This document shows, piece by piece, positions 1 to 32,000 of a stretch of 32,000 bases of DNA. How positions within the stretch are numbered: the stretch's first letter is position 1; each line of letters begins with the position of its first letter. Below the pieces are notes generated by a model. The model worked only from the letters and a program-made list of their open reading frames with translations, was not told the origin of the DNA and searched no databases. Origin of the DNA: Labilithrix sp. (GTDB lineage: Bacteria > Myxococcota_A > Polyangia > Polyangiales > Polyangiaceae); NCBI GenBank assembly GCA_019637175.1, contig JAHBWD010000035.1, positions 5,341 to 37,340 of the forward strand. The letters are read 5' to 3'. A program made the position numbers and the translations under genes.

Positions 1-291
1 TTCGGCATCACGCACACGGCGATCCCGACGCAGAACTACCCGAGCGTCGAGGAGACGGTGGCGAAGCTCCTCGAGATGACGTCGAGCGCGAAGACGGCCA
101 CGAACGTGCTCGGCCCGCGCAAGATGGTCGAGACGTACGTCGTCGACCGCGGGAGCTTCCACGTCAAAGGCTACGAAGGCATCCTCGCGGGCGATCACAT
201 CCGGCAGATCCACGCGATGGGCGAGACGCTCTGGCCTTACTTGAAGACGCGGTGGGACGCCTCGAGCGCGCCGGCGAAGACCGACAAATAG
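1..291 (+). CDS. hypothetical protein, C-terminal fragment (5' end outside window)
   Basis: Frame 1 is open from base 1 to TAG at 289-291. GC-rich third positions. No family recognised from the 96 visible residues. Confidence 0.5.
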   Translation, partial: FGITHTAIPTQNYPSVEETVAKLLEMTSSAKTATNVLGPRKMVETYVVDRGSFHVKGYEGILAGDHIRQIHAMGETLWPYLKTRWDASSAPAKTDK

Positions 292-295
292 AAAC

Positions 296-747
296 GACGA
301 ATGTGGAAGAGCGAACACGGAACAGGGAACCGGGAGCTTTCGAGCACCGGCGCTCGCGCCGCTCGTGTCGGGGCGGCGGCGCCTGGTTGAGGACTGACGG
401 CTCGAGAAGACGAATGTGGAAGAGCGAACACGGAACGGGGAACCGGGAGCTTTCGAGCACCGGCGCTCGCGCCGCCCGTGTCGCGGCGGCGGCGCCTGGT
501 TGAGGACTGGCGGATCGAGAAGACGAATGTGGAAGAGCGAACACGGAACGGGGAACCGGGAGCTTTCGAGCACCGGCGCTCGCGCCGCCCGTGTCGGGGC
601 GGCGGCGCCTGGCTGAAGACTGACGGATCGAAAAGACGAATGTGGAAGAGCGAACACGGAACAGGGAACCGGGAGCTCTCGAGCCCCGGCGCTCTCGCCG
701 CCCGTGTCAGCGCGTCGGCGCCTGGCTGAACGACGAACCGAGCCCCG
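296..747. repeat. 113-bp tandem repeat, 4 copies (starts 296, 409, 522, 635)
   Basis: The unit GACGAATGTGGAAGAGCGAACACGGAAC(A/G)GGGAACCGGGAGCTTTCGAGCACCGGCGCTCGCGCC... recurs head-to-tail with few substitutions. The fourth copy degenerates after about 100 nt. Confidence 0.9.
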
Positions 748-760
748 CGCTGCGCCTCAT

Positions 761-800
761 TCCCGGTCCCCCGTTCCGTGTTCGCTCTTCCACATTCGTC
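761..800. repeat. inverted partial copy of the first ~40 nt of the 113-bp unit
   Basis: tcccggtcccccgttccgtgttcgctcttccacattcgtc is the near-exact reverse complement of the start of the unit. Confidence 0.85.
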
Positions 801-850
801 CTTTCTCTCGAAAAAAGGGCCTTCGTCCTTTCTCTCGAAAAAAAGGCCCC
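797..850. repeat. 27-bp direct repeat x2 (cgtcctttctctcgaaaaaaGGcc)
   Basis: Two adjacent near-identical copies read directly from the sequence. Confidence 0.7.
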
Positions 851-874
851 CCTCGGGGTCGACCCGAGGGGGGC
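838..874 (-). terminator. rho-independent terminator of the PLD-like gene
   Basis: GC-rich near-perfect palindrome ggcccccctcggggtcgacccgaggggggc. On the minus strand it is followed by a run of 7 T. Confidence 0.7.
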
Positions 875-936
875 AAAGCCAACTCAGTACGGAGGGGGGA
901 GGAGGAGGGGATTACTCCGCGCTGCGTCGGCCTAAA

Positions 937-2361
937 TCAGTTGGTGGGCGGCAGGATGTTCGTCGTGGGGAGGTTCTCTTCGGGGGTGCCGAGCGACCAG
1001 AGGTGGTCGTGCTGATCCTTCATCGCCTTCACGATGCTCGGGATCGTGATCCAGTAGAAGTTCTCGAAGTTGTCGGTGAACGCGGTGCCCGTGAAGTTGC
1101 CGGCGCCCGCGAACGCGGCCTCGCCCTGCGGCGTCTTGAAGACGATGAACTTGTTGTGGTGGAGGTAGCGCGCGGCGTGGTTGGTCTCCATGTAACGCAC
1201 CTGGAGGCCGTCGGCTTTGAGCTGCTCGACGAATCCGAACTCGTCGGCGGTGTTGGGGAACTCGTCGCGCGCGGCGCCGTGGCCCGCCCACCAGATGTCG
1301 TCGTCGGCGACGAGCTTCACCTCGGGCGGGTTGCCCGCGGCGAAGCGCGCGTCGAGCTCGCGGCGGATGACCGAGTACGAGAACCGATGCGCCGCGATCC
1401 GAATCGAAGAGGCGCCGCGGATGCCGTCGCGGATGTGCTGCCCCGCGCGGCCGCCGTCGCCGGGCACGAAGAAGGTCTTGATGTCCGACTCCTCGCCGAT
1501 GCCGGCGCCGTCGCGGCAGCCCCGGATGAAGCTGCCGTACTCCTGCTTGTTCCGGTAGTGGTCGAGCATCCCGTCCATCATGCACACGTGCGCCTTCGCG
1601 AAGTGCGTGCGCGCGGGGACGCGGAGAAAGTGCCAGTTCTCGTGGTGCAGCACGACGCCCGACGAGAGGTTGCCGCTCGAGAACACGATCCGCGGGCTCG
1701 CCGACCGCGGGTTGATCATGAAGACTTTGTTGTGCGCGTAGCCGATGGTCGCGTCGTGCCCGCGGAGCTCCATCCGCGGCTTCAGGTTCGGGTCGCCGTT
1801 GCCCGGCTGACACGCGAGCAGCGTGTTCGCCGCGCCGAGATCGGTCTCGCGATCGAGCACGAAGGTGACCTTGACGTTCCGCTCTTCGACCGCCTTGCAG
1901 ATCTCCGCGCCGACGACCTTGTTGGAGAACGAGAGGTACGTGAAGAAGATCTCGGTCGTCTCGGGATCGCGGATCCAGTCGATGAGCTTCTTCTGAGGAG
2001 ACGTGTCGCGCGCCGACGAGGCCGCGCCGTCGGACGCCGCGCAGAAGACGTTCTCGGGCTTGTGCGTCAGCGTCTCGCCCGCGTTCGACGTGACCTGTTG
2101 GTTCGCGCCGTACGCGTACTTGCGGCACACCGGGTTGGTGAAGAGAACGGTGTACTCCTCGTACGCGAGCTTCGGTCCGGTGCCGAACTCCTGCACGTCG
2201 CCTTCGACGGCGTCGCCGTCGGGCGACGCGCGCCCGTCCTCGGATCCACACGCGGTGGCGAGGGCGGCGAGCGCGGCGATGGCAAACGGGGCGACGTGAC
2301 GGGCAGCTCGCACGGGTGGTCTCCGGCACGGCATCGCGCCGTGTCGTTGACCTGCATACAT
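937..2361 (-). CDS. phospholipase D / HKD-superfamily lipoprotein
   Basis: 474-aa ORF with two HxK motifs (GYAHNKVFMI and LHHNKFIVF). The N-terminus has a lipoprotein-like signal ending ALATAC. An alternative ATG start lies 9 codons in. Confidence 0.8.
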   Translation of the reverse strand: MYAGQRHGAMPCRRPPVRAARHVAPFAIAALAALATACGSEDGRASPDGDAVEGDVQEFGTGPKLAYEEYTVLFTNPVCRKYAYGANQQVTSNAGETLTHKPENVFCAASDGAASSARDTSPQKKLIDWIRDPETTEIFFTYLSFSNKVVGAEICKAVEERNVKVTFVLDRETDLGAANTLLACQPGNGDPNLKPRMELRGHDATIGYAHNKVFMINPRSASPRIVFSSGNLSSGVVLHHENWHFLRVPARTHFAKAHVCMMDGMLDHYRNKQEYGSFIRGCRDGAGIGEESDIKTFFVPGDGGRAGQHIRDGIRGASSIRIAAHRFSYSVIRRELDARFAAGNPPEVKLVADDDIWWAGHGAARDEFPNTADEFGFVEQLKADGLQVRYMETNHAARYLHHNKFIVFKTPQGEAAFAGAGNFTGTAFTDNFENFYWITIPSIVKAMKDQHDHLWSLGTPEENLPTTNILPPTN

Positions 2362-2516
2362 GTAGCATGCCGTCGCTCAAGCCCTTCGAAGGCCCATTTT
2401 TCACGGGATTTCTGGGGTGATCGGCGGGTCCATCGCGGACCGCGTGAGCCGCGGGCGATCCAGTAGACGCCGCGCAGGTGGCCGAGACCGGCTCGGCCAC
2501 CTGGAGGCGCCGCGCG

Positions 2517-3542
<1,026 letters not shown>

Positions 3543-3562
3543 GCTCGTCTCCTTCTCGCTGC

Positions 3563-5170
3563 TCACCGAGGGCTCTCCGAAGGCGGAGACTGCACGACGC
3601 GGGTGGGCGCGCGGCGTGCTGGTTTGATCTTTCCGAGCGGGCGCTCGACGCACTCGCCGCGATCGAGGACACGCGCGCCGATCGCTTCGCTGACGTGGTG
3701 CGAGAGGATCGACGTCGCCCCCTCGAGGTCCGCGAGCGTGCGCGCGATGCGCACGACCTTGCCGTAGGCGCGCGCGGAGAGCCCGATCTTCTCGACCGCG
3801 CTCGAGAGGAGCTGCATCGAGGCCTCGTCGAGCGCGCACACGCGCTCGGCGTCGGGCCGCGAGAGGTGAGCGTTGATCGCGCACGAAGTCTCGCCCGACT
3901 CGTAGCGCGCGCGCTGCGCTGCCCGCGCGCGCTCGACGCGCCGGCGCACCTCGGCGCTCGACTCGCCGGCGGCGCCGCGCTGGAGAGACGCGATGTCGAC
4001 CGGCGGCAAGACGACGTGGATGTCGAGCCGATCGAGCAGCGGCCCGCTGAGGCGCGAGCGATACTGGCGGATCTTCTCCGGCTTGCAGAGGCAGCGCTGC
4101 GTGCCGTCGCTCTGGCGGCCGCACGGACACGGGTTCGTCGCGCCGATGAGCATCGGACGCGCAGGAAACGTGACGGAGATCTGCGCGCGCGAGACGGTGA
4201 CGTGCCCGTCTTCGAGAGGCTGCCGCAGCGCCTCGAGCGTGCCGCGGCGGAACTCGGAGAGCTCGTCGAGGAAGAGGACGCCCTGGTGCGCGAGGCTGAT
4301 CTCGCCGGGGCGCGCCTGATCGCCGCCGCCGACGAGCGCGACGTCGCTCGCGGTATGGTGCGGCGCGCGGAACGGACGCTCGCCCATGCGCTTCGCGAGC
4401 CCATGCAGCCCCGCGATGCTGTGGATCGCGAGCACCTCGAGCGCTTCTTCGTGCGCGAGCGGCGGCAGGATGCCGGGCAGGCGCCGCGCGAGCATCGTCT
4501 TGCCCGCGCCGGGTGGCCCCATGAAGAGGAGGTTGTGGCCGCCGGCCGCGGCGACCTCGAGCGCGCGACGCGCGCTCGATTGACCGCGCACGTCCGAGAG
4601 ATCCTCGTGCGCGAAGTACGAGATCTCGCGGCGACGCCGGGTCGCGAGCGGCAGCGTCTCTTCGCCGGCGAGCGCGCTCACGAGCTCGGCGAGCGTCTCG
4701 GCGACCGCCACGTCGACGCCGTCGACGAGCGCCGCCTCGTCACGGTTGGCCGCCGGGACGACCGCGCGCGTGACGCCTCGATCACGCGCGCCGACGAGGT
4801 GCGCGACGACGCCGCGCATCGGATGCAGCGCGCCGTTGAGCGACAGCTCGCCGAGGAAGAGCAGCTCGCCCAGCGCGCCCTCCGGCAGCCTGCCGAGCGC
4901 GACGAGCGTCGCGACGGCGATCGCGAGATCGAACGCGCTCCCGCGCTTCTTCACGTCCGCCGGCGCGAGGTTGACGACGAGGCGGCACTCGCTGATGTCG
5001 ACGCCGAGCTGCGCGAGCGCGCTCTTGACCCGAACGCGGCTCTCGCGCACCGCGACCTCCGCGAGGCCGACGAGCTCGAACGAAGGAACGCCGCGCGAGG
5101 CCTGAACCTCGACGCGAACGGGGTGCGCCGCGAGGCCGACGAGGACCGCGCTGTGTGCCGTGGCGAGCAT
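3563..5170 (-). CDS. comM: YifB/ComM family Mg-chelatase-like AAA+ ATPase
   Basis: 535 aa. N-terminal Lon-like domain ([12 protein letters not shown]...VEV), Walker A GPPGAGKT, Cys cluster CPCG...C.C, and a C-terminal MCM/chelatase-like region. Confidence 0.85.
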
Positions 5171-5287
5171 GACGCCGCGCCGTTGCGATCCGCGTGCCGC
5201 CCGCGATCGCCCTCGATTTCCCTCGAATGAGCGAATGACGATATGGCCCGGCCACTTTCGAGGGTGGCCCGGCCACCTTCGTCAGCT

Positions 5288-6007
5288 TCAGTCGAGCCCG
5301 ACCTTGCCTGGCGCCCAGTACGCGCGCGTACGGATCTGCCGGCTCGTGAGCCCTTCTTCACGCAAGCGCCTGTTGATGCGCTGGATCGACGGCGCCTTGC
5401 CCGAGAGCGCGCAGCTCGCGGACGATCGCGACGCGAGGCGATCGACGATCACGCGCTCGACCTCGGCGAGGTGCGCGTCGTTCGCGGTTCGCTCGACGAG
5501 CTCGACGTCGCCGATCTCCATCGCCTCGATCACGTGCGCGGCCACGGCCTTCGATGTCACCTCGAGCACGACGCCGACGCCCGCGGCGCCGCGCGGCGTG
5601 AAGCGAAGCGCGTGCGCGAGGCCGATCGAGGTCTCGTCGCCGAAGAGGAGGCCCGGCCGTTCGAGCGCGCCGAGATCGAGCGAGCGGCGCGGCCCGAAGA
5701 GCGTGCACGCGCCGCCGACCGCCAGCGACTTCACCCACCGCGACGCCGGCGAGTCGCCGTGCGCGTAAGCGAGGAAGCGCACCTCGTCGTCGCTCCACGA
5801 GAGCGGCGTGTACGTCCGCTGCACCCAGCCGCCGAGGAGGATCTGGACCTTGTCGCCGGGGCTCCACGCGACGCCTCGGAGCGCCTCGCCTCGCAGCGTG
5901 ACGAGACGGAAGCTCTCCTCGATCGGCGTGATCTCGCGGACCGTCGCCGCCTTCGTGAAGAGTCGAACGACCGCGCCCTCGAGGCGGCCCATCGCCGGCG
6001 TGCTCAT
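5288..6007 (-). CDS. siderophore-interacting / FAD-binding-9 family flavoprotein
   Basis: 239-aa tail of the long ORF, starting at MSTPAMGRLEG. RTYTP flavin motif and a ferredoxin-reductase-like layout. Upstream ORF residues are Arg-rich noise. Confidence 0.65.
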   Translation of the reverse strand: MSTPAMGRLEGAVVRLFTKAATVREITPIEESFRLVTLRGEALRGVAWSPGDKVQILLGGWVQRTYTPLSWSDDEVRFLAYAHGDSPASRWVKSLAVGGACTLFGPRRSLDLGALERPGLLFGDETSIGLAHALRFTPRGAAGVGVVLEVTSKAVAAHVIEAMEIGDVELVERTANDAHLAEVERVIVDRLASRSSASCALSGKAPSIQRINRRLREEGLTSRQIRTRAYWAPGKVGLD

Positions 6008-6108
6008 GTCGCGTCCGATGCCGGCGGCCGAGCCGCCGTTCTGTTGAAATTGACTTTCATGTGCAACTTTAGCACGAACGCGCGGCCAGCTCGATCGCTT
6101 GAGGAGGC

Positions 6109-6996
6109 TCAGTCGGACGACGAATTCATCGCCGCGCCGACGATGATGACGATGAGCCCCGCGATGAGGAAGGTACCGCCCGCCGTGAGGATGAACGCGC
6201 CGGCGATGTTGCCGCCGCCGGTGACGGCGCCGCCCACGAGGCCGAGCACCGCGCCGACGCCGAGGAGGATCGCCCCGACGCGAACGACCTTCGTGCCGCT
6301 CCGCTCCTTGACCACCGGCTGCTTCGACGTGTCGGCGGCCTCGAGATCCTCGAGCACACGTCGGTACTGCCGCTCCGCGATGTTGCGGATCGTCGCCGAC
6401 TGCTCGTCGACGAACGTCGTCATCGGCTGCGCGCGGAGGCGCCACGACGTCTGCTGCACGATCGACTGGAGATGCATCCGCCGCTCGATCGAGATGCCGA
6501 TCTGCGCGGCGCGCGCGTCGAGCGCGTGGCCGACCGCGTCGCCGAGCTCGGGCTGCGCGCGGAGGCGCGTCTGGATCGCGGCGCGCCGCTCCGGCCCGAG
6601 CGCGTCGAAGTGCGCTTGCACGCCGCGGACCGCGTCGTCCATCTCGTCGGCGCCGCGCGCGATGCGGCCGATCATCTCGGGGTGCGCCTTTCCCTCCGGC
6701 GAGAGATCGCCGTACGAGCCGACGAGGAGGAGCGAACGCAGCGACTTGCGCACGAGCGCCTCGTCTCGCTGGAGCTCCGCCGCCGTGAGCGACGTGTCGC
6801 CGAGCTTCAGGTGATCGAGGACGTGACGCATCGGGTTGCCTTGCTCGATGCGCACCATGCCGTTGTCGAGGCGCGCGAAGAACGCGTCCATGTCCGCCGG
6901 CGAAGCGAGCCCCGGCATCGCGATCGGCGGGCTCCGATCGCACGCCCCCACGGTCGCCCCCGCGACGCCGAGCCTCAAGAAATCGCGTCGATCCAT
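6109..6996 (-). CDS. Tat-signal hypothetical protein with C-terminal Gly-rich membrane anchor
   Basis: MDRRDFLRLGVAG twin-arginine motif. Two C-terminal hydrophobic segments (VGAILLGVGAVLGLVGG / FLIAGLIVIIVGAA). Confidence 0.7.
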   Translation of the reverse strand: MDRRDFLRLGVAGATVGACDRSPPIAMPGLASPADMDAFFARLDNGMVRIEQGNPMRHVLDHLKLGDTSLTAAELQRDEALVRKSLRSLLLVGSYGDLSPEGKAHPEMIGRIARGADEMDDAVRGVQAHFDALGPERRAAIQTRLRAQPELGDAVGHALDARAAQIGISIERRMHLQSIVQQTSWRLRAQPMTTFVDEQSATIRNIAERQYRRVLEDLEAADTSKQPVVKERSGTKVVRVGAILLGVGAVLGLVGGAVTGGGNIAGAFILTAGGTFLIAGLIVIIVGAAMNSSSD

Positions 6997-7023
6997 CGAC
7001 CGCGAGCGTACACGATCGCGACC

Positions 7024-8385
7024 CTAACGAAGCGCCTCGTTGGCCGCGTCGCGGCCGGAGCGGAGGACCGTCGAGAAGCCCGCGCCCGGCTGCACCCACG
7101 CCCCGGCCATCCAGAGGCCGTCGAACGGCGTCGCGTGAGGGAGGTGACGCGCGCCGCTCTGCGCGATCATGGCGCGCGCGCCGTAGATGCTGCCGCCGGG
7201 GTTGCCGGTGAAGCGCGCGAAGGTGCTCGGCGTCGCCACCTCGCGGAGCACGACGCGATCGCGCAGCGTCGGCAGCGCGCGCTCGGCCTCCGCGACGAGC
7301 GCGTCGGCGTCGGCACGCGTCACGGAGCGCGAAGTCTCGACGAGCTTCGTGATCGCGATCACCGGCGGCCCGCCCGTGAGCACGTGGGGCATCGTGATCG
7401 AGAGCGCCTCGCCTCGCTCGTCGACGCGATAGAGATCGTAGTCGCGCCACGCTTCGTCGGCCGACGAGAGCCCGAGCCAAACCTTGAGGCACGAGACCGA
7501 TCCGCGCAGGCGATCGATCTTGGCGCTCCATCGAACGTCGCGATCGTCGAGGAGATCGATCGTCGCCTGCGGGCTCGCGTTGCTGACGACGAGCCGCGTC
7601 GCGACGCGCTCGCCGCTCTCGAAGGTCACGCCGCTCACGCGCCTTCGCTCGACGTGGATGCGACGAGCTCCGGTCGACACGCGGAGCGCTCCGCCGGCGC
7701 GCGTGACGATCGACGCGAGCGCGTCGACGATCGCGGGGCTCCCGCCGCGCGGATACGACCCACCGTAACGATGATACGAGCACCAGGGCACGAGAAACGA
7801 GATCGCCCCCAGCGCCTCGAGCGAGAGCCCGAGCCACCCGTGCGCGAAGAGCGAGAGCGTCGCGCGCAGCGCCGGATCGCGGACTTGAGCGTCGACGACG
7901 CGCGCCGCCGAGCTCCTCGCGAGCGGGCCGAGCGGATCGAGCACCTCCCCTCCCCCCGCGTGATACGCGCCGGCGACCTCGCTCGCGATCGCGAAGAGGC
8001 GCGCGAGGCCCTCACGCTCGGTGGGGAAGTGGCTCGCGAGCGCGTCGAGGTACGCATCGCGTCCGTGGGGCACGACGATCTCTCGATCGGGCCAGATCTC
8101 GCGACGAAGGGCCGCGGGGCGCAGCCACTCGATCGCGCGATCGATCCCGAGATCGACGAGGAGCGCGTGGTTCGGCTCTCCTTCGTGCATCGCATCGACG
8201 AGGTGCAGCGCGACCTCGAGCTCGAAGCGATCGCGCACGAACGTCGACGCGTATCCGCCGAGGCGATCGTGTCGCTCCGCGACGAGCACGCGCATGCCCG
8301 CGCGCGAGAGGCGCGCCGCGGCCGCGAGGCCGCCGAGCCCTCCGCCCACGACGACCGCGTCGTAGCGATCGCTCACGTCGCTCAT
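7024..8385 (-). CDS. NAD(P)/FAD-dependent oxidoreductase (phytoene-desaturase / amine-oxidase-like)
   Basis: YDAVVVGGGLGGLAAAARL dinucleotide-binding fold at the N-terminus. An alternative GTG start at 8394 would overlap the upstream stop as GTGA. Confidence 0.8.
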   Translation of the reverse strand: MSDVSDRYDAVVVGGGLGGLAAAARLSRAGMRVLVAERHDRLGGYASTFVRDRFELEVALHLVDAMHEGEPNHALLVDLGIDRAIEWLRPAALRREIWPDREIVVPHGRDAYLDALASHFPTEREGLARLFAIASEVAGAYHAGGGEVLDPLGPLARSSAARVVDAQVRDPALRATLSLFAHGWLGLSLEALGAISFLVPWCSYHRYGGSYPRGGSPAIVDALASIVTRAGGALRVSTGARRIHVERRRVSGVTFESGERVATRLVVSNASPQATIDLLDDRDVRWSAKIDRLRGSVSCLKVWLGLSSADEAWRDYDLYRVDERGEALSITMPHVLTGGPPVIAITKLVETSRSVTRADADALVAEAERALPTLRDRVVLREVATPSTFARFTGNPGGSIYGARAMIAQSGARHLPHATPFDGLWMAGAWVQPGAGFSTVLRSGRDAANEALR

Positions 8386-8390
8386 CTCGC

Positions 8391-9767
8391 TCACGTCGCG
8401 CGCTCGCGGAGGAGGCGCCGCAGCACCTTGCCGTTCGGGTTGCGCGGGATGACGCTCACGATCTCGATGCGCCGCGGCACCTTGAACGCGGCGAGCCGCG
8501 CGCGGCAGAGCGCGAGGAGGCTCGACGCGTCGGCGCTCCCGGCGACGAACGCGATCGGGATCTCCCCCGCGGATGGGTCGGCGTCGCCGATCACCGCGAC
8601 GTCGATCACGCCCGGATGTGACGCGAGCACGCCCTCGATCTCCTCGGGGTAGATCTTCTCGCCGCCGCGGATGATGAGATCCTTGCGTCGCCCGAGGATC
8701 GTCACGCGATCGCCCTCGATCGACGCGAGATCGCCGGTGCGGAGCCAGCCGTCGTCGAGCGCGCGCGCGGTGGCCTCGGCGTTGCGAAAGTAGCCGCGCA
8801 TCACGGTCGCGCCGCGCACCTCGAGCTCGTCGTCTCGAACGCGGAGCGTGACGTCGAGCGCGGCGCCCACCGAGCCCGCGCGCGCCTCGCCCGGGCGCGT
8901 CGCGGTGACCACGGGCGAAGCCTCGGTGAGCCCGTACGTCTCGAGGATCCGAAGGCCCGTCTTGTGCTCGAAGCCGTCGCGCGCCGCGTCGGTCAGCGCG
9001 CACGCGCCCGACATCGCGAGGCGCAGCGTGGAGAGAGACGCGGACTCGACGGCGGGCGATCGCGCGAGCCATCCGTAGAACGACGACGCGGCGACGAAGA
9101 CCGTCGCGCGGCATGACGCGATCGCCTGCCCGACGCTCGCGGGGAGAGGATCGTCACACACGACGAGCGTCGCTCCCGCGTCGAGGGCGGAGAGCAGGCA
9201 CGCCGTCATGCCGAACGAGTGGCACGGCGAGAGCGGCGTCGCGATCACGTCGGCGCCGTCGATCGCGTATCGCGCATTCCACGCGCGCGCGTTGGCGAGC
9301 ACGCTCGCGTGCGACAGCTCGACGACGCGAGGCGACGCCGTCGATCCCGACGTCGGGAGCATCACCGCTACGTCTTCTTCCGCGACCGAGCGCACGACGC
9401 AACGATCACCGACTCCGCGCTCCGCGGAGACGAGCGCGCACCGCGCCGAAATGCGCGCGTCGGTGACGAGCGCGGCGACGTCGCCGTGCTCGAGCAGGAA
9501 GGCGATCTCCGGCGGCGCGAGCCTCGGATCGATCGGCATCGCGGTGCACCCCGCGAGGAGCGCCCCGAAGAACGCAGCGACGAACGGCTCGCCCGCGCCG
9601 AGGAGGATCGCGACGCGCGCGCCCGGCGCCGCCACCTCGCCGATCCGCGCGGCGATCGCGATCGCGTGACGCTCGACGTCGGCGTACGCGTGAGGCCCTT
9701 CGCGATCGACGACGAAGACGCTCCGAGCCTCGGCGCACCGTTCGAGGAAGAGCGCGCCGAGGCTCAC
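8391..9767 (-). CDS. AMP-dependent synthetase/ligase (acyl-CoA or acyl-ACP ligase)
   Basis: LPTSGSTASPRVV, YGLTE, TGDL and GKVLRR adenylation motifs. The GTG start at 9767 overlaps the stop of the upstream gene (GTGA). Confidence 0.85.
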   Translation of the reverse strand: MSLGALFLERCAEARSVFVVDREGPHAYADVERHAIAIAARIGEVAAPGARVAILLGAGEPFVAAFFGALLAGCTAMPIDPRLAPPEIAFLLEHGDVAALVTDARISARCALVSAERGVGDRCVVRSVAEEDVAVMLPTSGSTASPRVVELSHASVLANARAWNARYAIDGADVIATPLSPCHSFGMTACLLSALDAGATLVVCDDPLPASVGQAIASCRATVFVAASSFYGWLARSPAVESASLSTLRLAMSGACALTDAARDGFEHKTGLRILETYGLTEASPVVTATRPGEARAGSVGAALDVTLRVRDDELEVRGATVMRGYFRNAEATARALDDGWLRTGDLASIEGDRVTILGRRKDLIIRGGEKIYPEEIEGVLASHPGVIDVAVIGDADPSAGEIPIAFVAGSADASSLLALCRARLAAFKVPRRIEIVSVIPRNPNGKVLRRLLRERAT

Positions 9768-10825
9768 TGGAGATCGATCCAGGGCGTGCGCGCGGCCGGC
9801 GGGAACGCGATCTCGTGGCGCGTCGCGTAGCTGTGCTTCTGCGGGTTGACGAACTGGCTCCGGTTGTTGATCGCGGGCGGCGAGAAGGTGCGCGCGCGCG
9901 CGCCGCGCACCGCGTAGCGATCGACGCCTGCGTGCGCGTACGCGGCGTCGAGGAGCGCGAGGCCCACGAAGCCGCCGATCGTGGGCGCGGGCCCTGCGTC
10001 GAGCATCACGCCGACGCGCGCGCCTTCGAACGTGACGTCGTCGCCTCGCGCCATCTCGACCGCGCTGCGCACCGCGGTGGCGCGCCGGAGATCGCGCCGC
10101 GCGCGACGCTCGCGCAGCGCGTCGGCGCCGACGAAGCTCTTCTTGAACGACGTACGCCACTGGAGCTGGAGCTCGACGGGCGTCGCGTCTTCGCCGCGCT
10201 GGCGCGTGACGTCGAAGAACCAGCTCTCGAGCGCGCACGCGCGGAGCGCCTCTTCGCTCGCGACCCGGCAGCCCACCGCGGCGCCGCGCTCGAGGATCTG
10301 CGCGCGGAGCGCATCGACCGACGCGCGGGGGACGAGCAGGTCGTAGCCGAACTCGCCGGTCTTGCCCGCGCGGATGTAGGTACGCTCCGGCGCGGGATGG
10401 AAGAAGGAGAGGTACGGCAGGCCGACCACGCCGCGCCCCTCGAGCGCGGCCATGACCTCCCACGCGAAGGGTCCGTTGAGCGAGAGGAGCGCGTGCGTGC
10501 CCGAGAGATCGTCGTAGCGGACGTCGACGCCCGCGGGCGTGTGGCGGCGGAGGTGCTCGATCGCCTCGCCCGCCGACGGCCCTTCGCCGATCAGGAAGTA
10601 GTCGCCGTCGTCGTTGCCCAGGTAAACGTCGGCGATCGGCCTGCCGCCCTCGTCGAGGAGGAGCGTGTGACGCACCTGGCCGTCGCGAACGAACATGTCG
10701 CAAGGAACGATGCCGTCGAGCGCGTCGTACGCTCCGTCGCCGCGCGCGGTGACGGCCCACACCGACGGCAGCAGCGTGATCGCCGCGCCTTCGCGGATCG
10801 CCCTCGCCTCTTCGTGGAGCGTCAT
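9764..10825 (-). CDS. aminomethyltransferase (GcvT/YgfZ-like) folate-binding family protein
   Basis: 353 aa. Family assigned by recognition of the GcvT-like pattern (LLSLNGP...GEFGYDL). The ATG overlaps the ACP stop (ATGA). Confidence 0.6.
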   Translation of the reverse strand: MTLHEEARAIREGAAITLLPSVWAVTARGDGAYDALDGIVPCDMFVRDGQVRHTLLLDEGGRPIADVYLGNDDGDYFLIGEGPSAGEAIEHLRRHTPAGVDVRYDDLSGTHALLSLNGPFAWEVMAALEGRGVVGLPYLSFFHPAPERTYIRAGKTGEFGYDLLVPRASVDALRAQILERGAAVGCRVASEEALRACALESWFFDVTRQRGEDATPVELQLQWRTSFKKSFVGADALRERRARRDLRRATAVRSAVEMARGDDVTFEGARVGVMLDAGPAPTIGGFVGLALLDAAYAHAGVDRYAVRGARARTFSPPAINNRSQFVNPQKHSYATRHEIAFPPAARTPWIDLQ

Positions 10826-11115
10826 CGCGCCTTCGCGTCTTGCAGCTCGATCACGAGATCGGCGAGCGTGTTGATGCTGCGGAGCTGCCCGCGCAAGACA
10901 TCCATCGGCATCGCGACGCCGAAGCGCTGCTCGGAGGCGACCACGAGCTCGACGGCGTCGAGCGAGTCGAGCCCGAGGCCGGTCGCGAAGAGCAGCGCGT
11001 CGACCTCGATCGACGCGGGCGGCACTTGCACGTAGAGATCGTCGACGAGGATCTTGCGTACCTCGTCGATGATCGCCTCACGCCGGCGGATCAGCGAGCG
11101 GAGCGCTTCATCCAT
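10822..11115 (-). CDS. acyl carrier protein
   Basis: LGLDSLDAVEL phosphopantetheine-attachment motif. ATG at 11115. The listed ORF start at 11151 is a TTG that overlaps the KS stop (TTGA) and is an alternative. Confidence 0.8.
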   Translation of the reverse strand: MDEALRSLIRRREAIIDEVRKILVDDLYVQVPPASIEVDALLFATGLGLDSLDAVELVVASEQRFGVAMPMDVLRGQLRSINTLADLVIELQDAKAR

Positions 11116-11147
11116 GGGCCATGGCGTACGGCGCGAGGGCGACCGCG

Positions 11148-13202
11148 TCAACGTCCGGAGGCTCGAGGCGAGACGATCTCCACGCTGAACGAGCCAGAGG
11201 TGGGATCGCAGCCGACGACGCGCGCAGACGCGCGGCGGCCGGCGCGAAGATCGTCGAGGGCGAGCGAGAGCGCGACGCCGTCGGCCGCTTCACTCCGGCC
11301 GAACGTCTCGACGACGCCCGCGAGGTCGTCGCCGTCGCACGCGTCATCCATCGAGGTCGCTCCCACGCGCGCGACGACGCGCGCCCCGACTTCCTCGGCC
11401 CATGATCGCCGCGCGAGGACGAAGCACGCGGCCGCCTCGGCGGGCGCGATGCCGTCGGCGCCGAATCGGTGCGCGTGATCGGCGATCATCCCGGGCGCGA
11501 GCTCGGACGTCGACGAAGCGAAGAGAACGTCGACGTCTCGCCTCGTCGCGAGGAGGTCCGAGGCGGCGACGAACGCGGCGAGCGCGCTGCACGGGCCCGC
11601 GGCGACGACCGAGAGCACGTTGCGCAGGCCGAGCGCGCGCGAGACGGCGCCGGCGGGCGCGTTGAGCACGAGACCCGAGAACGCGGGCGCGGACGCGCGA
11701 TGAAGTCCGCGCGCGCGGATGCTCCCCCAGAACGCGTCGGCGCTCCCCCACGCGAGCCGCGGCGCGCCCGCGACGATCCCGGCGCGATCGCGGAGCGGCC
11801 CTCGGAGGCGGAGCCCGCTGTCGCGGACGGCGAGGACGGCGGCGGCGATCGCGAGCTCGGTGCATCGATCGAGGCCGCGCCGATCGTGTCCGCGGAGCGC
11901 GTCGGCGAGCGCGGCCTCGTCGATCATCGCCGGCTCGATCGACTTCGCCCGAGCGACGAGCGTGCCCGCGCCGACGACGACCACCTCGTCGCGCTCCACG
12001 GGCGCGGCGAGCTTCGGCGCGCGCGCGATCGCCGCAGCCGCGTTGGTGCCTCCGAACGCGAGGCTCAGCGAGAGCGCGCACTCGAAGTCGTGCGCGCGCG
12101 GCGCGCTCGCCGCGACCGGATCGCGCGGGCCGCCGCCGCGATCACCTCGATGATGCAAGGTCGGCGGCACGGCGCGCTCGTTCATGGCGAGGATCGTCGC
12201 GACGATCTCGAGCATGCCGGCGGCGCCGAGAGCGTGCCCGAAGTAGCCCTTCGTCGAGCTGATCGGGATCGCGTCGGCGCGCGCGCCGAGCGCGATCGCC
12301 AGCGCGCGCTGCTCGGCGGCGTCGTTGGCGTCGGTGCCGGTGCCGTGCGCGTTGACGTATCCGACGTCGCCGGGCGCGACGCCCGCGTCGGCGAGCGCGG
12401 CGGAGACCGCGCGCGCGATCCCTGCCCCCGTCGGCTCCGGCGCGGTCGCGTGAAACGCGTCAGCCGACGCGCCGAGGCCGGCGATCACGGCGAACGCGGC
12501 CGCGTCGCCGTCGAGCTCGACGACGACGAACGCCGATCCCTCGCCGACGTTCATCCCGATCGGCTCGCTGAACGGCGCGCACGGAGCGCCGCTCATCGCG
12601 CCCATCGCGGCGAAGCCGGCGAAGAGCTCCTCGACGAGGACGTCGACGCCGCCGACGACGACCGCGTCGGCGCGCCCGCTCTCGAGCATCGCGCGCGCGT
12701 GGAGGAGCGCGTGCACCGACGAGGCGCACGCGGTCGAGACGGTGAGGCGCGGGCCCTCGACGCCGAGCGCGCGCGCCACCGCGTGCGTCTGGAGCTGGAA
12801 CGCGCTCCGCTCGAGCAGCGCGTGGCGGCGCGCGGCGTCGTCCGGCGGCGTGCGGAGCTCGTAGTCCGATCGCGACGAGAGGCCGCCGGCGCTCGTGCCG
12901 ACGACGAGCGCGACGCGCGCGGCGCCACGGCGCTCGAGCACGCGCGACGACGCGACGGCTTCGCGCGCCGAGACGAGCGCGAGCGCGGCGCACGCGTCGG
13001 TTGCTGGGTCGGATGCGCCGATCTCGGCCATCGTCGCCTCGGGGATCGCCGCGGCCACGTGGACGTCGTACTTGCTCGTGTCGAAGCGCTCGACGCGCCG
13101 GATCGCGTGGCTTCCCCGCGCGATCGCCTCCCAGAACGCAGCGCAGCCGACACCAATGGGCGACGCGACGCCCATCCCGGTGACCCGCATCGCCCGCGCC
13201 AT
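11148..13202 (-). CDS. beta-ketoacyl synthase fused to a C-terminal KS-like (CLF-like) half-domain
   Basis: The N-terminal ~400 aa carry the Cys-His-His triad context (TVSTACASS, DAFHATAP, NAHGTGT, SSTKGYFGH). The C-terminal ~270 aa resemble a KS N-terminal domain without the His motifs. Confidence 0.85.
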   Translation of the reverse strand: MARAMRVTGMGVASPIGVGCAAFWEAIARGSHAIRRVERFDTSKYDVHVAAAIPEATMAEIGASDPATDACAALALVSAREAVASSRVLERRGAARVALVVGTSAGGLSSRSDYELRTPPDDAARRHALLERSAFQLQTHAVARALGVEGPRLTVSTACASSVHALLHARAMLESGRADAVVVGGVDVLVEELFAGFAAMGAMSGAPCAPFSEPIGMNVGEGSAFVVVELDGDAAAFAVIAGLGASADAFHATAPEPTGAGIARAVSAALADAGVAPGDVGYVNAHGTGTDANDAAEQRALAIALGARADAIPISSTKGYFGHALGAAGMLEIVATILAMNERAVPPTLHHRGDRGGGPRDPVAASAPRAHDFECALSLSLAFGGTNAAAAIARAPKLAAPVERDEVVVVGAGTLVARAKSIEPAMIDEAALADALRGHDRRGLDRCTELAIAAAVLAVRDSGLRLRGPLRDRAGIVAGAPRLAWGSADAFWGSIRARGLHRASAPAFSGLVLNAPAGAVSRALGLRNVLSVVAAGPCSALAAFVAASDLLATRRDVDVLFASSTSELAPGMIADHAHRFGADGIAPAEAAACFVLARRSWAEEVGARVVARVGATSMDDACDGDDLAGVVETFGRSEAADGVALSLALDDLRAGRRASARVVGCDPTSGSFSVEIVSPRASGR

Positions 13203-13249
13203 CGTCTCCCTATACTTCAGCGTCGGGGGTGCGCGAAGATGAGCTCGTG

Positions 13250-13918
13250 ATGCGCGCGATCGTCTTCTTCTCCCTCGCCTCGCTCGCCGTGCTCTTCGCC
13301 GCCTGCGGCGGAGGCAACCTCGGGCGCTGCACGCAGAGCAACCTTCGCGCGTGCCACGCGCGATGCGAGGCGGGCCACGGCGACGCCTGCGCGATCGCCG
13401 CGTACATCAAGGCCGACGACGAAGAGGCCGGCGAAAAATCGGCCGACGACCAACCCAAGGCGGCGGAGTACTTCCTCAAGAGCTGCCTCCACCGTCACGC
13501 CGTGGGCTGCTACGGCGCCGGCCTCACGTTCATCCTTCGACCGACCCCGAACCTCGAGATGGCGGCGCGCTCGTTCGAGGCCGGCTGCGCGCTCGGTCAC
13601 CTCGACTCGTGCGCGATGCGCTCGGCGTCCCACGAGATGGCGCACAACGAGAACCCCGAGGCGGCGTTCGCCGAGTACGACCGCACGTGCGCCGCGGGCA
13701 GCGCGGTCGGCTGCAGCCTCGCGGGCGATCGCCTCGTCGCGGGGCGCAACATGGCGCGCGACGAGGCGCTGGGCGCGCGCTTCCTCGCGCGCGCGTGCGA
13801 TCTCGGCGAGTCGTCGGCGTGCGAGCGGCTGAAGGCGCGAACGCAGAAGCTCTCGCCGATCGCGACCGACGGAGGCGCCGAGGCCGCCGCCGGCGACGCG
13901 AGCGTTCCCTCCGAATGA
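13250..13918 (+). CDS. Sel1-like / Hcp-type cysteine-rich repeat lipoprotein
   Basis: MRAIVFFSLASLAVLFAAC lipobox. Five repeats each carry paired Cys (e.g. FLKSCLHRHAVGC, FEAGCALGHLDSC, FLARACDLGESSAC). The listed start at 13229 is a GTG extension. Confidence 0.75.
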   Translation: MRAIVFFSLASLAVLFAACGGGNLGRCTQSNLRACHARCEAGHGDACAIAAYIKADDEEAGEKSADDQPKAAEYFLKSCLHRHAVGCYGAGLTFILRPTPNLEMAARSFEAGCALGHLDSCAMRSASHEMAHNENPEAAFAEYDRTCAAGSAVGCSLAGDRLVAGRNMARDEALGARFLARACDLGESSACERLKARTQKLSPIATDGGAEAAAGDASVPSE

Positions 13919-14024
13919 GCCTTGGCGAGAGAGCGCGGTAGCAGCGCGCACGAGCTTCCCAAGAATCTCGTTTGAAGCGTGTCTCATCGGAGCGTCGGAT
14001 CGATCACTTTCGTGATTTAAAACC

Positions 14025-14053
14025 TTGCGAAGGCCGAAACGGCGCGCTATAGC
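14025..14053 (+). promoter_or_regulatory. candidate sigma-70-type promoter (TTGCGA-N17-TATAGC)
   Basis: Hexamers with a 17-nt spacer read directly, in a locally AT-richer stretch. No experimental support. Confidence 0.3.
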
Positions 14054-14438
14054 TTGAATGCCGCTCCCGTCTGGAGCGTCGAAGAGCAGCAACCAGAACC
14101 TCCAGGAGGCCGCGGAAAGCCCGCGGTGACTGCCCCGTGATCCTCTCCCTTCAACGAACCTGTACGGAATCGCGAGCGCTGACGCGCTTGGCCGGTCTCC
14201 GTGCGGGCTTCGTGGGGCGAGGTCTTCGGCAGGCCTCGCTCCCGTGGCATCGGGCGTATCGCTCGCGCCTCGTCTCCGTCCCCGTCTTCGGCGGCAGCTC
14301 CGGTTTCATCACGAAGCCTGGGCGCCGCATGTCCACCCTCACCTCGATCTCGCTCGATCCGAGCGCGAATGCAGAGCAGGAGGGATCCCCCTAGCGGTCC
14401 TCGTACCATCTCCTTCACAGGGAGCAGGTGTCGAAAGG

Positions 14439-14467
14439 CCGCCCGGGGTTACCCCGAGGCGGTTTTC
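14439..14467 (+). terminator. hairpin plus short T-run (possible intrinsic terminator)
   Basis: ccgcccgggg-tta-ccccgaggcgg followed by tttt. Confidence 0.45.
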
Positions 14468-14757
14468 GTCGTTTCTGCCCCTCGATTTGCGGCGCCTTCC
14501 CAACGCCCAGCCCTAGACGGCTGGGCCCGGAGCGGCGCGGATCGGCGCCCTTGGCGCCCCATCGCGGTCGATCGCGCGGTCCTCTGGCCTCGCGCTCGCG
14601 CTCTGGACGGCAAGGGAGATCGCAGCCCGAAGGTCGGCGCCCCGCTCGGGGTTCGCCGAAACAGTACGAGTTTGTCTAGGAGAATCAATCATGCTTCTCA
14701 AGCTTGGAATCTAGTCATGAAGGCCCGACTCAAACGTAGTTCTTTCGTCCGCCACGC

Positions 14758-14831
14758 GGGACGCTAGCTCAATCGGAACGAGCACCGGGCTTTTACCCCG
14801 AGGGATGAGGGTTCGACTCCCTCGCGTCCCA
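14758..14831 (+). tRNA. tRNA-Lys(TTT)
   Basis: Acceptor gggacgc/gcgtccc. D stem gctc/gagc. Anticodon loop ctTTTac. T-loop ttcgact. No encoded CCA. Confidence 0.8.
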
Positions 14832-14887
14832 CAGCCTCCGTCCGTCTTCTCTCTCTCGTTCACGCGCTCTCACGAGCGCGCGATCGC

Positions 14888-14961
14888 GGGTCCGTAGCGC
14901 AACCGGCAAGCGCACTCGACTCTTAATCGAGGTGGTGAGGGTTCGAGTCCCTCCGGACCTA
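14888..14961 (+). tRNA. tRNA-Lys(CTT)
   Basis: Acceptor gggtccg/cggacct. Anticodon stem ctcga/tcgag, loop ctCTTaa. T-loop ttcgagt. Confidence 0.8.
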
Positions 14962-14984
14962 CGGGCGACGTCCGTCGCCGACAC

Positions 14985-15059
14985 TCCGGGATCGTCTAGC
15001 TGGCAGGACACTGGCCTCTGAACCCAGAAACACAGGTTCGAATCCTGTGCCCGGAACCA
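14985..15059 (+). tRNA. tRNA-Gln(CTG)
   Basis: Acceptor tccggga/gcccgga (7-66 mismatch). Loop ctCTGaa. T-loop ttcgaat. CCA encoded. Confidence 0.65.
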
Positions 15060-15163
15060 AGGCTCTCCTCTTTCGAGGGAGCCCTCGCTCTCTGAAAACT
15101 TGGCGCCAATCGACTCGTCCGCGCGCGCGGAGCGCGAGCTTCACGCTCGCGGGCGAGTCTCAT

Positions 15164-15236
15164 TCCAGCGAAGCCGAATGGTCAGGCAGCCGGCTGTTAA
15201 CCGGTCCCTTCGAAGGTTCGATTCCTTCCGCTGGAG
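15164..15236 (+). tRNA. tRNA-Asn(GTT)
   Basis: Acceptor tccagcg/cgctgga. Anticodon stem gccgg/ccggt, loop ctGTTaa. T-loop ttcgatt. Confidence 0.75.
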
Positions 15237-15239
15237 CTC

Positions 15240-15371
15240 TCGCCCTCTCGGCAGAGGCCCTACACGCACCTGGTGATGCTGGTTCGACTCCAGCCCACGG
15301 CTTCGGCCGCGGTCGTCCAACGGCAGGACCCCCGAATGTCAATCGGAACGACGGCTTCTCCACTCGGGCGA
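15240..15371 (+). ncRNA. structured module A: permuted tRNA-like RNA (candidate Y RNA)
   Basis: Closing stem tcgccc/gggcga. Box ccctacacgca at 15258-15268. The order is then: T-arm gctgg-ttcgact-ccagc; acceptor 3' strand ccacggc; ttcg loop; acceptor 5' strand gccgcgg; D-arm gtcc/ggac; hairpin with loop atGTCaa. Confidence 0.5.
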
Positions 15372-15376
15372 AAACT

Positions 15377-15447
15377 GCCCATGTAACTCGATGGTCGAGC
15401 ACCCGCCTCGTACGCGGTGTGAGCCGGTTCGACTCCGGACGTGGGCT
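15377..15447 (+). tRNA. tRNA-Thr(CGT)
   Basis: Acceptor gcccatg/cgtgggc. Loop ctCGTac. T-loop ttcgact. Confidence 0.7.
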
Positions 15448-15452
15448 CTCGT

Positions 15453-15618
15453 TTCATCCACCCGAACAGACCCTACACGCAAAAACAAAGTTGGTTCGAC
15501 TCCAACCGCCTACCCCGACGGCCCTGCAAGGCCGTCTCGCATCACGGTGGGCGTAGCCTAACGGTAAGGCAATCGTTTATTGGACGATAATCCCACCCGG
15601 TTTGCTCACTCGGATGGA
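15453..15618 (+). ncRNA. structured module B: permuted tRNA-like RNA (candidate Y RNA)
   Basis: Closing stem ttcatcc/ggatgga. Box ccctacacgca. T-arm gttgg-ttcgact-ccaac. An 8-bp acceptor-like stem cgcctacc/ggtgggcg is capped by a 31-nt insert containing its own hairpin. D-arm gcc/ggc. Hairpin atcgt-ttattgg-acgat. Confidence 0.5.
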
Positions 15619-15796
15619 ACGCATCCTCTCCCCGCCGCGTACGGCGGGTCCCCTTTCAATCCGGCCGCTATAACGTTGCGCCTCGCGCGCAGCCCCGCCG
15701 TCGGATCCTGCCCCGCCGCGAGCTTCGTCGGCGCGGGTCTCGTCTCATCAGGAGGCTGGCGCGTGAGCGCAAGCCGCGCCGCCTCCGACCTCTTCC

Positions 15797-15868
15797 GCCC
15801 ACGCAGCTCGAGAGCCGAGCGTCCTGGCTTGTACCCAGGAAGATCTGGTGCGACTCCAGACGTGGGCT
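15797..15868 (+). tRNA. tRNA-Thr(TGT), non-canonical elbow
   Basis: Acceptor gcccacg/cgtgggc. Anticodon stem cctgg/ccagg, loop ctTGTac. T-loop tgcgact (G55). D-loop gagagcc lacks GG. Confidence 0.6.
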
Positions 15869-15883
15869 CCGCCGAAATCCTCT

Positions 15884-15958
15884 ACCCCCGTCATCTAGCG
15901 GCAAGGAGCTCCGTCTTTCAATCGGAGGGCGTCGGTTCGAATCCGATCGGGGGTGCCA
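15884..15958 (+). tRNA. tRNA-Glu(TTC)
   Basis: Acceptor acccccg/cgggggt. Loop ctTTCaa. T-loop ttcgaat. CCA encoded. Weak D stem. Confidence 0.7.
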
Positions 15959-16034
15959 GGGCTGTGAGCTGGTCGCAGGATAGCGTCTGCCTGAAGAGCA
16001 GAAGAACGTGGTGCAAGCCCACGACAGCCCACCA
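15959..16034 (+). tRNA. tRNA-Phe(GAA)
   Basis: Starts directly after the preceding CCA. Acceptor gggctgt/acagccc. Anticodon stem tctgc/gcaga, loop ctGAAga. T-loop tgcaagc (G55). CCA encoded. Confidence 0.7.
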
Positions 16035-16116
16035 TCGAAAGCTCGATATCGTCGATATCGAAGAACGACGAACATCGCACTTGCAAAGTGAGGTAGCGAG
16101 ACACATATGAATGTAC

Positions 16117-16189
16117 GGTGGCGTTACTCGTCTAGTGACGAGGACTGGCCGTGACCCAGTGGAGGCGGGTGCAATCCCCGTACGTCACC
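16117..16189 (+). tRNA. tRNA-His(GTG) with G-1, C33 and G55
   Basis: G-1 lies opposite C73. Acceptor gtggcgt/acgtcac. Anticodon stem actgg/ccagt, loop ccGTGac. T-loop tgcaatc. D-loop tctagtga. Confidence 0.7.
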
Positions 16190-16326
16190 CCTCAGCCGCC
16201 GAGCTTCGTTCGGCGACTTCGTCCCTCTCTCGTGGGAGCTTCGCTCCCCTCATCGGCGAAGCCGATGAGCCTCCTCTCCTTCGCCTGCGGCGAAACCGAG
16301 CTTCGCTCGGCAGGAGAGGCATCCAG

Positions 16327-16398
16327 GTCCTCGTGGCCGAGCGGATAGGCAGCGGTTTCCTAAACCGCCACAGGCAGGTTCGAGTCCTGCCGGGGACG
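16327..16398 (+). tRNA. tRNA-Arg(CCT)
   Basis: Acceptor gtcctcg/cggggac. Anticodon stem gcggt/accgc, loop ttCCTaa. T-loop ttcgagt. Confidence 0.75.
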
Positions 16399-16423
16399 CG
16401 ACACGCAACGAAACGATTCTCAC

Positions 16424-16495
16424 GCCTCGTGATGCGCCCGGCGGCGCAACCCCACTGTCTATGGGACGAGACGGGTTCGACTCCCGTACGAGGCG
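16424..16495 (+). tRNA. tRNA-Asp(GTC)
   Basis: Acceptor gcctcgt/acgaggc. D stem tgcg/cgca. Loop ctGTCta. T-loop ttcgact. Confidence 0.75.
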
Positions 16496-16501
16496 CTGCA
16501 T

Positions 16502-16575
16502 GCGTCGCAGAGTCATGGTGACCGGCCGAGCCTCCAAAACTCGGAGAGAGGGTTCGATTCCTTCGCGACGTGCCA
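16502..16575 (+). tRNA. tRNA-Trp(CCA)
   Basis: Acceptor gcgtcgc/gcgacgt. Loop ctCCAaa with a 31-39 C-A mismatch. T-loop ttcgatt. CCA encoded. Poor D-arm. Confidence 0.65.
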
Positions 16576-16588
16576 GAGGTGACCGTTC

Positions 16589-16792
16589 ATGACGACCTGC
16601 ACCTTCTGCTCGGGCCCCGCGCATCCCTCCACGGGCTGCGTGTACGGACCGAGAACCCTCGCGTGCCGCGCGTGCACCGTCCGCTTCTGGACGTGGCTCC
16701 GCCAGCACGTGAACAAGGCTCCTCGCCGCCGCCCTGGCCGCGTGGTCCCTTCCCTCACGTTCTACGAGGCCGCCACGAAGTGGCGAGCCTAG
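16589..16792 (+). CDS. small Cys-rich (zinc-ribbon-like) hypothetical protein
   Basis: 67 aa. CxxC...C...CxxC pattern (CTFC, C17, CRAC). GAGGTG Shine-Dalgarno-like sequence about 8 nt upstream of the ATG. Sits between tRNA-Trp and tRNA-Ala. Confidence 0.55.
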   Translation: MTTCTFCSGPAHPSTGCVYGPRTLACRACTVRFWTWLRQHVNKAPRRRPGRVVPSLTFYEAATKWRA

Positions 16793-16816
16793 GCCGACGG
16801 ACCTCCGCGGCCATCT

Positions 16817-16890
16817 GGGGCGGTATTTCAATAGGAGAATTCTGCTCTCGCACAGCAGGGATCGGGGTGCAATTCCCCGTCGCTCCACCA
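16817..16890 (+). tRNA. tRNA-Ala(CGC)
   Basis: Acceptor ggggcgg/tcgctcc with G3-U70. Anticodon stem ctgct/agcag, loop ctCGCac. T-loop tgcaatt (G55). CCA encoded. Confidence 0.7.
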
Positions 16891-16902
16891 GACATCACGA
16901 AT

Positions 16903-16975
16903 GGGGTCGTAGCTCAGCCAGGAGAGCATCTCGATGGCATCGAGAAGGTTGCCGGTGCAATTCCGGTCGACTCCA
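16903..16975 (+). tRNA. tRNA-Ala(GGC)
   Basis: Acceptor ggggtcg/cgactcc with G3-U70. Anticodon stem tctcg/cgaga, loop atGGCat. T-loop tgcaatt (G55). Confidence 0.75.
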
Positions 16976-17003
16976 CGAAGTACATATTCACGAATACCCA
17001 TAC

Positions 17004-17078
17004 GCTGGCATCGTCCAAGAGTGAGGACCTCAGTCTTCCAAACTGATGATGAGGGTGCGAATCCCTCTGCCCGCTCCA
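17004..17078 (+). tRNA. tRNA-Gly(TCC)
   Basis: Acceptor gctggca/tgcccgc (3-70 mismatch). D stem gtcc/ggac with loop aagagtga. Loop ctTCCaa. T-loop tgcgaat (G55). U73 and CCA present. Confidence 0.7.
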
Positions 17079-17231
17079 CTCTCCTCTTCCCCTGCTCTTC
17101 TGGCCCCGGCGCGCTCCGCGCGACGGTTCGCCGAAGGCGAAAGGGGGGAGGACTCCACGCGCAGCGTGGAGGGGGGACGCAGTCCCCCACGAGACAGAAG
17201 GAAACGAGAGCGCGCAGCGCTCTCGCTTTTC

Positions 17232-17302
17232 GAGCCGATTCTCTGAGAGGTCCGTGGTCTGCAAAACCGCGTATGAGGGTTTGATTCCCTCTCGGCTCTC
17301 CA
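17232..17302 (+). tRNA. tRNA-Cys(GCA)
   Basis: Acceptor gagccga/tcggctc. Anticodon stem gtggt/accgc, loop ctGCAaa. T-loop tttgatt (U56). U73 and CCA present. Weak D-arm. Confidence 0.65.
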
Positions 17303-17322
17303 AAAAGGAAATCATGACGAGC

Positions 17323-17395
17323 GGATCACGACGGGATGGTTACCCTGGGCTCTCTGATAAGGAGCCTGCACCGTGTTCGATTCACGGGTGATCCA
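17323..17395 (+). tRNA. tRNA-Ile(GAT)
   Basis: Acceptor ggatcac/gtgatcc. D stem cggg/cctg. Loop ctGATaa. T-loop ttcgatt. Confidence 0.8.
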
Positions 17396-17415
17396 CGACG
17401 AGCTCCACGAGAGAT

Positions 17416-17488
17416 GCGGCGCTGGCGGTCTAGTGACTGCGCTTGCTCGACAAGCAGGAACAGGCGGGTGCGATCCCCGCGCGCCGTA
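17416..17488 (+). tRNA. tRNA-Val(GAC) with C33 and G55
   Basis: Acceptor gcggcgc/gcgccgt. D stem gcgg/ctgc with loop tctagtga. Anticodon stem cttgc/gcagg, loop tcGACaa. T-loop tgcgatc. Confidence 0.65.
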
Positions 17489-17495
17489 CCGAGAG

Positions 17496-17567
17496 CTGGG
17501 CATAGTTCAGAGGCCAGATCACTCCCCTCGGAAGGGAGAGACGGAGGTTCGAGTCCTCCTGCCCAGA
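17496..17567 (+). tRNA. tRNA-Pro(CGG)
   Basis: C1-G72 acceptor ctgggca/tgcccag. Anticodon stem ctccc/gggag, loop ctCGGaa. T-loop ttcgagt. A73. Confidence 0.8.
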
Positions 17568-17577
17568 CTGATTTCAC

Positions 17578-17650
17578 GCCGATGTAGCCCAATAGGCAGA
17601 GGTACCCGTCTCAGAAACGGGGGGTGAGGGTTCGAATCCCTCCTTCGGCA
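17578..17650 (+). tRNA. class-I (short variable loop) tRNA with Leu anticodon CAG
   Basis: Acceptor gccgatg/cttcggc (6-67 mismatch). D-arm gcccaataggcagagg. Anticodon stem cccgt/acggg, loop ctCAGaa. Only 4-5 nt variable region. T-loop ttcgaat. A73. Confidence 0.55.
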
Positions 17651-17666
17651 CTACGTCTCTCGAAAT

Positions 17667-17750
17667 GTCACCGTGGTGGAACGGCATACACACCAGCTTG
17701 AGGTGCTGGGCTCCCTACGGAGTGTGAGGGTTCGAATCCCTCCGGTGACA
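17667..17750 (+). tRNA. tRNA-Leu(GAG), class II
   Basis: Acceptor gtcaccg/cggtgac. Anticodon stem ccagc/gctgg, loop ttGAGgt. Long variable arm ctcc-ctac-ggag. T-loop ttcgaat. Confidence 0.8.
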
Positions 17751-17843
17751 CTACTGGCGCGCGCATCCCCGAAACGACTCTTCTCTGCTGATCCCGAACC
17801 TTGCTCCTCGAAGGAGATGAAAGTGAAAAAGCGAAGGTGACCC

Positions 17844-18377
17844 ATGCAAACGCTGATGCTGACCCCGTGGATGGCGCCGCACAAGATCATCTCGTGGCAA
17901 CGCGCCGTCGTTCTCGCGTACCTCGGCAAGGTCGAGGTCATCGAGACTTGGGACTGCGATCTCCGCGGCCCCAGCGTCTCGATGAAGGCGCCGTCCGTCG
18001 TGCGTCTCACGAAGGGGTCGGTCTCGACGAAGCAGTCGGTGCGCTTCTCGCGCATCAACGTCTTCACGCGTGACAAGTTCCGCTGCCAGTACTGCGGCGA
18101 GCGGAAGCCCATCAAGCAACTGAACTACGACCACGTGATCCCGCGCGTGCGCGGCGGAAAGACGGTCTGGGAGAACATCGTCACTTCCTGCTACGCGTGC
18201 AACGATCGCAAGGGGAGCCGCACTCCCGAGGAGGCCGGCATGAAGCTGCTCCGCAAGCCGCTCAAGCCGGACACCCTCCCCGTGGTGCCGCCGATCCGCC
18301 TCGACGAGGGTGACCTGCCCGAGCAATGGGAGCCGTACTGCGGCGACCTGGCTCGGCTGATGTCCCTCTCGGCGTGA
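17844..18377 (+). CDS. HNH endonuclease (small McrA-like family)
   Basis: 177 aa. CQYCG...YDHVIPRVRGGKTVWENIVTSCYACNDRK, an HNH/ββα-Me motif with two CxxC pairs. AAGGTGA Shine-Dalgarno upstream of the ATG. Confidence 0.85.
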   Translation: MQTLMLTPWMAPHKIISWQRAVVLAYLGKVEVIETWDCDLRGPSVSMKAPSVVRLTKGSVSTKQSVRFSRINVFTRDKFRCQYCGERKPIKQLNYDHVIPRVRGGKTVWENIVTSCYACNDRKGSRTPEEAGMKLLRKPLKPDTLPVVPPIRLDEGDLPEQWEPYCGDLARLMSLSA

Positions 18378-18460
18378 AAGCGCTGCGCCCGTCATCCGAC
18401 GTGCGCTCCCGCGTCCTGGCCCAAGACGAAATAAACTGGGCCTCCTATTCTTCAAACGAT

Positions 18461-18535
18461 CAGGGCGTAGCTTAGCCTGGCAAAAGCGTCAGTCTGGGGG
18501 ACTGAAGAGCGCAGGTTCGAATCCTGCCGTCCTGA
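18461..18535 (+). tRNA. tRNA-Pro(GGG)
   Basis: Acceptor cagggcg/cgtcctg. D stem gctt/aagc. Anticodon stem tcagt/actga, loop ctGGGgg. T-loop ttcgaat. Confidence 0.8.
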
Positions 18536-18548
18536 CTACGTCGATATC

Positions 18549-18631
18549 GGAAGGTACATCCGCGAGGCGCGGAGATCGCCTGGAACGCGATTCGCACCGC
18601 CAGGTGCGAGGTTCGAGTCCTCTGCCTTCCT
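18549..18631 (+). tRNA. tRNA-Ser(GGA), class II
   Basis: Acceptor ggaaggt/gccttcc. Anticodon stem atcgc/gcgat, loop ctGGAac. Variable arm cacc-gcca-ggtg. T-loop ttcgagt. Confidence 0.7.
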
Positions 18632-18656
18632 CTGCTCTCGACTGCATCCTCGAAAC

Positions 18657-18741
18657 GGAAGAGAAACTGGCTGGGAGCCAGGACTGCCTCGAAAGCAGTA
18701 CGCACCTTCACGGGTGTGGGGTTCGAGACCTCTCTCTTCCT
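18657..18741 (+). tRNA. tRNA-Ser(CGA), class II
   Basis: Acceptor ggaagag/ctcttcc. D stem ctgg/ccag. Anticodon stem actgc/gcagt, loop ctCGAaa. Long variable arm. T-loop ttcgaga. Confidence 0.7.
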
Positions 18742-18758
18742 CTCTCGCCTCTCTTTTT

Positions 18759-18831
18759 CTCCTTGCTGGTGGCTCCAGGCATTGGTCTACGAAGCCGATT
18801 TTCCCAGGTTCGATTCCTGGCAGGGAGACCA
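18759..18831 (+). pseudogene. degenerate tRNA-like element (anticodon arm not foldable)
   Basis: Good acceptor ctccttg/cagggag, T-arm ccagg-ttcgatt-cctgg and CCA. The anticodon arm pairs poorly and the variable region is only 2-3 nt. Confidence 0.4.
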
Positions 18832-18838
18832 ACGATTT

Positions 18839-18973
18839 CGATCGCCCATCCCGAACGTGCCTACAAGCAACCGTCCTGAAAAGACGGGGAACACGAAACG
18901 TCCGAGCCCTCGAAGCGTCGAGCGCTCCGACGTTTCGTGATCCCTCCCAACGCACGATCGACTCGGGCGATCG
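18839..18973 (+). ncRNA. structured module C (box-containing, no T-arm)
   Basis: 9-bp closing stem cgatcgccc/gggcgatcg. atcccgaac plus box cctacaagcaa. Anticodon-arm-like hairpin ccgtc-ctgaaaa-gacgg. A 15-bp hairpin at 18892-18939. Confidence 0.45.
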
Positions 18974-18980
18974 CAAAAAT

Positions 18981-19053
18981 ACCTTCGTCCTGGCGGAATC
19001 CAGGCGCGAGCCTCCGAAGCTCGTTGCTCCCGGTTCGACTCCGGGCGGAGGTG
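18981..19053 (+). tRNA. tRNA-Arg(CCG)
   Basis: Acceptor accttcg/cggaggt. D stem ctgg/ccag with a 6-nt loop. Anticodon stem cgagc/gctcg, loop ctCCGaa. T-loop ttcgact. Confidence 0.7.
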
Positions 19054-19057
19054 CTGA

Positions 19058-19132
19058 CGCAGCGTGGGGGAGGAGCGACCCCGCGAGGTTCATGTCCTCG
19101 AGACGCCGGTGCGACTCCGGCCGCTGCTACCA
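19058..19132 (+). tRNA. tRNA-Met(CAT), 1-72 mismatch (initiator-like?)
   Basis: Acceptor cgcagcg/cgctgct with C1 opposite U72. D stem gggg/cccc. Anticodon stem cgagg/cctcg, loop ttCATgt. T-loop tgcgact (G55). CCA encoded. Confidence 0.65.
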
Positions 19133-19134
19133 AG

Positions 19135-19262
19135 GTCATCCAAATACGCCGAGCCTACACGCAACTTGATTCGTCCAATGGATAGGACATCAGCCTCCTA
19201 AGCTGAGCGTCTGGGTTCGAGTCCCAGATCAACCCCCCTCGCGCTCGTCGATCTCGGATGAC
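19135..19262 (+). ncRNA. structured module D: box plus normal-order tRNA-Arg(CCT)-like core (candidate Y RNA)
   Basis: Perfect 7-bp closing stem gtcatcc/ggatgac. Box cctacacgcaa abuts position 3 of a tRNA-like core at 19164-19235 (D stem gtcc/ggac, loop ctCCTaa, T-arm ctggg-ttcgagt-cccag). The core retains only 5 acceptor base pairs. Confidence 0.5.
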
Positions 19263-19270
19263 CTTCCTAT

Positions 19271-19347
19271 GTTTCCGTCGTCTAGACGGCCAAGGACACC
19301 CGCCTCTCAAGTGGGTAACACGGGTTCGAATCCCGTCGGAAACGCCA
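19271..19347 (+). tRNA. tRNA-Glu(CTC)
   Basis: Acceptor gtttccg/cggaaac. Anticodon stem cccgc/gtggg, loop ctCTCaa. T-loop ttcgaat. CCA encoded. Confidence 0.8.
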
Positions 19348-19392
19348 AACCCCAACATCCACGCCCACCACTGGCCCAGAAAGGAGAGAACC

Positions 19393-20982
19393 ATGGCAAA
19401 CAAGCAGCTATTCGCGAGCCCGCGACCGGACGCCGTCAACGAAGCCGGCGGCTTGGCCTACGCGTTCTCTCCCGAGCACGCGCTCGCCCAGTACGCCGCG
19501 ACCGGCACGTTCCACGGGACGTTCTACGCCAGCGACAAAGAGCAGCTCGATCGCGTGTCCGCGTTTGCCAGCGCGTGCTCGCCCGAGCTCGTCGCCAAGA
19601 CCGCCGTCTACTGTCGCGAGCGCGGCAGGATGAAGGACATGCCGGCGTTCCTCGTCGCCCACCTCGCGGCCCGCGACACCGCGATGATGAGCCGGGTGTT
19701 CGCTCGGGTCATCGACGACGGCGTCATGCTCCGCAACTTCGTGCAGATCGTCCGCTCGGGCGTCACCGGCCGAAAGTCGTTCGGCTCGGCCCCCAAGCGC
19801 GCGCTCCGTGCGTGGTTCGCGAGCCGCTCGCCCGACGCGATTTTTCGTCAGTCCATCGGTCAGAGCCCGTCCATGTCGGACGTCATCAAGATGGTTCGCC
19901 CTCCCCCGCGGAACGACAAGGGCGAAGCCGATGCCGTTCGTGAGGCCCTCTACGGCTACCTCATCGGAAAGAACGTGGATCCGGACAAGCTCCCCGCGCT
20001 CGCGCGCGCCTTCGAGGCGTGGAAGCGCAGGACCGGCGGCCTGCCCGACGTGCCCTTCGAGATGCTCACCTCGCTCCCCTTGAGCGCGGAAGACTGGAAG
20101 GCGCTCGCGCGTCGGATGACGACGAATCAGCTCCGGATCAACCTCAACACGCTCCTCCGTCACGGCGTCCTCGACGACCCCGAGATGGTGGACTCCGTGG
20201 CGGCCCGCCTGTCGGACCGCGAGGCGATCCTCCGGGCGCGCATGATGCCGTTCCAGCTCCTCGCCGCGTATCGCGGCGTCGAGGCGCGGATGCCGACGCG
20301 CATCGTCACGGCGATCGCGACGGCGCTCGAGCACGCGGTGTCGAACGTCCCCGAGCTCGTCGGGCGCGTCGTGCTCTGCCCCGACGTGTCGGGATCGATG
20401 CAGTCGCCCGTGACGGGTCACCGCGGGAGCGCGACCACGAAGGTGCGCTGCGTCGACGTCGCGGCCCTCGTGACCGCGGCGATCCTCCGGAAGAACCCGG
20501 GCTCGTCGGTCATTCCGTTCTCCGACGACGTGGTCCCGATGACGAAGCCTCTCGATCCGGGCGGCTCGATCGTCGAGAACGCGGAGATCCTCGCGAGCCT
20601 CCCGAGCGGCGGCACCGCTTGCTCGGCGCCGCTCCGCTGGCTCAACGCGAACGGGAACGCGCCCGACGTCGTCGTCTTCGTCTCGGACAACCAGTCGTGG
20701 TCGGACTTCCGACACCCTTCGCGATCCGCCACGAGCGGCACCGCGATGGCGGAGGAGTGGCAACGCCTTCGGGGCAGGAACCCGAACGCCAAGCTGATCC
20801 TCGTCGACGTCCAGCCCTACGGCACGACGCAGAGCACCTCGCGCGACGCCAAGGGCGAGCGCGACGACGTGCTCGACGTCGGCGGGTTCTCCGACGCGGT
20901 CTTCGACGTCGTCGCGTCGTTCACGCGCGGCGAGCTCGGCGGAGACACGTGGCTTCGCGCGATCGAATCGATCGCGCTCTAG
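19393..20982 (+). CDS. rsr: Ro60-related TROVE-domain / vWA protein (Rsr)
   Basis: 529 aa from MANKQLFAS. The N-terminus is TROVE-like (NEAGGLAYAFSPEHALAQYAATGTFHGTFY). C-terminal vWA MIDAS motif CPDVSGSM. AAGGAGAG Shine-Dalgarno at 19381-19388. Confidence 0.85.
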   Translation: MANKQLFASPRPDAVNEAGGLAYAFSPEHALAQYAATGTFHGTFYASDKEQLDRVSAFASACSPELVAKTAVYCRERGRMKDMPAFLVAHLAARDTAMMSRVFARVIDDGVMLRNFVQIVRSGVTGRKSFGSAPKRALRAWFASRSPDAIFRQSIGQSPSMSDVIKMVRPPPRNDKGEADAVREALYGYLIGKNVDPDKLPALARAFEAWKRRTGGLPDVPFEMLTSLPLSAEDWKALARRMTTNQLRINLNTLLRHGVLDDPEMVDSVAARLSDREAILRARMMPFQLLAAYRGVEARMPTRIVTAIATALEHAVSNVPELVGRVVLCPDVSGSMQSPVTGHRGSATTKVRCVDVAALVTAAILRKNPGSSVIPFSDDVVPMTKPLDPGGSIVENAEILASLPSGGTACSAPLRWLNANGNAPDVVVFVSDNQSWSDFRHPSRSATSGTAMAEEWQRLRGRNPNAKLILVDVQPYGTTQSTSRDAKGERDDVLDVGGFSDAVFDVVASFTRGELGGDTWLRAIESIAL

Positions 20983-21061
20983 CGATCGAGACAACGCGGC
21001 AAATGCCCGCGAGGGTTACATCCTCGGGAAAACCACCTTCGCGACCTTCGTTGCCGCCCTT

Positions 21062-21117
21062 GCTCCTCCTCACGAAAGGTCTTCACGGGAGCTCATTGAG
21101 GAGGAGCCATTCTTTTT
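21062..21117 (+). terminator. hairpin plus T-run downstream of rsr
   Basis: 11-bp stem gctcctcctca/tgaggaggagc with a 24-nt loop, followed by cattcttttt. The next tRNA starts 2 nt later. Confidence 0.6.
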
Positions 21118-21118
21118 C

Positions 21119-21191
21119 GCCGTCCACGCCCAGAGAGCGGGGCACCTCACTGGTAGCGAGGACAAGGAGGGTGCGAGTCCCTCGGACGGCT
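21119..21191 (+). tRNA. tRNA-Thr(GGT)
   Basis: Acceptor gccgtcc/ggacggc. D stem gccc/gggc with loop agagagcg. Loop ctGGTag. T-loop tgcgagt (G55). Confidence 0.7.
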
Positions 21192-21202
21192 CGAATCGTT
21201 TT

Positions 21203-21276
21203 GCGGTGATAGTTCAAGAGTAGAACCTGAGCACGCCACGCTCGAAATCCGGGTGCGATTCCCGGTCACCGCTCCA
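21203..21276 (+). tRNA. tRNA-Gly(GCC) with C33 and G55
   Basis: Acceptor gcggtga/tcaccgc. D stem gttc/gaac with loop aagagta. Anticodon stem tgagc/gctcg, loop acGCCac. T-loop tgcgatt. U73 and CCA present. Confidence 0.65.
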
Positions 21277-21339
21277 GCGCCGAGTCCCCTGCCGTTCACC
21301 GGAGAAGGTGTCGTCGGGGGGCCACGCGCTTCCACTCTT

Positions 21340-21412
21340 CGCTGCGCTCCTGGGCAGGACGACGGGCTTCATATGCCTGCGCGCGACGGCTCGACTCCGT
21401 CCGCAGCGACCA
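21340..21412 (+). tRNA. tRNA-Met/Ile2(CAT), aberrant D-arm
   Basis: Acceptor cgctgcg/cgcagcg. Anticodon stem cgggc/gcctg, loop ttCATat. T-loop ctcgact (C54). CCA encoded. The D region is only 14 nt. Confidence 0.55.
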
Positions 21413-21418
21413 CGACAT

Positions 21419-21490
21419 ACCGGAGTGTTCCAAGGGCAGGATCGGCGGCTTTGAACCGCTCGAGTGGGGGTTCGAATCCCTCCTCCGGTG
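21419..21490 (+). tRNA. tRNA-Gln(TTG)
   Basis: Acceptor accggag/ctccggt. Anticodon stem ggcgg/ccgct, loop ctTTGaa. T-loop ttcgaat. Confidence 0.75.
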
Positions 21491-21497
21491 CGAACGC

Positions 21498-21573
21498 GCG
21501 GGGCGCGCCGTCTGGCGACGGCATCTGCATCACAAGCAGCGCAAGGAGAGTTCGATCCTCTCGCCCCGTACCA
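21498..21573 (+). tRNA. tRNA-Val(CAC)
   Basis: Acceptor gcggggc/gccccgt. D stem gccg/cggc. Loop atCACaa. T-loop ttcgatc. CCA encoded. Confidence 0.75.
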
Positions 21574-21595
21574 CGAATGGAAGATTGGTCTTCGA

Positions 21596-21671
21596 GTCGA
21601 CGTAGCCCAACGGCAGAGGCAGCACGCTCAAACCGTGCGTGATGGGGGTTCGAATCCCTCGGTCGACACCA
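21596..21671 (+). tRNA. class-I (short variable loop) tRNA with Leu anticodon CAA
   Basis: Acceptor gtcgacg/ggtcgac (7-66 mismatch). D-arm gcccaacggcagaggc. Anticodon stem gcacg/cgtgc, loop ctCAAac. 5-nt variable loop. T-loop ttcgaat. A73 and CCA present. Confidence 0.55.
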
Positions 21672-21813
21672 TGGGTTCGAATCCCATGAAGCACCTCGCG
21701 AGGACGCCGGCGCGTCACGCGGAAGCCTCGAGCAGCGGCCTGTTACGCCGCACACGCTCGAGGGCCTTCTCCGCGCGACGTCCGCTCGTCGTTTCCGCAG
21801 CGAGATCCGCTTG

Positions 21814-21956
21814 CTGGTTGCCAGTCGCGCGACTGAAACTCGTGCACGTGTTTGACGCAGGTTCGAATCCTGTCGCCCGCACCGCTCGCTCGCGCGAGCC
21901 CTCCGAAATCATGCGGGCGTAGCTCAGCTAGGTAGAGCAACAGACTGTTAATCTGA
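21814..21956 (+). ncRNA. module E: third permuted tRNA-like locus
   Basis: The order is: hairpin cgcga-ctgaaac-tcgtg; T-arm gcagg-ttcgaat-cctgt; 3' strand cgcccgc; 32-nt cap; perfectly complementary 5' strand gcgggcg; D-arm gctc/gagc; hairpin acaga-ctgttaa-tctga. Confidence 0.4.
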
Positions 21957-22215
21957 AAACGAAGTCGGCGAAGGAAGTCACCCCCCTCTCGAGAGAGAGG
22001 CGCGCTCCCGTCCCGCGATCGAAGCCGCCCTGCCGCAGCTCCGCGGTCGTCCCTCGAAGACCACCGCGAAGCGCCGGCCGACGCCCCTCGATCGCTCGCC
22101 GGCGAGCACGTCGCCCGAACGTGATGGCTTCGAGGCGTTCACGTTCTTGGGTGCCTTCCTTCGAAGGCTCTCCTCCTTCTCTTCTCTTCTCATCTCCTCC
22201 AAGAGGCCACCCACC

Positions 22216-23352
22216 ATGATGAAGATTCTGTTCGTGGATCTCGACGAGCGCGTCGTGGTCCTCCGTCGTGGCCTCCCGGTTCGTGCCCTCGGACCTGGTC
22301 GCCACATCCTGTGGGGCTTCGGCATCACCGAGCGTCGGTGGTCGACCGCGCCCCTCGTGTTCGAGATGCAGCCCGCGCTCCGCGCCGCGCTGCCGCCCGA
22401 CTCTTTCCACGAGATCACGCTCACGCCGAGCGAGCGCGCGATCCTCTGGCGCGACGGCCGTCCCAAGGTCTTCCTCGGCCCCGGCGTCCACCGGTACTGG
22501 GAGGTCGACGACCCGCTCCACGCGCAGGTCATGTCGGTCCACGACGAGATGCCCGAGCTCTCCGCCGAGCTCGCGTCGATCATCCCGCGCGACCAGTACG
22601 TCGAGGTCACCGTGCAAGAGCACCAGCGCGGCCTCCTCCACGTGAAGGGCAAGCTCGCCCGGACGCTCGCGCCCGGTCGCTACACCTTCTGGTCGACGCG
22701 CGAGTCGCCCGTCGCCGTCCAGAGCGTCGACATGCGCGTCGTGCAAGCCACGATCGCGGGCCAGGAGCTCATGACCAAGGACAAGGTCACGCTCCGGCTC
22801 ACCCTCACGGTCGAGTACGCCGTCGAGGATCCGGCCGTCGCCACCCACGCGGTGGAGAACGTCCGCGACGCGATCTACCTGCTCGTCCAGCTCGCCAGCC
22901 GCGAGTTCGTCGCCGGCGTGACGCTCGACGACCTGCTCGCCGGCCGCGACGCGATGACGAAGTACCTCGAGGACGACGTCGCTGGAAAGGCGCGTCGCTT
23001 CGGCGTGCGCGTCGAGCGCGTCGGCGTGAAGGACGTCGTGCTCCCGGGCGAGATGAAGACGCTCCTCAACAAGGTCATCGAGGCCGAGAAGGAAGCGGCC
23101 GCGAACGTCATCCTCCGTCGTGAGGAGACGGCCGCGACGCGCTCTCTGGCGAACACCGCCAAGCTCATGGCCGAGCAGCCGCTGCTCCTGCGGCTGAAGG
23201 AGCTCGACTCGCTCAAGGAGATGGCGGCGAAGATCCACGAGATCAAGCTCGTGGCCTTCGCTCCGGGCATGAACGCGTCGGGCATGAACGCGCTCGTGCC
23301 CTCGGGCTTCCTCGGCCCTGGCCCGGAGGCCTCCTCCAAGGGAGAGGCGTGA
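22216..23352 (+). CDS. SPFH/band-7 (slipin-like) domain protein
   Basis: 378 aa from MMKILFVDL. Central SPFH pattern (TKDKVTLRLTLTVEY...GVRVERVGVKDVVLP) followed by a coiled-coil-like tail. AAGAGG lies upstream. Confidence 0.8.
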   Translation: MMKILFVDLDERVVVLRRGLPVRALGPGRHILWGFGITERRWSTAPLVFEMQPALRAALPPDSFHEITLTPSERAILWRDGRPKVFLGPGVHRYWEVDDPLHAQVMSVHDEMPELSAELASIIPRDQYVEVTVQEHQRGLLHVKGKLARTLAPGRYTFWSTRESPVAVQSVDMRVVQATIAGQELMTKDKVTLRLTLTVEYAVEDPAVATHAVENVRDAIYLLVQLASREFVAGVTLDDLLAGRDAMTKYLEDDVAGKARRFGVRVERVGVKDVVLPGEMKTLLNKVIEAEKEAAANVILRREETAATRSLANTAKLMAEQPLLLRLKELDSLKEMAAKIHEIKLVAFAPGMNASGMNALVPSGFLGPGPEASSKGEA

Positions 23353-23362
23353 CACGTGAACG

Positions 23363-23399
23363 GCCGGGATCTTCTGAAAAGAAAATCCCGGCGTTCTTT
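23363..23399 (+). terminator. hairpin plus T-rich tail after the SPFH gene
   Basis: gccgggat...atcccggc stem followed by gttcttt. Confidence 0.55.
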
Positions 23400-23533
23400 G
23401 GAAGTCAGACCGCAGAGGTTGCGGGCCCGGTTGCTACCCGGTGCGTACCCGAGTCGTTCGGGTATGGCGTTCGAGTCGCCTGATTTCCGCTCGATTTCGA
23501 CGTTCGGCGCCAAGTCTTCGGAGACGCTCGACT

Positions 23534-23621
23534 GGATCGGACGCGGTACTGGCTGGCCGCACGTGGCTGTAACCCACGTTCTTTCACGACACTGGGGGTT
23601 CGAATCCCTCCCGATCCACCA
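23534..23621 (+). tRNA. tRNA-Tyr(GTA), class II
   Basis: Acceptor ggatcgg/ccgatcc. D stem gcgg/ccgc. Anticodon stem cgtgg/ccacg, loop ctGTAac. Long variable region. T-loop ttcgaat. A73 and CCA present. Confidence 0.85.
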
Positions 23622-23665
23622 CACAATTTAGGTCCGAGGGCCCCTGGCGGATTACACTCGACGCC

Positions 23666-24427
23666 ATGAAGAAGGAGGCCCTGCGCGTCACTGCGACAAT
23701 CCCCGTGGCGCCCACGACGCTCTACTTCGCCTGGATCGACAGCGCGCATCACTCCGCGATGACGGGCGGCACCGCGAAGATCGATCCCAACGTCGGCGCC
23801 AAGTTCACGGCGTGGAACGGGTACATCACGGGAAAGCTCGTGATCCTCGACCTCGGCCGGCGCATCGTCATGAGCTGGCGAACGTCGGACTTCCCGCGCG
23901 ACGCTTCGGATTCGCGCGTCGAGGTCCACTTCGAATCGCTCGGCACGAGCACGCGCATCCTCATCCTGCACACCGAGATCCCGGAGGGTCAGGCGGAGCA
24001 GTACAAGCAGGGTTGGATGGAGAAGTACGTCAACCCGATGCGCGTCTACTTCAGTAAGTATCTGCCCGATCCGCGCAATCCTCCGCCGCGCCGCATCCCG
24101 CCGCCGCCGCCGGACGACGAGGAGGAAGAAGAAGAGGAGGCGCCGAAGGCCAAGGGCAAGAAGGCCCCGCCGACGAAGCCCGTCGTCAAGGGCAAGGCGC
24201 CTTCGCCGAGCGTGGCGAAGGTCGCGCCGGCCAAGCCTGCCGCCAAGCCGGCCGCGAAGCCCGCGCCGAAGCCCGCCGCCAAGCCCGCGCCGAAGCCTGC
24301 CGCCAAGCCCGCGCCGAAGAAGAGCGCGCCGGCGAAGAAGCCCGCGGCCAAGCCCGCGCCGAAGAAGGCCGCCAAGCCCGCGCCGAAAAAGAGCGCACCG
24401 GCGAAGAAGCCGGCGAAGAAGAAGTAG
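23666..24427 (+). CDS. SRPBCC (Aha1/START-like) domain protein with Lys/Ala/Pro-rich histone-H1-like tail
   Basis: The N-terminal ~135 aa are SRPBCC-like. These are followed by a PPPPP-DDEEEEEEE linker and (AKPAPK/AKKPA)n repeats. Confidence 0.75.
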   Translation: MKKEALRVTATIPVAPTTLYFAWIDSAHHSAMTGGTAKIDPNVGAKFTAWNGYITGKLVILDLGRRIVMSWRTSDFPRDASDSRVEVHFESLGTSTRILILHTEIPEGQAEQYKQGWMEKYVNPMRVYFSKYLPDPRNPPPRRIPPPPPDDEEEEEEEAPKAKGKKAPPTKPVVKGKAPSPSVAKVAPAKPAAKPAAKPAPKPAAKPAPKPAAKPAPKKSAPAKKPAAKPAPKKAAKPAPKKSAPAKKPAKKK

Positions 24428-24673
24428 CGACGGCTACGAAGCGGTGTCGTCCGAGTCGCCTTCGAGCCACCACAAGACGCTCAGCGCCGCGCCGCGCGGC
24501 GGGAGCTGGCGTGCCGGATCCGGCTCGGTCGGAGGGCACTCCTCTTCCGAAGCATCCATGAATCCCGGACCGTCGAGCTTAACGTCACTCATAGATGAGT
24601 TACTAGCGCTGCGGACGCCGAGCCGCAAGGGCCCGGTCCGAACGGCCGCTTTCCGGACTAGGATGCGAGCATC

Positions 24674-25993
24674 GTGACCGATCCCGTCCTCGCCGATTTG
24701 CTCGCGTTCCTCGGAGAGTCGCCGACCCCGTTCCATGCCGTCGCGAGCGCGACCGCTCGCCTCCGCGCCGCAGGCTTCGTGGAGATCGCCGAGACCGACG
24801 ACTGGTCCGCGCTCGGGCCCGGCCGCTACGCCTTCGCGCACGGAGGCTCGAGCCTCTTCGCGTTCGTGATCCCCGACGGCAAGCGCGTCGCGGGCTTCCG
24901 CATCGTCGGGGCGCACACCGACAGCCCCAACCTTCGGCTCAAGCCGACCCCCGAGTACAAGAAGGAGGGCTACGCCCAGCTCGGCGTCGAGGTCTACGGC
25001 GGCGCGCTCTTGAGCTCGTGGCTCGATCGCGACCTCTCGCTCGCCGGCCGCGTCCTGGTCCGCGGCGCGGGCAAGAACGCGAAGACGCTCGAGCCCAGGC
25101 TCGTCCGCTTCACGCGCCCGATGCTCCGCGTCGCGCAGCTCGCGATCCACCTCGACCGTGACGTCAACGAGAAGGGCCTCGTCCTCAACCGGCAGGAGCA
25201 CCTCGCGCCGATCTTCGGCCTCGCCGACGGCGACGCGAAGGACTTGCCCGCGATGCTCGCCGAAGAGCTCGGCGTCCCGAAGGAGCGGATCTGCGGCAGC
25301 GATCTCATGCTCTACGACGTCGTGCCTCCGACGCTCGGCGGGCGCTCCGGCGAGATGATCTTCTCCGCGCGCCTCGACAACCTCGCCATGTCGCACGCCG
25401 CGATCCACGCGCTGCTCGACGCGGCCGACGGCGCCGCCGCGGGCGAGCTCGTGCCGTTCGCCGCGCTGTTCGATCACGAAGAGGTCGGCAGCGAGACCGC
25501 CTACGGTGCGCAATCGGGCGCGTTGCCCCGCGCCCTCGAGCGCATCGTCCTCGCGCGCGGCGGCTCGCGCGAGGATCATCACCGCGCGCTCGCCGGCTCG
25601 CTCTGCGTGTCGGCCGACATGGCGCACGCCGTCCACCCGAACTACGAGTCGCGCCACGAGGCGAGGCACAAGCCGGTGCTCAACGGCGGGCCTGTCATCA
25701 AGACGAACAGCCAGCAGCGCTACGCGACGTCCGGCGCGACCGCCGCGCTGTTCCGCGATCTCTGCGCCCGCGCCGACGTGCCCGTCCAGCACTACGCGCA
25801 TCGCACCGATCTGCCGTGCGGATCGACGATCGGACCGATCGCGTCGACGCTGCTCGGCATCCGCACCGTCGACGTCGGCAACCCGATGCTCTCGATGCAC
25901 TCGATCCGCGAGCTCGCCGGCGCGCGCGATCCCGCGATGATGACCCGCGTGCTGACCGCCTTCTACGGATGCGCCGATCCGACGGCACCATGA
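24674..25993 (+). CDS. M18 family aspartyl aminopeptidase
   Basis: 439 aa with a GTG start. GAHTDSPNLRLKP and other M18 motifs. Confidence 0.85.
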   Translation: MTDPVLADLLAFLGESPTPFHAVASATARLRAAGFVEIAETDDWSALGPGRYAFAHGGSSLFAFVIPDGKRVAGFRIVGAHTDSPNLRLKPTPEYKKEGYAQLGVEVYGGALLSSWLDRDLSLAGRVLVRGAGKNAKTLEPRLVRFTRPMLRVAQLAIHLDRDVNEKGLVLNRQEHLAPIFGLADGDAKDLPAMLAEELGVPKERICGSDLMLYDVVPPTLGGRSGEMIFSARLDNLAMSHAAIHALLDAADGAAAGELVPFAALFDHEEVGSETAYGAQSGALPRALERIVLARGGSREDHHRALAGSLCVSADMAHAVHPNYESRHEARHKPVLNGGPVIKTNSQQRYATSGATAALFRDLCARADVPVQHYAHRTDLPCGSTIGPIASTLLGIRTVDVGNPMLSMHSIRELAGARDPAMMTRVLTAFYGCADPTAP

Positions 25994-26706
25994 TCGTCTC
26001 TCGCGCTGGATTCACCCTCGCGTTCGTCACTGCGCTCCTCGTGGTCGCGTGCGGCAAGTCGACCGGCAGCAAGTGCAGGGCCGGCGAATCGACGTGCCTC
26101 GACAAGGACACCGCGCTCACGTGCGTGAACGGCAAGCTCGCCGAGGTCGAATGCAAAGGCCCGCTCGGGTGCACGAAGTTCCAGGAGCACGCGCGCTGCG
26201 ACAGCTCGACGGCGAACGAGGGCGAGCCGTGCATGGGGCAGAACGAGGAGGAGTACGCCTGCTCCGCCGACAAGAAGCGCGCGCTGATCTGCAGGAACGG
26301 CAAGTTCGAGCGCCACCTCGAGTGCCGTGGCAAGGCCGGGTGCGCCGTGCTCGGCCAGCAGGTCTCGTGCGACACTTCCGTCGCCGCCAAGGGCGATCCA
26401 TGCAGGAGCCAGGGCGCCGCCGCGTGCTCCGAAGATCAGAAGGAGATGATGATCTGTCGCGACGGGAAGTTCGCGACCTACCGCTTCTGCCGCGGACAGT
26501 TCGGCTGCTACATGAAGGCCGACGCGCCCGCGTGCGATACGACGTACTCGCTCGAGGGCGATCCCTGCGGGCTGCCGAACTACGTCGTCTGCTCGGTCGA
26601 CAAGCAGAGCGAGCTCATCTGCCAGGGGAGCACGTTCGTGAAGTCGCGACCGTGCCGCAAGTCCGGCTGCAACGTCGGCGCGGGCGGGCGCGTGAGCTGC
26701 GAGTGA
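25990..26706 (+). CDS. Cys-rich repeat lipoprotein
   Basis: MIVSRAGFTLAFVTALLVVAC lipobox. About five ~45-aa modules with the pattern C..C..L.C.NGK....C.G..GC. The ATG overlaps the M18 stop (ATGA). Confidence 0.7.
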   Translation: MIVSRAGFTLAFVTALLVVACGKSTGSKCRAGESTCLDKDTALTCVNGKLAEVECKGPLGCTKFQEHARCDSSTANEGEPCMGQNEEEYACSADKKRALICRNGKFERHLECRGKAGCAVLGQQVSCDTSVAAKGDPCRSQGAAACSEDQKEMMICRDGKFATYRFCRGQFGCYMKADAPACDTTYSLEGDPCGLPNYVVCSVDKQSELICQGSTFVKSRPCRKSGCNVGAGGRVSCE

Positions 26707-26709
26707 CCG

Positions 26710-27282
26710 TCAGCTCGGATTGAGGAGGAACCTCGCCGTCGCGAACCGCGCGACGACGCCGACGATCCCGTCGGTGCGCGCGAGCTCCTCGAGCACGGCG
26801 AGCCCTTGGTCGCGCGTGAGATGCGCGGGGTCGAAGCCGAGGCGCAACGCGGTGGACTGAACGGCGTCGCGCGCCTTCTCGGCGCCGAGCGCGGGCGCGA
26901 GCAGCGGCAGCAGATCGACGGAAGCCGCGCGAGGCTCCACCGAACGGAGTCGCGCCGAGCTGGGCGCGGGCGCCTCGATCGCGTCGATCGCGTCGATCGC
27001 GTCGACCGCGTCGACCACGTCGATCGCGACGGAGAGCGCTTCGCGGCCCACGAGCTTGTCGATGTCACCGCGCGACAGCGCGAAGCGCGCGACCACGCCG
27101 ATGAGACCCTCGGCCTCGGAGAGCCTCGCGAAGATCGCACGCACCTCGACGCCGCTCCACACGGTGCCGGGAATCGCCAGGGTTCTCGCGGTCTGCAAGA
27201 CGACCTCTTCGCTCTTCTCTTGGCCGAGGGCGGCCGCGAGCAGAACGCTGACTTCGTCCTTGGTGATGCGGCGGCCGCTCAT
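26710..27282 (-). CDS. hypothetical protein with internally duplicated domain
   Basis: 190 aa. Two related halves end in EGLIGVVARFALSR and DGIVGVVARFATAR. They are linked by a (D-A-I/V)n stretch encoded by a 9-bp DNA repeat. Confidence 0.6.
   Translation of the reverse strand: MSGRRITKDEVSVLLAAALGQEKSEEVVLQTARTLAIPGTVWSGVEVRAIFARLSEAEGLIGVVARFALSRGDIDKLVGREALSVAIDVVDAVDAIDAIDAIEAPAPSSARLRSVEPRAASVDLLPLLAPALGAEKARDAVQSTALRLGFDPAHLTRDQGLAVLEELARTDGIVGVVARFATARFLLNPS
26972..27025. repeat. 9-bp tandem repeat (gcgtcgatc)x6, in-frame within a CDS
   Basis: Read directly. Encodes VVDAVDAIDAIDAIEA on the minus strand. Confidence 0.85.
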
Positions 27283-27291
27283 GCGGGAGGA

Positions 27292-28473
27292 TCAGCGGGG
27301 GAACGCGAGCACGACGCTCGTCGTGTTGTGGAACCCGCTCATGTCGCCGACGTCGAGGGCGATCTCCCCGTACGTCTCGAAGCCGGCGAGGGGCACGTCG
27401 CCGAGCTCCTCCACCATGCCACGAACCGCGCTGCCGAACTCTTCGCGCAAGATCAGGTTGCGACAGATGCAATCGAAGACGATCGCGCCCGCCGGGGCGT
27501 TTCCGCCGAGCTTGGCCCGCGCTCGCCGCGCGGCTTCGCGCGCGCTCTCGACCTGGTCGCGCGGCGCGCTCTCGGTGATCCGGATGACCGCCCCTTCGGG
27601 CACCCCGCACGCGAACTGAATCGCGCCGCGTTCGTCGCGAGAGAGAGGCGCGCGGATCTTGTACTCCTGCCCGGCGGCGAGGCCCGCCTCGAAGCGGAGG
27701 AGGAAGCCCGTCTCGTCGGCCGGGGCGAGCGCGTCGATGTCGAGGCCTTGCCCCATCGCGGCGTCGCGCGTCTTCTCGCGCCACACGTCCCACGCGGGGC
27801 GCCCCTCGATCTGCTCGACGACGTTGCCGTGCGCGCGGGTGATCTTGAGCGGCTCGGAGAGCGGCCGATGGCCGTGGCAGACGCCGAGCCCGAGCGGCGC
27901 CTTGGAGAAGATGTGGCCGATGACGACCGCGTCGCTCGCCGCGTGCGGACCGCACGAGACGACCGTCGACTTCATCTGGAGATCGTCGCCCGCGGCGCCG
28001 CCGGCGAGCTGCTCGTCGGCGCCGAGCTGAGAGGCGGCGATGAGCGTCACCTCCTCACAGTTGCCCGCCATGGTGTCGATGAGGAGCAGCCCGGTGCGGT
28101 ACGGATATCCCGCGAGCGCGCGCGGCAGCCCCTCGAGCGCTTGGGCGACCGCGCGATCGGGCGCGGTGCGAACGCCGCCGCCGATGCCCGCGTACACCTT
28201 GATCGCGCCGGAGACGGCGACGGCGCAGACCGCGCCCTTCGTGTCGCCCCGCTCGGTGAACTCGCCCGCGGTCGACGCGCCCAGCACGGTCGCCTCGGGG
28301 AACGCGGCGCCGAGCACCGGCGCGACCTCGCCGAGCGGCTGCTCGGTCGACGCGAACACCATGATGAGCGCCGGCTTGTCGCTGCCGAGCCCGCGCCCGA
28401 GCGCCGAGGCGAGCTCCTTGGCCGCGGCGACGGCCGCACCTCTCGCGCTCGCGGTGACCACGCGCGTTTCCAT
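27292..28473 (-). CDS. FIST N/C-domain sensory protein
   Basis: 393 aa. FIST-like pattern (LIMVFAS...LGASTAGEF...). GGAGG Shine-Dalgarno upstream of the ATG. Confidence 0.7.
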   Translation of the reverse strand: METRVVTASARGAAVAAAKELASALGRGLGSDKPALIMVFASTEQPLGEVAPVLGAAFPEATVLGASTAGEFTERGDTKGAVCAVAVSGAIKVYAGIGGGVRTAPDRAVAQALEGLPRALAGYPYRTGLLLIDTMAGNCEEVTLIAASQLGADEQLAGGAAGDDLQMKSTVVSCGPHAASDAVVIGHIFSKAPLGLGVCHGHRPLSEPLKITRAHGNVVEQIEGRPAWDVWREKTRDAAMGQGLDIDALAPADETGFLLRFEAGLAAGQEYKIRAPLSRDERGAIQFACGVPEGAVIRITESAPRDQVESAREAARRARAKLGGNAPAGAIVFDCICRNLILREEFGSAVRGMVEELGDVPLAGFETYGEIALDVGDMSGFHNTTSVVLAFPR

Positions 28474-28503
28474 GACGGCCTCCGTGATCCAAGAGCGTTA
28501 CAG

Positions 28504-29319
28504 CTACTTGGGATCGGCGCAACAGCGGAAGCCGGTCGAGTAGTCGTGATAGCTCACGTCGTGCGCGACCGTCCGGTAGGTGCAGCCGTCGCCGTTGAGG
28601 TGCGTGTCTTGGTAGTAGCCGCCGCGGAACGTGCCCCGCGAACCGTTGACGTCGGCGATCCACTCGTGGAGGTTGCCGACCATGTCGTAGACGCCGAAGG
28701 CGTTCTTGCACTTGCCGAAGCTGCCCGTCGGCGCGACCGAGTTCGGAGCCTCGTTGATGCGTGGATCGTTCATCGCTTCGCCCGACGCATAAACGCCGTC
28801 GCCGAGCTCGGGGTGGAGCGACGCGAGCCGCGCGCGACCTTGATCGTTGCAGTACCCGGCTTTGCGCACGTCGCCGTAGGGAAAGGTCGTCGGCGTCCGG
28901 CCGCGGCACGCGCGCTCCCACTCTTCGCCGGTGCAGAGCCGCTTGCGCGCCGCCTTGCACGCCGCCTCGGCTTCGTTCTTGGAGATGTAGCCCTGAGGAA
29001 CGACGCCGGCGCGGGTGATCGCCTTCACCTTGAGGTTCGTGACCGGTCGGGTCGGGGCGTGCGCGACCTCTTCTTTGCCTCGCAGCTCGACGACCTGCGC
29101 CTCCCAGCGATCGATGCAGAACGCACGCTTTTCGGCGACGGCGACGTGCGCCATGCCGGCAGGGCAAGGGCCGCCCTTTCCGTCGGAAGGCGAGCTCGCC
29201 GACAGGCAGCCGATCGTCACCGACGCGACGATCACGGTGAGGAGGCGGCGGGCGACCACGGCCCGATCGGTTAGCTCAACCCACGCCGCGGCGCAAATCG
29301 CGCGCCCTGCGCGCCTCAA
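28504..29319 (-). CDS. FGE-sulfatase / SUMF1-family protein (lipoprotein)
   Basis: NAFGVYDMVGNLHEWI...RGGYY...GFRCC C-terminal signature. The listed start is a TTG overlapping the kinase stop. The GTG at 29259 would give a cleaner signal peptide (VARRLLTVIVASVTIGC). Confidence 0.75.
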   Translation of the reverse strand: MRRAGRAICAAAWVELTDRAVVARRLLTVIVASVTIGCLSASSPSDGKGGPCPAGMAHVAVAEKRAFCIDRWEAQVVELRGKEEVAHAPTRPVTNLKVKAITRAGVVPQGYISKNEAEAACKAARKRLCTGEEWERACRGRTPTTFPYGDVRKAGYCNDQGRARLASLHPELGDGVYASGEAMNDPRINEAPNSVAPTGSFGKCKNAFGVYDMVGNLHEWIADVNGSRGTFRGGYYQDTHLNGDGCTYRTVAHDVSYHDYSTGFRCCADPK

Positions 29320-30767
29320 GGCGAGTTGTGGGGGATGAGCCCGGTGAACCAGGCCGCCCCCGCGGCCGCCGCGACGACGAGGAAGAGCACGACGCCGATC
29401 GCCGCGCCGCCCGGACCGCCGCCGCCCTTCGCCGGCTGGCGACCGGACTGCGCCGCGCCGGGCACCGGAATCGATCCCGAAGCCGACGCGTGCTGCGGAT
29501 GCATCGGCTGGAGCGGCGTCGGCGGCCCGACCACCGGCGGCGCCTGACGGTTCGAGGGCGGCATCGGCTGATCGTCCTCGAGCGCCGAGAGGTTGCCCTG
29601 CTCGAAGACCTCGGGCGGCAGCGACGCGCGCACCGGGTCGTAGCCCGGACGCTTCATGTCCTGGATGGCGATCTCGTTGGCCCAGTTGGTCGGATCGACG
29701 AACGCGTCGGTGTTGAGCGGCGCCGCGGCGGCGACCTTCATGTTGCCCGAGGCGGGCGCGCCGTCTTCCTTGAGCGACGTGAACTCGAAGAGCGCCTCTT
29801 CGATCAGCTTGTCGATGATCGATCCCTGCGGCTGGCGCACGCGCTGCTTCTCGCGCATCGTGCCCTGCACGATCGTCGCGATGTCGTAGCTGTTGATCGC
29901 CTGCCCGTAGGAGAACATGAAGCGCGTGAGGTCTTGCCCGAGCTCGCGCGACGTGCCGTAGCGCGCGAGCATGTCCTTCGCGAGCGCCTTGTTGACGATG
30001 CGCTCGAGCTCCGGCGGCACCTTGCGGTTGATCTGCGAGATCGGCGGAACCTGCGCGACCTGCACCTTCTTCACGGTCTGGAAGTCGGTGTCGCCGAGGA
30101 ACAGGCGCTGCCCCGCGAGCAGCTCCCAGAGGATGATCCCGACCGCGAAGATGTCGGTGCGGCTGTCGACCTCCTGCCCCATCGCCGCCTCCGGCGACAG
30201 GTAGGAGAACTTGCCCTTGATGATCCCGGGCTCGCTCTTCTCGAGCTGCGAGCTCGCCTTCGCGAGCCCGAAGTCCACGATCTTCACCTCGCCGTACTTC
30301 GTGACGAGGACGTTGGGCGGCGACATGTCGCGATGAACGAGGTTCATCGGCATGCCGTTCTGGTCGGTCAGCTCGTGGGCGTAGCTCAGGCCCTTGCAGA
30401 TCTCGTGGGCGATGTAGGCGGCGGCGGCGACGGGGAAGTCTTTCCCCTGCTTCTTCACCGACTCGGCGATGCCCTTGAGGTTCGCGCCGTCGACGTACTC
30501 CATGACGATGAAGAAGGCGTTGTCGCCGACGCCGATGTCGAAGACCTGAACGCAGTTCGAGTGCGAGAGCTGCGCCGAGAGGCGCGCCTCGTCGAGGAAC
30601 ATCGCGATGAACTTCTTCTTCTCGCTGAGGTGCGGCAGAACGCGCTTGATCGCGACCTGCTTGCGGAAGCCTTGGAGGCCCTCGCTCTCCGCGCGGAACA
30701 CCTCCGCCATGCCGCCCGACTCGAGCTTCTCGACGACGCGGTATCGCTGCTGTGCGGATTCGGTCAT
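29316..30767 (-). CDS. Ser/Thr protein kinase with C-terminal TM anchor
   Basis: 483 aa from MTESAQQRYRV. GGMAEV...AIK, HRDMSPPNVL, DFGLAK and SPE Hanks motifs. Pro-rich linker and TM segment AAIGVVLFLVVAAAAGAAWF. Confidence 0.9.
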   Translation of the reverse strand: MTESAQQRYRVVEKLESGGMAEVFRAESEGLQGFRKQVAIKRVLPHLSEKKKFIAMFLDEARLSAQLSHSNCVQVFDIGVGDNAFFIVMEYVDGANLKGIAESVKKQGKDFPVAAAAYIAHEICKGLSYAHELTDQNGMPMNLVHRDMSPPNVLVTKYGEVKIVDFGLAKASSQLEKSEPGIIKGKFSYLSPEAAMGQEVDSRTDIFAVGIILWELLAGQRLFLGDTDFQTVKKVQVAQVPPISQINRKVPPELERIVNKALAKDMLARYGTSRELGQDLTRFMFSYGQAINSYDIATIVQGTMREKQRVRQPQGSIIDKLIEEALFEFTSLKEDGAPASGNMKVAAAAPLNTDAFVDPTNWANEIAIQDMKRPGYDPVRASLPPEVFEQGNLSALEDDQPMPPSNRQAPPVVGPPTPLQPMHPQHASASGSIPVPGAAQSGRQPAKGGGGPGGAAIGVVLFLVVAAAAGAAWFTGLIPHNSP

Positions 30768-31188
30768 GGAGGCGGCAGACCTACGAAAAGAGCGTGCCAC
30801 CCTGGAGCGCGACGCGTCAAGAACGCTAACGGTTCCGCGCTTGCGCCCCCGACGGAGGGGGCGTTTCGTCGGACGGTTTCGGCGCGGCCGCGGGTCGAGC
30901 TCGACGGCGACGCCGAGAGCGCGAAGCTCGTTCTGCCCGAGCGCCGGCGCGCTGTCTCCGACCCTTTCCCGCCGCGCCCACACCACCTCCTAAGTTCATG
31001 AAATCAATGCGCGTGATTCACGTTCGCGAGCGACGTAGGAAAAGGTGAACGTTGACAGCGCCCGCTCGTTTCCCCGATGCTGCCGCCCGCGAGCGCTCGA
31101 AGTGCGGAGCGACGCGCCATTTCGTCCCCCACGAAGGAAGAGGCGGGGCCCCTTTCTCGTCCCCGCGAGTACGCGGGGCCCCTTCGCG

Positions 31189-32000
31189 ATGTCCGCACGA
31201 CGCGCATCCCTGCTCCTCCTCGGCGCCGCCGTTCTCCTGACGCCGGGCGTGTCGTTCGCGCTCGAGCCGGAGATCACGAGCGACACCGCCGCGCAGTTCT
31301 ACGACGTGCGCAGCCCGACGGGCGAGACGGTCATCTCGCGGCGTCGCTTGATGACGACGCTCGGCGTGAGCGTCTACGATCTCTACGACAAGCCCGAAGA
31401 TCCCAACGGGCCCTCGCTCACGTTCCGCGCGCGCATGCGCTACGACGCCGACTACGGCGGCAGCGGCGCGGAGACCGACGTCACGAACTTCGGCCGCGTC
31501 GTGCCCGGCTTCGACCGCGGGCCGGTCGATCTCATGTACGGCTACGTCGAAGGCCGCCGGTTCTTGCGCGGCTGGCTCGGCTTCAAGCTCGGTCGGCAGT
31601 ACGTCGTCGACGCGCTCGGCTGGTGGTCGTTCGACGGCGGCTCGGTGAAGATCACGACGCCGTACTTCTTCGCCGCCGAGCTCTACGGCGGCCTCGAGCA
31701 GCGTGGAGGCATGCCGCTCTCGACGCCGCGCTACGAGCGTGACGGCGTCTGGCGAGGCGATCGCACGGGCTACGATCCGTCGCTCTATCCGTCGTTCCAG
31801 CCGAACGACGTCGCCCCGGCCTATGGCGCGGCGCTCGAGTCCGCGGGCTTCACGTGGCTGCACGGGCGGCTCACGTATCGACGCGTCCACAACACCGGCG
31901 CCTCGAACGCCTCGCAGTTCGCGAACGGCCTGCGCGCGCCCGTCGCCTACGACGGCACGCGCATCTCGAGCGAGCGCCTCGGCTACGCGTTCGACGGAAC
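31189..32000 (+). CDS. secreted hypothetical protein, N-terminal part (3' end outside window)
   Basis: Frame 1 is open from the ATG at 31189 to the window end. It is absent from the ORF track because it has no stop. Signal peptide MSARRASLLLLGAAVLLTPGVSFA. High GC3. Confidence 0.7.
   Translation, partial: MSARRASLLLLGAAVLLTPGVSFALEPEITSDTAAQFYDVRSPTGETVISRRRLMTTLGVSVYDLYDKPEDPNGPSLTFRARMRYDADYGGSGAETDVTNFGRVVPGFDRGPVDLMYGYVEGRRFLRGWLGFKLGRQYVVDALGWWSFDGGSVKITTPYFFAAELYGGLEQRGGMPLSTPRYERDGVWRGDRTGYDPSLYPSFQPNDVAPAYGAALESAGFTWLHGRLTYRRVHNTGASNASQFANGLRAPVAYDGTRISSERLGYAFDG

What the first reader, a model, noticed from the sequence alone, without database searches (positions are those of the whole stretch)
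14758..23621. 8.9-kb single-strand tRNA array: about 34 cloverleaf genes, 33 different anticodons, all 20 amino acids
I folded each unit by hand.

Anticodons, in order along the array:
- TTT, CTT, CTG, GTT, CGT, TGT, TTC, GAA, GTG, CCT, GTC, CCA
- small CDS
- CGC, GGC, TCC, GCA, GAT, GAC, CGG, CAG, GAG
- HNH gene
- GGG, GGA, CGA, CCG, CAT, CTC
- rsr
- GGT, GCC, CAT, TTG, CAC, CAA
- SPFH gene
- GTA

What stands out:
- Only CAT occurs twice, so this looks like a selected, near non-redundant decoding set rather than random duplication.
- G/C at position 34 dominates, which matches a GC-rich codon usage.
- About half of the genes encode CCA and half do not.
- Many carry mismatches or non-canonical core nucleotides (separate findings below).

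tRNA arrays of this size are known from some Firmicutes, mycobacterial plasmids or islands and large phages. I am not aware of one embedding Ro60, HNH and SPFH genes in a chromosome of this GC-rich type.

Working hypothesis: a horizontally acquired or backup tRNA complement, for example one that tolerates tRNA-targeting nucleases or stress. No integrase or att duplication is visible in the window.
Basis: partly seen in the sequence, partly recalled or inferred. Interest (0 to 1): 0.85.

Follow-up and report, generated by a model that had tools for sequence, protein, structure and literature searches.

The report
tRNA island with Ro60 and Y RNAs
A soil myxobacterium (Labilithrix) carries a real 8.9-kb block of 36 tRNA genes, a known kind of "long tRNA array", which also holds an RNA quality-control kit (Ro60 protein, its Y RNAs, a Band-7 protein with its tRNA-like RNA), and the same tRNA-plus-Ro60 pairing recurs in other soil bacteria and in large phages.

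Summary
At 14758-23621, all on the + strand, there are 36 tRNA genes with 35 different anticodons (only CAT twice) covering all 20 amino acids.

HNH, Ro60/Rsr and SPFH/Band-7 genes are embedded as described.

The window matches a Labilithrix sp. MAG (Myxococcota). The array sits at the same chromosomal site (ComM/RecA on one side, AHSA1 and M18 aminopeptidase on the other) in four related genomes. Its tRNA stems evolve by compensatory changes (372 double changes, 54 broken pairs), so it is old and under selection, not a recent insert or a relic.

It reads 53 of 61 sense codons, 99.1% of the codons in the window's own genes.

Ro60 lies inside co-oriented arrays of at least 10 tRNAs in 19 of 80 related genome loci (Myxococcota, two acidobacterial lineages). 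It does so too in Myxococcus phage Mx1, a 183-kb viral contig and Streptomyces phage MulchMansion, which also has HNH and Band-7.

This is a long tRNA array ("L-array"), a known kind, in a variant fused to RNA-repair scaffolds. A backup tRNA supply coupled to RNA surveillance is the best reading. Expression and redundancy with housekeeping tRNAs remain untested.

The parts
14758..14832 (+). tRNA-Lys(TTT)
   Evidence: ARAGORN; Rfam tRNA 61.5 bits
14888..14962 (+). tRNA-Lys(CTT)
   Evidence: ARAGORN; Rfam 67 bits
14985..15059 (+). tRNA-Gln(CTG), CCA encoded
15164..15237 (+). tRNA-Asn(GTT)
15240..15371 (+). Y-a: Y-RNA-like gene. Terminal stem UCGCCC/GGGCGA, then T arm, then an acceptor-like stem capped by UUCG, then a D arm (permuted tRNA-like domain).
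   Evidence: Alignment and consensus fold with orthologues: 13 of 35 pairs compensatory. Model R1: 120 bits, training member. Weak Rfam YrlA hit, 25 bits. Fold.
15377..15448 (+). tRNA-Thr(CGT)
15450..15622 (+). Y-b: paralogue of Y-a. It contains what ARAGORN called 'tRNA-Asn(ATT)' at 15546-15638.
   Evidence: Model R1: 87.7 bits, full length, not in the training set. Fold z = -3.65 with a 10-bp terminal stem. Structural scan: 7 of 7 acceptor pairs.
15797..15870 (+). tRNA-Thr(TGT), T-loop with G55
15884..15958 (+). tRNA-Glu(TTC), CCA encoded
15959..16034 (+). tRNA-Phe(GAA), CCA encoded, G55
   Evidence: Rfam 44 bits; relaxed ARAGORN
16117..16191 (+). tRNA-His(GTG) with encoded G-1 and C73; G55
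   Evidence: relaxed ARAGORN; cloverleaf fold; G at 16117
16327..16399 (+). tRNA-Arg(CCT)
16424..16496 (+). tRNA-Asp(GTC)
16502..16575 (+). tRNA-Trp(CCA), CCA encoded
   Evidence: relaxed ARAGORN; orthologues called in L002, L004 and L005
16817..16890 (+). tRNA-Ala(CGC), G3:U70, CCA encoded, G55
   Evidence: G3:U70 read from the sequence
16903..16976 (+). tRNA-Ala(GGC), G3:U70, G55
   Evidence: Rfam 57.8 bits
17004..17078 (+). tRNA-Gly(TCC), CCA encoded, G55
17232..17302 (+). tRNA-Cys(GCA), CCA encoded
17323..17396 (+). tRNA-Ile(GAT)
17416..17490 (+). tRNA-Val(GAC), G55
17496..17568 (+). tRNA-Pro(CGG)
17578..17651 (+). tRNA-Leu(CAG), only 74 nt, no long variable arm
17667..17751 (+). tRNA-Leu(GAG), class II, 85 nt
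17844..18377 (+). HNH endonuclease gene (177 aa)
   Evidence: Pfam HNH_5 at 3.7e-17 and HNH at 2.2e-15. Homologue present in every array-bearing locus. Best phage hits are Mx1 and other large phages.
18461..18536 (+). tRNA-Pro(GGG)
18549..18632 (+). tRNA-Ser(GGA)
18657..18742 (+). tRNA-Ser(CGA)
   Evidence: ARAGORN; Rfam 26.7 bits; orthologues in L002, L004, L005 and L012
18838..18976 (+). Y-e: Y-like RNA. Terminal stem CGAUCGCCC/GGGCGAUCG and the family motifs, but no tRNA-like module.
   Evidence: Fold z = -7.7. R1 full-length hit, 23.2 bits. Sequence.
18981..19054 (+). tRNA-Arg(CCG)
19058..19132 (+). tRNA-Met(CAT), C1xU72 mismatch (initiator-like), CCA encoded, G55
19132..19265 (+). Y-d: Y-like RNA. 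A 9-bp terminal stem AGGUCAUCC/GGAUGACCU encloses a tRNA-like domain that ARAGORN called 'Arg-CCT' (19164-19237). Only 5 of its 7 acceptor pairs form.
   Evidence: Fold z = -4.0. Repeat D19 links its 5' strand to that of Y-b..
19271..19347 (+). tRNA-Glu(CTC), CCA encoded
19393..20982 (+). rsr (Ro60 orthologue, 529 aa), preceded by the ribosome-binding site AAAGGAGAG
   Evidence: Pfam vWA_Ro60 at 1.4e-18 plus TROVE. 100% identical to a Labilithrix sp. MAG protein. Full-length match to D. radiodurans Rsr 2NVO, E = 3e-21.
21121..21193 (+). tRNA-Thr(GGT), one A-C mismatch in the anticodon stem, G55
   Evidence: Cloverleaf fold. Positional orthologues called in L002 and L005. Not called here by ARAGORN or Rfam.
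21203..21276 (+). tRNA-Gly(GCC), CCA encoded, G55
21340..21412 (+). second tRNA(CAT), Met or Ile2, short D arm, CCA encoded
   Evidence: relaxed ARAGORN; fold; orthologues
21419..21491 (+). tRNA-Gln(TTG)
21498..21573 (+). tRNA-Val(CAC), CCA encoded
21596..21671 (+). tRNA-Leu(CAA), 76 nt, no long variable arm, CCA encoded
21829..21971 (+). Y-c: YrlA-like permuted tRNA-like RNA. Order of parts: T arm, acceptor stem CGCCCGC/GCGGGCG, D arm, anticodon-like arm. It belongs with the Band-7 gene downstream.
   Evidence: Rfam YrlA 41.8 bits, E = 1e-6, below the gathering score of 69. The same RNA lies about 300 nt upstream of Band-7 in L002, L088 and L089. 9 of 23 pairs compensatory.
22147..23352 (+). 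SPFH/Band-7 gene. The ORF is 401 aa; homologues of about 370 aa suggest the true start is some 30 codons further in.
   Evidence: Pfam Band_7 at 6e-30; homologues; no phage match
   Evidence: relaxed ARAGORN; cloverleaf with long variable arm, z = -3.66
23534..23621 (+). tRNA-Tyr(GTA), class II, CCA encoded

Best explanation
What it is. This is a chromosomal long tRNA array: a 'tRNA array unit' in the sense of Tran et al. (PMC4758250), an 'L-array' in the sense of Santamaria-Gomez et al. (PMC8421152). It belongs to a Labilithrix-clade myxobacterium. It is built as one co-oriented block of:
- 36 tRNA genes;
- an HNH endonuclease gene;
- the Ro60 orthologue Rsr, with four Y-RNA-like genes of one family (Y-a, Y-b, Y-d, Y-e);
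- a separate two-gene module made of a YrlA-like tRNA-like RNA (Y-c) and a Band-7/SPFH protein.

How it most likely works (inferred, except where marked).
1. The block is transcribed as one or a few long precursors. The tRNA-processing enzymes cut these into tRNAs and Y RNAs. Y-a exactly fills the gap between two tRNAs.
2. The tRNAs form a near-complete spare decoding set tuned to the host's GC-rich codon usage: 53 of 61 sense codons, 99.1% of the codons in the window's genes (computed here). This set keeps translation going when housekeeping tRNAs are depleted or cleaved, whether by anticodon nucleases of phages, competitors or toxin-antitoxin systems, or under general translational stress.
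3. Rsr bound to its Y RNAs, and Band-7 with its tRNA-like RNA, act as scaffolds that hand damaged or misfolded tRNA or rRNA to degradation or repair enzymes encoded elsewhere.
4. The HNH enzyme is the homing-type endonuclease that travels with such arrays.

Shown here: the anatomy, conservation at a fixed locus, structure-preserving evolution, and recurrence of Rsr-in-array across phyla and in phages.
Not shown: expression, processing, aminoacylation, the inducing signal, and the partners of Rsr and Band-7.
For: Anatomy.

Source: a Labilithrix sp. MAG.

Same site and same order in related genomes:
- L002, L004, L005 and L012 carry 21-33 tRNAs in the window's order.
- They share the flanks: ComM/RecA on the left, AHSA1 and M18 aminopeptidase on the right.

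Selection on structure. Stem pairs compared between the window's tRNAs and their orthologues in 7 arrays gave 1796 unchanged, 372 changed on both sides and still paired, 134 changed on one side and still paired, and 54 broken. Identity elements are kept: G3:U70 in both Ala tRNAs, and G-1 with C73 in His.

Codon coverage: 53 of 61 codons; the unread ones are 63 of 7221 codons in the window's genes.

Rsr lies inside co-oriented arrays of at least 10 tRNAs in 19 of 80 genome loci:
- Myxococcota;
- Pyrinomonadaceae;
- Bryobacterales;
- one 'Proteobacteria' MAG.

An HNH homologue is present in every array-bearing locus.

Phage counterparts:
- Mx1: Rsr 43.6% identical, HNH 42% identical, 31 tRNAs.
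- Viral contig L083: Rsr 46% identical, 32 tRNAs plus a tmRNA.
- MulchMansion: tRNAs plus a Ro-like protein, HNH and a band-7-like protein.

Y RNAs:
- Consensus structure with 13 of 35 compensatory pairs.
- Model R1 finds extra full-length paralogues in every Labilithrix-clade array. It also finds full-length hits just downstream of rsr in other phyla.
- A structural scan for permuted tRNA-like units gave 79 hits on the rsr strand and 0 on the other strand.
- Folds.

Band-7 module: a YrlA-like RNA lies about 300 nt upstream of Band-7 in L002, L088 and L089.

Literature:
- The Anabaena L-array is induced by translational stress, aids survival, and is co-regulated with rtcB and an HNH gene (PMC8421152).
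- Arrays are regarded as putative anti-defence systems (PMC12803027).
- Phage tRNAs and TROVE proteins are seen as counters to tRNA-cleaving host immunity (PMC7824862).
- Rsr/YrlA and Band-7 with a tRNA-like RNA have been proposed as RNA-repair cofactors (bioRxiv 10.1101/312249, citing Burroughs and Aravind 2016).
Against: - There are no expression data.
- No sigma-70-like promoter was found, though myxobacterial promoters may not fit that consensus.
- No RNA ligase (RtcB), PNPase or other effector is encoded in the window or next to the acidobacterial arrays examined. The repair or degradation step is therefore pure inference.
- Redundancy with a housekeeping tRNA set could not be tested, because only 32 kb of the genome is available.
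- Ten tRNAs have G55 instead of the near-universal U55. Two Leu tRNAs lack the long variable arm. Some members may therefore be poor substrates for the translation machinery.
- The counts use only tRNAs that ARAGORN recognised, which favours intact stems.
Confidence: 0.6

Rival explanations
1. The array is simply the organism's normal, clustered housekeeping tRNA set. Rsr, HNH and Band-7 lie among the tRNA genes by accident of genome organisation.
For: It covers all 20 amino acids with almost no redundancy and 99.1% of the window's codon usage. It is conserved at one locus in the clade. The rest of the genome could not be inspected.
Against: - Eight sense codons that the window's own genes use (63 occurrences) have no reader in the array, so other tRNA genes must exist.
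- Close relatives with the same rsr-HNH pair have only 2-11 tRNAs there: Pendulispora brunnea (complete genome, 2), L007 (2), L014 (7), L087 (11). In this group the housekeeping tRNAs therefore lie elsewhere.
- Ten tRNAs have a non-canonical G55 elbow.
- Arrays with the same architecture occur in phages.
- Published L-arrays are supernumerary (PMC8421152, PMC12803027).
Confidence: 0.08
2. It is an inert relic of an old phage or mobile-element insertion. The genes persist but do nothing for the cell.
For: The nearest phage relatives of Rsr and HNH sit in phage tRNA clusters. Some units are degenerate: Thr-GGT has a mismatch and the Arg-CCT-like unit has a bad acceptor stem. GC content is lower than in the flanks.
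Against: - Order and position are conserved across genomes whose Rsr is only 61-82% identical.
- Compensatory changes outnumber broken pairs by 372 to 54.
- tRNA identity elements are kept.
- The anticodon set is matched to the host's GC-rich codon usage.
- The Y RNA paralogues are conserved with covariation.
- The 'degenerate' Arg-CCT-like unit is part of a well-folded Y-like RNA.
Confidence: 0.07
3. The tRNAs work mainly outside ordinary decoding. They could be decoys ('sponges') for tRNA-cleaving toxins, or sensors and substrates for the Rsr and Band-7 machinery. The variant G55 elbow would mark them as a separate pool.
For: - In myxobacterial arrays G55 goes with loss of the D-loop GG. With U55, 130 of 136 tRNAs keep GG; with G55, only 10 of 44 do. 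This points to a distinct, selected elbow geometry.
- Leu tRNAs without the long variable arm recur in these arrays and in phages.
- A sponge role was suggested for Anabaena array tRNAs (PMC8421152).
- Four of the five Y-like RNAs carry a tRNA-like domain.
Against: A non-redundant anticodon set that tracks host codon usage, and kept aminoacylation identity elements, are what selection for decoding would give. A decoy would not need 35 different anticodons. Twenty-six of the 36 tRNAs have a canonical elbow.
Confidence: 0.15
4. The block is the cargo of a mobile element that is still active (prophage, ICE or homing cassette) and serves that element as anti-defence, not the host.
For: An HNH homing-type endonuclease is embedded. 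The number of tRNAs around rsr-HNH varies from 2 to 37 among Polyangia. The architecture also occurs in phages and in unrelated phyla.
Against: - The window has no integrase, recombinase, phage structural or conjugation genes, and no flanking direct repeats.
- Four related genomes share the same cellular flanking genes.
- The Rsr tree follows host taxonomy within each clade.
Confidence: 0.1

Closest known systems
Long tRNA arrays: 'tRNA array units' (Tran et al. 2016, PMC4758250; Morgado and Vicente 2018, PMC5966550) and 'L-arrays' (Santamaria-Gomez et al. 2021, PMC8421152)
   Same: - More than 20 tRNA genes at more than 2 per kb.
- One orientation, no periodic pattern.
- About 20 amino acids covered.
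- An embedded HNH endonuclease.
- A mix of genes with and without encoded CCA.
- Atypical tRNA features.
- Counterparts in phages.
   Different: - It is in Myxococcota. The related arrays are in Acidobacteriota, which PMC8421152 listed among the phyla showing only accretive arrays.
- It is fixed at one chromosomal locus and inherited within a clade, not scattered.
- Rsr, several Y RNA genes and a Band-7/YrlA-like module lie among the tRNAs. The array papers read here do not mention these.
- The anticodon set is almost free of redundancy.
Rsr/Ro60 with YrlA-type Y RNAs (Chen et al. 2014, PMC4201824; Wang et al. 2018, bioRxiv 10.1101/312249); the Salmonella rsr-yrlBA-rtcBA operon
   Same: A TROVE plus vWA protein that matches D. 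radiodurans Rsr over its full length. Same-strand ncRNAs nearby that combine a terminal stem with a tRNA-like T-arm, acceptor and D-arm domain. Several Y RNA paralogues per locus.
   Different: - There is no RtcB, RtcA or RtcR here.
- The Y RNAs lie between genuine tRNA genes, up to 4 kb from rsr.
- The main family (Y-a, Y-b, Y-d, Y-e) has its own motifs (CCUACACGCAA and CUCGGNNGA) and scores below Rfam's YrlA threshold.
- One member has a non-permuted tRNA-like core and one has none.
Band-7/SPFH with a tRNA-like ncRNA ('b7a-tRNA'), an RNA-repair scaffold predicted by Burroughs and Aravind 2016. Known to me from that paper's abstract (my own knowledge) and from the quotation in bioRxiv 10.1101/312249.
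   Same: A Band-7 protein with a tRNA-like RNA just upstream on the same strand, conserved as a pair in unrelated contexts (L088, L089). The literature notes that YrlA is occasionally adjacent to the Band-7 protein.
   Different: No RtcB is adjacent. Here the pair is inserted into a tRNA array next to Rsr, and only in the window and L002 lineage.
tRNA clusters of large phages: Myxococcus phage Mx1 (OR576727), Streptomyces BE-cluster phages such as MulchMansion (MT897905), and IMG/VR contig UViG_3300034782_000062
   Same: Dozens of co-oriented tRNAs mixed with HNH endonucleases and a Ro-like protein. MulchMansion also has a band-7-like protein. The best phage relatives of the window's Rsr and HNH are in Mx1.
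   Different: - The phage clusters are looser, with many small ORFs between the tRNAs.
- The window has no phage genes around it.
- The window's SPFH has no detectable phage homologue.
- G55 elbows are not seen in the phage tRNAs.

Membership tests
tRNA array unit (Tran et al. 2016) | At least 20 tRNA genes in one region | tested here: met
   36 tRNA genes
tRNA array unit (Tran et al. 2016) | Density of at least 2 tRNA genes per kb | tested here: met
   36 genes in 8864 bases, which is 4.1 per kb
L-array (Santamaria-Gomez et al. 2021) | Genes in one orientation and close enough to be co-transcribed; no periodic pattern | tested here: met
   All are on the + strand. No repeated order of anticodons. 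No convincing internal + strand terminators beyond chance.
L-array (Santamaria-Gomez et al. 2021) | Supernumerary: adds isodecoders to a separate housekeeping set | not testable with these tools
   Only 32 kb of the genome is held. Indirect support: 8 codons that are used have no reader in the array, and relatives have 2-11 tRNAs at the same rsr-HNH locus.
L-array (Santamaria-Gomez et al. 2021) | Patchy distribution that points to horizontal spread | tested here: inconclusive
   Present in three distant bacterial lineages and in phages, and variable in size among Polyangia. Within the Labilithrix clade, however, it is syntenic and apparently vertical.
L-array / mycobacterial arrays | Associated HNH homing-type endonuclease | tested here: met
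   Pfam HNH and HNH_5. Homologue in every array-bearing locus. Nuclease activity was not tested.
Ro60/Rsr | TROVE domain followed by a vWA domain, with full-length similarity to characterised Rsr | tested here: met
   PF25045 at 1.4e-18 and PF05731 at 4.6e-06. PDB 2NVO matched over residues 15-515, E = 3e-21.
Ro60/Rsr | Cognate Y RNA encoded nearby on the same strand | tested here: met
   Y-e and Y-d lie less than 600 nt upstream of rsr, Y-c about 850 nt downstream, and Y-a and Y-b about 4 kb upstream. Binding was not tested.
YrlA (Rfam RF02553) | Reaches Rfam's gathering score (69 bits) | tested here: not met
   Y-c scores 41.8 bits and Y-a 25.1 bits. I therefore call them 'YrlA-like' and do not file them as members.
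YrlA (Rfam RF02553) | Permuted tRNA-like domain (T arm, closed acceptor stem, D arm) that is not explained by two tandem tRNAs | tested here: met
   Y-a, Y-b and Y-c have 6-8 complementary acceptor pairs. There is no complete tRNA on either side of the junction. The acceptor stems covary among orthologues.
Band-7 / tRNA-like RNA repair module (Burroughs and Aravind 2016) | Band-7 protein with an adjacent tRNA-like ncRNA | tested here: met
   Band_7 at 6e-30. The YrlA-like RNA lies upstream in the window, L002, L088 and L089.
Band-7 / tRNA-like RNA repair module (Burroughs and Aravind 2016) | Linked RNA ligase (RtcB) | tested here: not met
   No RtcB domain was found in the window ORFs scanned or among the called genes of L088 and L089.

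The most novel reading that the evidence does not exclude
The tRNAs, Rsr with its Y RNAs, and Band-7 with its tRNA-like RNA form one co-transcribed, self-contained translation-rescue system that soil bacteria and large phages share. The Y RNAs are cut out of the same precursor as the tRNAs. They use their tRNA-like domains to couple Rsr or Band-7 to the tRNA-handling machinery. The conserved G55 / no-GG elbow marks a sub-pool of tRNAs that escapes an elbow-reading attacker or enzyme. This would give bacterial Ro60 and Y RNAs a concrete job: guarding the tRNA pool.
Probability: 0.25. Interest if true: 0.8.

Novelty: new variant of a known kind. Interest (0 to 1): 0.62.

Why it matters
The role of bacterial Ro60 and of its tRNA-mimicking Y RNAs is still unsettled. 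So is the role of long tRNA arrays.

Here the two are physically interleaved, and the arrangement recurs in three bacterial lineages and in large phages. A second predicted RNA-repair scaffold (Band-7 with a tRNA-like RNA) sits in the same block. Gene neighbourhood of this kind is strong evidence that all three act on the tRNA pool.

The finding also gives concrete material for experiments:
- defined Y RNA candidates;
- a non-redundant set of 36 tRNAs;
- a natural series running from 2 to 37 tRNAs around the same rsr-HNH pair;
- a cultured relative, Pendulispora brunnea, that carries the minimal form.

It also extends long arrays to Myxococcota and Acidobacteriota.

Tried and rejected
- Sigma-70 promoter and terminator scan of 13900-24000: no promoter-like site; terminator-like sites at chance level.
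- Search for att-like direct repeats around the array: only tRNA-derived repeats and a coding repeat in the AHSA1 gene.
- SPFH protein against phage genomes: no match at 1e-5. The phage band-7 gene in MulchMansion is an analogue by position only.
- Pfam on ORFs upstream of the arrays in the window, L005 and L012, and on ORFs around the acidobacterial arrays. These gave ordinary cellular genes (EamA, AAA ATPase, ABC transporter, methyltransferase, cytochrome c). No ligase, kinase-phosphatase, regulator or integrase was found.
- Rfam YrlA in L004 and L005: nothing above E = 0.5. Their Y RNAs appeared only with the home-made model R1. Many partial R1 hits (model positions 47-118) are junctions between tandem tRNAs, the false positives that Chen et al. 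2014 warn about, and I ignored them.
- The 'small CDS' at 16576-16816: no domain, and both reading directions are conserved with L002. Left unresolved.
- The test for housekeeping duplicates could not be run.
- Burroughs and Aravind 2016 is not in the held library. I used the quotation in bioRxiv 10.1101/312249 and my memory of its abstract.
- Searches failed on input format and gave no data.

Full report
**1. The observation**

ARAGORN finds 31 tRNA genes in the window. Rfam's tRNA model passes its curated threshold for 21 of them and adds Phe-GAA and Ala-GGC. A relaxed ARAGORN run adds His-GTG, Trp-CCA, a second CAT gene and Ser-GCT.

Ser-GCT (23400-23490) folds as a class II cloverleaf with z = -3.7.

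Two ARAGORN calls turned out to be pieces of Y-like RNAs and not tRNAs (section 4): 'Asn-ATT' at 15546 and a second 'Arg-CCT' at 19164.

The net result is 36 tRNA genes, 35 anticodons (only CAT twice) and all 20 amino acids, at 4.1 genes per kb.
- G or C at position 34: 29 of 35 anticodons.
- CCA encoded: 15 of 36 genes.
- Pfam confirms HNH (17844-18377), Ro60 (TROVE plus vWA; true start 19393, after a good ribosome-binding site) and SPFH/Band-7 (22147-23352).
- Rsr matches D. radiodurans Rsr (PDB 2NVO) over its full length.

**2. Source and setting**

The Rsr protein is 100% identical to a protein of a Labilithrix sp. MAG (Myxococcota), on an 87-kb contig. The flanks are ordinary cellular genes:
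- left: PLD, RecA, ComM, then a ketosynthase / ACP / GcvT-like / amine-oxidase block;
- right: AHSA1, M18 aminopeptidase, FIST, FGE-sulfatase, a Ser/Thr kinase.

There is no integrase, no phage or conjugation gene, and no att-like repeat. GC content falls from about 70-73% in the flanks to 61-65% in the array.

**3. Related loci**

I scanned one genome per species with an Rsr alignment and kept the 80 best loci.

In the Labilithrix clade, L002, L004, L005 and L012 (Rsr 61-82% identical) carry 21-33 tRNAs in the same order as the window. They lie between the same flanking genes: ComM/RecA on one side, AHSA1 and M18 aminopeptidase on the other. The array is therefore inherited at a fixed chromosomal site. 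The ketosynthase block is an extra insertion in the window.

I compared stem pairs between the window's tRNAs and their orthologues in seven arrays:

| Outcome | Pairs |
|---|---|
| unchanged | 1796 |
| changed on both sides, still paired | 372 |
| changed on one side, still paired | 134 |
| broken | 54 |

This is the signature of selection for the cloverleaf. One caveat: only tRNAs that ARAGORN recognised were compared. Identity elements are also kept: G3:U70 in both Ala tRNAs, and G-1 with C73 in His.

By standard wobble rules the 35 anticodons read 53 of 61 sense codons. The eight unread codons all end in A. They make up 63 of the 7221 codons in the window's genes. So the set is tuned to a GC-rich host and is almost self-sufficient, but not quite: other tRNA genes must exist.

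Close relatives with the same rsr-HNH pair have far fewer tRNAs there:
- Pendulispora brunnea (complete genome): 2;
- L007: 2;
- L014: 7;
- L087: 11.

This argues that the housekeeping set of this group lies elsewhere. I could not test that directly.

**4.

The long spacers between tRNAs hold structured RNAs.

Y-a (15240-15371) exactly fills the gap between Asn-GTT and Thr-CGT. Aligned with orthologues and paralogues from L004, L005 and L012, it gives a consensus made of:
- a long terminal stem;
- a T arm;
- an acceptor-like stem closed by a short loop, with a different sequence in each copy but always paired;
- a D arm.

Thirteen of its 35 pairs show compensatory change. This is the YrlA layout: a permuted tRNA-like domain on a stem.

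I built a covariance model (R1) from that alignment and searched with it.
- It finds Y-b (15450-15622; 87.7 bits, not in the training set).
- It finds two to four full-length paralogues in each Labilithrix-clade array.
- It gives full-length hits right after rsr in other phyla, which ties the family to classical YrlA.

Y-d (19132-19265) and Y-e (18838-18976) share the family motifs: CCUACA(C/A)GCAA on the 5' side and CUCGG(G/A)(C/U)G on the 3' side. Both have 9-bp terminal stems and fold with z = -4.0 and -7.7. Y-d encloses the unit that ARAGORN took for a second Arg-CCT. Y-e has no tRNA-like part.

A simple structural scan (T arm, 3' acceptor, loop, complementary 5' acceptor, D arm) over all loci gave 79 hits on the rsr strand and none on the other strand, mostly just downstream of rsr. 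A few of those hits are tandem paralogous tRNAs, the artefact Chen et al. warn about (PMC4201824). The window's units are not flanked by complete tRNAs in that way.

**5. The Band-7 module**

Y-c (21829-21971) is the best Rfam YrlA match: 41.8 bits, E = 1e-6, below the gathering score of 69. It lacks the motifs of the other four.

Its only close homologue is in L002, the only other array that has the SPFH gene. Homologues of the SPFH protein are common. At two stand-alone loci, L088 (the same MAG as L005) and L089, there are no tRNA genes, yet a YrlA-like RNA sits about 300 nt upstream of Band-7 on the same strand. The four RNAs align, with 9 of 23 pairs compensatory.

So 'tRNA-like RNA plus Band-7' is an independent pair that was inserted into the array in the window/L002 lineage. 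This matches the Band-7 / tRNA-like-RNA repair scaffold predicted by Burroughs and Aravind 2016, as quoted in bioRxiv 10.1101/312249.

**6. Beyond the clade**

Rsr lies inside co-oriented arrays of at least 10 tRNAs in 19 of the 80 loci:
- eight Myxococcota;
- Pyrinomonadaceae (L020, L030, L041, L065, L068, L069, L075, L080);
- Bryobacterales (L029, L037);
- one 'Proteobacteria' MAG (L025).

On a neighbour-joining tree of Rsr these fall in separate clades that follow taxonomy, with the phage proteins outside them. An HNH homologue of the window's enzyme is present in every array-bearing locus. It is absent from the loci without tRNAs, except L035 (no tRNA called).

Phages show the same design:
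- Mx1: Rsr 43.6% and HNH 42% identical.
- A 183-kb IMG/VR contig: Rsr 46% identical, inside 32 tRNAs plus a tmRNA.
- Streptomyces phage MulchMansion: tRNAs, a Ro-like protein, two HNH genes and a band-7-like protein.

The direction of transfer between phages and hosts cannot be read from these data.

**7. Literature**

Long arrays are known: PMC4758250, PMC5966550 and PMC6515697; PMC8421152 calls them 'L-arrays'.
- HNH is their commonest protein gene (PMC5966550, PMC12803027).
- The Anabaena L-array is induced by translational stress, helps survival, and is co-regulated with rtcB (PMC8421152).
- Arrays are regarded as putative anti-defence systems (PMC12803027).
- Jumbo-phage tRNAs and TROVE proteins are read as counters to tRNA-cleaving immunity (PMC7824862).

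None of the array papers I could search mentions Rsr, TROVE or Y RNA. Searches combining these terms found only phage genome announcements. PMC8421152 listed Acidobacteria among the phyla showing only accretive arrays.

**8. Verdict**

The finding is real and well described. It is a member of a known class, the long tRNA array. HNH, Ro60 and Band-7 each have precedents next to tRNAs or tRNA-like RNAs, including all three together in an annotated phage.

What appears to be new:
- the chromosomal, clade-conserved form in Myxococcota, and related arrays in Acidobacteriota;
- several Y RNA genes interleaved with tRNA genes;
- both proposed RNA-repair scaffolds in one tRNA block;
- the repeated Rsr-in-array association across phyla.

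The spare-decoding-set plus RNA-surveillance mechanism is the best-supported reading. It rests on anatomy, conservation and analogy, not on expression or biochemical data.

Noticed in passing
window tRNAs at 15797, 15959, 16117, 16817, 16903, 17004, 17416, 19058, 21121, 21203; also L002, L004, L005, L012, L008, L009, L011, L006: Ten window tRNAs have a T-loop TGCGA or TGCAA, that is G55 in place of the near-universal U55. Across the myxobacterial arrays, 130 of 136 U55 tRNAs have GG in the D-loop. Only 10 of 44 G55 tRNAs do; the rest have AG(U/C/A)(G/A)A instead. The trait is kept in orthologues (for example Gly-GCC in eight genomes). It is absent from the acidobacterial arrays and the phages. 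It looks like a co-varying alternative D-loop/T-loop elbow.
   Followed up: partly
window 17578-17651 (Leu-CAG, 74 nt) and 21596-21671 (Leu-CAA, 76 nt); also L030, L037, L065, L069, L001 (Mx1), L082: These Leu-anticodon tRNAs lack the long variable arm that bacterial tRNA-Leu normally has, while Leu-GAG keeps it. Short Leu tRNAs recur in the acidobacterial arrays and in the phage clusters. Whether LeuRS charges them is unknown.
   Followed up: no
It is conserved with L002 in both reading directions and absent from L004, where the gap is 60 nt. It has no Pfam hit. It could be a small ORF or another ncRNA.
   Followed up: partly
window 24211-24420 (3' part of the AHSA1-domain gene 23666-24427): Tandem 12- and 24-nt repeats encode a Lys/Ala/Pro-rich tail (AKPAAKPA...), like histone-H1-type DNA-binding tails, fused to an AHSA1/SRPBCC domain.
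   Followed up: no
window 5170-14700: A block with ketosynthase, ACP, a GcvT-like protein and an amine oxidase lies between ComM and the array. It is absent at that position in L004, L005 and L012, where ComM is 1-3 kb from the first tRNA. It is an insertion next to the array.
   Followed up: partly
L086 (Pendulispora brunnea CP089982, 657101-678681) and L007, L014, L015, L087: The rsr-HNH pair is constant across Polyangia, while the number of tRNAs around it ranges from 2 to 37. The cultured P. brunnea has the minimal form: tRNA-Asp, rsr, HNH, tRNA-Pro.
   Followed up: partly
L020, L029, L037, L041, L065 versus L030, L068, L069, L080: Some acidobacterial Rsr-linked arrays encode CCA in essentially every tRNA (12 of 12, 23 of 24, 27 of 27, 16 of 16, 24 of 26). 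Sister arrays encode it in only about a fifth to a quarter (5-6 of 24-32).
   Followed up: no
L012 3137-3499, L005 3260-3637, L004 about 2190-2520: A conserved ORF of about 120 aa with no known domain lies directly upstream of the first tRNA in three Labilithrix-clade arrays. It has no counterpart in the window.
   Followed up: partly
L083 3411-3774; L004 5467-6065: The viral contig's array includes a tmRNA gene. ARAGORN's permuted 'tmRNA*' call in L004 overlaps tRNA-Ala and is probably spurious.
   Followed up: no

What the first reader, a model, noticed from the sequence alone, without database searches (positions are those of the whole stretch)
15240..19262. Four copies of a box-plus-closing-stem RNA module slotted between tRNAs upstream of rsr: candidate Y RNAs
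Modules A (15240-15371), B (15453-15618), C (18839-18973) and D (19135-19262) share three elements.

1. A 5' element, (T)CATCC / TCGCCC, followed in B and C by CCCGAAC.
2. A box CCTACA(C/A)GCA(A), which is exact in A, B and D and has one change in C.
3. A 3' element, (C)ACTCGG or CTCGG.

The extreme 5' and 3' ends pair, and the pairing is kept by compensatory changes:
- A: tcgccc/gggcga
- B: ttcatcc/ggatgga
- C: cgatcgccc/gggcgatcg
- D: gtcatcc/ggatgac

The interior of each module is a tRNA-like domain: permuted in A and B, normal-order Arg(CCT)-like in D, and hairpins only in C.

C and D lie 130-550 nt upstream of the Ro60 orthologue rsr. It is established that bacterial rsr loci usually encode nearby Y RNAs. 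The YrlA class of these combines a Ro-binding stem formed by the RNA termini with a tRNA-like domain. That architecture fits these modules.

Partial copies of the ATCCCGAAC element also occur at 17764-17780 and 17791-17799, upstream of the HNH gene.
Basis: partly seen in the sequence, partly recalled or inferred. Interest (0 to 1): 0.9.

Follow-up and report, generated by a model that had tools for sequence, protein, structure and literature searches.

The report
Divergent multi-copy Y RNAs in tRNA array
Four (really five) small structured RNA genes wedged between tRNA genes next to the Ro60 gene of a Labilithrix bacterium share one conserved closing stem but carry different tRNA-shaped cargoes, and are most likely an unusual, expanded family of Ro-binding Y RNAs.

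Summary
The four modules exist at the stated coordinates and are not chance. They belong to a conserved family: at least 25 copies in rsr/tRNA-array islands of Labilithrix and Polyangia MAGs and in a few viral contigs.

All copies share a two-helix "handle" closed by the RNA's own ends:
- H1
- a roughly 4x4 internal loop whose 3' side is ACUC
- H2
- then single-stranded CUACA(C/A)GCA

Both helices covary: 93% of cells are paired and 13 of 16 pairs show compensatory changes.

The cargo differs between modules:
- A and B: a permuted full cloverleaf with a closed anticodon-like arm.
- D: a normal-order tRNA-like domain with a 5-bp acceptor.
- C: hairpins only.

Covariance models built without any window sequence recover B, A and D at 96-122 bits and C at 42 bits.

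Position, strand, architecture and the YUAY motif match YrlA-type Y RNAs. Three things do not match. No module reaches Rfam's YrlA threshold. The handle sequence differs. A and B keep an anticodon arm that YrlA lacks.

A fifth, more canonical YrlA-like RNA lies at 21829-21971, downstream of rsr.

Best reading: divergent Y RNA paralogues cut out of the array transcript by tRNA processing and bound by Rsr. Binding is untested.

The parts
15240..15371 (+). Module A, permuted tRNA-like cargo. H1 15240-15245/15366-15371. Loop UCUC/ACUC. H2 15250-15259/15353-15361. Box 15260-15268. T arm 15278-15294. Acceptor hairpin 15295-15312. D arm 15315-15329. Anticodon-like arm 15331-15347 (loop AUGUCAA).
   Evidence: Rfam YrlA 25.1 bits. 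Non-window model R2 96.1 bits, E 3e-19.
15450..15621 (+). Module B, permuted tRNA-like cargo. H1 15450-15459/15612-15621. H2 15464-15472/15599-15607. Box 15473-15481. T arm 15490-15506. Acceptor 3' strand 15507-15513 followed by CCCG. Acceptor 5' strand 15547-15553. D arm 15556-15570. Anticodon-like arm 15572-15588 (loop UUAUUGG).
   Evidence: R2 122.2 bits, E 9e-25 at 15453-15618. ARAGORN's 'tRNA-Asn(att) 15546-15638' is the 3' half of this module.
18839..18973 (+). Module C, hairpin cargo. H1 18839-18847/18965-18973. H2 18852-18860/18952-18960. Box CUACAAGCA 18861-18869. Small hairpin 18871-18887. A long hairpin follows, to about 18945.
   Evidence: The handle is recovered by the non-window models: R1 41.9 bits and R2 37.7 bits. 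Orthologues are L003 9325-9472 and L146 1571-1714.
19132..19265 (+). Module D, normal-order tRNA-like cargo. H1 19132-19141/19256-19265. H2 19147-19154/19243-19250. Box 19155-19163. 5-bp acceptor-like helix 19166-19170/19228-19232. D arm 19173-19188. Anticodon-like arm 19190-19206 (loop CUCCUAA). T arm 19211-19227.
   Evidence: R1 103.8 bits, E 3e-23, full length. Orthologues lie directly upstream of rsr in L003, L082, L085, L087, L088, L132, L146, L149 and L090.
21829..21971 (+). Module E, not in the finding: a canonical-like YrlA downstream of rsr. Closing helix 21830-21834/21963-21967. T arm 21857-21873. Acceptor strands 21874-21880 and 21913-21919, with a 32-nt insert that starts ACCG. D arm 21922-21938, identical to the YrlA consensus. 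Closed anticodon-like arm 21940-21956 (loop CUGUUAA).
   Evidence: Rfam YrlA 41.8 bits, E 1e-6, below the gathering score of 69. R2 hits the cargo only, 43.2 bits. Orthologues are L001 6467-6627 and L083 2949-3107.
19384..20982 (+). rsr, the Ro60 orthologue and presumed protein partner.
   Evidence: Pfam vWA_Ro60 1e-18 and TROVE 4.5e-6. 100% identical to a TROVE protein of a Labilithrix sp. MAG.
14758..23621 (+). tRNA array that hosts the modules: 31 ARAGORN tRNAs plus extra Rfam tRNA hits, an HNH gene at 17844-18377 and an SPFH gene at 22147-23352. tRNAs abut the modules. The upstream tRNA ends 0-7 nt before A, B, C and D. The downstream tRNA starts 5-7 nt after A, C and D.
   Evidence: GC is 61-65% in the array against about 70% in the flanks.

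Best explanation
Modules A-D, and E, are paralogous small non-coding RNAs of the Y RNA kind.

How they are made:
- They are transcribed as part of the tRNA-array/rsr transcript.
- RNase P and the 3' tRNA-processing enzymes cut the abutting tRNAs and so release the modules.
- Each module's 5' and 3' ends are then free to pair into H1.

What the parts do:
- The conserved handle is the protein-recognition module, most likely for the Rsr (Ro60) encoded next door. It consists of H1 with invariant C-G/C-G closing pairs, an internal loop with 3' ACUC, H2, and single-stranded CUACA(C/A)GCA.
- The variable cargo is the effector side, as in YrlA, where the tRNA-like domain is thought to recruit a tRNA-binding partner. 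The cargo can be a permuted full cloverleaf, a normal-order tRNA-like fold, hairpins, or nothing.
- Permuted cargoes with a 7-bp G1-C72 acceptor followed by N-C-C are probably cleaved by RNase P and given CCA. That would leave a two-piece RNA held together by the handle, as shown for M. smegmatis YrlA.

Shown versus inferred:
- Shown: the structures, their covariation, their conservation and their linkage to rsr.
- Inferred: transcription, processing, Rsr binding and effector recruitment.
For: 1. Handle covariation. 93.1% of cells are paired, 13 of 16 pairs have double changes, 0 of 500 shuffles reach the observed values, and 20 G-U cells fit only the + strand. RNAalifold predicted H1, H2 and the D, AC and T arms independently on non-window copies, with 22 of 30 pairs compensatory.

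2. Family membership of the window copies under models trained without them: B 122.2, A 96.1, D 103.8, C 41.9 bits.

3. Cargo of the permuted type. 94.3% of cells are paired and 15 of 21 pairs are compensatory, including 4 of 5 in the anticodon-like arm.

4. Linkage to rsr.
- All modules are on the rsr strand.
- D-type copies sit 240-400 nt upstream of rsr in loci whose Rsr is 53-100% identical to the window's.
- The whole array is syntenic in L001, L003, L004 and L011.

5. Same architecture as canonical YrlA found next to rsr in related loci. L007 scores 74.2 bits, above the gathering score. The shared plan is a terminal helix, an internal loop, a second helix and then (C)UACA, with CUYG at the 3' loop/H1 junction.

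6. Rfam YrlA gives sub-threshold full-length hits to A and E.

7. Precedents in PMC4201824:
- YrlA lies within 4 kb of rsr on the same strand.
- Several Y RNAs occur per species, one tRNA-like and one hairpin-like.
- D. radiodurans makes a Yrn2-tRNAAsp-Yrn1 polycistronic precursor.
- M. smegmatis YrlA is cut by RNase P and receives CCA.
- Yrn1 has a possible anticodon arm.

8. N-C-C follows the 3' acceptor strand in 9 of 10 permuted copies with long acceptor loops, and G1 is invariant.
Against: - No module reaches Rfam's YrlA threshold, and B, C and D give no YrlA hit.
- The variant model R2 does not hit canonical YrlAs in L007, L008, L009, L013, L015, L033, L040 or L117 at E <= 1e-5.
- The GNCGAAN0-1G motif thought to contact Ro60 is absent from its canonical place at the H1/loop junction. 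B and C have CCCGAAC a few nucleotides further in, and A and D do not have it.
- Box/handle modules also occur in viral tRNA arrays (L161, L247, L271) where tblastn finds no rsr in the 9-15 kb held.
- Viral and bacterial rsr loci outside the Labilithrix clade lack these modules.
- There are no expression or binding data.
Confidence: 0.62

Rival explanations
1. The box/handle RNAs are a separate class of tRNA-array-associated structured RNAs that work with a partner other than Rsr, for example a tRNA-processing, repair or phage/host-conflict factor. Only module E would be the true Y RNA of this locus.
For: - The handle sequence differs from the canonical Rsr-binding stem.
- The canonical and variant models do not recognise each other.
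- Modules occur in viral tRNA arrays with no rsr in the stored flanks: L161, L247, and L271 with at least 4 copies.
- A canonical-like YrlA (E) already exists in the window.
Against: - D-type modules are tightly linked to rsr across Rsr proteins that are 53-100% identical.
- The architecture and the YUAY junction motif match YrlA.
- Only 9-15 kb of the much larger viral contigs was held, so rsr may lie elsewhere on them. L161, for example, comes from a 137-kb contig.
- Having several Y RNAs per Ro60 is the rule (PMC4201824).
Confidence: 0.2
2. A, B and E are permuted (split) tRNA genes and D is an ordinary tRNA gene with a long paired leader and trailer. After processing they yield decoding tRNAs, and the handle acts as an open 'variable arm' or a processing stalk.
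For: - All four tRNA arms are present with tRNA spacing and covariation.
- Loops are 7 nt, with U33 in 11 of 11 copies and a purine at position 37 in 10 of 11.
- G1-C72 is invariant.
- N-C-C follows the acceptor in 9 of 10 copies.
- ARAGORN and Rfam call D a tRNA.
Against: - Anticodons are not conserved between orthologues. At the D position they read CCU, GUC, CUA, a 6-nt loop, or a tetraloop.
- Unusual A34 anticodons occur (AUU, AUG).
- D has only a 5-bp acceptor, and its orthologues have 0-5 bp.
- The same handle carries hairpin-only cargo (C) or no cargo (L001 203-253).
- The array already encodes normal tRNAs for the same anticodons, Asp-GUC, Asn-GUU and Arg-CCU.
- No bulge-helix-bulge motif or known bacterial circularisation route exists (own knowledge).
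Confidence: 0.05
3. The closing stems are RNase III-type processing stalks of the polycistronic array transcript, and the cargoes are decaying tRNA remnants with no function of their own.
For: - Long terminal helices flank tRNA-like sequences inside a tRNA operon.
- Some orthologues have lost their cargo: L001 203-253 and L001 387-492.
- Other spacers are also full of hairpins.
Against: - A processing stalk does not explain invariant single-stranded elements (the CUACA(C/A)GCA box and the ACUC loop) kept across distinct cargoes.
- It does not explain conservation from a 65% GC bacterium to a roughly 50% GC viral contig.
- Cargo helices themselves covary.
Confidence: 0.06
4. The modules are copies of a small mobile repeat (MITE-like), and H1 is its terminal inverted repeat.
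For: There are multiple copies per locus with inverted termini. The island has lower GC than its flanks and carries an HNH gene.
Against: - H1 and H2 sequences differ between copies while staying complementary. That is the signature of selection on RNA pairing, not of TIR identity.
- G-U pairs make the structure strand-specific.
- Copies occupy syntenic slots between the same tRNAs in different genomes.
- All copies are on one strand.
Confidence: 0.02

Closest known systems
YrlA (Rfam RF02553; Chen et al. 2014, PMC4201824; structure in Wang et al. 2018, 10.1101/312249)
   Same: - Encoded near rsr on the same strand.
- The 5' and 3' ends pair into a two-helix stem with an internal loop.
- YUAY (CUAC) follows the stem directly.
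- The cargo of A, B and E runs T arm, closed acceptor-like hairpin, UA, D arm, with the tRNA T-loop and the GG of the D-loop.
- Acceptor-hairpin length is variable.
   Different: - Scores are below the family threshold (A 25.1 and E 41.8 against 69 bits; B-D no hit).
- The handle sequence differs: CC|RYYC ... ACUC|GG instead of GNCGA|AUGC ... ACCCUUG|UCGNC.
- A, B and E carry a closed 5-bp/7-nt anticodon-like arm, and the handle leaves from the variable-loop position. In YrlA the stem continues the anticodon stem and there is no anticodon loop.
- The T and D stem sequences of A and B are not the near-invariant YrlA ones.
- There are 4-5 copies per locus, and the handle is also used with non-permuted or non-tRNA cargo.
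Deinococcus radiodurans Yrn1/Yrn2 (PMC4201824)
   Same: - Yrn1 can be drawn with an anticodon-like arm.
- Yrn2, tRNA-Asp and Yrn1 are co-transcribed, so tRNA processing defines the Y RNA ends.
- There are several Y RNAs upstream of rsr.
   Different: - Yrn1's anticodon-like loop has 6 nt, and its D arm is incomplete.
- Only one tRNA is interleaved, not about 30.
- No sequence similarity was detected here.
Mycobacterium smegmatis YrlA/YrlB (PMC4201824)
   Same: - A 7-bp acceptor stem makes YrlA an RNase P substrate, and CCA is completed on the 5' half.
- The window's permuted modules also have 7-bp G1-C72 acceptors followed by N-C-C.
- YrlB has a T arm only, like the mini-modules L082 1247-1335 and L085 3880-3977.
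   Different: Processing of the Labilithrix RNAs is untested. The handle sequence differs.
YrlB / Yrn2-type hairpin Y RNAs
   Same: Module C is a terminal stem plus long hairpin with no tRNA-like part. This matches the second Y RNA type described in each species studied.
   Different: There is no Rfam YrlB hit on C. The only YrlB hit is a chance-level one at 20992-21062, E = 10. C shares its handle and box with the tRNA-like modules.
[quoted passage not shown] 2021, PMC8421152) and phage tRNA clusters (Myxococcus phage Mx1)
   Same: - About 30 supernumerary tRNA genes lie on one strand with an HNH endonuclease gene.
- Phage Mx1 has tRNAs, a TROVE gene and an HNH gene in one region.
   Different: The L-array paper does not mention Ro60 or Y RNAs. 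No box/handle module was found in the Mx1 region held.
Circularly permuted tRNA genes of the red alga Cyanidioschyzon merolae (own knowledge)
   Same: The 3' half of a tRNA is encoded upstream of the 5' half, with the acceptor strands joined by an intervening sequence.
   Different: Those genes rely on a bulge-helix-bulge motif, a splicing endonuclease and circularisation, and they yield decoding tRNAs. Here there is no BHB, the anticodon is not conserved, and the junction lies in the variable region and is closed by a long conserved stem.

Membership tests
YrlA (RF02553) | Score at or above Rfam's gathering threshold (69 bits) | tested here: not met
   A 25.1 bits and E 41.8 bits. B, C and D give no hit at E <= 10. 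A related locus does pass: L007, 74.2 bits.
YrlA (RF02553) | Encoded within about 4 kb of rsr on the same strand (PMC4201824) | tested here: met
   All modules are on the + strand with rsr at 19384. D lies 0.1 kb upstream, C 0.4-0.5 kb upstream and E 0.85 kb downstream. B is 3.8 kb and A 4.0-4.1 kb upstream, which is borderline.
YrlA (RF02553) | 5' and 3' termini pair into a stem with an internal loop (the Ro60-binding module) | tested here: met
   H1 and H2 covary: 93.1% paired and 13 of 16 pairs compensatory. The helix/loop/helix plan is the same as in canonical copies.
YrlA (RF02553) | GNCGAAN0-1G motif near the 5' end | tested here: inconclusive
   - B has CCCGAACAG and C has CCCGAACG. Both have the first G replaced by C and lie inside the loop/H2, not at the H1/loop junction.
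- A has CUCGGCAG. D has nothing similar.
- E has GCGACUG at the canonical place.
- An alternative helix CCGA/UCGG that would mimic the canonical H1 can form in 80% of cells but shows no compensatory change.
YrlA (RF02553) | Conserved YUAY directly after the stem, at the start of the variable region | tested here: met
   CUAC is present in A-D and in 19 of 23 family members. Canonical copies read CUACAU at the same place.
YrlA (RF02553) | Cargo in the order T arm, closed acceptor-like hairpin, D arm | tested here: met
   Met for A, B and E. Not met for D, which is normal order, or for C, which has no tRNA-like part.
YrlA (RF02553) | No anticodon loop; the anticodon-stem equivalent is open and continues into the Ro60-binding stem (10.1101/312249) | tested here: not met
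   A, B and E have a closed 4-5-bp stem with a 7-nt loop after the D arm. 4 of 5 pairs are compensatory across 11 copies, and U33 is present in 11 of 11.
YrlA (RF02553) | Near-invariant T-stem and D-stem sequences (GCGGG...CCCGC; GUAGCUCA..GGUAGAGC) | tested here: not met
   E has the consensus D arm. A and B have GCUGG or GUUGG T stems and GUCC or GCCU D stems.
Y RNA (functional definition) | Bound by Ro60/Rsr in vivo | not testable with these tools
   Only genomic linkage and architecture are available.
tRNA (decoding) | 7-bp acceptor stem with free ends, and an anticodon conserved among orthologues | tested here: not met
   D has a 5-bp acceptor, and the Rfam tRNA hit covers only model positions 3-68. 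Orthologues at the D position carry CCU, GUC, CUA, a 6-nt loop or a tetraloop. In A, B and E the acceptor is a closed hairpin.
Permuted tRNA genes (Cyanidioschyzon type) | Bulge-helix-bulge motif formed by the leader and trailer | tested here: not met
   The handle has a roughly 4x4 internal loop plus a 1x1 mismatch, not two 3-nt bulges separated by 4 bp.

The most novel reading that the evidence does not exclude
The handle is a portable Rsr (or other factor) 'tag' that presents interchangeable tRNA-shaped cargo. After RNase P cleavage and CCA completion, the permuted modules would become two-piece, CCA-ended, complete cloverleaves with real anticodon loops. Their anticodons diversify between genomes.

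Such RNAs could act as tethered tRNA decoys or sensors for anticodon nucleases, or for tRNA-modifying or repair enzymes, in phage-host conflict. That would fit their home in mobile or phage-like tRNA arrays. They would also be living intermediates of the proposed origin of YrlA from dimeric tRNA transcripts.
Probability: 0.12. Interest if true: 0.85.

Novelty: new variant of a known kind. Interest (0 to 1): 0.6.

Why it matters
Bacterial Y RNAs are known from few experimentally studied species, and their tRNA-like domain has no assigned partner. This locus offers three things.

1. A natural series of four to five paralogues. They share one recognition stem but present a permuted full cloverleaf, a normal-order tRNA-like fold, hairpins or nothing. 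That is a ready-made dissection of which part binds Ro60 and which part recruits effectors.
2. Y RNAs that retain an anticodon arm and sit between real tRNA genes. This is what the 'dimeric tRNA transcript' origin model for YrlA (cited in 10.1101/312249) predicts as an intermediate.
3. A link between Ro60/Y RNA biology and horizontally moving tRNA arrays of bacteria and phages. 56 of 157 rsr loci examined have at least 6 tRNAs within 10 kb. The tRNA-array literature read here does not mention this link.

The family is not covered by any Rfam model at its threshold.

Tried and rejected
- RNAduplex between the 30 nt before each box-like motif and the 600 nt after it. In 70% GC DNA, spurious duplexes outscored the true ones, so it was useless.
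- Spacer-end pairing between ARAGORN tRNAs was too noisy.
- A descriptor scan without the 3' CTCGG anchor gave as many hits on the minus strand and in shuffles as on the plus strand: 206, 159 and 200. Only the anchored scan was usable, and even there true copies were picked by eye from a background of about 55. The covariation figures therefore carry ascertainment bias. This is why leave-window-out covariance models were built.
- The alternative helix CCGA/UCGG, which would put the CGAA motif in the canonical YrlA register, can form but has no covariation.
- The sigma-70, terminator and sigma-54 consensus scans gave nothing above chance.
- A GCGAATGC motif at 14365 upstream of the array looked like a YrlA 5' end. 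It is expected by chance, and the region does not fold unusually (z = -1.5).
- The 497-aa vWA protein next to the L271 modules was tested as a possible divergent Ro60. Pfam, PHROGs, PDB sequences and hhalign against the Rsr alignment gave no support.
- Viral rsr loci L279-L287 and phage Mx1 (L158) contain no box/handle modules.
- The pattern scan of viral contigs mostly returned coding-sequence coincidences. Only L161, L203, L247, L253 and L271 were real.
- The remaining long spacers of the window contain only GC hairpins and no further handle.

Full report
CONTEXT

The window is a roughly 70% GC chromosome segment of a Labilithrix sp. MAG (Myxococcota). Its Rsr protein is 100% identical to an NCBI 'TROVE domain-containing protein [Labilithrix sp.]'.

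A lower-GC stretch (61-65%) runs from 14758 to 23621. It lies between housekeeping genes: ChlI/YifB, GCV_T and a ketoacyl synthase upstream, and an M18 peptidase, FIST and a Ser/Thr kinase downstream. On the + strand it carries:
- 31 ARAGORN tRNAs plus extra Rfam tRNA hits;
- an HNH endonuclease gene (17844-18377);
- rsr (19384-20982; Pfam TROVE and vWA_Ro60);
- an SPFH gene (22147-23352).

THE OBSERVATION

- The box CCTACANGCA occurs exactly four times, all on the + strand within the array. With one mismatch allowed there are 8 hits against 1.4 expected.
- The extreme ends of each module pair as stated. In B and D the helix is 10 bp.
- The modules fill the spacers between tRNAs. The upstream tRNA ends 0-7 nt before A, B, C and D. 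The downstream tRNA begins 5-7 nt after A, C and D.

Two features were missed.
1. A second helix (H2, 8-9 positions with a 1x1 mismatch or a bulge) lies directly 5' of the box. It differs in sequence in every copy but always pairs.
2. In A and B the D arm is followed, after one nucleotide, by a closed 4-5-bp stem with a 7-nt loop, in the place and shape of an anticodon arm.

The common plan of every module is:
- H1, with invariant C-G/C-G closing pairs;
- an internal loop of about 4x4 nt, 5' RYYC and 3' ACUC;
- H2;
- single-stranded CUACA(C/A)GCA;
- the cargo;
- H2';
- ACUC;
- H1'.

IT IS A FAMILY

Loci were fetched around Rsr homologues:
- 80 from species-representative genomes;
- 77 from metagenomes;
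- 9 viral.

The array and rsr are syntenic in Labilithrix, Polyangiaceae and Myxococcales MAGs. An anchored descriptor scan and inspection found at least 23 further handle modules in L001, L003, L004/L136, L011, L082-L085, L088, L132, L146 and L149.

A pattern scan of viral contigs added L161, L247, L253 and L271. L271 has at least four copies in a row. All of these sit inside tRNA arrays.

Cargo types seen:
- permuted cloverleaf;
- normal-order tRNA-like with a 0-5-bp acceptor;
- hairpins only;
- a hairpin plus a T arm;
- none at all (L001 203-253, at the slot of module A).

STRUCTURE SUPPORT

Handle (23 copies, cargo replaced by GAAA):
- 93.1% of cells are paired.
- 13 of 16 pairs have changes on both sides.
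- There are 88 compensatory cells against 30.2 +/- 4.0 in shuffles (0 of 500).
- Slid registers are 30-43% paired.
- Twenty G-U cells fit only the + strand.

Because copies were collected with a rule that demanded pairing, the paired percentage is biased. Three checks are free of that bias with respect to the window.
1. RNAalifold, run on nine non-window normal-order copies, predicted H1, H2 and the D, anticodon-like and T arms on its own, with 22 of 30 pairs compensatory.
2. A covariance model from those nine (R1) finds window D at 103.8 bits (E 3e-23, full length) and C at 41.9 bits through the handle.
3. A model from ten non-window permuted copies (R2) finds B at 122.2 bits, A at 96.1, E at 43.2 (cargo only), C at 37.7 and D at 29.2.

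Permuted cargo (11 copies):
- 94.3% of cells are paired.
- 15 of 21 pairs are compensatory, including 6 of 7 in the acceptor and 4 of 5 in the anticodon-like arm.
- Loops have U at position 33 in 11 of 11 copies and a purine at position 37 in 10 of 11. The 'anticodon' itself varies: GUC, AUU, CGU, AUG, ACG, UUC, GUU.

RELATION TO Y RNAs

Chen et al. (PMC4201824) define YrlA by these features:
- it lies within 4 kb of rsr on the same strand;
- it has a GNCGAAN0-1G motif near the 5' end;
- a YUAY motif starts the variable region;
- T, acceptor-like and D stem-loops follow in that order.

They also report several Y RNAs per species (one tRNA-like, one hairpin-like), co-transcription of Yrn2, tRNA-Asp and Yrn1, and RNase P cleavage plus CCA completion of M. 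smegmatis YrlA. Wang et al. (10.1101/312249) add that YrlA lacks an anticodon loop. They also cite the idea that YrlA arose from dimeric tRNA transcripts.

Canonical YrlAs are present in related loci. L007 scores 74.2 bits immediately 3' of rsr, and about 20 more were found by pattern. Their stem reads:
- 5' strand: H1 (GNCGA), loop AUGC, H2 (..GGRAC), then UACAU;
- 3' strand: H2', loop ACC(C)YUG, then H1' (UCGNC).

The window's handle has the same plan (helix, internal loop, helix, (C)UACA). It also shares the CUAC junction motif and a CUYG at the 3' loop/H1 boundary. The helices and loops otherwise differ. The CGAA seen in B and C lies about 5 nt closer to CUAC than in the canonical form.

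The two forms are distinct at the model level.
- Rfam YrlA gives 25.1 bits for A, 41.8 for E and nothing for B-D, against a threshold of 69.
- R2 does not hit canonical YrlAs at E <= 1e-5.

The modules are therefore best filed as a divergent variant of the YrlA/Y RNA kind, not as members of the Rfam family.

MODULE E

It is the most canonical copy.
- Its D arm equals the YrlA consensus.
- Its 5' end reads GCGACUGAA.
- Its closing helix is CGACU/AGUCG.
- It also has a closed anticodon-like arm (CUGUUAA).
- Downstream of it lies a degenerate tRNA 3' part. Rfam's tRNA model reads 21913-22017 as a tRNA with a 40-nt insertion. This is what a decayed tRNA dimer would look like.

MECHANISM (INFERRED)

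1. The abutting tRNAs imply that RNase P and the 3' processing enzymes liberate each module with ends that close H1.
2. The invariant loop and box elements are the likely protein-contact surface, with Rsr as the obvious candidate.
3. The cargo would recruit a tRNA-binding effector.
4. In 9 of 10 permuted copies with a long acceptor loop, the 3' acceptor strand is followed by N-C-C, and the first nucleotide of the 5' strand is always G. The array's own tRNAs do not encode CCA. This fits RNase P cleavage and CCA completion as in M. smegmatis. The product would be a two-piece RNA held together by the acceptor stem and the handle.

EVIDENCE AGAINST, AND RIVALS

- Handle modules occur in viral arrays with no rsr in the 9-15 kb held.
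- Many rsr loci lack them.
- A partner other than Rsr therefore cannot be excluded (rival, 0.2).
- Decoding (split) tRNAs are unlikely. Anticodons are not conserved among orthologues, acceptors are short or closed, and the same handle carries non-tRNA cargo.
- Processing stalks or MITE-like repeats do not explain invariant single-stranded motifs, covarying cargo helices, strand specificity and syntenic placement.

VERDICT

- The Y RNA interpretation is partly supported. The kind is right, but formal YrlA membership is not met and binding is untested.
- Novelty: a new variant of a known kind.
- Interest is moderate to high for RNA biologists, for three reasons: the modular handle-plus-cargo design, the retained anticodon arm, and the tie between Ro60 and tRNA arrays.

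Noticed in passing
window 21829-21971 (+): A fifth tRNA-like RNA lies 850 nt downstream of rsr. It is the best YrlA match in the window (41.8 bits, E 1e-6) and has a closed anticodon-like arm.
   Followed up: yes
window 15507-15517, 21874-21884; L003, L004, L011, L161 permuted modules: In 9 of 10 permuted modules with long acceptor loops, the 3' acceptor strand is followed by N-C-C (ACCA, ACCG, CCCG and so on), and position 1 is always G. The array's real tRNAs do not encode CCA. This suggests RNase P/CCA processing as in M. smegmatis YrlA.
   Followed up: partly
157 rsr loci L001-L157; phage Mx1 locus L158: rsr is accompanied by at least 6 tRNA genes within 10 kb in 56 of 157 loci from Myxococcota, Acidobacteriota, Verrucomicrobiota and others, with up to 33 tRNAs. 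The same holds in Myxococcus phage Mx1 (tRNAs, TROVE, HNH and a peptidyl-tRNA hydrolase). The tRNA-array paper checked (PMC8421152) does not mention Ro60.
   Followed up: partly
L271 6240-7917 (- strand), viral contig: At least four box/handle modules sit in a row with box (C)UACA(A/U)GCAU. Nearby are a 497-aa vWA protein that is not detectably Ro60 and ThiF, JAB and SLOG-like genes.
   Followed up: partly
window 15546-15638: ARAGORN's tRNA-Asn(att) is a false call assembled from the acceptor 5' strand, D arm and anticodon-like arm of module B plus downstream sequence.
   Followed up: yes
window 15060-15163, 15622-15796, 16190-16326, 17079-17231: The other long spacers of the array are packed with short GC-rich hairpins. 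Many have GCUUCG-type loops (for example CCGAGCUUCGCUCGG and GGGAGCUUCGCUCCC). Their function is unknown.
   Followed up: no
window 16589-16792 (+): A 67-aa Cys-rich ORF (CxxC ... C ... CxxC) lies inside the tRNA array. It has no Pfam hit.
   Followed up: partly
window 17764-17799: CAUCCCCGAAAC and GAUCCCGAAC, which look like handle 5' elements, lie upstream of the HNH gene without any matching 3' partner. An exact ATCCCGAAC occurs only here and in module C, but the motif is not significant on its own (16 hits with up to 1 mismatch against 8.9 expected).
   Followed up: partly
window 20983-21120: Directly after the rsr stop codon come two structures: a long hairpin (a chance-level YrlB hit, E = 10) and a GC-rich hairpin followed by UUCUUUUU. 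The second looks like an intrinsic terminator, which would split the array into two transcription units.
   Followed up: no
L001 203-253 and 387-492: In the closest relative with sequence at these slots (Rsr 81% identical), the module-A slot holds only the bare handle with no cargo, and the module-B slot is truncated. Cargo is therefore gained or lost while the handle persists.
   Followed up: partly

Follow-up and report, generated by a model that had tools for sequence, protein, structure and literature searches.

Two modules embedded in a tRNA gene array of a Labilithrix sp. contig, referred to here as Y RNA A and Y RNA B, are very probably paralogous Y RNAs of the YrlA class and the non-coding partners of the protein Rsr encoded approximately 4 kb downstream, where Rsr binding, processing and function are what we infer. 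The myxobacterial family to which they belong is a new structural variant of YrlA, set apart from the Rfam consensus and from published descriptions because it carries an anticodon-like arm, a closing stem at the variable-arm position and an invariant box, and because it occurs in multiple copies within a tRNA array. The principle involved, a permuted tRNA mimic bound to Ro60, was already known and is unchanged by the family.

Genomic Setting of the Modules

The window, by which we mean the whole 32,000-nt stretch of DNA that was analysed, has a G+C content of approximately 70%, and its closest relatives are Labilithrix/Polyangia (myxobacterial) genome bins and MAGs. A tRNA gene array extends along the + strand from approximately 14758 to 23621 (ARAGORN detects 31 tRNA genes by default and about 38 when its settings are relaxed, and all 20 amino acids are represented) and is flanked by ordinary chromosomal genes. 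A megablast search of 14700-16100 returned no match among phage records and, given the chromosomal nature of the flanking genes and the Labilithrix/Polyangia identity of the nearest MAGs, a phage origin was rejected.

Modules A and B occupy almost exactly the gaps left among tRNA-Asn (15164-15236, + strand, directly 5' of Y RNA A), tRNA-Thr(CGU) (15377-15447, + strand, between the two modules, Rfam tRNA score 36 bits) and the next spacer; the spacers between Y RNA elements and neighbouring tRNAs measure 2-6 nt. The rsr gene lies within the same array on the same strand (19393-20982) behind an AGGAG ribosome-binding site, and encodes a Ro60 orthologue of 529 aa with the Pfam domains vWA_Ro60 and TROVE, whose best PDB match is the D. 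radiodurans Rsr structure 2NVO (E=3e-21, residues 15-515). Module A is located 4.0 kb and module B 3.8 kb upstream of rsr, and the Rsr encoded inside the array is the presumed protein partner of both. A promoter and terminator scan of 14000-16400 gave nothing exceeding the shuffled expectation and is uninformative.

Architecture of Y RNA A and Y RNA B

Y RNA A (15240-15371, + strand) consists of a bipartite closing stem that bears a tRNA-like domain with permuted arm order. The 5' strand of the closing stem (15240-15259) comprises P1 UCGCCC at 15240-15245, the internal loop UCUCGGC and P2 AGAGGCC at 15253-15259, and its 3' strand (15353-15371) comprises GGCUUCU at 15353-15359, a conserved CCACUC loop and GGGCGA at 15366-15371, such that 15240-15245 pairs with 15366-15371 and 15253-15259 with 15353-15359. 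The invariant box C-CUACACGCA(C), which includes the YUAY motif as CUAC, follows at 15259-15269. Next along the strand are the T arm GCUGG-UUCGACU-CCAGC (15278-15294) and the acceptor-like stem (15295-15312), in which the 3' strand CCACGGC (15295-15301) comes first and is joined by a UUCG cap (15302-15305) to the 5' strand GCCGCGG (15306-15312), with 6 of the 7 positions paired and the single mismatch at A15297/C15310. The dinucleotide UC at positions 8-9 then leads from the acceptor 5' strand to the D arm GUCC-AACGGCA-GGAC (15315-15329), in which the D-loop GG is present, and to the anticodon-like hairpin CCGA-AUGUCAA-UCGG (15332-15346).

Y RNA B (15450-15621, + strand) has the same architecture. 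Its closing stem is formed by pairing of 15450-15459 with 15612-15621 and of 15467-15472 with 15599-15604, the invariant box C-CUACACGCAA is at 15472-15482, and the T arm GUUGG-UUCGACU-CCAAC is at 15490-15506. The acceptor 3' strand CGCCUAC(C) (15507-15514) and 5' strand (G)GUGGGCG (15546-15553) form an 8-bp stem, that is, 7 bp plus the pair G-1:C73, and enclose a 31-nt insert (15515-15545) that folds into a hairpin of its own. UA separates the acceptor 5' strand from the D arm GCCU-AACGGUA-AGGC (15556-15570), after which a single A precedes the anticodon-like arm AUCGU-UUAUUGG-ACGAU (15572-15588) with its 5-bp stem and 7-nt loop.

The first-pass annotation, drawn up from the letters of the window and its open reading frames, had given this series of elements for module A, from the linker and T arm through the capped acceptor stem to the post-D hairpin, and all of them were recovered in their places; the same holds for module B with the arm order of A, the 8-bp acceptor stem and the 31-nt insert. 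It had also given both modules an equal 9-nt spacing between box and T stem, which we correct to 9 nt in A and 8 nt in B, where the 5-bp T stem begins at G15490. Among homologues the linker from the 11-nt box (CCUACACGCAA) to the T stem ranges from 2 to 10 nt, so equal spacing is not conserved. That annotation also lacked the closing stems, which are made by the module flanks.

Parts of module B are miscalled as tRNA. ARAGORN reports a tRNA-Asn(AUU) at 15546-15638 that is built on the 5' half of B, and the Rfam tRNA model matches 15547-15610 with the T arm missing. We reject B as a canonical tRNA because its arm order is wrong and the Rfam tRNA score reaches only 27.4 bits, and regard the ARAGORN call as an artefact. 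A role for B as a tRNA-His stand-in, suggested by G-1:C73 and the GGUGG start, was likewise rejected, given that the array has a tRNA-His(GUG) at 16118-16191 and that an N-1:N73 pair is general to all types of the family.

Conservation and Covariation of the Paired Elements

To describe the family beyond the window we compared 13 loci encoding Rsr relatives (56-82% identity). The box is present in 7 of the 13, always on the rsr strand and always upstream of rsr, and the family members of the 7 related genomes are found only in that same strand and position. Fourteen full members from Labilithrix-like myxobacteria were aligned with MAFFT without structural guidance (alignment A1), and the covariance model R1 was built from this alignment. 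R1 finds approximately 23 strong members, 3-5 per genome, and scores A at 112 bits and B at 144 bits. Weak partial matches restricted to model positions 42-138 were rejected as Y RNAs, being junctions of adjacent true tRNAs.

It is clear that the paired design of the modules is far beyond chance. In A1, 93.3% of the cells in the proposed pairs are paired, compared with 29-49% after displacement of the 3' partners by 1-3 columns, and changes on both sides are seen in 22 of 35 pairs. The covarying pairs include 7/7 of the acceptor stem and 5/5 of the anticodon-like post-D hairpin (helix 6), and the closing stem is both present and covarying in A1 and in RNAalifold. Folding, which had been suggested as a check, agrees with this picture: the minimum-free-energy folds of A (z-score −1.67) and B (z-score −3.19) contain all proposed helices, and RNAalifold applied to the plain MAFFT alignment recovers the same six helices de novo and adds an eighth covarying acceptor pair, N-1:N73 (columns 68/165).

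Compensation is also seen between orthologues, as in the acceptor stem CGCCUAC/GUGGGCG of the window and its counterpart CCGGUAC/GUGCCGG in L007. Because such changes fall inside orthologous groups, the pairing must have been selected and not merely inherited from different tRNAs. The tertiary signature of a tRNA is retained as well, with U8 in 19 of 22 members, A14 in 21, the D-loop GG in 21 and a UUCGAnU T loop in all 22, while the Levitt pair 15:48 covaries (A:U in 9/22, G:C in 6/22).

The closing stem has a P1 of 6-10 bp, an internal loop of approximately 5 nt per strand and a P2 of 6-7 bp, for 14-17 bp in total, and is connected to the tRNA-like domain by a linker of 6-16 nt on one side and by the box plus 2-10 nt on the other. 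The 5' strand of its internal loop reads G-N-Y-CGA-R in most members, A-CCCGAAC in B and a degenerate CUCGGC in A; the motif comes near the GGUCCGA core of vertebrates cited in PMC4201824. Virtually no variation is seen across the 14-member alignment in the 10-nt box or in CACUCGG, the motif of the 3' strand.

Exact copies of the box, as CCTACACGCA, stand at 15259, 15472 and 19154. Allowing one mismatch raises the number of matches to 6, against 0.72 expected, and none of 100 shuffles reaches 6. Pairing of the box with the 3' linker was considered and rejected, as that linker is unconserved and holds no complement. A metagenome scan with the pattern CTACACGCA-N(4-26)-GGTTCGA returned 120 loci, of which R1 confirms 4 (L034, L053, L091 and L104), with the remaining loci being chance matches.

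Relation to YrlA and Other Known Systems

YrlA RNAs are encoded on the rsr strand and no more than 4 kb from rsr (PMC4201824; 10.1101/312249), and the 5' strand of their long stem carries a GNCGAA(N0-1)G-type motif like the vertebrate GGUCCGA (PMC4201824). In their arm order YUAY opens the variable region, followed by the T arm, a closed acceptor-like stem, UA and the D arm, and the 15:48 pair covaries (PMC4201824; 10.1101/312249). With YrlA so described (RF02553; Chen et al., 2014; Wang et al., 2018, PDB 6CU1) the modules share the rsr within ~4 kb on the same strand, the closing stem with, in most members of the family, a CGA(A)-type motif, YUAY, the order of variable region, T arm, closed acceptor stem, UA and D arm, the T loop, the D-loop GG, U8/A14 and the covarying 15:48, as well as the tendency of the T and D arms to be conserved while acceptor, anticodon and variable parts vary. 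We assign A and B to the YrlA class because these published features match, because CUAC inside the box CUACACGCAA fits YUAY at the start of the variable region, and because the stem loop has the G-N-Y-CGA-R form in most members, if not in A, where it is degenerate.

The Rfam YrlA model (RF02553) aligns full-length to A with 25.1 bits (E=0.007 in 901 nt), which is below its gathering score of 69 bits, and the model gave no match on B and none on the L007 homologues. The first-pass reading of the modules as tRNA-mimicking Y RNAs with a closed acceptor end, whose new termini lie between the anticodon-like arm and the variable region, is supported by the rsr on the same strand, the sub-threshold Rfam match and the covariation of the helices and of 15:48. 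The permuted topology in itself is not novel, as papers of 2014 and 2018 had already presented the YrlA RNAs as mimics of a circularly permuted tRNA.

One difference from YrlA lies beyond the D arm. Modules A and B keep a local anticodon-like hairpin 1-2 nt past the D arm, whereas in the Rfam consensus the D stem abuts the long-range stem and there is no local hairpin of this kind. In that consensus and in the Salmonella structure the closing stem continues the anticodon stem and lacks an anticodon loop; an anticodon-stem equivalent assembled in this way from the 5' and 3' strands is not found in A and B. Due to the local hairpin after the D arm, the Ro60-binding stem departs from the variable-region position instead. 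The family further differs from YrlA in that its box is an extended invariant 10 nt, CUACACGCAA, its closing-stem loop is conserved on both strands (CACUCGG on the 3' strand), and its T and D stems, near-invariant in YrlA, read GYYGG and GCCU/AGGC. Its acceptor stems of 7-8 bp, inserts of up to 95 nt, 3-5 paralogues per genome inside a tRNA array and sub-threshold Rfam scores also distinguish it.

A parallel for the acceptor end exists in M. smegmatis YrlA, a permuted tRNA-like Y RNA that shares with the family a 7-bp acceptor stem and a C-rich trailer that could be completed to CCA. In that RNA, RNase P cuts at the expected site in the cap, CA is added in vivo to the 5' piece so that its CCA is complete, and the two fragments remain associated with Rsr (PMC4201824). 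The first-pass annotation had stated that a two-piece product of this sort was undescribed in bacteria, which the M. smegmatis results contradict. Cleavage is experimental in that case and putative in the family, where the extra covarying N-1:N73 is present and module A has no insert.

The Y RNAs Yrn1 and Yrn2 of D. radiodurans are made together with tRNA-Asp (PMC4201824), a link between Y RNA and tRNA transcription that the family would share, and both strands of the Ro60-binding helix are likewise recognisable. Yrn1 is also drawn with an anticodon-like arm, as in the family, although unlike A and B it has no full D arm and its anticodon-like loop is 6 nt; sequence similarity to Yrn1/Yrn2 was not detected (no Rfam match).

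Proposed Biogenesis and Function

Both modules are probably transcribed together with the surrounding tRNA genes and freed as the tRNAs on either side are matured by RNase P and the enzymes that act on tRNA 3' ends. The RNase P cut at the 5' end of tRNA-Thr would set the 3' end of Y RNA A, and Y RNA B would begin where the 3' end of the same tRNA is processed. Each RNA pairs its two ends into the long bipartite stem P1 + P2, and the internal loop between P1 and P2, with G-N-Y-CGA-R in its 5' strand and CACUCGG opposite, is the presumed Rsr-binding module. On this stem sits a tRNA-like domain, predicted to be L-shaped, in which the variable region is followed by the T arm, the acceptor stem (closed, with its 3' strand leading), the D arm and the anticodon-like arm. 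The domain is a circularly permuted tRNA body, and the Ro60-binding stem leaves it at the place of the tRNA variable arm. The tRNA-like domain may be the effector end, protecting the RNA or recruiting a tRNA-binding factor or exonuclease, e.g., PNPase, as proposed for YrlA.

The two modules may differ in what becomes of the acceptor end. A is predicted to keep a permanently closed UUCG cap, and with this cap and no trailer it must stay closed. In B and most relatives, where tRNA-like N73-CC trailers are present and the inserts vary, RNase P may open the cap and the trailer may then be extended to CCA, in the manner of M. smegmatis YrlA. An opened B would be in two pieces, joined through its acceptor and closing stems.

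For the B-type members this scenario can be taken further. RNase P would cleave on the 5' side of the acceptor 5' strand, the insert would be shortened to N73-CC and an A appended, resulting in a nicked, CCA-tailed and possibly aminoacylated tRNA-like Y RNA. We hold this refinement as possible but somewhat doubtful. It is consistent with the 7-bp acceptor stem stacked directly on the 5-bp T stem, with inserts that are hypervariable in length (4-95 nt) and sequence between orthologues and thus spacer-like, with the N-C-C that begins 16 of 18 long inserts, and with the M. smegmatis precedent (PMC4201824). The N-CC start is, however, equally typical of the tRNA genes in these arrays (165/248, 67%), so the trailer may simply be inherited, and we rejected N73-CC as a sign of selection for CCA completion since it is not distinctive. 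The covarying N-1:N73 makes the helix 8 bp, and an extended acceptor stem is reported to hinder RNase P (PMC9433436), which leaves opening of the cap uncertain. Module A and its orthologues, which have 4-7-nt caps and no trailer, cannot be processed in this way, and the unconserved anticodon-like triplets of the B-type orthologues (AUU, AUU, AUG and ACG, with 6-nt loops in other types) argue against decoding.

A bolder proposal is that the family members are complete tRNA bodies, with 7-bp acceptor, D, anticodon and T arms, onto which a Ro60-binding stem was grafted at the variable arm; nicked and open to aminoacylation, they would tether Rsr to synthetases, EF-Tu or ribosomes, and in parallel the locus would hold living intermediates in the birth of Y RNAs from tandem tRNA genes. 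We consider this unlikely. If true, a single scaffold of closing stem and box would carry three kinds of insert, namely a permuted tRNA body (A and B), a non-permuted tRNA body (element C below) and a plain hairpin (element D below), and there would be modular exchange between the array tRNAs and the Y RNAs.

The location of the elements between tRNA genes, with spacers of a few nucleotides, would also suit tRNA-like punctuation, in which they serve as RNase P/Z signals in a polycistronic array transcript and have no partnership with Rsr. This seems quite improbable, as neighbouring tRNAs already provide such signals and it would be left unexplained why the 10-nt box is invariant, why the bipartite stem is conserved and similar to Ro60-binding sites, and why the elements are linked to rsr.

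Also highly improbable is that the modules are non-functional debris, i.e., junctions left by tandem duplication of tRNA genes after decay of the outer halves. Such an origin could account for the partial R1 matches given by junctions of adjacent true tRNAs, for acceptor stems that in some members are identical to that of an array tRNA-Asn, and for the resemblance of a third permuted element (21821-21973, element E below) to the junction of a tRNA-Asn(GUU) dimer. Against it stand the compensatory changes within orthologous groups, the conservation of the non-tRNA closing stem, box and CACUCGG where Rsr is only 56-69% identical, and the conserved strand and position relative to rsr. Independent decayed fragments had been named beforehand as an outcome that would refute the permuted topology, and the complementarity of the acceptor strands is instead kept in related genomes, with all 7 pairs covarying among the 14 homologues.

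The modules resemble the permuted tRNA genes known from Cyanidioschyzon merolae and Thermofilum pendens in that the 3' half comes first and the acceptor end starts out closed by a loop. Genes of this type would yield transcripts that are circularised and then reopened to functional tRNAs, and the 3' half upstream of the 5' half, the complementary acceptor strands and the anticodon-like arm with its 7-nt loop would fit such a gene. A bulge-helix-bulge motif consists of 3-nt bulges flanking a 4-bp helix. In the permuted tRNAs of these organisms it is cut by the splicing endonuclease and the products decode, in contrast to the family, where the motif is missing (the termini lie in the 14-17-bp bipartite stem with its internal loop of ~5 nt per strand), the anticodon is unconserved between orthologues, some anticodon-like loops have 6 nt, and the elements are linked to Ro60. 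The acceptor stem of A is moreover mismatched, closed by a tetraloop and devoid of a discriminator, the array already has tRNAs for all 20 amino acids, and the splicing endonuclease is not known in bacteria (Wang, 2018; 10.1101/312249). With no bulge-helix-bulge, unconserved anticodons and a full tRNA set in the array, we judge genuine permuted tRNA genes to be very unlikely indeed.

The halves of a Nanoarchaeum-type split tRNA come from separate loci and are joined via a complementary leader and trailer. This type was dismissed, as both halves of the modules are contiguous on one strand and 4-95 nt apart.

Related Elements in the Window

Y RNAs of the YrlA class thus remain our reading of A and B, and three further elements in the window bear on their origin. 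In element C (19134-19263) the scaffold of closing stem and box surrounds a tRNA-like body whose arms follow the normal order and whose acceptor stem has only 5 bp. ARAGORN reports element C as tRNA-Arg(CCU), its counterpart in L005 has a different anticodon, and its non-permuted arm order matches that of Yrn1. Element D (18839-18973) has the same scaffold with a small and a long hairpin (z-score −8) and no tRNA-like domain, has homologues in L003 and L005, and resembles YrlB. Element E (21821-21973), the third permuted element, lies between rsr and a Band-7/SPFH gene (22147-23352) and gives the best Rfam YrlA match in the window (21829-21971, 41.8 bits, E=4e-7), which like that of A misses the gathering score; its L011 equivalent reaches 57 bits.

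A published model derives YrlA from dimeric tRNA transcripts (10.1101/312249), and elements C, D and E together fit this origin. Bacterial Y RNAs and the role of their tRNA-like end are poorly understood. The myxobacterial subfamily, which for the most part escapes the Rfam model and is in part mistaken for a tRNA, keeps more of a tRNA than any described YrlA, with a full acceptor stem, a tRNA-like trailer and an anticodon-like arm, and it does so among ~38 tRNA genes and beside variants that share its scaffold. It is therefore useful material for testing the dimeric origin, and also for finding the tRNA-binding factor that the tRNA-like domain would recruit.

Element E, for its part, resembles the junction of two tRNA-Asn(GUU) genes. 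Elements C, D and E also recall the link reported between Rsr/YrlA, Band-7 proteins and tRNA-like RNAs (10.1101/312249).

Elements Sharing the Y RNA Scaffold

Element C (positions 19134–19263, + strand) has the closing stem and CCTACACGCAA box that are found in A and B, the two YrlA-class Y RNAs of the window with a permuted tRNA-like domain, and its interior is a tRNA-like body in which the arms follow in the normal order, namely a D arm (GUCC/GGAC), an anticodon arm bearing the triplet CCU, and then a T arm. ARAGORN labels this element tRNA-Arg(CCU); its acceptor stem comprises only 5 bp, and the Rfam tRNA match is restricted to positions 3–68. A counterpart of identical design, with the anticodon GCA, is located at 9738–9868 of a related Labilithrix-like locus (L005). 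The arm order resembles that of Yrn1, the Y RNA of Deinococcus radiodurans, and element C may be a Y RNA with a Yrn1-like arm order built on a scaffold that it has in common with the permuted Y RNAs.

Element D (18839–18973, + strand) also carries a closing stem of the A/B type, together with a box containing one mismatch (CCTACAAGCAA), and is without a tRNA-like domain. The box is followed by a small hairpin and then by a long, nearly perfect hairpin, and the z-score of the element is −8. Homologues were identified at L005 9503–9651 and, in a further related locus, at L003 9322–9471. Element D is similar to the YrlB-type Y RNAs.

A Third Permuted Element Downstream of rsr

A third permuted tRNA-like element, E (21821–21973, + strand), is situated between rsr (the Ro60 orthologue gene) and a gene encoding a Band-7/SPFH domain protein. 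Its parts are, in order, the T arm, CGCCCGC, ACC plus an insert of 32 nt, GCGGGCG, the D arm and a CUGUUAA anticodon arm. Element E gives the top Rfam YrlA match within the window (41.8 bits), and its equivalent in L011, immediately downstream of rsr, scores 57 bits against YrlA. Element E resembles the junction within a tRNA-Asn(GUU) dimer, and its box and closing stem are degenerate.

The Band-7/SPFH gene (22147–23352, + strand) follows element E directly. Band-7 proteins are reported to be associated with tRNA-like RNAs (b7a-tRNA), RtcB and Rsr/YrlA (cited by Wang et al., 2018); RtcB was not found in those long ORFs of the window to which the Pfam scan was applied.

The tRNA Gene Array

The rsr gene is embedded within an array of approximately 38 tRNA genes covering all 20 amino acids (14758–23621, + strand), an arrangement that is kept in related Labilithrix-like genomes (248 tRNAs at 8 loci). 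Numerous tRNAs in the array are non-canonical, with low Rfam scores and, in some, UGCGA or UGCAA T loops. A full-text search found no paper mentioning Ro60/Y RNA together with “tRNA array”. An HNH endonuclease ORF (17844–18377, + strand; Pfam HNH_5, E = 4 × 10−17) occupies a 700-nt gap within the array, a possible trace of a mobile or phage-like past for the array.

Two calls were rejected as annotation artefacts: the ARAGORN tRNA-Asn(AUU) at 15546–15638, which sits on the 5' half of Y RNA B, and Rfam Plastid-ycf2 at 15165–15236 (− strand), where sub-threshold matches lie antisense to true tRNAs.

Separately, in two family members from one Labilithrix MAG (L013, 6446–6605 and 6713–6877), a 30-nt sequence beginning with UGCCCGCACCCGGACCACCGCGGCGA replaces the 7-nt T loop, while the remaining architecture is retained.

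Follow-up and report, generated by a model that had tools for sequence, protein, structure and literature searches.

In the window, a stretch of 32,000 nucleotides of a Labilithrix sp. contig, about 37 tRNA genes, every one of them on the plus strand, form a long array into which genes for an HNH endonuclease, Ro60/Rsr and an SPFH protein as well as Y-RNA-like elements are inserted (Table 1). This Ro60- and HNH-linked array is located on the chromosome of a soil myxobacterium of the Labilithrix type, and its GC content is 62-67% as against 70-74% in the flanks. The HNH gene shares 70% nucleotide identity with that of phage Rctr197k, which likewise follows tRNA-Leu genes in a phage tRNA array, and HNH adjoins Ro60 also in two related loci (L087 and L088). 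The Ro60/Rsr protein matches a protein from a Labilithrix sp. MAG at 100% identity, and translation of the SPFH gene likely starts at the ATG at 22218. The better of the two Y-RNA-like elements, which scores below the gathering score of 69, has a canonical GGTTCGAATCC T arm and a D-loop with GG. The array also includes evident fragments of tRNAs and an Asn(ATT) call of doubtful validity. Its tRNAs are presumably supernumerary, as several U34 anticodons are absent from it and long tRNA arrays are known to carry extra redundant isodecoders, often poorly expressed (PMC8421152).

Table 1. Features of the tRNA array, in coordinates of the window
Feature	Position	Strand	T arm or T-loop	G55	D-loop	Detection and remarks
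Array of ~37 tRNA genes	14758..23621	+				ARAGORN, Rfam, covariance model R1, Pfam
Second, weaker Y-RNA-like candidate	15252-15363					Rfam RF02553, 25.1 bits
tRNA-Thr(TGT)	15797..15869	+	TCTGG-TGCGACT-CCAGA	15850	GAGAGCC (A18 G19)	R1, 49.8 bits
tRNA-Phe(GAA)	15959..16031	+	CGTGG-TGCAAGC-CCACG	16013	GTCGCAGGA	Rfam tRNA, 44 bits
tRNA-His(GTG)	16117..16190	+	GCGGG-TGCAATC-CCCGT	16171	TCTAGTGA	
tRNA-Ala(CGC), G3:U70	16817..16887	+	CGGGG-TGCAATT-CCCCG	16869	AATAGGA	Rfam tRNA, 49.5 bits
tRNA-Ala(GGC), G3:U70	16903..16975	+	GCCGG-TGCAATT-CCGGT	16957	AGCCAGGA	Rfam tRNA, 57.8 bits
tRNA-Gly(TCC)	17004..17075	+	GAGGG-TGCGAAT-CCCTC	17057	AAGAGTGA	Rfam, 54.7 bits
tRNA-Cys(GCA)	17232..17302	+	TTTGATT (U56 replaces C56)		GAG (minimal D arm)	Rfam, 29.4 bits
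tRNA-Val(GAC)	17416..17488	+	GCGGG-TGCGATC-CCCGC	17470	TCTAGTGA	ARAGORN
HNH endonuclease gene	17844..18377	+				Pfam HNH_5 and HNH; directly 3' of Leu tRNAs
Initiator-like tRNA-Met(CAT)	19058..19129	+	GCCGG-TGCGACT-CCGGC	19111	AGGAGCGA	Rfam, 43.8 bits
Ro60/Rsr orthologue (TROVE + vWA)	19393..20982	+				Pfam
tRNA-Thr(GGT)	21119..21191	+	GAGGG-TGCGAGT-CCCTC	21173	AGAGAGCG	R1, 41.7 bits
tRNA-Gly(GCC)	21203..21273	+	CCGGG-TGCGATT-CCCGG	21255	AAGAGTA	Rfam, 49.1 bits
tRNA-Met(CAT), elongator or Ile2-like	21340..21412	+	CTCGACT (C54 replaces U54)			R1, 38.1 bits
Y-RNA-like (YrlA-like) element	21829..21971	+				Rfam RF02553, 41.8 bits, E = 1.2e-6
SPFH/band-7 protein gene	22147..23352	+				Pfam Band_7; weak HflK-like NCBIfam match

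Ten of the array tRNAs have a 7-nt T-loop TGC(A/G)ANN, closed in each by a T stem of 5/5 canonical pairs. Since this stem and the retained C56-R57-A58 fix the loop register, the G at position 55 is not a registration error, a risk which the sequence-only reading had itself raised; the Rfam tRNA model places G opposite U55 in all four alignments shown. All ten genes that this reading had listed were recovered where it had put them, on the plus strand, with the qualification that the start of tRNA-His at 16117 holds only when the encoded G-1 is counted. It had further proposed that these tRNAs tend to lack a GG dinucleotide in the D-loop and quoted six such loops, which were exactly right (GAGAGCC, TCTAGTGA twice, AAGAGTGA, AGAGAGCG and AAGAGTA). 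This association stands, as the GG-less D-loop is found in 6/10 G55 tRNAs and in 0/27 TTCRA tRNAs of the window, GG being present in 27/27 of the latter (Fisher p = 9e-5). However, the four G55 tRNAs with GG (Phe, with its loop read as A18 G19 G20 A21, both Ala and Met 19058) also have an A-G whose register allows it to be read as A18-G19, and the covariation is therefore more sharply described as a change of the elbow dinucleotide from G18G19 to A18G19 in 10/10 than as loss of GG in 6/10. G19-C56, U54-A58 and R57 are retained in all ten. The variant T-loops of tRNA-Cys and Met 21340 were likewise present as claimed. The Cys orthologue in array L001 combines TTTGACT with GAGA, and A19-U56 may serve in the window gene as the counterpart of G19-C56.

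The G55 genes are as well built as their neighbours. Helix quality was 16.2 of 17 pairs in G55 tRNAs and 16.1 in U55 tRNAs, R37 is kept in 100%, and identity elements are as well kept in both. Intact identity features include the encoded G-1 opposite C73 of tRNA-His, G3:U70 of both tRNA-Ala and the initiator features of Met 19058 (read from the sequence as the C1xU72 mismatch, G11:C24, G30-C40 and G31-C39). ARAGORN, at default or relaxed threshold, detected 9/10 G55 genes, and MFE folding gave a cloverleaf for 8/10, while 4/10 were not reported by the Rfam tRNA model at E <= 1. Thr(GGT) was missed by both ARAGORN and Rfam; it was detected by covariance model R1 and its MFE fold is a cloverleaf. 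U33 occurs in only about 80% of either class, tRNA-His having C33, and the array tRNAs overall are somewhat degenerate.

We compared these genes with the Ro60/HNH-linked tRNA arrays of other Polyangia (58 G55 and 188 U55 tRNAs), using a covariance model built from U55 tRNAs only. An A followed by a single G at the elbow was observed in 41/58 G55 tRNAs and in 0/188 U55 tRNAs (p = 2e-33, although the counts include related sequences and p-values thus overstate independence). In the same alignment the elbow GG was present in 15/58 G55 as against 186/188 U55 tRNAs, and an A directly preceding the G or Gs of the elbow in 55/58 as against 29/188. In many G55 tRNAs a GG-trained model aligns the lone G with position 18, and the D-loop register of AGG loops is ambiguous; the assignment of A18 rests on the orthologue comparison and on the requirement that G19 be followed by positions 20 and 21. 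A structure-blind MAFFT alignment gave columns 18 and 55 as the strongest non-helix pair (MI 0.67, just under the helix pairs), with A/G in 47 and G/U in 68 rows and apparent exceptions which are misaligned rows. Among hold-out metagenome loci, GG was found in 399/402 U55 tRNAs, and the G55 tRNAs had AG only in 62/89 and AGG in 7/89. Moreover, mostly identical orthologues differ at precisely sites 18 and 55, as in tRNA-His, where TCTAGTGA with TGCAA corresponds to TCTGGCGA with TTCGA (T-loop TTCGATC) in the U55 orthologues of L007 and L013. The same two-site difference was seen in Val, Gly, Gln, Leu, Lys, Cys and Glu: the U55 orthologues of Val(GAC) in L007 and L005 have the D-loop TCTGGTGA, those of Gly(TCC) in L010 and L013 have AAAGGTA and AATGGCA, and those of Gly(GCC) have AACGGTA. 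The Thr(TGT) orthologues have GG together with U55 in L011 and with C54-U55 (CTCGACT) in L004, and the same Phe(GAA) gene recurs in the related array L001. Parsimony infers about 30 changes between the two states, and G55 is distributed over 15 amino-acid identities. Combined together, orthologues, MAFFT, covariance model and metagenome set strongly support what had been suggested from the window, namely a co-varying alternative elbow and not random decay, in which G to A at position 18 accompanies U to G at position 55 with near-absolute coupling.

We therefore consider it very probable that the ten genes are intact tRNAs of a Ro60- and HNH-linked array with an alternative A18-G55 elbow and not decayed copies; most likely they are functional array tRNAs. 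The contact that ordinarily locks the D-loop into the T-loop, G18 with U55, is almost universal among tRNAs: G18 is inserted between residues 57 and 58, where it bonds Psi55. In the G55 tRNAs, A18 would replace G18 between 57 and 58, facing G55, and the remainder of the elbow (Watson-Crick G19-C56, reverse-Hoogsteen U54-A58 and purine 57) would be unchanged. Because the same combination of T-loop and intercalator occurs in non-tRNA T-loops and in tymovirus structures, these tRNAs are expected to keep their L-shape and the elbow its flat outer face. With identity elements intact, processing, charging and use should persist. On chemical grounds the predicted loss of TruB substrates holds, for without U55 these tRNAs cannot bear Psi55; Gm18 made by TrmH is probably absent from A18 tRNAs, and recognition by factors that read the T-loop interior is possibly altered. 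T-boxes are, to our knowledge, no obvious issue in this phylum. Escape from RNase P readers and T-boxes, which had also been put forward, is not expected, since G19-C56 is retained, and it is the outer face of this pair that offers the stacking surface for RNase P, the ribosome and T-boxes (PMC4810234).

It could be argued that the coupling reflects neutral compensatory drift, in which redundant tRNAs tolerate U55G or G18A and the second change restores the fold with no further function, and we give this some credence without expecting it to hold. It agrees with the redundancy and often poor expression of isodecoders in long arrays (PMC8421152), with the equal helix quality of both classes, and with the coexistence of both elbow states in one array, where orthologues flip in either direction. 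However, intermediates between A18/G55 and G18/U55 are almost absent, and the lack of A plus single G among U55 tRNAs argues for continuous selection on the 18/55 pair. G55 is also restricted to one lineage, with 68/285 array tRNAs in Polyangia as against 0/278 in Acidobacteria, whose Ro60-linked arrays are just as redundant, and 0/67 in two arrays from phages. It is strongly biased by identity (Gly-GCC 8/10 array orthologues, Thr-GGT 5/5 array genes parsed for the tally; Arg 0/27, Asn 0/9, Ile 0/8) and persists in a given orthologue between arrays with Ro60 proteins of just 60-80% identity.

The sequence-only reading had suggested possible escape from elbow-recognising nucleases, and these tRNAs may evade a nuclease that targets the elbow or the T-loop. 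We think it unlikely, though, that the rewired elbow arose as an adaptation by which a protected back-up set of tRNAs is hidden from, or no longer depends on, readers of U55/Psi55 or G18, be it TruB, TrmH, a T-loop-cleaving toxin or a defence nuclease. A Burkholderia CdiA-CT toxin reportedly cuts tRNA between T54 and Psi55, while evasion of anticodon nucleases is known from tRNAs of phages. Such arrays occur on phage contigs and have a homing-type HNH gene in common with a phage, and the state has repeated independent origins within one lineage. Of the modification sites in the elbow, it is precisely the two best conserved that the change abolishes (PMC7912444). Nevertheless, protection would be partial, as the rewired state is confined to about one array tRNA in four and is never seen for several amino acids. 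The window yielded no candidate for such a nuclease or toxin, PADLOC giving a generic HNH domain match only.

Myxobacteria are rich in secondary metabolism, and the G55 tRNAs might be non-ribosomal aminoacyl donors, kept off EF-Tu and the ribosome and feeding tRNA-dependent biosynthesis. The TGC/TGT T-loop is indeed the hallmark of staphylococcal non-proteogenic tRNAGly genes (PMC7826273), but those tRNAs have U18U19 or C18U19 and an undocked elbow (PMC4574755), whereas the Labilithrix array tRNAs keep G19-C56 and the intercalator. Since, in addition, 15 identities are affected, the initiator-like tRNA-Met included, and the T stems are as G-C-rich as in U55 neighbours (GAGGG/CCCTC being common to Gly-TCC, Thr-GGT, Lys and Leu), we regard this role as highly improbable. 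That the genes are decaying pseudogenes or their loops mis-registered is hardly credible, for the Rfam misses, the C33 of tRNA-His and the fragments and Asn(ATT) call in the array are outweighed by the fixed loop register and by coupling at position 18, orthologue conservation and compensated helices, with which decay is incompatible.

The alternative A18-G55 elbow that we favour has close likenesses elsewhere. The Rfam consensus of tymovirus tRNA-like structures (RF00233), with D-loop CAGU and T-loop UGCAACU, has the same A/G elbow and aligns to array tRNAs, among them tRNA-His 16117, and the D/T association of the TYMV structure is described as almost the same as in tRNA (PMC4810234). Non-tRNA T-loops follow UGNRA with an intercalator which is almost exclusively adenosine (bioRxiv 10.1101/2022.12.26.521914), and the array G55 tRNAs share this solution of U-G-N-R-A plus adenosine. 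In yeast tRNALeu, Psi55G by itself is lethal and leaves the tRNA unable to be charged (PMC3488233), which explains the need for a companion change at position 18.

The elbow of tRNA, where D-loop and T-loop meet, is normally built from the contacts G18-Psi55 and G19-C56, and in it G18 intercalates between nucleotides 57 and 58 and hydrogen-bonds Psi55. The sequence-only reading had claimed that ten tRNA genes of the window (Thr-TGT, Phe, His, Ala-CGC, Ala-GGC, Gly-TCC, Val-GAC, the Met at 19058, Thr-GGT and Gly-GCC) carry G in place of U55 and mostly lack the GG of the D-loop. The G is indeed at position 55 in all ten: five of five canonical T-stem pairs close a 7-nt TGC(A/G)ANN loop in which C56, R57 and A58 are in place, so that the G is necessarily nucleotide 55, and it stands opposite U55 in all four alignments listed with the Rfam tRNA model. 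We call these genes G55 tRNAs and their neighbours with the standard TTCRA T-loop U55 tRNAs. The six GG-less D-loops were found exactly as quoted, and they are associated with G55, being present in 6/10 G55 tRNAs versus 0/27 TTCRA tRNAs of the window (p = 9e-5), all 27 of which have the GG. What did not stand is their description as a simple loss of GG, since A-G replaces the G-G of U55 tRNAs: from U55 to G55 versions the loop shifts from AACGGTA to AACAGTA or AAGAGTA, and from TCTGGTGA to TCTAGTGA. Four window G55 tRNAs retain a GG (..CAGGA, ..TAGGA, ..CCAGGA and AGGAGCGA); because taking it as 18-19 leaves one nucleotide for positions 20 and 21, the AGGA loops are read as A18-G19-G20-A21. 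On this reading all ten have A18 G19 with G55 C56. Every one of them departs from the invariant elbow at position 18, with A for G, and at position 55, with G for U, and retains G19 and C56; the pairs G19-C56 and U54-A58 stay as they are, and so does the purine at 57.

ARAGORN calls nine of the ten G55 tRNAs, and Thr-GGT was detected by R1, a covariance model built for this analysis. The ARAGORN parses have canonical tRNA architecture (7-bp acceptor, 5-bp anticodon stem with 7-nt loop, 5-bp T stem with 7-nt loop), and minimum free energy alone gives a cloverleaf for 8/10. Six pass the Rfam RF00005 threshold of 29 bits (Ala-GGC 57.8; Gly-TCC 54.7; Ala-CGC 49.5; Gly-GCC 49.1; Phe 44.0; Met 43.8), while Thr-TGT, His, Val-GAC and Thr-GGT, none of which the Rfam tRNA model reports at E <= 1, were picked up by ARAGORN and/or R1. 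G55 genes are under-called by tRNA finders and by the Rfam tRNA model, four of the ten being missed by one or both. Their helices are as good as those of U55 array tRNAs (16.2 vs 16.1 canonical pairs, of 17 scored), and a purine 37 is present in 100% of G55 vs 95% of U55 array tRNAs. U33 is found in 78% and 82%, respectively, and in about 80% across Polyangia arrays; since it is infrequent in both classes, the array tRNAs are not all orthodox, and tRNA-His of the window has C33 instead of the near-universal U33. Identity elements read from the sequence are kept, namely G-1 opposite C73 in tRNA-His, G3:U70 in both Ala tRNAs, and a 1-72 mismatch (C1xU72) with R11:Y24 in the initiator-like Met.

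The array packs about 37 tRNA genes, all on the + strand, into ~8.9 kb (8.86 kb) and encloses genes for Ro60/Rsr (a TROVE and vWA protein), an HNH endonuclease and an SPFH protein. The Ro60 protein was 100% identical to a Labilithrix sp. MAG protein in a homology search. The better of two Y-RNA-like candidates has a canonical TTCGA T-loop and a D-loop GG. PADLOC and NCBIfam returned only a generic HNH domain, Rsr and an HflK-like SPFH protein for the array proteins, and a promoter and terminator scan of the array stayed at chance level. Because the array is without anticodons Ala-UGC, Ser-UGA, Pro-UGG, Val-UAC, Leu-UAA/UAG and Arg-UCU, further tRNA genes probably lie elsewhere in the genome. 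The window has 69% G+C overall, and its protein gene set (RecA, ComM-like Mg-chelatase ATPase, ketosynthase, Ser/Thr kinase, FGE-sulfatase, FIST) is typical for a large myxobacterial chromosome. The longest form of the RecA ORF has ~200 extra N-terminal codons, the RecA domain beginning at residue 206; this extension may be a mere upstream start codon in a high-G+C frame. Within the array we also noted a 67-codon ORF with two CxxC pairs, zinc-ribbon-like and without family match, at whose place a gap of similar size is present in L001 and absent in L003, L004 and L011 (fetched related loci); short, G+C-rich CTTCG-loop hairpins (GAGCTTCG...) repeated in tRNA spacers; the motif GAGCTTCR, with 14 copies in the window vs 5.6 expected, five + strand copies being clustered in a 1.2-kb stretch of the array; and tRNA fragments and lone T-arm hairpins (GGTTCGACTCC-type) together with a dubious "Asn(ATT)" call. 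A further fragment, the 5' half of a gene resembling tRNA-Asn, probably belongs to the Y-RNA-like element.

Positions of the features discussed (window coordinates unless a related locus is named)
Feature	Position	Strand	Remark
RecA ORF	2517-4130	-	
tRNA array	14758-23621	+	about 37 tRNA genes (ARAGORN, Rfam, model R1)
CTTCG-loop hairpins	15136, 15720, 16201, 16236, 16298	+	
Y-RNA-like candidate, second and weaker	15252-15363		upstream of Ro60
tRNA fragments, T-arm hairpins, dubious Asn(ATT) call, tRNA-Asn-like 5' half	15546-15638, 15270-15290, 15489-15507, 21672-21687, 21913-22017		
tRNA-His	16117-16190		
67-codon ORF	16589-16792		between tRNA-Trp and tRNA-Ala(CGC)
tRNA-Cys	17232-17302; L001 1743-1811		
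Leu tRNAs with short variable loop	17578-17651, 21596-21671; also L021 2165-4109		
tRNA-Leu(GAG)	17667-17751		
HNH endonuclease gene	17844-18377	+	interrupts array after Leu tRNAs
HNH genes compared with it	L084 11797-12345; L087 11657-12193; L088 12867-13382		
tRNA-Met, initiator-like	19058		
Ro60/Rsr gene	19393-20982	+	interrupts array
SPFH gene			interrupts array
tRNA-Thr(GGT)	21119		
tRNA-Met with C54	21340-21412		
tRNA-Thr with C54	L004 5393-5466		
Y-RNA-like (YrlA-like) candidate	21829-21971	+	downstream of Ro60; RF02553 41.8 bits, gathering score 69
tRNA-Leu(TAG)	L021 2165-2241		

Using a Ro60 orthologue alignment as anchor, we fetched 80 genomic loci, 30 of which, from sources including Polyangia, Acidobacteria and Verrucomicrobia, have five or more tRNA genes whose T-loop is well formed; tRNA genes also occur on each of the three Ro60-bearing viral contigs (L081-L083). 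G55 accounts for 68/285 tRNAs in the Ro60-linked arrays of other Polyangia (L001, L003, L004, L005, L007, L008, L010, L011 and L013) and for 0/278 in equally large Ro60-linked arrays of Acidobacteria. G55 tRNAs were also noticed in one Pedosphaera MAG (L021) and one "Proteobacteria" MAG (L024), and two viral contigs of low G+C that carry both Ro60 and a tRNA array have one each, that of L082 being Pro-TGG (TGATAGTA with TGCAACT). Three phage tRNA arrays sampled (Rctr197k, Tunturi_5 and CcrRogue) have zero G55 tRNAs. The HNH gene of the window shares 70% nucleotide identity with that of phage Rctr197k, which occupies the same place in its tRNA array, after the Leu tRNAs. A DNA similarity search against phages matched just individual tRNAs and the HNH gene, and gave no phage closely related to the array. 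Gene order is conserved in L001, L003, L004 and L011, and in the complete genome of cultured Pendulispora brunnea the HNH gene still adjoins Ro60, the array having shrunk to two tRNAs.

In orthologue alignments (His, Val-GAC, Gly-GCC, Gly-TCC, Gln-TTG, Leu-CAA, Lys-CTT, Cys and Glu-TTC) positions 18 and 55 differ together between G55 and U55 versions. When column pairs of a structure-blind MAFFT alignment of 139 array tRNAs were ranked by mutual information (MI), the top 16 were Watson-Crick helix pairs and the 17th was position 18 with position 55 (MI 0.67; A/G 47, G/U 68), the off-diagonal cells being mis-aligned rows which themselves read CT-AGTG or CT-GGTG. As Rfam reports only six of the ten, its tRNA model was replaced as sole aligner by our own covariance model, trained on 49 U55 tRNAs only and hence unable to favour A at position 18, with which 280 array tRNAs were aligned. 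In G55 tRNAs this model tends to assign the lone elbow G to column 18, so that a naive reading of columns 18-19 gives "GC/GT/GA". We therefore scored register-free statistics, the length of the G run and the base preceding it. An A with only one G after it stood at the elbow in 41/58 G55 versus 0/188 U55 tRNAs (Fisher p 2e-33), A directly 5' of the G run in 55/58 versus 29/188 (p 1.5e-29) and GG in 15/58 versus 186/188 (p 1e-32), p-values which overstate independence because orthologues are counted. In a hold-out set of 80 metagenomic loci, fetched after the other tests, U55 tRNAs had GG in 399/402, and G55 tRNAs (n=89) had AG only in 62 and AGG in 7, the remaining 14 reading mostly ..AGCGG at the stem edge. 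No column besides position 18 co-varied with position 55, apart from an enrichment of A57 (36% of G55 vs 5% of U55 tRNAs).

The G55 state spans 15 amino-acid identities across the arrays, seven of them in the window. Rough parsimony on a distance tree requires ~30 state changes, where shuffled labels need 62 on average, and a given orthologue keeps G55 even between arrays with no more than 60-80% identity in Ro60 protein (Gly-GCC in 8/10, Thr-GGT in 5/5 array orthologues). Intermediates, A18/U55 or G18/G55, are nearly absent, which speaks against decay and for a contact that remains under selection whichever state it is in. Thus, combined together, the coupled change at 18 and 55, the intact helices and identity elements and the scarcity of intermediates bear out the proposal that these genes have a co-varying alternative elbow and are not decaying.

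We suggest that A18-G55 would be a fold-preserving replacement of G18-Psi55. With G at position 55, Psi55 is necessarily absent, and given the specificity of TrmH Gm18 is presumably absent too; the swap should go unnoticed by factors that read the G19-C56 face. Psi55G on its own is lethal in yeast tRNALeu and abolishes its charging (PMC3488233), and G55 is accordingly seen here only with a changed partner.

Why the swap occurred in Polyangia can be answered in more than one way. An attractive but speculative explanation would be adaptive, namely that A18/G55 gives independence from, or invisibility to, a factor reading the inside of the T-loop; PADLOC found no candidate gene for such a factor in the window. 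In its fuller form, which we consider rather improbable, a Polyangia-specific pressure repeatedly drove the change from G18-Psi55 to A18-G55 and made part of the array a modification-independent, attack-proof and translation-competent back-up set, the pressure being either a factor that would read the T-loop interior or cut it there, or a reliance on Psi55/Gm18 modification. Phage tRNAs escape attack through the anticodon loop, and a back-up set, if real, would be the counterpart of this at the elbow. Neutral compensatory drift in redundant array genes is possible; it has to contend with the near absence of intermediates, with the restriction of A18/G55 to one lineage of arrays, and with a strong identity bias, Arg (0/27), Asn (0/9) and Ile (0/8) never being G55. 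A non-ribosomal role of the staphylococcal type is unlikely, as the staphylococcal tRNAs are Gly only with pyrimidines at 18 and 19, whereas all ten window genes have A18 G19 with C56 and G55 tRNAs have the same G-C-rich T stems as their U55 neighbours.

Other unusual tRNAs were noticed in the arrays. The two further T-loop variants pointed out by the sequence-only reading, Cys (TTTGATT) and the second Met (CTCGACT), are real. In tRNA-Cys of the window and of L001 the T-loop is TTTGA, with U56 in place of C56, and the D arm is very small (loop GAG or GAGA); it may have an A19-U56 version of the G19-C56 pair. C54 T-loops (CTCGA) occur in that Met and in a tRNA-Thr of L004, and a C-A closing pair is also tolerated in non-tRNA T-loops (bioRxiv 10.1101/2022.12.26.521914). 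In the small array of L021 the T-loop is TGC (G55) in 4/6 tRNAs, TGGAA and AGCAA in the other two and standard TTC in none; its tRNA-Leu(TAG), with D-loop CAACTACCAGA and T-loop TGGAAAT, reads A18 C19 with G55 G56, so that the 19-56 pair appears swapped from G-C to C-G atop A18/G55. This swap and the U56 of the window Cys fit the same elbow logic. Furthermore, tRNA-Leu(CAG) and tRNA-Leu(CAA) have a variable loop of 4-5 nt (class I shape), not the usual long arm of bacterial tRNALeu, which Leu(GAG) retains.

Cytosolic tRNAs are regarded as quasi-invariant at G18, G19, U55 and C56, and among tRNA modifications Psi55 is described as the one most universally conserved (PMC7912444). In the present case an entire lineage of bacterial tRNA arrays has, in roughly one gene in four, a second and strictly coupled solution of the 18-55 contact, with 15 identities and many independent origins. 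This is a clean natural case of covariation at a tertiary, non-Watson-Crick contact, and it ties the tRNA elbow to the general T-loop rule that G at position 2 is accompanied by an adenosine intercalator. It is of clear interest to specialists in tRNA structure and modification. TruB, and probably TrmH, should be unable to act on these natural tRNAs, which are useful for probing the purpose of Psi55 and Gm18. If adaptive, the rewiring would point to a T-loop-directed factor, so far undescribed, in myxobacteria or their phages.

Among known systems, tRNAPyl and many metazoan mitochondrial tRNAs depart from G18G19 and T-Psi-C with the D/T interaction lost or shrunk, whereas the window G55 tRNAs keep it through a specific compensating pair. 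The array itself resembles long tRNA arrays, defined in PMC4758250 as at least 20 tRNA genes at at least 2 per kb and, according to PMC8421152, spreading horizontally as L-arrays with an embedded homing endonuclease: it has that number, density and same orientation, an embedded HNH gene and relatives on viral contigs. It differs in the linkage to Ro60 and Y RNA that marks its subgroup, and in that it looks vertically kept within Polyangia. The parts of these two papers that we saw make no mention of an A18/G55 elbow, and a covariation description of A18-G55, U55G or G18A in tRNA arrays was not found in the open-access literature. The non-proteogenic tRNAGly of Staphylococcus, donors for cell-wall pentaglycine, have T-loop UGC or UGU instead of UUC and share G55, hence the lack of Psi55 (PMC7826273); they have U18U19 or C18U19, and so no G19-C56 pair (PMC4574755). 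They are Gly only and specialised away from EF-Tu, whereas the window G55 tRNAs keep G19-C56, are compensated by A18 and cover many identities.

Already known, then, are the A-G/UGC solution in viral tRNA-like structures (TLS) and general T-loops, the staphylococcal G55 tRNAGly and long tRNA arrays; new, no prior description having been found, is an A18/G55 elbow that genuine tRNA genes of bacteria carry systematically and with strict coupling. The tymovirus valine TLS (RF00233; TYMV) has the same elbow letters, its consensus D-loop being ..CAGU.. and its T-loop UGCAACU, and its D/T association is described as nearly identical to that of tRNA (PMC4810234). The RF00233 model aligns to four G55 tRNAs, at best with 30.3 bits and always below the gathering threshold of 40, and these alignments skip the acceptor part of the model, the G55 genes having ordinary 5'/3' paired acceptor stems. 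The TLS belongs to a viral 3'-UTR, its acceptor arm being pseudoknotted and its connectivity different, whereas the G55 RNAs are ordinary cloverleaf genes of 15 amino-acid identities on bacterial chromosomes. Non-tRNA T-loops have the consensus U-G-N-R-A with the 4/5 gap filled almost always by adenosine, and the tRNA-type UUAAA loop performs poorly in their setting (bioRxiv 10.1101/2022.12.26.521914). Those of FMN and cobalamin riboswitches, RNase P, T-box stem I and rRNA resemble the G55 tRNAs in UGNRA with an adenosine intercalator, the A57 enrichment matching the favoured UGHAA form. In them the intercalator comes from other receptor motifs, whereas in G55 tRNAs it comes from the D-loop, beside the G19-C56 pair.

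What the first reader, a model, noticed from the sequence alone, without database searches (positions are those of the whole stretch)
16589..23352. Ro60/Rsr, an HNH nuclease, a zinc-ribbon mini-protein and an SPFH protein are embedded inside the tRNA array
All four CDSs are co-oriented with the tRNAs and have recognisable Shine-Dalgarno sequences. Each is separated from the neighbouring tRNAs by only 13-250 nt. Examples:
- tRNA-Trp ends at 16575 and the small CDS starts at 16589.
- The rsr terminator T-run ends 2 nt before tRNA-Thr.

Rsr is an RNA quality-control factor that acts with Y RNAs and exoribonucleases. Ro-like genes and tRNA batteries co-occur in some large mycobacteriophages.

The combination suggests one functional module: tRNA supply, RNA surveillance, a nuclease and a membrane-scaffold protein. 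It could equally be the remnant of a phage or island. I cannot tell which from the sequence alone.
Basis: partly seen in the sequence, partly recalled or inferred. Interest (0 to 1): 0.7.

Follow-up and report, generated by a model that had tools for sequence, protein, structure and literature searches.

The report
tRNA array carrying Ro60, HNH, SPFH
A 9-kb block of 37 tRNA genes in a soil myxobacterium carries an RNA quality-control protein (Ro60/Rsr) with Y-RNA-like partners and an HNH nuclease, a combination shared with distant soil bacteria and a myxophage, while the neighbouring membrane-scaffold (SPFH) gene always travels with its own large tRNA-like leader RNA.

Summary
Four co-oriented genes lie inside a 37-gene tRNA array (14758-23621) that covers all 20 amino acids: a 67-aa Cys-rich ORF, an HNH nuclease, Rsr/Ro60 (true start 19393) and an SPFH protein (start 22216).

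Their linkage to the array differs.
- HNH and rsr are conserved array cargo. The trio recurs in Polyangia, in Pyrinomonadaceae and in Myxococcus phage Mx1. Some Bryobacterales have the array, rsr and YrlA, but no HNH was detected there.
- The HNH is 41% identical to the nuclease next to the Anabaena trn L-array.
There is a stem-only Y-like hairpin 14 nt after the rsr stop codon (20996-21057) and two Y-like RNAs with tRNA-like cores (15239-15370, 15452-15619).
- SPFH is a separate cassette. In 10 of 10 loci with DNA, inside or outside arrays, it follows a ~550-nt covarying structured RNA. That RNA is built around a permuted tRNA-like domain and matches no Rfam family.
- The 67-aa gene is probably real but confined to a narrow lineage.

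I found no integrase or phage genes among the window ORFs I scanned. Codon usage matches the flanking host genes and the downstream flank is syntenic with relatives, so this is not a recent prophage.

Verdict: a new variant of a known kind, a long tRNA array with Ro60/Y-RNA cargo. Function is inferred, not shown.

The parts
14437..14477 (+). Terminator-like hairpin with a U-rich tail upstream of the array. It is conserved in L003, L004 and L011 and probably insulates the array from upstream transcription.
   Evidence: Alignment of the 420 nt upstream of the first tRNA-Lys; coordinates.
14683..14714 (+). Conserved block AATCAATCATGyTTCTCAAGCTTGGwATCTA, 44-75 nt upstream of the first tRNA. It contains the palindrome CAAGCTTG. 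Candidate promoter or operator of the array.
   Evidence: Conserved in the window, L003, L004 and L011 while the surrounding sequence diverges. The sigma-70 consensus scan found nothing here, so the promoter role is inferred.
14758..23621 (+). tRNA array: 37 co-oriented tRNA genes covering all 20 amino acids, 4.2 genes per kb.
   Evidence: The tRNA genes are conserved against L003, L004, L011 and L087 (mean 77% coverage-weighted identity), whereas the spacers are not alignable (8%).
15239..15370 (+). E1: a Y-RNA-like gene between tRNA-Asn and tRNA-Thr. It has a terminal stem (CGCCC/GGGCG plus AGAGGCC/GGCUUCU), a CUACAC motif, a T arm, a closed acceptor-like stem, a D arm and an anticodon-like hairpin.
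   Evidence: Rfam YrlA 25.1 bits, full-length alignment, E 0.08. Model R1 33.8 bits. The terminal-stem pairings are my reading of the sequence; the orthologue alignment shows covariation.
15452..15619 (+). E2: a second, paralogous Y-RNA-like gene with outer helix CAUCC/GGAUG and a 33-nt insertion in the acceptor loop. It overlaps ARAGORN's spurious 93-nt 'tRNA-Asn(att)'.
   Evidence: (34.1 bits).
16589..16792 (+). 67-aa Cys-rich protein gene (CxxC...H...C...CxxC), probably zinc-binding. Restricted to a narrow lineage.
   Evidence: Against L001: 81% nt identity, differences by codon position 11/5/21, and 15 synonymous versus 12 non-synonymous codon changes. Eight homologue clusters with invariant C4, C7, H12, C17, C26 and C29. 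AF2 pLDDT 70; best PDB fold is the ClpX zinc-binding domain, which is weak (E 0.36).
17844..18377 (+). Array-associated HNH endonuclease, between tRNA-Leu(GAG) and tRNA-Pro(GGG).
   Evidence: Pfam. Homologues lie inside rsr-linked arrays in Polyangia (56-90% id), L024 (52%) and Pyrinomonadaceae (39-42%). 41% id, E 8e-31, to the HNH 200 nt upstream of the Nostoc PCC 7120 delta-plasmid trn array. 42% id to the phage Mx1 HNH, which lies between two tRNA-Leu genes.
19393..20982 (+). rsr (Ro60 orthologue; TROVE + vWA).
20996..21057 (+). Stem-only Y-RNA-like hairpin (YrlB-like), 14 nt after the rsr stop. It has outer helix GCGGCAA/UUGCCGC, a GGCAAAUG motif, a 9-bp helix CGCGAGGGU/ACCUUCGCG and a UACAU motif.
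   Evidence: Model R1 25.8 bits, E 1e-5 within the window. The hit spans model positions 1-138 with the tRNA-like domain deleted, and all 8 model pairs are formed. MFE fold. A similar 5' motif follows rsr in L003. The motif is compared with GNCGAAN0-1G of PMC4201824.
21062..21117 (+). Intrinsic-terminator-like hairpin plus T-run after rsr and the Y hairpin.
   Evidence: Sequence. The consensus scanner did not list it because the loop is long.
21670..22215 (+). Large structured leader or ncRNA upstream of SPFH. In order it contains a T-arm hairpin (21670-21688), a long hairpin, a permuted tRNA-like core (T arm 21857-21873, closed 7-bp acceptor, D arm, anticodon-like hairpin 21940-21956) and a 3' domain closed by 21967-21977 pairing with 22154-22167.
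   Evidence: Seven-locus alignment A7: 146 pairs, 84% of cells paired against 72% in shuffles (0/500), 82 pairs with changes on both sides against 43 (0/500), and slid controls at about 42% paired. Rfam gives only partial YrlA-core hits. A tRNA-like core lies upstream of SPFH in 10 of 10 loci with DNA.
22216..23352 (+). SPFH/Band-7 protein gene (HflK/C-like, below the equivalog cut-off).
23400..23490 (+). Non-canonical tRNA-Ser(GCU): 8-bp acceptor stem, 6-bp D stem, long variable arm, 4-bp T stem. It lies immediately 5' of tRNA-Tyr at the end of the array.
   Evidence: Eight-locus alignment: 30 pairs, 8 with compensatory changes. ARAGORN calls it only at relaxed threshold in the window, and at default threshold in L087 and L103.

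Best explanation
The locus is a chromosomal long ('L-type') tRNA array: a complete spare set of 37 tRNA genes. Its conserved cargo is the array-associated HNH endonuclease and a Ro60/Rsr-Y RNA ribonucleoprotein.

Shown:
- The composition of the locus.
- Conservation of the array-HNH-rsr-Y RNA combination within Polyangia, and its recurrence in Acidobacteriota and in a myxophage.
- Purifying selection on the tRNA genes.
- Host-like codon usage and a fixed downstream chromosomal context.

Inferred:
- The array is transcribed from a conserved promoter region about 50-75 nt upstream of the first tRNA-Lys into long precursors.
- RNase P and RNase Z excise the tRNAs. This also releases the Y-like RNAs and the mRNAs for the Zn-binding mini-protein, HNH and Rsr.
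- Rsr binds the Y-like RNAs (20996-21057, E1, E2). As in Deinococcus and Salmonella, it acts on misfolded or damaged structured RNAs.
- The array supplies replacement tRNAs under translational stress or tRNA-targeting attack, the role shown for the Anabaena L-array.
- HNH most likely promotes recombinational maintenance or spread of the array, on the SegB/all8564 paradigm.

SPFH is a separate cassette. The gene always follows a ~550-nt structured RNA built around a YrlA-type tRNA mimic. This cassette has landed in the array in part of the clade and often sits beside rsr, HNH or RtcB elsewhere. I read this as a looser functional tie to the same RNA-repair and translation-stress neighbourhood. 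The 67-aa gene is a lineage-specific addition.
For: Association with rsr:
- The array has 37 tRNAs for 20 amino acids.
- 23 of 80 rsr loci from different species carry at least 5 co-oriented tRNAs next to rsr. These are the Polyangia, Pyrinomonadaceae, part of the Bryobacterales, and L024. About 50 loci from other phyla have none.
- HNH homologues lie inside those arrays in Polyangia, L024 and Pyrinomonadaceae.

Y RNAs:
- A canonical YrlA (70-114 bits with model R1) lies close to rsr, 3' of it in all but L024, in 17 array-bearing or related loci. One reaches Rfam's own threshold (L036).
- The window has Y-like RNAs instead.

Links to known systems:
- The HNH is homologous to the Anabaena array-linked nuclease. 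That gene (all8564) is co-induced with the trn operon under translational stress (PMC8421152).
- HNH is the commonest CDS in Mycobacterium arrays (PMC5966550).
- A TROVE gene is present in 20 of 29 archaeal tRNA clusters (PMC6333295).
- Phage Mx1 and IMG/VR contig L092 carry rsr inside tRNA clusters.
- Other arrays carry RtcB, EF-Tu or GOLLD.

Constraint and context:
- tRNAs are conserved while spacers are not.
- GC3 is 0.88-0.93, like the flanking genes.
- The 8-kb downstream flank is syntenic in L001-L004 and L011.
- The same four-gene order occurs in another MAG, L103.

SPFH cassette.
Against: - Nothing here is expression or binding data.
- Whether the array is supernumerary could not be tested, because only 32 kb of the genome is available.
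- The Rsr tree follows taxonomy. The rsr-array link in different phyla may therefore be independent assembly rather than one transferable module.
- The window lineage lacks a canonical YrlA. Its Y-like RNAs score well below Rfam's threshold (25-42 bits against 69), and the post-rsr hairpin is not evident in L001 or L004.
- Bryobacterales arrays lack a detectable HNH.
- The HNH could be purely selfish.
- SPFH family members in L089-L091 lie far from any rsr, HNH or tRNA gene.
Confidence: 0.7

Rival explanations
1. Remnant of a prophage or integrated island. A large phage with a tRNA battery, Ro-like gene and HNH (Mx1-like) integrated here and decayed, leaving only these genes.
For: - Mx1 carries a 26-tRNA cluster with TROVE (43.5% id), the same HNH family (42% id) and a peptidyl-tRNA hydrolase.
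- IMG/VR contig L092 has rsr in a 31-tRNA cluster.
- L-arrays are reported to spread by HGT (PMC8421152).
- The upstream flank is not syntenic with L003, L004 or L011.
Against: - I found no integrase, recombinase or phage structural genes among the window ORFs I scanned.
- GC3 of the four genes equals that of the flanking genes.
- The array sits at the same place, before AHSA1 and M18, in at least six related MAGs or contigs, with conserved tRNA order.
- The Rsr tree follows host taxonomy, with Mx1 outside the Polyangia clade.
- The closest viral Rsr is only 46% identical.
An ancient phage-related origin is not excluded. A recent remnant is.
Confidence: 0.12
2. An ordinary housekeeping tRNA operon into which unrelated genes were inserted by chance. 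On this view there is no functional relation between the tRNAs and the protein genes.
For: - tRNA genes are recombination and integration hot spots.
- SPFH and the 67-aa gene do behave as insertions.
- Whether the array is supernumerary was not testable.
Against: - HNH and rsr occupy the same tRNA-defined slots (Leu-Leu / HNH / Pro and Glu / rsr / Thr-Gly) across loci whose Rsr is only 66-82% identical.
- The trio recurs with a different tRNA order in another phylum.
- The same HNH family flanks arrays in cyanobacteria, phages and plasmids.
- In relatives, the other cargo genes that got a confident Pfam name are mostly translation or RNA-repair genes (EF-Tu, RtcB).
Confidence: 0.1
3. The permuted tRNA-like element at 21829-21971 is simply the YrlA partner of Rsr, and SPFH is merely the next gene downstream. 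On this view there is no distinct SPFH leader RNA.
For: - Rfam YrlA 41.8 bits, E 1e-6.
- In L102 the element lies exactly between rsr and SPFH, where YrlA normally sits.
- A GGCGAAGG motif (compare GNCGAAN0-1G) follows the tRNA-like core.
Against: - The element tracks SPFH, not rsr. It is upstream of SPFH in L089, L090 and L091, where no rsr, HNH or tRNA lies within 6 kb. In L004, the same genome as L089, rsr lacks it.
- It lacks the conserved 5' CGAAUGC / GGAACUACAU and 3' CUUGUCG stem of the 43 canonical YrlA.
- It keeps a local anticodon-like hairpin instead.
- It is embedded in a ~550-nt covarying structure that reaches the SPFH ribosome-binding site.
Confidence: 0.2

Closest known systems
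[quoted passage not shown]
   Same: - At least 20 co-oriented tRNA genes at more than 2 per kb, covering nearly all isotypes.
- The same HNH family next to or inside the array (41% id to the Nostoc gene).
- RNA-repair and translation genes as frequent neighbours (PMC8421152, PMC5966550).
   Different: - Here rsr and Y-like RNAs are embedded as conserved cargo.
- The array is chromosomal, has host-like codon usage and appears vertically inherited within a family-level clade, rather than plasmid- or phage-borne and sporadic.
- My literature searches found no report of bacterial rsr inside arrays.
Archaeal tRNA gene clusters with a TROVE-domain gene (Morgado & Vicente 2019, PMC6333295)
   Same: A TROVE/Ro60-like gene is the commonest protein gene in the tRNA clusters (20 of 29), and HNH genes are in the vicinity.
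   Different: - A different domain of life (mostly haloarchaea).
- No Y RNA analysis was reported in the passages I read.
- Homology of those TROVE genes to this Rsr was not tested here, apart from the Halogranum tailed virus hit at 25% id.
Bacterial Rsr-Y RNA loci (D. radiodurans rsr-yrn; Salmonella rsr-yrlBA-rtcBA; Chen et al. 2014, PMC4201824)
   Same: - A Ro60 orthologue with Y RNAs encoded within a few kb.
- One Y RNA type with a tRNA-like module and one long-hairpin type.
- RtcB is linked in some relatives (L064, L088).
   Different: - The Y-like RNAs are interleaved with genuine tRNA genes.
- The window lineage lacks the canonical YrlA stem motifs.
- E1 and E2 lie about 4 kb upstream of rsr.
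Myxococcus phage Mx1 tRNA/TROVE/HNH region (OR576727; PMC10720576)
   Same: A tRNA cluster (26 genes by ARAGORN), a TROVE protein (43.5% id) and the same HNH family flanked by tRNA-Leu genes, all on one strand.
   Different: - The Mx1 cluster is dispersed among many phage ORFs.
- It includes a peptidyl-tRNA hydrolase.
- No SPFH or 67-aa gene is annotated in the 24-kb stretch I viewed, and model R1 found no strong YrlA there.
Rfam RF02553 YrlA
   Same: The T arm, closed acceptor-like stem and D arm arrangement. My scanner for it finds such cores almost only next to rsr.
   Different: - The window elements score 25-42 bits against a gathering score of 69.
- The SPFH-linked element has its own anticodon-like hairpin.
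- It is part of a much larger RNA.

Membership tests
tRNA array unit / L-array | At least 20 tRNA genes at a density of at least 2 per kb (Tran et al. 2016 definition, PMC4758250 abstract) | tested here: met
   37 tRNA genes in 8.86 kb.
tRNA array unit / L-array | Genes co-oriented and close enough to be co-transcribed | tested here: met
   All are on the + strand. However, an internal terminator-like hairpin follows rsr, and transcription was not tested.
tRNA array unit / L-array | Supernumerary to a dispersed housekeeping tRNA set | not testable with these tools
   Only 32 kb of the genome is available. Indirect hint: array tRNAs score 29-67 bits with RF00005, below the isolated tRNA-Arg genes upstream of the Pyrinomonadaceae arrays (71-75 bits).
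tRNA array unit / L-array | Sporadic phylogenetic distribution indicating HGT | tested here: inconclusive
   Distribution is patchy across phyla (Polyangia, Pyrinomonadaceae, some Bryobacterales, L024). Within clades it is stable and the Rsr tree follows taxonomy.
tRNA array unit / L-array | Linked HNH endonuclease of the all8564 type | tested here: met
   41% id, E 8e-31, to the HNH gene 200 nt upstream of the 24-tRNA Nostoc delta-plasmid array.
Ro60 / Rsr | TROVE plus vWA architecture, homologous over its length to solved Ro60/Rsr | tested here: met
   Pfam vWA_Ro60 1e-18 and TROVE 5e-6. 2NVO residues 28-534 align to 15-515, E 3e-21. The NCBIfam Rsr equivalog scores far below its cut-off (95 against 900 bits), so this is a divergent subfamily.
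Ro60 / Rsr | Y RNA(s) encoded nearby | tested here: met
   A Y-like hairpin lies 14 nt after the stop, and E1 and E2 lie about 4 kb upstream. In relatives a canonical YrlA lies close to rsr, 3' of it in all but L024. Binding was not tested.
YrlA (RF02553) | Reaches the Rfam gathering score | tested here: not met
   41.8, 25.1 and no hit for the three window elements, against 69.
YrlA (RF02553) | tRNA-like module: T arm, closed acceptor-like stem, D arm | tested here: met
   Compensatory changes are seen in the T and acceptor stems.
YrlA (RF02553) | Long terminal stem with the 5' GNCGAAN0-1G motif (Chen 2014) | tested here: inconclusive
   - Absent from 21829-21971.
- The hairpin 20996-21057 has GGCAAAUG, a variant also seen in bona fide YrlA of L042, L054 and L059 in alignment A5.
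- E1/E2 orthologues have UCGUCCGA paired to UCGGACGA.
SPFH / Band 7 | Band_7 domain above the Pfam threshold | tested here: met
   105 bits against a 23.6 cut-off.
HflK/HflC (FtsH modulators) | Equivalog-level match | tested here: not met
   TIGR01933 scores 50 bits against a 159 cut-off. Some family members do lie beside FtsH-like genes.
Prophage / genomic island | Integrase, phage structural or mobility genes, and a compositional break | tested here: not met
   None among the ORFs scanned. GC3 matches the flanks. The lower GC of the array (0.65 against 0.70) is explained by the tRNA content.
Anti-phage defence systems (PADLOC) | Specific match of any of the four proteins to a defence-system model | tested here: not met
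   Only generic HNH-motif hits, such as PtuB and Cas9.

The most novel reading that the evidence does not exclude
The ~550-nt RNA upstream of the SPFH gene (21670-22215) is a new class of large structured RNA built around a YrlA-type permuted tRNA mimic. Through that mimic, Ro60/Rsr or tRNA-processing and repair enzymes such as RNase P, CCA-adding enzyme or RtcB would control, or be recruited to, a membrane SPFH scaffold. This would couple RNA surveillance and tRNA damage to membrane-associated proteolysis. The same reading makes the array-HNH-rsr-Y RNA-SPFH neighbourhood a real, if modular, translation-stress island in soil Polyangia.
Probability: 0.25. Interest if true: 0.8.

Novelty: new variant of a known kind. 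Interest (0 to 1): 0.62.

Why it matters
Long tRNA arrays are widespread but poorly understood. The only functional study links one to survival under translational stress. It notes a co-regulated HNH gene next to the array, and that rtcB, found beside L-arrays in other cyanobacteria, is co-regulated too.

The function of bacterial Ro60 and the reason its Y RNAs mimic tRNA are also open questions. Here the two puzzles meet in one conserved locus. Rsr, Y RNAs and the array-type HNH are embedded in complete spare tRNA sets in two bacterial phyla and a phage.

This makes a concrete hypothesis testable: Ro60/Y RNPs police or exploit array-derived tRNAs during translational stress or tRNA-targeted attack. 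The locus also supplies a candidate new large structured RNA with an embedded tRNA mimic, tied to an SPFH gene.

Tried and rejected
- From tblastn against the 80 species-representative rsr loci, I first concluded that SPFH was present only in the closest relative. Metagenome contigs overturned this.
- I first took 21829-21971 for the Rsr partner YrlA. I rejected that as the main reading once the element was found with SPFH in rsr-free contexts.
- I tested whether that element is a duplicated 5' half of the local tRNA-Tyr left by an integration event. The sequences are unrelated.
- I treated the 23400-23490 element as a possible Y RNA. It is a non-canonical tRNA-Ser(GCU).
- Sequence searches (blastn, nhmmer) with the Y-like element found only L001. 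Structure-based scanning was needed.
- The R1 hit at 16835-16968 is a tandem-tRNA false positive of the kind Chen et al. warn about, with mismatched helices.
- The sigma-70 promoter scan found nothing in the array region, and terminator counts were not above the shuffled expectation.
- PADLOC and NCBIfam gave no specific family for any of the four proteins.
- MAFFT misaligned the window and L001 elements, so I built no two-sequence model.
- Two review or analysis papers that might mention rsr next to tRNA genes were not held in the library.

Full report
**1. What is there**

The window comes from a MAG assigned to Labilithrix sp. (Myxococcota, Polyangia). The Rsr protein is 100% identical to an NCBI entry of that name on an 87-kb contig.

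Between 14758 and 23621, every gene is on the + strand.
- Default ARAGORN tRNAs.
- Rfam adds two more above threshold.
- Relaxed ARAGORN adds Phe(GAA), His(GTG), Ala(GGC), a second Met and a Ser(GCT).
- tRNA-Trp(CCA), 16502-16575, and tRNA-Thr(GGT), 21119-21191, are readable in the sequence. The Thr gene is called in orthologous positions of L001, L004 and L103.

The total is 37 tRNA genes for all 20 amino acids in 8.9 kb.

The four CDSs of the finding are confirmed by Pfam: HNH_5/HNH, Ro60 vWA + TROVE, and Band_7. The 67-aa ORF has no family.
- Rsr aligns end to end with the solved D. radiodurans Rsr.
- Corrected starts are 19393 for rsr and 22216 for SPFH. All four genes have Shine-Dalgarno-like motifs.

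**2. Conserved linkage: rsr and HNH, yes**

A scan of one genome per species with an Rsr alignment returned 80 loci.

In 23 of them, at least 5 and up to 33 co-oriented tRNA genes lie directly around rsr. These are essentially all Polyangia, all Pyrinomonadaceae, part of the Bryobacterales and one unclassified MAG (L024). About 50 loci from Verrucomicrobiota, Planctomycetota, Neisseriaceae and alphaproteobacteria have none.

A homologue of the window's HNH lies inside these arrays in Polyangia (56-90% id), L024 (52%) and six Pyrinomonadaceae (39-42%).
- In Polyangia it sits in the same slot: tRNA-Leu, tRNA-Leu / HNH / tRNA-Pro.
- rsr sits in tRNA-Glu / rsr / tRNA-Thr-Gly.
- In Pyrinomonadaceae the tRNA order differs, but HNH is again internal (Cys / HNH / Phe) and rsr is at the 3' end.

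An NJ tree of Rsr follows taxonomy. The association is therefore old within clades. Between phyla it is either ancient or assembled repeatedly.

Against four relatives, the window's tRNA genes are conserved (mean 77% coverage-weighted identity), while the spacers cannot be aligned (8%). The tRNAs are under constraint and are not decaying.

**3. Relation to known arrays and phages**

The HNH is 41% identical (E 8e-31) to the HNH gene 200 nt upstream of the 24-tRNA array on the Nostoc PCC 7120 delta plasmid. By position and description, this is the all8564 gene of Santamaria-Gomez et al. They found it conserved next to cyanobacterial L-arrays and co-induced with the trn operon by translational stress. 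rtcB, which lies elsewhere in Anabaena but next to L-arrays in other cyanobacteria, is induced in the same way (PMC8421152).

HNH is also the most widespread CDS in Mycobacterium arrays (PMC5966550). A TROVE gene occurs in 20 of 29 archaeal tRNA clusters (PMC6333295).

Among phages, Myxococcus phage Mx1 is the best hit for both proteins (Rsr 43.5% id, HNH 42% id). The two genes lie 4.5 kb apart within a cluster of 26 tRNA genes that also holds a peptidyl-tRNA hydrolase. The HNH is flanked by two tRNA-Leu genes.
- Virus Rctr197k has four tRNA-Leu genes followed by the HNH.
- Tunturiibacter phage Tunturi_5 has the HNH amid 13 tRNAs, near an RtcB gene.
- An IMG/VR contig (L092) has rsr inside a 31-tRNA cluster.

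Four literature searches found no description of bacterial chromosomal rsr inside tRNA arrays.

**4. Not a recent prophage or island**

- The Pfam scans of the window's largest ORFs found no integrase or phage genes. The flanks encode ComM-like, amine oxidase, AMP-ligase and ketosynthase proteins upstream, and AHSA1, M18 aminopeptidase and a Ser/Thr kinase downstream.
- The 8 kb downstream is syntenic in L001-L004 and L011. The upstream side is not.
- GC3 of the four genes (0.88-0.93) equals that of the flanking genes.

**5.

Rfam gives sub-threshold YrlA hits at 21829-21971 (41.8 bits) and 15252-15363 (25.1 bits). Chen et al. 2014 warn that tandem tRNAs mimic YrlA, so I wrote a scanner for the diagnostic core: a T arm, then a closed 7-bp acceptor-like stem, then a D arm.
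- It hit almost exclusively just downstream of rsr in about 50 loci.
- None of those locus hits overlapped a called tRNA. One window hit (E2) overlaps ARAGORN's spurious tRNA-Asn(att).

An alignment of 43 such elements recovers the YrlA consensus: 5' CGAAUGC..GGAACUACAU and 3' GUUUC..CUUGUCG. A covariance model built from it (R1) finds full-length YrlA (70-114 bits) close to rsr in 17 array-bearing or related loci of Polyangia and Acidobacteriota, 3' of rsr in all but L024. L036 reaches Rfam's own threshold.

The Labilithrix clade, including the window, lacks this canonical copy. The window instead has two kinds of element.

(a) A 62-nt hairpin at 20996-21057, 14 nt after the rsr stop.
- It matches both halves of the YrlA stem with the tRNA-like domain deleted. 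All 8 model pairs are formed, and it carries GGCAAAUG and UACAU motifs. It scores 25.8 bits, E 1e-5 in the window.
- This resembles the long-hairpin Y RNAs (YrlB, Yrn2) described by Chen et al..
- L003 has a similar motif after rsr. L001 and L004 do not obviously.

(b) Two paralogous elements, E1 (15239-15370) and E2 (15452-15619).
- Each has a terminal stem, a CUACAC motif and a tRNA-like core.
- Their orthologues in L003, L004 and L011 carry 5' UCGUCCGAyCGAG paired to 3' CUCGGACGA.
- The outer helix covaries: CGUCCGA/UCGGACG, CAUCC/GGAUG, CGCCC/GGGCG.

These are candidates only. No binding data exist, and the R1 E-values are rough.

**6. SPFH is a separate cassette with a large tRNA-like leader**

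The first tblastn suggested that SPFH was confined to L001. A protein search then showed many SPFH homologues (60-78% id) on contigs of the same length as those holding the Rsr homologues. The contexts retrieved are as follows.
- HNH-rsr-SPFH-AHSA1-M18 in L087 and in one contig without DNA.
- Small ORF-HNH-rsr-SPFH in L103.
- rsr ... YrlA-HNH-tRNA-Leu-SPFH-RtcB in L088.
- rsr-SPFH with no tRNAs in L102.
- tRNAs-SPFH-tRNA-Pro-HNH in L101.
- SPFH with no rsr, HNH or tRNA within 6 kb in L089, L090 and L091. L089 is from the same genome as L004, whose array lacks SPFH. In L090 and L091 the neighbours are FtsH-ternary-system genes.

In all 10 loci with DNA, model R1 finds a tRNA-like core 210-400 nt upstream of the SPFH start.

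The orthologous cores share four features:
- a T arm;
- a closed 7-bp acceptor stem with three to five covarying pairs;
- a D arm;
- a local anticodon-like hairpin, CAGRCUGUNANYCUG, with one compensatory change.

Aligning the whole ~550-nt upstream region from seven loci gives a 146-pair consensus structure.

| Measure | Observed | Shuffled | Shuffles reaching observed |
|---|---|---|---|
| Cells paired | 84% | 72% | 0/500 |
| Pairs changed on both sides | 82 | 43 | 0/500 |

- Versions with the 3' partner slid by 1-3 columns drop to about 42% paired and 30-36 such pairs.
- Caveats: the structure was derived from the same alignment, there are only seven sequences, and the region is GC-rich.
- Rfam recognises only the tRNA-like core.

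I conclude that 21829-21971 belongs to the SPFH cassette rather than to rsr. The cassette has moved into the array in part of the clade. Homology between tRNA-like segments is a plausible route, but that is inference.

**7. The 67-aa ORF**

- Against L001, the ORF has 81% nt identity with differences at codon positions 11/5/21, and 15 synonymous against 12 non-synonymous codon changes.
- Eight homologue clusters (61-86% id, 67-72 aa) keep C4, C7, H12, C17, C26 and C29.
- In L103 it again follows tRNA-Trp.
- The AF2 model is of moderate quality (pLDDT 70). Its best PDB matches are ClpX zinc-binding domains, at non-significant E-values.
- It is absent from L003, L004 and L011, where Trp and Ala are about 45-60 nt apart.

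This is a real gene, probably zinc-binding, and lineage-specific. Its function is unknown.

**8. How it most likely works (inference)**

A conserved block (14683-14714, with the palindrome CAAGCTTG) preceded by a terminator-like hairpin (14437-14477) marks a probable start of an independent transcription unit.

tRNA processing would release the intervening Y-like RNAs and mRNAs. The hairpin and T-run at 21062-21117 may attenuate transcription after rsr. How the distal tRNAs are transcribed is open.

By analogy with the Anabaena array and with the Rsr/Y RNA/PNPase and rsr-rtcBA systems, the module would supply spare tRNAs and handle misfolded or damaged tRNAs during translational stress or tRNA-targeted attack. 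Other cargo in related arrays fits that theme: RtcB in L064 and L088, EF-Tu in L008, and GOLLD RNA in L064.

**9. Verdict**

Rsr, HNH and the Y RNAs are conserved array cargo. SPFH is a recurrent but autonomous neighbour with its own tRNA-like RNA. The small ORF is a lineage-specific addition. A recent phage remnant is unlikely.
- The locus is a new variant of a known kind of system. Its by-product, a large structured SPFH leader with an embedded tRNA mimic, may be new.

Noticed in passing
window 23400-23490 (also L001 8004-8100, L003 12517-12612, L004 12356-12450, L011 12314-12410, L005, L007, L008, L087 11169-11259, L103 15428-15515): A conserved non-canonical tRNA-Ser(GCU) with an 8-bp acceptor stem, a 6-bp D stem with a 4-nt loop, a long variable arm and only a 4-bp T stem. 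This is tRNA-Sec-like or 'allo-tRNA'-like 8/4 geometry; the allo-tRNA comparison is from my recall, not tested. U33 is replaced by C in several copies. It always lies immediately 5' of tRNA-Tyr at the end of the array. Default ARAGORN and Rfam miss it in the window.
   Followed up: partly
L064 1714-2193: A GOLLD RNA (176 bits, above Rfam's threshold) sits inside the Pyrinomonadaceae tRNA array. The same array also carries an RtcB gene (L064 2596-3774).
   Followed up: no
L008 8635-9873; L010 5163-8006; L029 5567-6220: Other protein cargo inside rsr-linked arrays: a full EF-Tu gene (L008), ARPP-1/ARPP-2 and vWA-like proteins (L010), and a class I methyltransferase (L029).
   Followed up: partly
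window 17578-18377; L081 14951-15926; L082 3402-4549; L085 2088-2677: Recurrent adjacency of tRNA-Leu genes and this HNH family. Examples are the window and all Labilithrix-clade arrays (Leu, Leu / HNH), phage Mx1 (Leu / HNH / Leu), virus Rctr197k (four Leu / HNH) and cyanophage S-CRM01 (a tRNA-Leu overlapping another HNH gene). This may indicate a tRNA-Leu-associated homing site or a mobile Leu-HNH cassette.
   Followed up: no
window 14683-14714: The conserved upstream block contains the perfect palindrome CAAGCTTG. This may be an operator for a dimeric regulator. The Anabaena array is controlled through repeats overlapping the promoter (PMC8421152).
   Followed up: no
L090 1-9216 and L091 1-10967: In two contigs, the SPFH gene with its tRNA-like leader is inserted among genes of an FtsH ternary conflict system (fvmX3, fvmX5, fvmX6, fvmX7, an AAA/Peptidase_M41 protein and a radical SAM protein).
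   Followed up: no
window 23666-24427: The AHSA1-domain protein just downstream of the array has a long C-terminal tail of AKPAPK-type repeats. The gene is the conserved 3' neighbour of the array in the Labilithrix clade.
   Followed up: no
window 5288-13202: About 8 kb of biosynthetic-looking genes (amine oxidase, AMP-binding enzyme, ketosynthase) separate the ComM-like gene from the array. In L087 and L103, ComM lies only about 1 kb upstream of the array. This suggests an insertion at the 5' border of the array in this genome.
   Followed up: partly
window 15546-15638, 16502-16575, 21119-21191: ARAGORN at default settings miscalls part of Y-like element E2 as a 93-nt tRNA-Asn(att). It also misses tRNA-Trp and tRNA-Thr(GGT). 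Many array tRNAs have unusual T loops (e.g. UGCAAUU, UGCGAGU) and low RF00005 scores.
   Followed up: partly
L082 1171-1234 (virus Rctr197k): A YrlA-like core (42 bits with R1) whose D arm, UAGCCUAACGGUAAAGGC, closely resembles that of window element E2. It lies next to the phage's tRNA cluster and HNH. I did not check whether this phage has a Ro60 gene.
   Followed up: no

What the first reader, a model, noticed from the sequence alone, without database searches (positions are those of the whole stretch)
17578..21671. Two paralogous class-I tRNAs carry leucine anticodons (CAG and CAA) without the long variable arm
The units at 17578-17650 and 21596-21671 share a D-arm, gccc-aa(ta/c)ggcaga-gg, which resembles a Gln-type D-arm. 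Both have A73 and a 4-5-nt variable loop. Their anticodon loops are ctCAGaa and ctCAAac.

Bacterial tRNA-Leu is class II, with a long variable arm. The array's own tRNA-Leu(GAG) at 17667 is class II.

The amino-acid identity of these two is therefore uncertain. The options are Leu charged without the arm, mischarging or recoding of CUG/UUG, or non-translational roles. CUG is expected to be a very frequent codon in a genome this GC-rich.
Basis: partly seen in the sequence, partly recalled or inferred. Interest (0 to 1): 0.65.

Follow-up and report, generated by a model that had tools for sequence, protein, structure and literature searches.

The report
Phage-type short-armed leucine tRNAs
Two compact tRNAs with leucine anticodons in a large tRNA gene array are real. 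They belong to a widespread phage and mobile-element type of leucine tRNA that has lost the long extra arm, so they are most likely ordinary leucine carriers, not a sign of recoding.

Summary
17578-17650 (CAG) and 21596-21668 (CAA, plus encoded CCA) are good tRNAs (Rfam 59.7 and 46.6 bits). Both have a 4-5-nt variable loop, A73 and a shared D arm. They sit beside a class-II tRNA-Leu(GAG).

The suspicion of uncertain identity does not hold.
- The D loop is leucine-type, not glutamine-type. It has A14, A15, G18G19 and an extra A at 20a, as in E. coli leuW.
- U48 and A73 complete the determinant set reported for E. coli LeuRS, which does not need the long arm.
- The same D-arm motif occurs in more than 120 viral contigs. 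Among 1275 tRNAs there, it is tied only to leucine anticodons (CAA, CAG, UAG, GAG, UAA, AAG).
- In a viral sample not chosen on leucine, 28 of 77 distinct tRNA-Leu genes are short. All 47 Ser and all 17 Tyr tRNAs keep the arm.
- GenBank phages (Bxz2, Mx1, Streptomyces phages) annotate homologues as tRNA-Leu. A 2019 paper notes a short-loop tRNA-Leu in a mycobacterial HNH tRNA cluster.
- Both genes are positional orthologues in syntenic arrays of Labilithrix and Polyangiaceae genomes, with strong compensatory changes.

Verdict: these are new members of a known kind. Charging with leucine is inferred, not tested.

The parts
17578..17650 (+). Short (class-I) tRNA-Leu, anticodon CAG. It has a 4-nt variable loop ending in U48, A73, A37 instead of G37, a U6.U67 mismatch and no encoded CCA.
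   Evidence: ARAGORN. Rfam 59.7 bits. Sequence. 93% identical positional orthologue in L126. Short-Leu HMM 49.6 bits.
21596..21671 (+). Short (class-I) tRNA-Leu, anticodon CAA. It has a 5-nt variable loop ending in U48, A73 and a G7.G66 mismatch. CCA is encoded at 21669-21671.
   Evidence: ARAGORN. Rfam 46.6 bits. Sequence. Positional orthologues in L129, L132, L134 and L138. Short-Leu HMM 48.8 bits.
17667..17750 (+). Class-II tRNA-Leu, anticodon GAG, with a long variable arm. It reads the dominant CUC codon. Its T arm is identical to that of the CAG copy, and it has the same A73 and the same three bases (cta) after A73.
   Evidence: Codon counts.
17844..18377 (+). HNH endonuclease ORF immediately downstream of the Leu(CAG)-Leu(GAG) pair. 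It is a marker of this array family.
   Evidence: Pfam HNH_5, E 3.7e-17. 63-90% identical in syntenic Labilithrix, Polyangiaceae and Sorangium arrays. 42% identical (E 5e-45) to the HNH that lies between two short tRNA-Leu genes in Myxococcus phage Mx1.
14758..23621 (+). The tRNA array, all on one strand. G+C is 62-67%, against 70-74% in the upstream flank. ARAGORN tRNAs, and Rfam adds two good tRNAs plus a third match (21913-22017) that I read as part of the Y RNA. The array holds the two short Leu genes.
   Evidence: Gene order is conserved in at least 10 related genomes.
19393..20982 (+). Ro60-like ORF (TROVE plus vWA domains) inside the array.
   Evidence: Pfam vWA_Ro60, E 1.1e-18, and TROVE, E 4.4e-6. 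Present at the same array position in relatives at 56-82% identity.
21829..21971 (+). Candidate Y RNA (YrlA-like), about 160 nt downstream of tRNA-Leu(CAA). It is context for the array and not part of the Leu tRNAs.
   Evidence: Rfam RF02553, 41.8 bits, E 3.1e-7, full-length match, but below the gathering score of 69.

Best explanation
Both genes are functional leucine tRNAs of a compact, phage-type architecture, that is, class-I tRNA-Leu. They have lost the long variable arm. They keep the features that bacterial LeuRS is reported to read: A73, the U8:A14 and A15:U48 tertiary pairs, G18G19, the extra A20a in a 3-bp-stem D arm, and a standard T loop.

The host LeuRS is inferred to charge them with leucine. 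They would then decode CUG and UUG in the ordinary way.

They are part of an old array that looks phage-derived. The array carries an HNH endonuclease and a Ro60/Y-RNA module, and it is fixed at a conserved chromosomal site in Labilithrix-like Polyangia. It supplies a second, structurally divergent tRNA set. Plausible roles for that set are a back-up when host tRNAs are damaged or depleted, or a supplement to them.

Shown here: the tRNA structure, the identity-element pattern, membership of the family, and conservation with compensatory change. Inferred: charging by LeuRS, expression, and the role of the array.
For: (1) Real tRNAs. Rfam scores are 59.7 and 46.6 bits, and ARAGORN calls both.

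(2) Leucine identity set.
- Both have A73, U8, A14, A15, G18G19, C20-A20a-G, A22 opposite C13, and U48.
- The review PMC9976931 states that in E. coli A73 is crucial while the anticodon and long arm are not. It also states that A15-U48, G18G19 and A20a are essential, and that tRNA-Leu variants lacking the anticodon arm and long arm remain active.
- E. coli leuW has the same D-arm layout.

(3) Body and anticodon go together.
- The motif TAGCCCAA..GGCAGAGG hit more than 120 viral contigs.
- Among 1275 tRNAs in those loci it occurs only with Leu anticodons: caa 100, cag 19, tag 6, gag 5, taa 3 and aag 1. The last four anticodons were not part of the search pattern.
- Only leucine joins the UUR and CUN codon boxes.

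(4) Conservation in the viral family. In 158 distinct short viral tRNA-Leu genes, A73 is present in 158, A14A15 in 151 and U48 in 155. None of these positions was in the search pattern.

(5) Natural experiment.
- In a viral sample chosen only on T arm plus CCA, distinct Leu genes split 28 short and 49 long. Ser is 47/47 long and Tyr 17/17 long.
- This is the pattern expected if arm loss is tolerated for Leu but not for Ser, whose identity depends on the size of the arm.
- In 21 viral loci that hold both Leu classes, no Leu anticodon is present in both a short and a long version. The window shows the same pattern.

(6) Selection.
- At least 10 Labilithrix, Polyangiaceae and Haliangium genomes hold arrays of this type. 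In the Labilithrix and Polyangiaceae ones the gene order is the same, with a short-loop Leu(CAG) upstream of Leu(GAG)-HNH and a short Leu(CAA) after Gln-Val.
- On 21 such sequences the cloverleaf is 98.1% paired, and 16 of 20 pairs show changes on both sides. None of 500 shuffles reached this.

(7) Isotype test. With the anticodon masked, the short-Leu model wins by 14.6 and 21.9 bits.

(8) Public annotation and literature.
- Homologues are annotated tRNA-Leu in 109 GenBank phage records. Examples are Bxz2 gene 9 at 74 nt and Mx1 with two 74-nt genes.
- PMC6582537 reports a cluster-encoded tRNA-Leu(TAG) with a short variable loop in an HNH tRNA cluster.
Against: - No aminoacylation or expression data exist for these genes or, as far as I could find, for any member of the family.
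- The one functional lead failed. Phage Gaia's tRNA-Leu(CAA) is proposed to complement the host tRNA-Leu gene that its integration disrupts, but it is 83 nt, so class II.
- The arm is not irrelevant to every bacterial LeuRS. [quoted passage not shown] The C-terminal domain of prokaryotic LeuRS is reported to contact the long arm (abstract of PMC3561953). Charging efficiency could therefore be reduced.
- Each window gene has one acceptor-stem mismatch.
- The CAG copy has A37 rather than G37. From my own knowledge of TrmD specificity, it should therefore lack m1G37.
- The CAA copy has C38, which breaks the A36A37A38 motif named.
- Single-sequence folding is unremarkable, with z-scores of -0.95 and -1.34.
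- I could not census the rest of any host genome. Whether class-II Leu(CAG) and Leu(CAA) genes exist elsewhere in it is unknown.
Confidence: 0.8

Rival explanations
1. The tRNAs are expressed but are not mainly used for translation. They would act as decoys or sponges for tRNA-targeting nucleases or other tRNA-binding factors, or as substrates of the Ro60/Y-RNA module encoded in the same array.
For: - tRNA arrays are discussed as candidate anti-defence systems (abstract of PMC12803027).
- Phage tRNAs carry anticodon-loop changes predicted to resist anticodon nucleases (PMC10264068).
- The array encodes a Ro60-like protein and a YrlA-like RNA.
- Both anticodon loops depart from canonical Leu loops, with A37 and C38.
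Against: - The whole LeuRS determinant set and a standard anticodon stem-loop are conserved across the family.
- Short and long Leu genes fill complementary anticodon slots within one tRNA set. That fits decoders better than decoys.
- Resistance to nucleases and use in translation do not exclude each other.
Confidence: 0.1
2. They are decaying pseudogenes, left over from a horizontally acquired array and no longer functional.
For: - Each has one acceptor-stem mismatch.
- The array contains clearly aberrant members. Examples are a 93-nt 'Asn(att)' call and a bare T-arm fragment directly after the CAA gene.
- Folding z-scores are weak.
Against: - The Rfam scores are among the better ones in the array.
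- The genes are positional orthologues in genomes whose HNH proteins have diverged to 63-90% identity. They still show 98% pairing, and 16 of 20 pairs carry compensatory changes.
- U8, A14, A15, G19, U48, the T loop and A73 are invariant.
Confidence: 0.06
3. They are mischarging or recoding tRNAs. A Gln-like or other non-Leu body carries Leu anticodons and inserts another amino acid at CUG and UUG.
For: - The D-stem letters GCC/GGC resemble E. coli tRNA-Gln.
- CAG and CAA are the reverse complements of the Gln anticodons CUG and UUG (own reading of the sequence).
Against: - Both have A35, A73 and a strong G1-C72 pair. E. coli GlnRS uses U35, G73 and a weak 1:72 pair (own knowledge of the E. 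coli system).
- The array's own Gln(UUG) gene has A1:U72 and G73.
- The D loop has A15 and 20a like Leu, not G15 like Gln.
- There is no G3:U70, which excludes Ala. There is no long arm and no G73, which excludes Ser.
- The Gln HMM is not in the top four for either tRNA.
- The family also carries UAG, UAA, GAG and AAG anticodons, and the reverse complements of these give no consistent alternative.
- The genes are found on the + strand only.
Confidence: 0.03

Closest known systems
Phage-encoded 73-77-nt tRNA-Leu genes, for example Mycobacterium phage Bxz2 gene 9 (tRNA-Leu cag, 74 nt), Myxococcus phage Mx1 (tRNA-Leu taa and caa, 74 nt each, flanking an HNH gene), and Streptomyces, Gordonia, Corynebacterium, Bacillus and Sinorhizobium phages and a cyanophage.
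   Same: - The same D-arm motif, short variable loop ending in U, and A73.
- 77-87% nucleotide identity over most of the gene.
- The Mx1 HNH is 42% identical to the array HNH.
   Different: The window copies are chromosomal. They sit in a syntenic array with 31 ARAGORN-called tRNA genes, conserved among Polyangia, and not in a phage genome. No phage or plasmid matches the array at the DNA level.
Horizontally acquired, HNH-containing tRNA clusters of mycobacteria. In M. mucogenicum and M. phocaicum the cluster tRNA-Leu(TAG) has a short variable loop (Behra et al. 2019, PMC6582537). See also the tRNA array units of Mycobacterium (PMC5966550, PMC12803027).
   Same: - A dense, one-strand tRNA cluster with an embedded HNH endonuclease.
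- tRNAs that are structurally different from the housekeeping copies.
- A short-loop tRNA-Leu explicitly noted.
   Different: - A different phylum (Myxococcota).
- Different anticodons (CAG, CAA).
- The array also carries Ro60 and a YrlA-like RNA.
- The site is conserved across related genomes, which suggests long residence.
Canonical bacterial class-II tRNA-Leu, for example E. coli leuW.
   Same: - A73.
- A 3-bp D stem with a 13:22 mismatch.
- D loop A14 A15 N N G18 G19 Y A20a G.
- U48 and a standard T loop.
   Different: - No long variable arm.
- A37 instead of G37 in the CAG copy.
- C38 in the CAA copy.
Minimalist E. coli tRNA-Leu variants lacking the long arm, and animal mitochondrial tRNA-Leu (class I, identity set by A73 and A14).
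   Same: Both show that LeuRS can charge arm-less substrates if A73 and the D/T-loop core are intact.
   Different: The first are laboratory constructs and the second are organellar tRNAs. The present family is natural and sits in bacteria and their phages. Homology to the mitochondrial tRNAs was not tested and is not implied.
Bacterial tRNA-Gln.
   Same: Class I size, and D-stem letters GCC/GGC with a 13:22 mismatch.
   Different: G15 and no 20a in the D loop. U35, G73 and a weak 1:72 pair. The Gln model is not among the best four for either window tRNA.

Membership tests
Phage/mobile-array short (class-I) tRNA-Leu | Leucine anticodon (NAG or YAA) on a 73-79-nt tRNA with a 4-6-nt variable loop | tested here: met
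   The anticodons are CAG and CAA, and the variable loops are GGGT and GTGAT. In the viral family the loop is 5 nt in 136 of 158 genes.
Phage/mobile-array short (class-I) tRNA-Leu | D-arm signature U8 A9 GCCC AA(1-3 nt)GGCAG AGG | tested here: met
   Both window genes carry it. Among 1275 viral tRNAs the motif is found only with Leu anticodons.
Phage/mobile-array short (class-I) tRNA-Leu | Discriminator A73 and U48 at the end of the variable loop | tested here: met
   Both window genes have them. In the family A73 is present in 158/158 and U48 in 155/158. Both are invariant in the Polyangia alignment.
Phage/mobile-array short (class-I) tRNA-Leu | Sequence similarity to annotated members | tested here: met
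   Identity is 77-87% to genes annotated tRNA-Leu in 23 and 86 GenBank phage records. The short-Leu HMM scores 49.6 and 48.8 bits and is the top model for both.
Phage/mobile-array short (class-I) tRNA-Leu | Location in a dense tRNA cluster, often with an HNH endonuclease | tested here: met
   The array has 31 ARAGORN-called tRNA genes, with an HNH 93 nt downstream of the Leu pair. Mx1 and the mycobacterial clusters have the same arrangement.
Phage/mobile-array short (class-I) tRNA-Leu | Actually charged with leucine and used in decoding | not testable with these tools
   No biochemical data were found. The Gaia lead turned out to be a class-II gene.
Canonical bacterial tRNA-Leu (class II) | Long variable arm of 10 nt or more forming a stem-loop | tested here: not met
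   The variable loops are 4 and 5 nt. The neighbour at 17667 has the arm.
Canonical bacterial tRNA-Leu (class II) | E. coli LeuRS determinants: A73, A15:U48, G18G19, A20a and D/T-loop tertiary pairs | tested here: met
   All are present in both genes. The list of determinants comes from PMC9976931, and the layout matches E. coli leuW.
Canonical bacterial tRNA-Leu (class II) | G37 after a CUN-reading anticodon (the m1G37 site; own knowledge of TrmD specificity) | tested here: not met
   The CAG copy has A37 (loop CTCAGAA). In the viral family, NAG anticodons have A37 in 35 genes and G37 in 17.
tRNA-Gln | U35 in the anticodon, G73, a weak 1:72 pair (own knowledge of E. coli GlnRS identity), and a D loop with G15 and no 20a | tested here: not met
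   Both window genes have A35, A73, G1-C72, A15 and 20a. The Gln HMM is not in the top four.
tRNA array unit (at least 20 tRNA genes at 2 or more per kb, as defined in the abstract of PMC4758250) | Gene number and density | tested here: met
   ARAGORN finds 31 tRNAs in 8.9 kb, which is about 3.5 per kb. The definition was read.

The most novel reading that the evidence does not exclude
Loss of the long arm is adaptive, not just tolerated. On this reading, short tRNA-Leu is a hallmark of phage and mobile tRNA sets because it escapes host factors that recognise the class-II shape or cut the variable region.

About a third of distinct viral tRNA-Leu genes in my unselected sample are short, while Ser and Tyr never lose the arm. 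In Polyangia this nuclease-proof Leu set would be domesticated together with a Ro60/Y-RNA module.

Nucleases that cut tRNA variable loops do exist. [quoted passage not shown]

Nothing here tests this idea. I found no paper that surveys or explains the short phage tRNA-Leu type.
Probability: 0.15. Interest if true: 0.6.

Novelty: new member of a known kind. Interest (0 to 1): 0.3.

Why it matters
For this window the result is deflationary. There is no sign of CUG or UUG recoding, and the two genes can be annotated tRNA-Leu.

The wider pattern is still worth knowing:
- Textbooks treat the long arm as universal for bacterial tRNA-Leu, yet a large share of phage and array tRNA-Leu genes lack it.
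- tRNA-Ser and tRNA-Tyr in the same loci keep the arm.
- This is a natural counterpart of the laboratory result that bacterial LeuRS does not need the arm.
- It gives a simple rule for annotating such genes: A73, an A15/20a D loop, and U48.
- The conserved Polyangia array, with HNH, Ro60 and a Y-RNA candidate, is a usable system for asking what resident tRNA arrays do.

Tried and rejected
(1) Minus-strand or 'Gln in disguise' idea.
- CAG and CAA are the reverse complements of the Gln anticodons.
- I rejected this because both finders call the + strand only. The family also carries UAG, UAA, GAG and AAG anticodons, and the identity features are Leu-type.

(2) Functional proof through phage Gaia.
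- Its tRNA-Leu(CAA) is proposed to complement the host tRNA-Leu gene that its integration disrupts (PMC10865867).
- The Gaia gene is 83 nt, so class II, and it says nothing about short Leu tRNAs.

(3) DNA-level origin.
- Megablast of the array against phages gave nothing.
- Against plasmids it gave only a 65-nt HNH hit.

(4) Exact look-up of the Ro60 protein found nothing on record. The window's own genome is also not in the genome collection, where the best HNH match is 90% identical.

(5) Literature.
- Ten searches found no survey of short phage tRNA-Leu.
- Only the last search found a one-sentence precedent.
- The Cluster M phage paper is not held under the PMC id I recalled for it.

(6) Single-sequence folding gives near-cloverleaves with an alternative D hairpin and weak z-scores. 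I did not use it as evidence.


Full report
**What is there**

The window is about 70% G+C. It carries a one-strand tRNA array at 14758-23621, where G+C drops to 62-67%. ARAGORN finds 31 tRNAs. Rfam adds two good tRNAs at 15959-16031 and 16903-16975, and a third match at 21913-22017.

Two ORFs lie inside the array. One is an HNH endonuclease (17844-18377). The other is a Ro60-like TROVE plus vWA protein (19393-20982). Upstream lie polyketide-type genes (a ketosynthase and an AMP-binding enzyme), and downstream an AHSA1-domain gene.

**Check of the observation**

The two units are real.
- 17578-17650 has anticodon CAG and scores 59.7 bits against Rfam tRNA.
- 21596-21668 has anticodon CAA, scores 46.6 bits, and is followed by an encoded CCA.

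Reading the sequence, both have:
- U8 A9;
- a 3-bp D stem (G10-Y25, C11-G24, C12-G23) with C13 opposite A22;
- a D loop A14 A15 (Y)(N) G18 G19 C20 A G;
- a 5-bp anticodon stem;
- loops CUCAGAA and CUCAAAC;
- a variable loop of 4 nt (GGGU) or 5 nt (GUGAU);
- a TTCGAAT T loop;
- A73.

The neighbour at 17667-17750 (GAG) has a long variable arm that folds as a 5-bp hairpin. Each short tRNA has one acceptor-stem mismatch.

**Is the D arm glutamine-like?**

I fetched E. coli K-12 genes for comparison.
- leuW reads GCGA AATTGGTAG A CGC.
- The Gln genes read GCCA AGCGGTA AGGC.
- The window tRNAs read GCCC AA(TA/C)GGCAG A GG(T/C).

The stem letters resemble Gln. The loop is the Leu layout, with A15 and one extra nucleotide (20a) before A22.

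The review PMC9976931 summarises E. coli leucine identity as follows:
- A73 is crucial.
- The anticodon and the long variable arm are not.
- The A15-U48 pair, G18G19 and A20a are essential.
- The G18:U55, G19-C56 and U54:A58 interactions matter.

Both window tRNAs carry every one of these elements, including U48 as the last base of the variable loop.

**A large family**

ARAGORN on those loci gave 1275 tRNAs. The D-arm motif occurs only in tRNAs with leucine anticodons: caa 100, cag 19, tag 6, gag 5, taa 3 and aag 1. It never occurs with Gln or any other anticodon. The last four anticodons were not in the search pattern.

A body that carries anticodons from both the UUR and the CUN boxes, and no others, can only be a leucine body.

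In 158 distinct short viral Leu tRNAs, A73 is present in 158, A14A15 in 151 and U48 in 155. None of these positions was part of the pattern.

**A less biased sample**

I drew a second viral sample with a pattern that specifies only a T arm and CCA.
- Among distinct genes there, Leu is short in 28 and long in 49.
- Ser is long in 47 of 47.
- Tyr is long in 17 of 17.

In the first sample Ser is long in 82 of 84. Several short-Leu subtypes appear, each with A73 and the AAYYGGYA D loop.

Where short and long Leu genes share a locus (21 loci), no Leu anticodon is present in both a short and a long version. The window shows the same pattern: CAG and CAA are short, and GAG is long.

This is what one expects if the arm can be lost without losing leucine identity but cannot be lost from tRNA-Ser. 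[quoted passage not shown]

**Public annotation and literature**

BLAST of the two window genes against GenBank phages found 23 and 86 records. The matching features are annotated tRNA-Leu in Mycobacterium, Streptomyces, Gordonia, Corynebacterium, Bacillus, Sinorhizobium and Myxococcus phages and in a cyanophage.

Bxz2 gene 9 is tRNA-Leu(cag) of 74 nt. Myxococcus phage Mx1 has two 74-nt tRNA-Leu genes (taa and caa) on either side of an HNH endonuclease. That HNH is 42% identical to the array HNH (E 5e-45).

Behra et al. 2019 state that the tRNA-Leu(TAG) of a horizontally acquired, HNH-containing tRNA cluster in M. mucogenicum and M. phocaicum 'has a short variable loop'. The chromosomal isoacceptor has the normal long one. 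The kind is therefore already on record, though I found no paper that surveys or explains it.

**Relatives of the array**

A scan of one genome per species with the HNH protein found close relatives (76-90% identity) in Labilithrix and Polyangiaceae metagenome-assembled genomes. More distant ones are in Sorangium sp. So ce131 (63%) and a Haliangium genome (48%). The window's own genome is not in the collection.

At least ten of these loci carry the same gene order...Pro(cgg)-Leu(cag)-Leu(gag)-HNH-Pro(ggg)...Glu(ctc)-Ro60-...Gly(gcc)-Met-Gln(ttg)-Val(cac)-Leu(caa)-Tyr.
- The Leu(cag) orthologues have variable loops of 4-8 nt.
- The Leu(caa) orthologues are class I.
- In the Haliangium array all three Leu genes are 74 nt.

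The genes downstream of the array are syntenic in the relatives, and the upstream polyketide genes are not. The array is therefore an old resident of this chromosomal site in the clade.

**Selection**

I aligned 21 short Leu tRNAs from these arrays (A1) and counted pairs for the cloverleaf.
- 98.1% of cells are paired.
- 16 of 20 pairs show changes on both sides.
- None of 500 shuffles reached the observed values.
- Versions with the pairing partner slid by 1-3 columns fall to 39-56% paired.

Invariant positions include U8, A14, A15, G19, A35, U48, the T loop and A73. This argues against pseudogenes.

**Isotype test**

tRNAscan-SE was not available, so I built one HMM per isotype from 1668 distinct viral tRNAs with the anticodon masked. 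I then scored 30 window tRNAs.

The classifier agrees with the anticodon for 24 of 30, so it is rough. The two short tRNAs score 49.6 and 48.8 bits on the short-Leu model. The runners-up are Thr at 35.0 and Asn at 26.9. These are the clearest margins in the array. Gln is not among the top four for either.

**Other synthetases**

Charging by an anticodon-reading enzyme would need that enzyme's anticodon. This rests on my own knowledge of the E. coli identity sets.

Of the anticodon-independent enzymes:
- AlaRS needs G3:U70, and both genes have C3:G70.
- SerRS needs the long arm.
- The review lists G73 of tRNA-Ser as an antideterminant against LeuRS, so the A73 seen here is on the Leu side.

LeuRS is the only plausible enzyme. 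This is inference, not a test.

**Points against, and limits**

- No charging or expression data exist.
- The Gaia lead failed. Gaia's tRNA-Leu(CAA) is proposed to complement the host tRNA-Leu gene that its integration disrupts, but it is an 83-nt class-II gene.
- The LeuRS C-terminal domain is reported to contact the arm (abstract), so efficiency could be lower.
- The CAG copy has A37 rather than G37.
- The CAA copy has C38, which breaks the A36A37A38 motif.
- These loop changes are in line with the proposal that phage tRNAs carry anticodon-loop changes that resist anticodon nucleases. That link is speculation here.
- I could not check whether the host also has class-II Leu(CAG) and Leu(CAA) genes elsewhere.

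**Codon usage**

In five Pfam-supported ORFs the Leu codons are CUC 142, CUG 26, CUU 13, CUA 7, UUG 4 and UUA 1. The dominant codon is read by the class-II GAG tRNA. The two short tRNAs serve minor codons.

**Verdict**

The interpretation that the amino-acid identity is uncertain is not supported.

The two genes are members of a widespread phage and mobile-array type of short tRNA-Leu that keeps the LeuRS determinant set. They are conserved under selection in a resident Polyangia tRNA array.

This is a new member of a known kind and of modest interest. The broader pattern of arm loss in viral tRNA-Leu, but not in Ser or Tyr, seems under-described and could be followed up.

Noticed in passing
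window 21829-21971 (+), with 19393-20982 (+): A Ro60-like protein gene sits inside the tRNA array. A full-length YrlA (Y RNA-like, RF02553) match follows it at 41.8 bits, E 3.1e-7, below the gathering score of 69. It overlaps the weak Rfam 'tRNA' at 21913-22017, which is probably the tRNA-like domain of the Y RNA. Ro60 is at the same array position in the relatives.
   Followed up: partly
window 15797, 15959, 16817, 16903, 17004, 17416, 19058, 21203 (T loops), and loci L126-L140 and L198: Many array tRNAs have G55 instead of the near-universal U55 (T loop TGC). In the Polyangia arrays this applies to 63 of 320 distinct tRNAs. Of those 63, 41 have AG and no GG in the D loop, against 2 of 257 tRNAs with TTC. 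This looks like covariation of the G18:U55 elbow pair to A18:G55. G55 is rare in the viral samples (19 of 1538). G55 would rule out pseudouridine 55.
   Followed up: partly
window 21119-21191 (+): A cloverleaf-like element, GCCGTCC...GAGGGTGCGAGTCCCTCGGACGGC, has a GGT anticodon-like loop, and neither tRNA finder called it. It folds with an acceptor-like stem and three hairpins. It lies where the relatives have tRNA-Thr(ggt), just before Gly(gcc). It is probably a diverged tRNA-Thr(GGT).
   Followed up: partly
window 21672-21688 (+): A bare T-arm-like hairpin, TGGGTTCGAATCCCA (extendable through the CCA-terminal A to ATGGGTTCGAATCCCAT), lies directly after the CCA of tRNA-Leu(CAA). It is absent after the orthologous genes in L129, L132, L134 and L138. 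It may be a tRNA fragment left by a rearrangement.
   Followed up: partly
window 15546-15638 (+): ARAGORN calls a 93-nt 'tRNA-Asn(att)' with a poor T arm, and Rfam does not call it. It is an aberrant or decayed array member. One relative (L128) has a Tyr(gta) call in that interval.
   Followed up: no
window 15959-16031 and 16903-16975 (+): Two good Rfam tRNAs (44.0 and 57.8 bits) were missed by ARAGORN. By my reading the anticodons are GAA (Phe) and GGC (Ala).
   Followed up: no
window 16327-16399, 18981-19054, 19058-19132, 19164-19237, 21419-21491: In the rough anticodon-masked HMM test the body disagrees with the anticodon for several tRNAs. Arg(cct) and Arg(ccg) score best on the Cys model, the second Arg(cct) on Glu, Met on Pro, and Gln(ttg) on Trp. 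That Gln gene has A1:U72 and G73. The classifier is right for only 24 of 30, so these are leads, not findings.
   Followed up: no
window 8391-13202 (-) and 17844-20982 (+): Leucine codon usage is dominated by CUC (142), against CUG (26) and UUG (4), in five Pfam-supported ORFs. This is unusual compared with the CUG preference often assumed for high-GC bacteria.
   Followed up: partly
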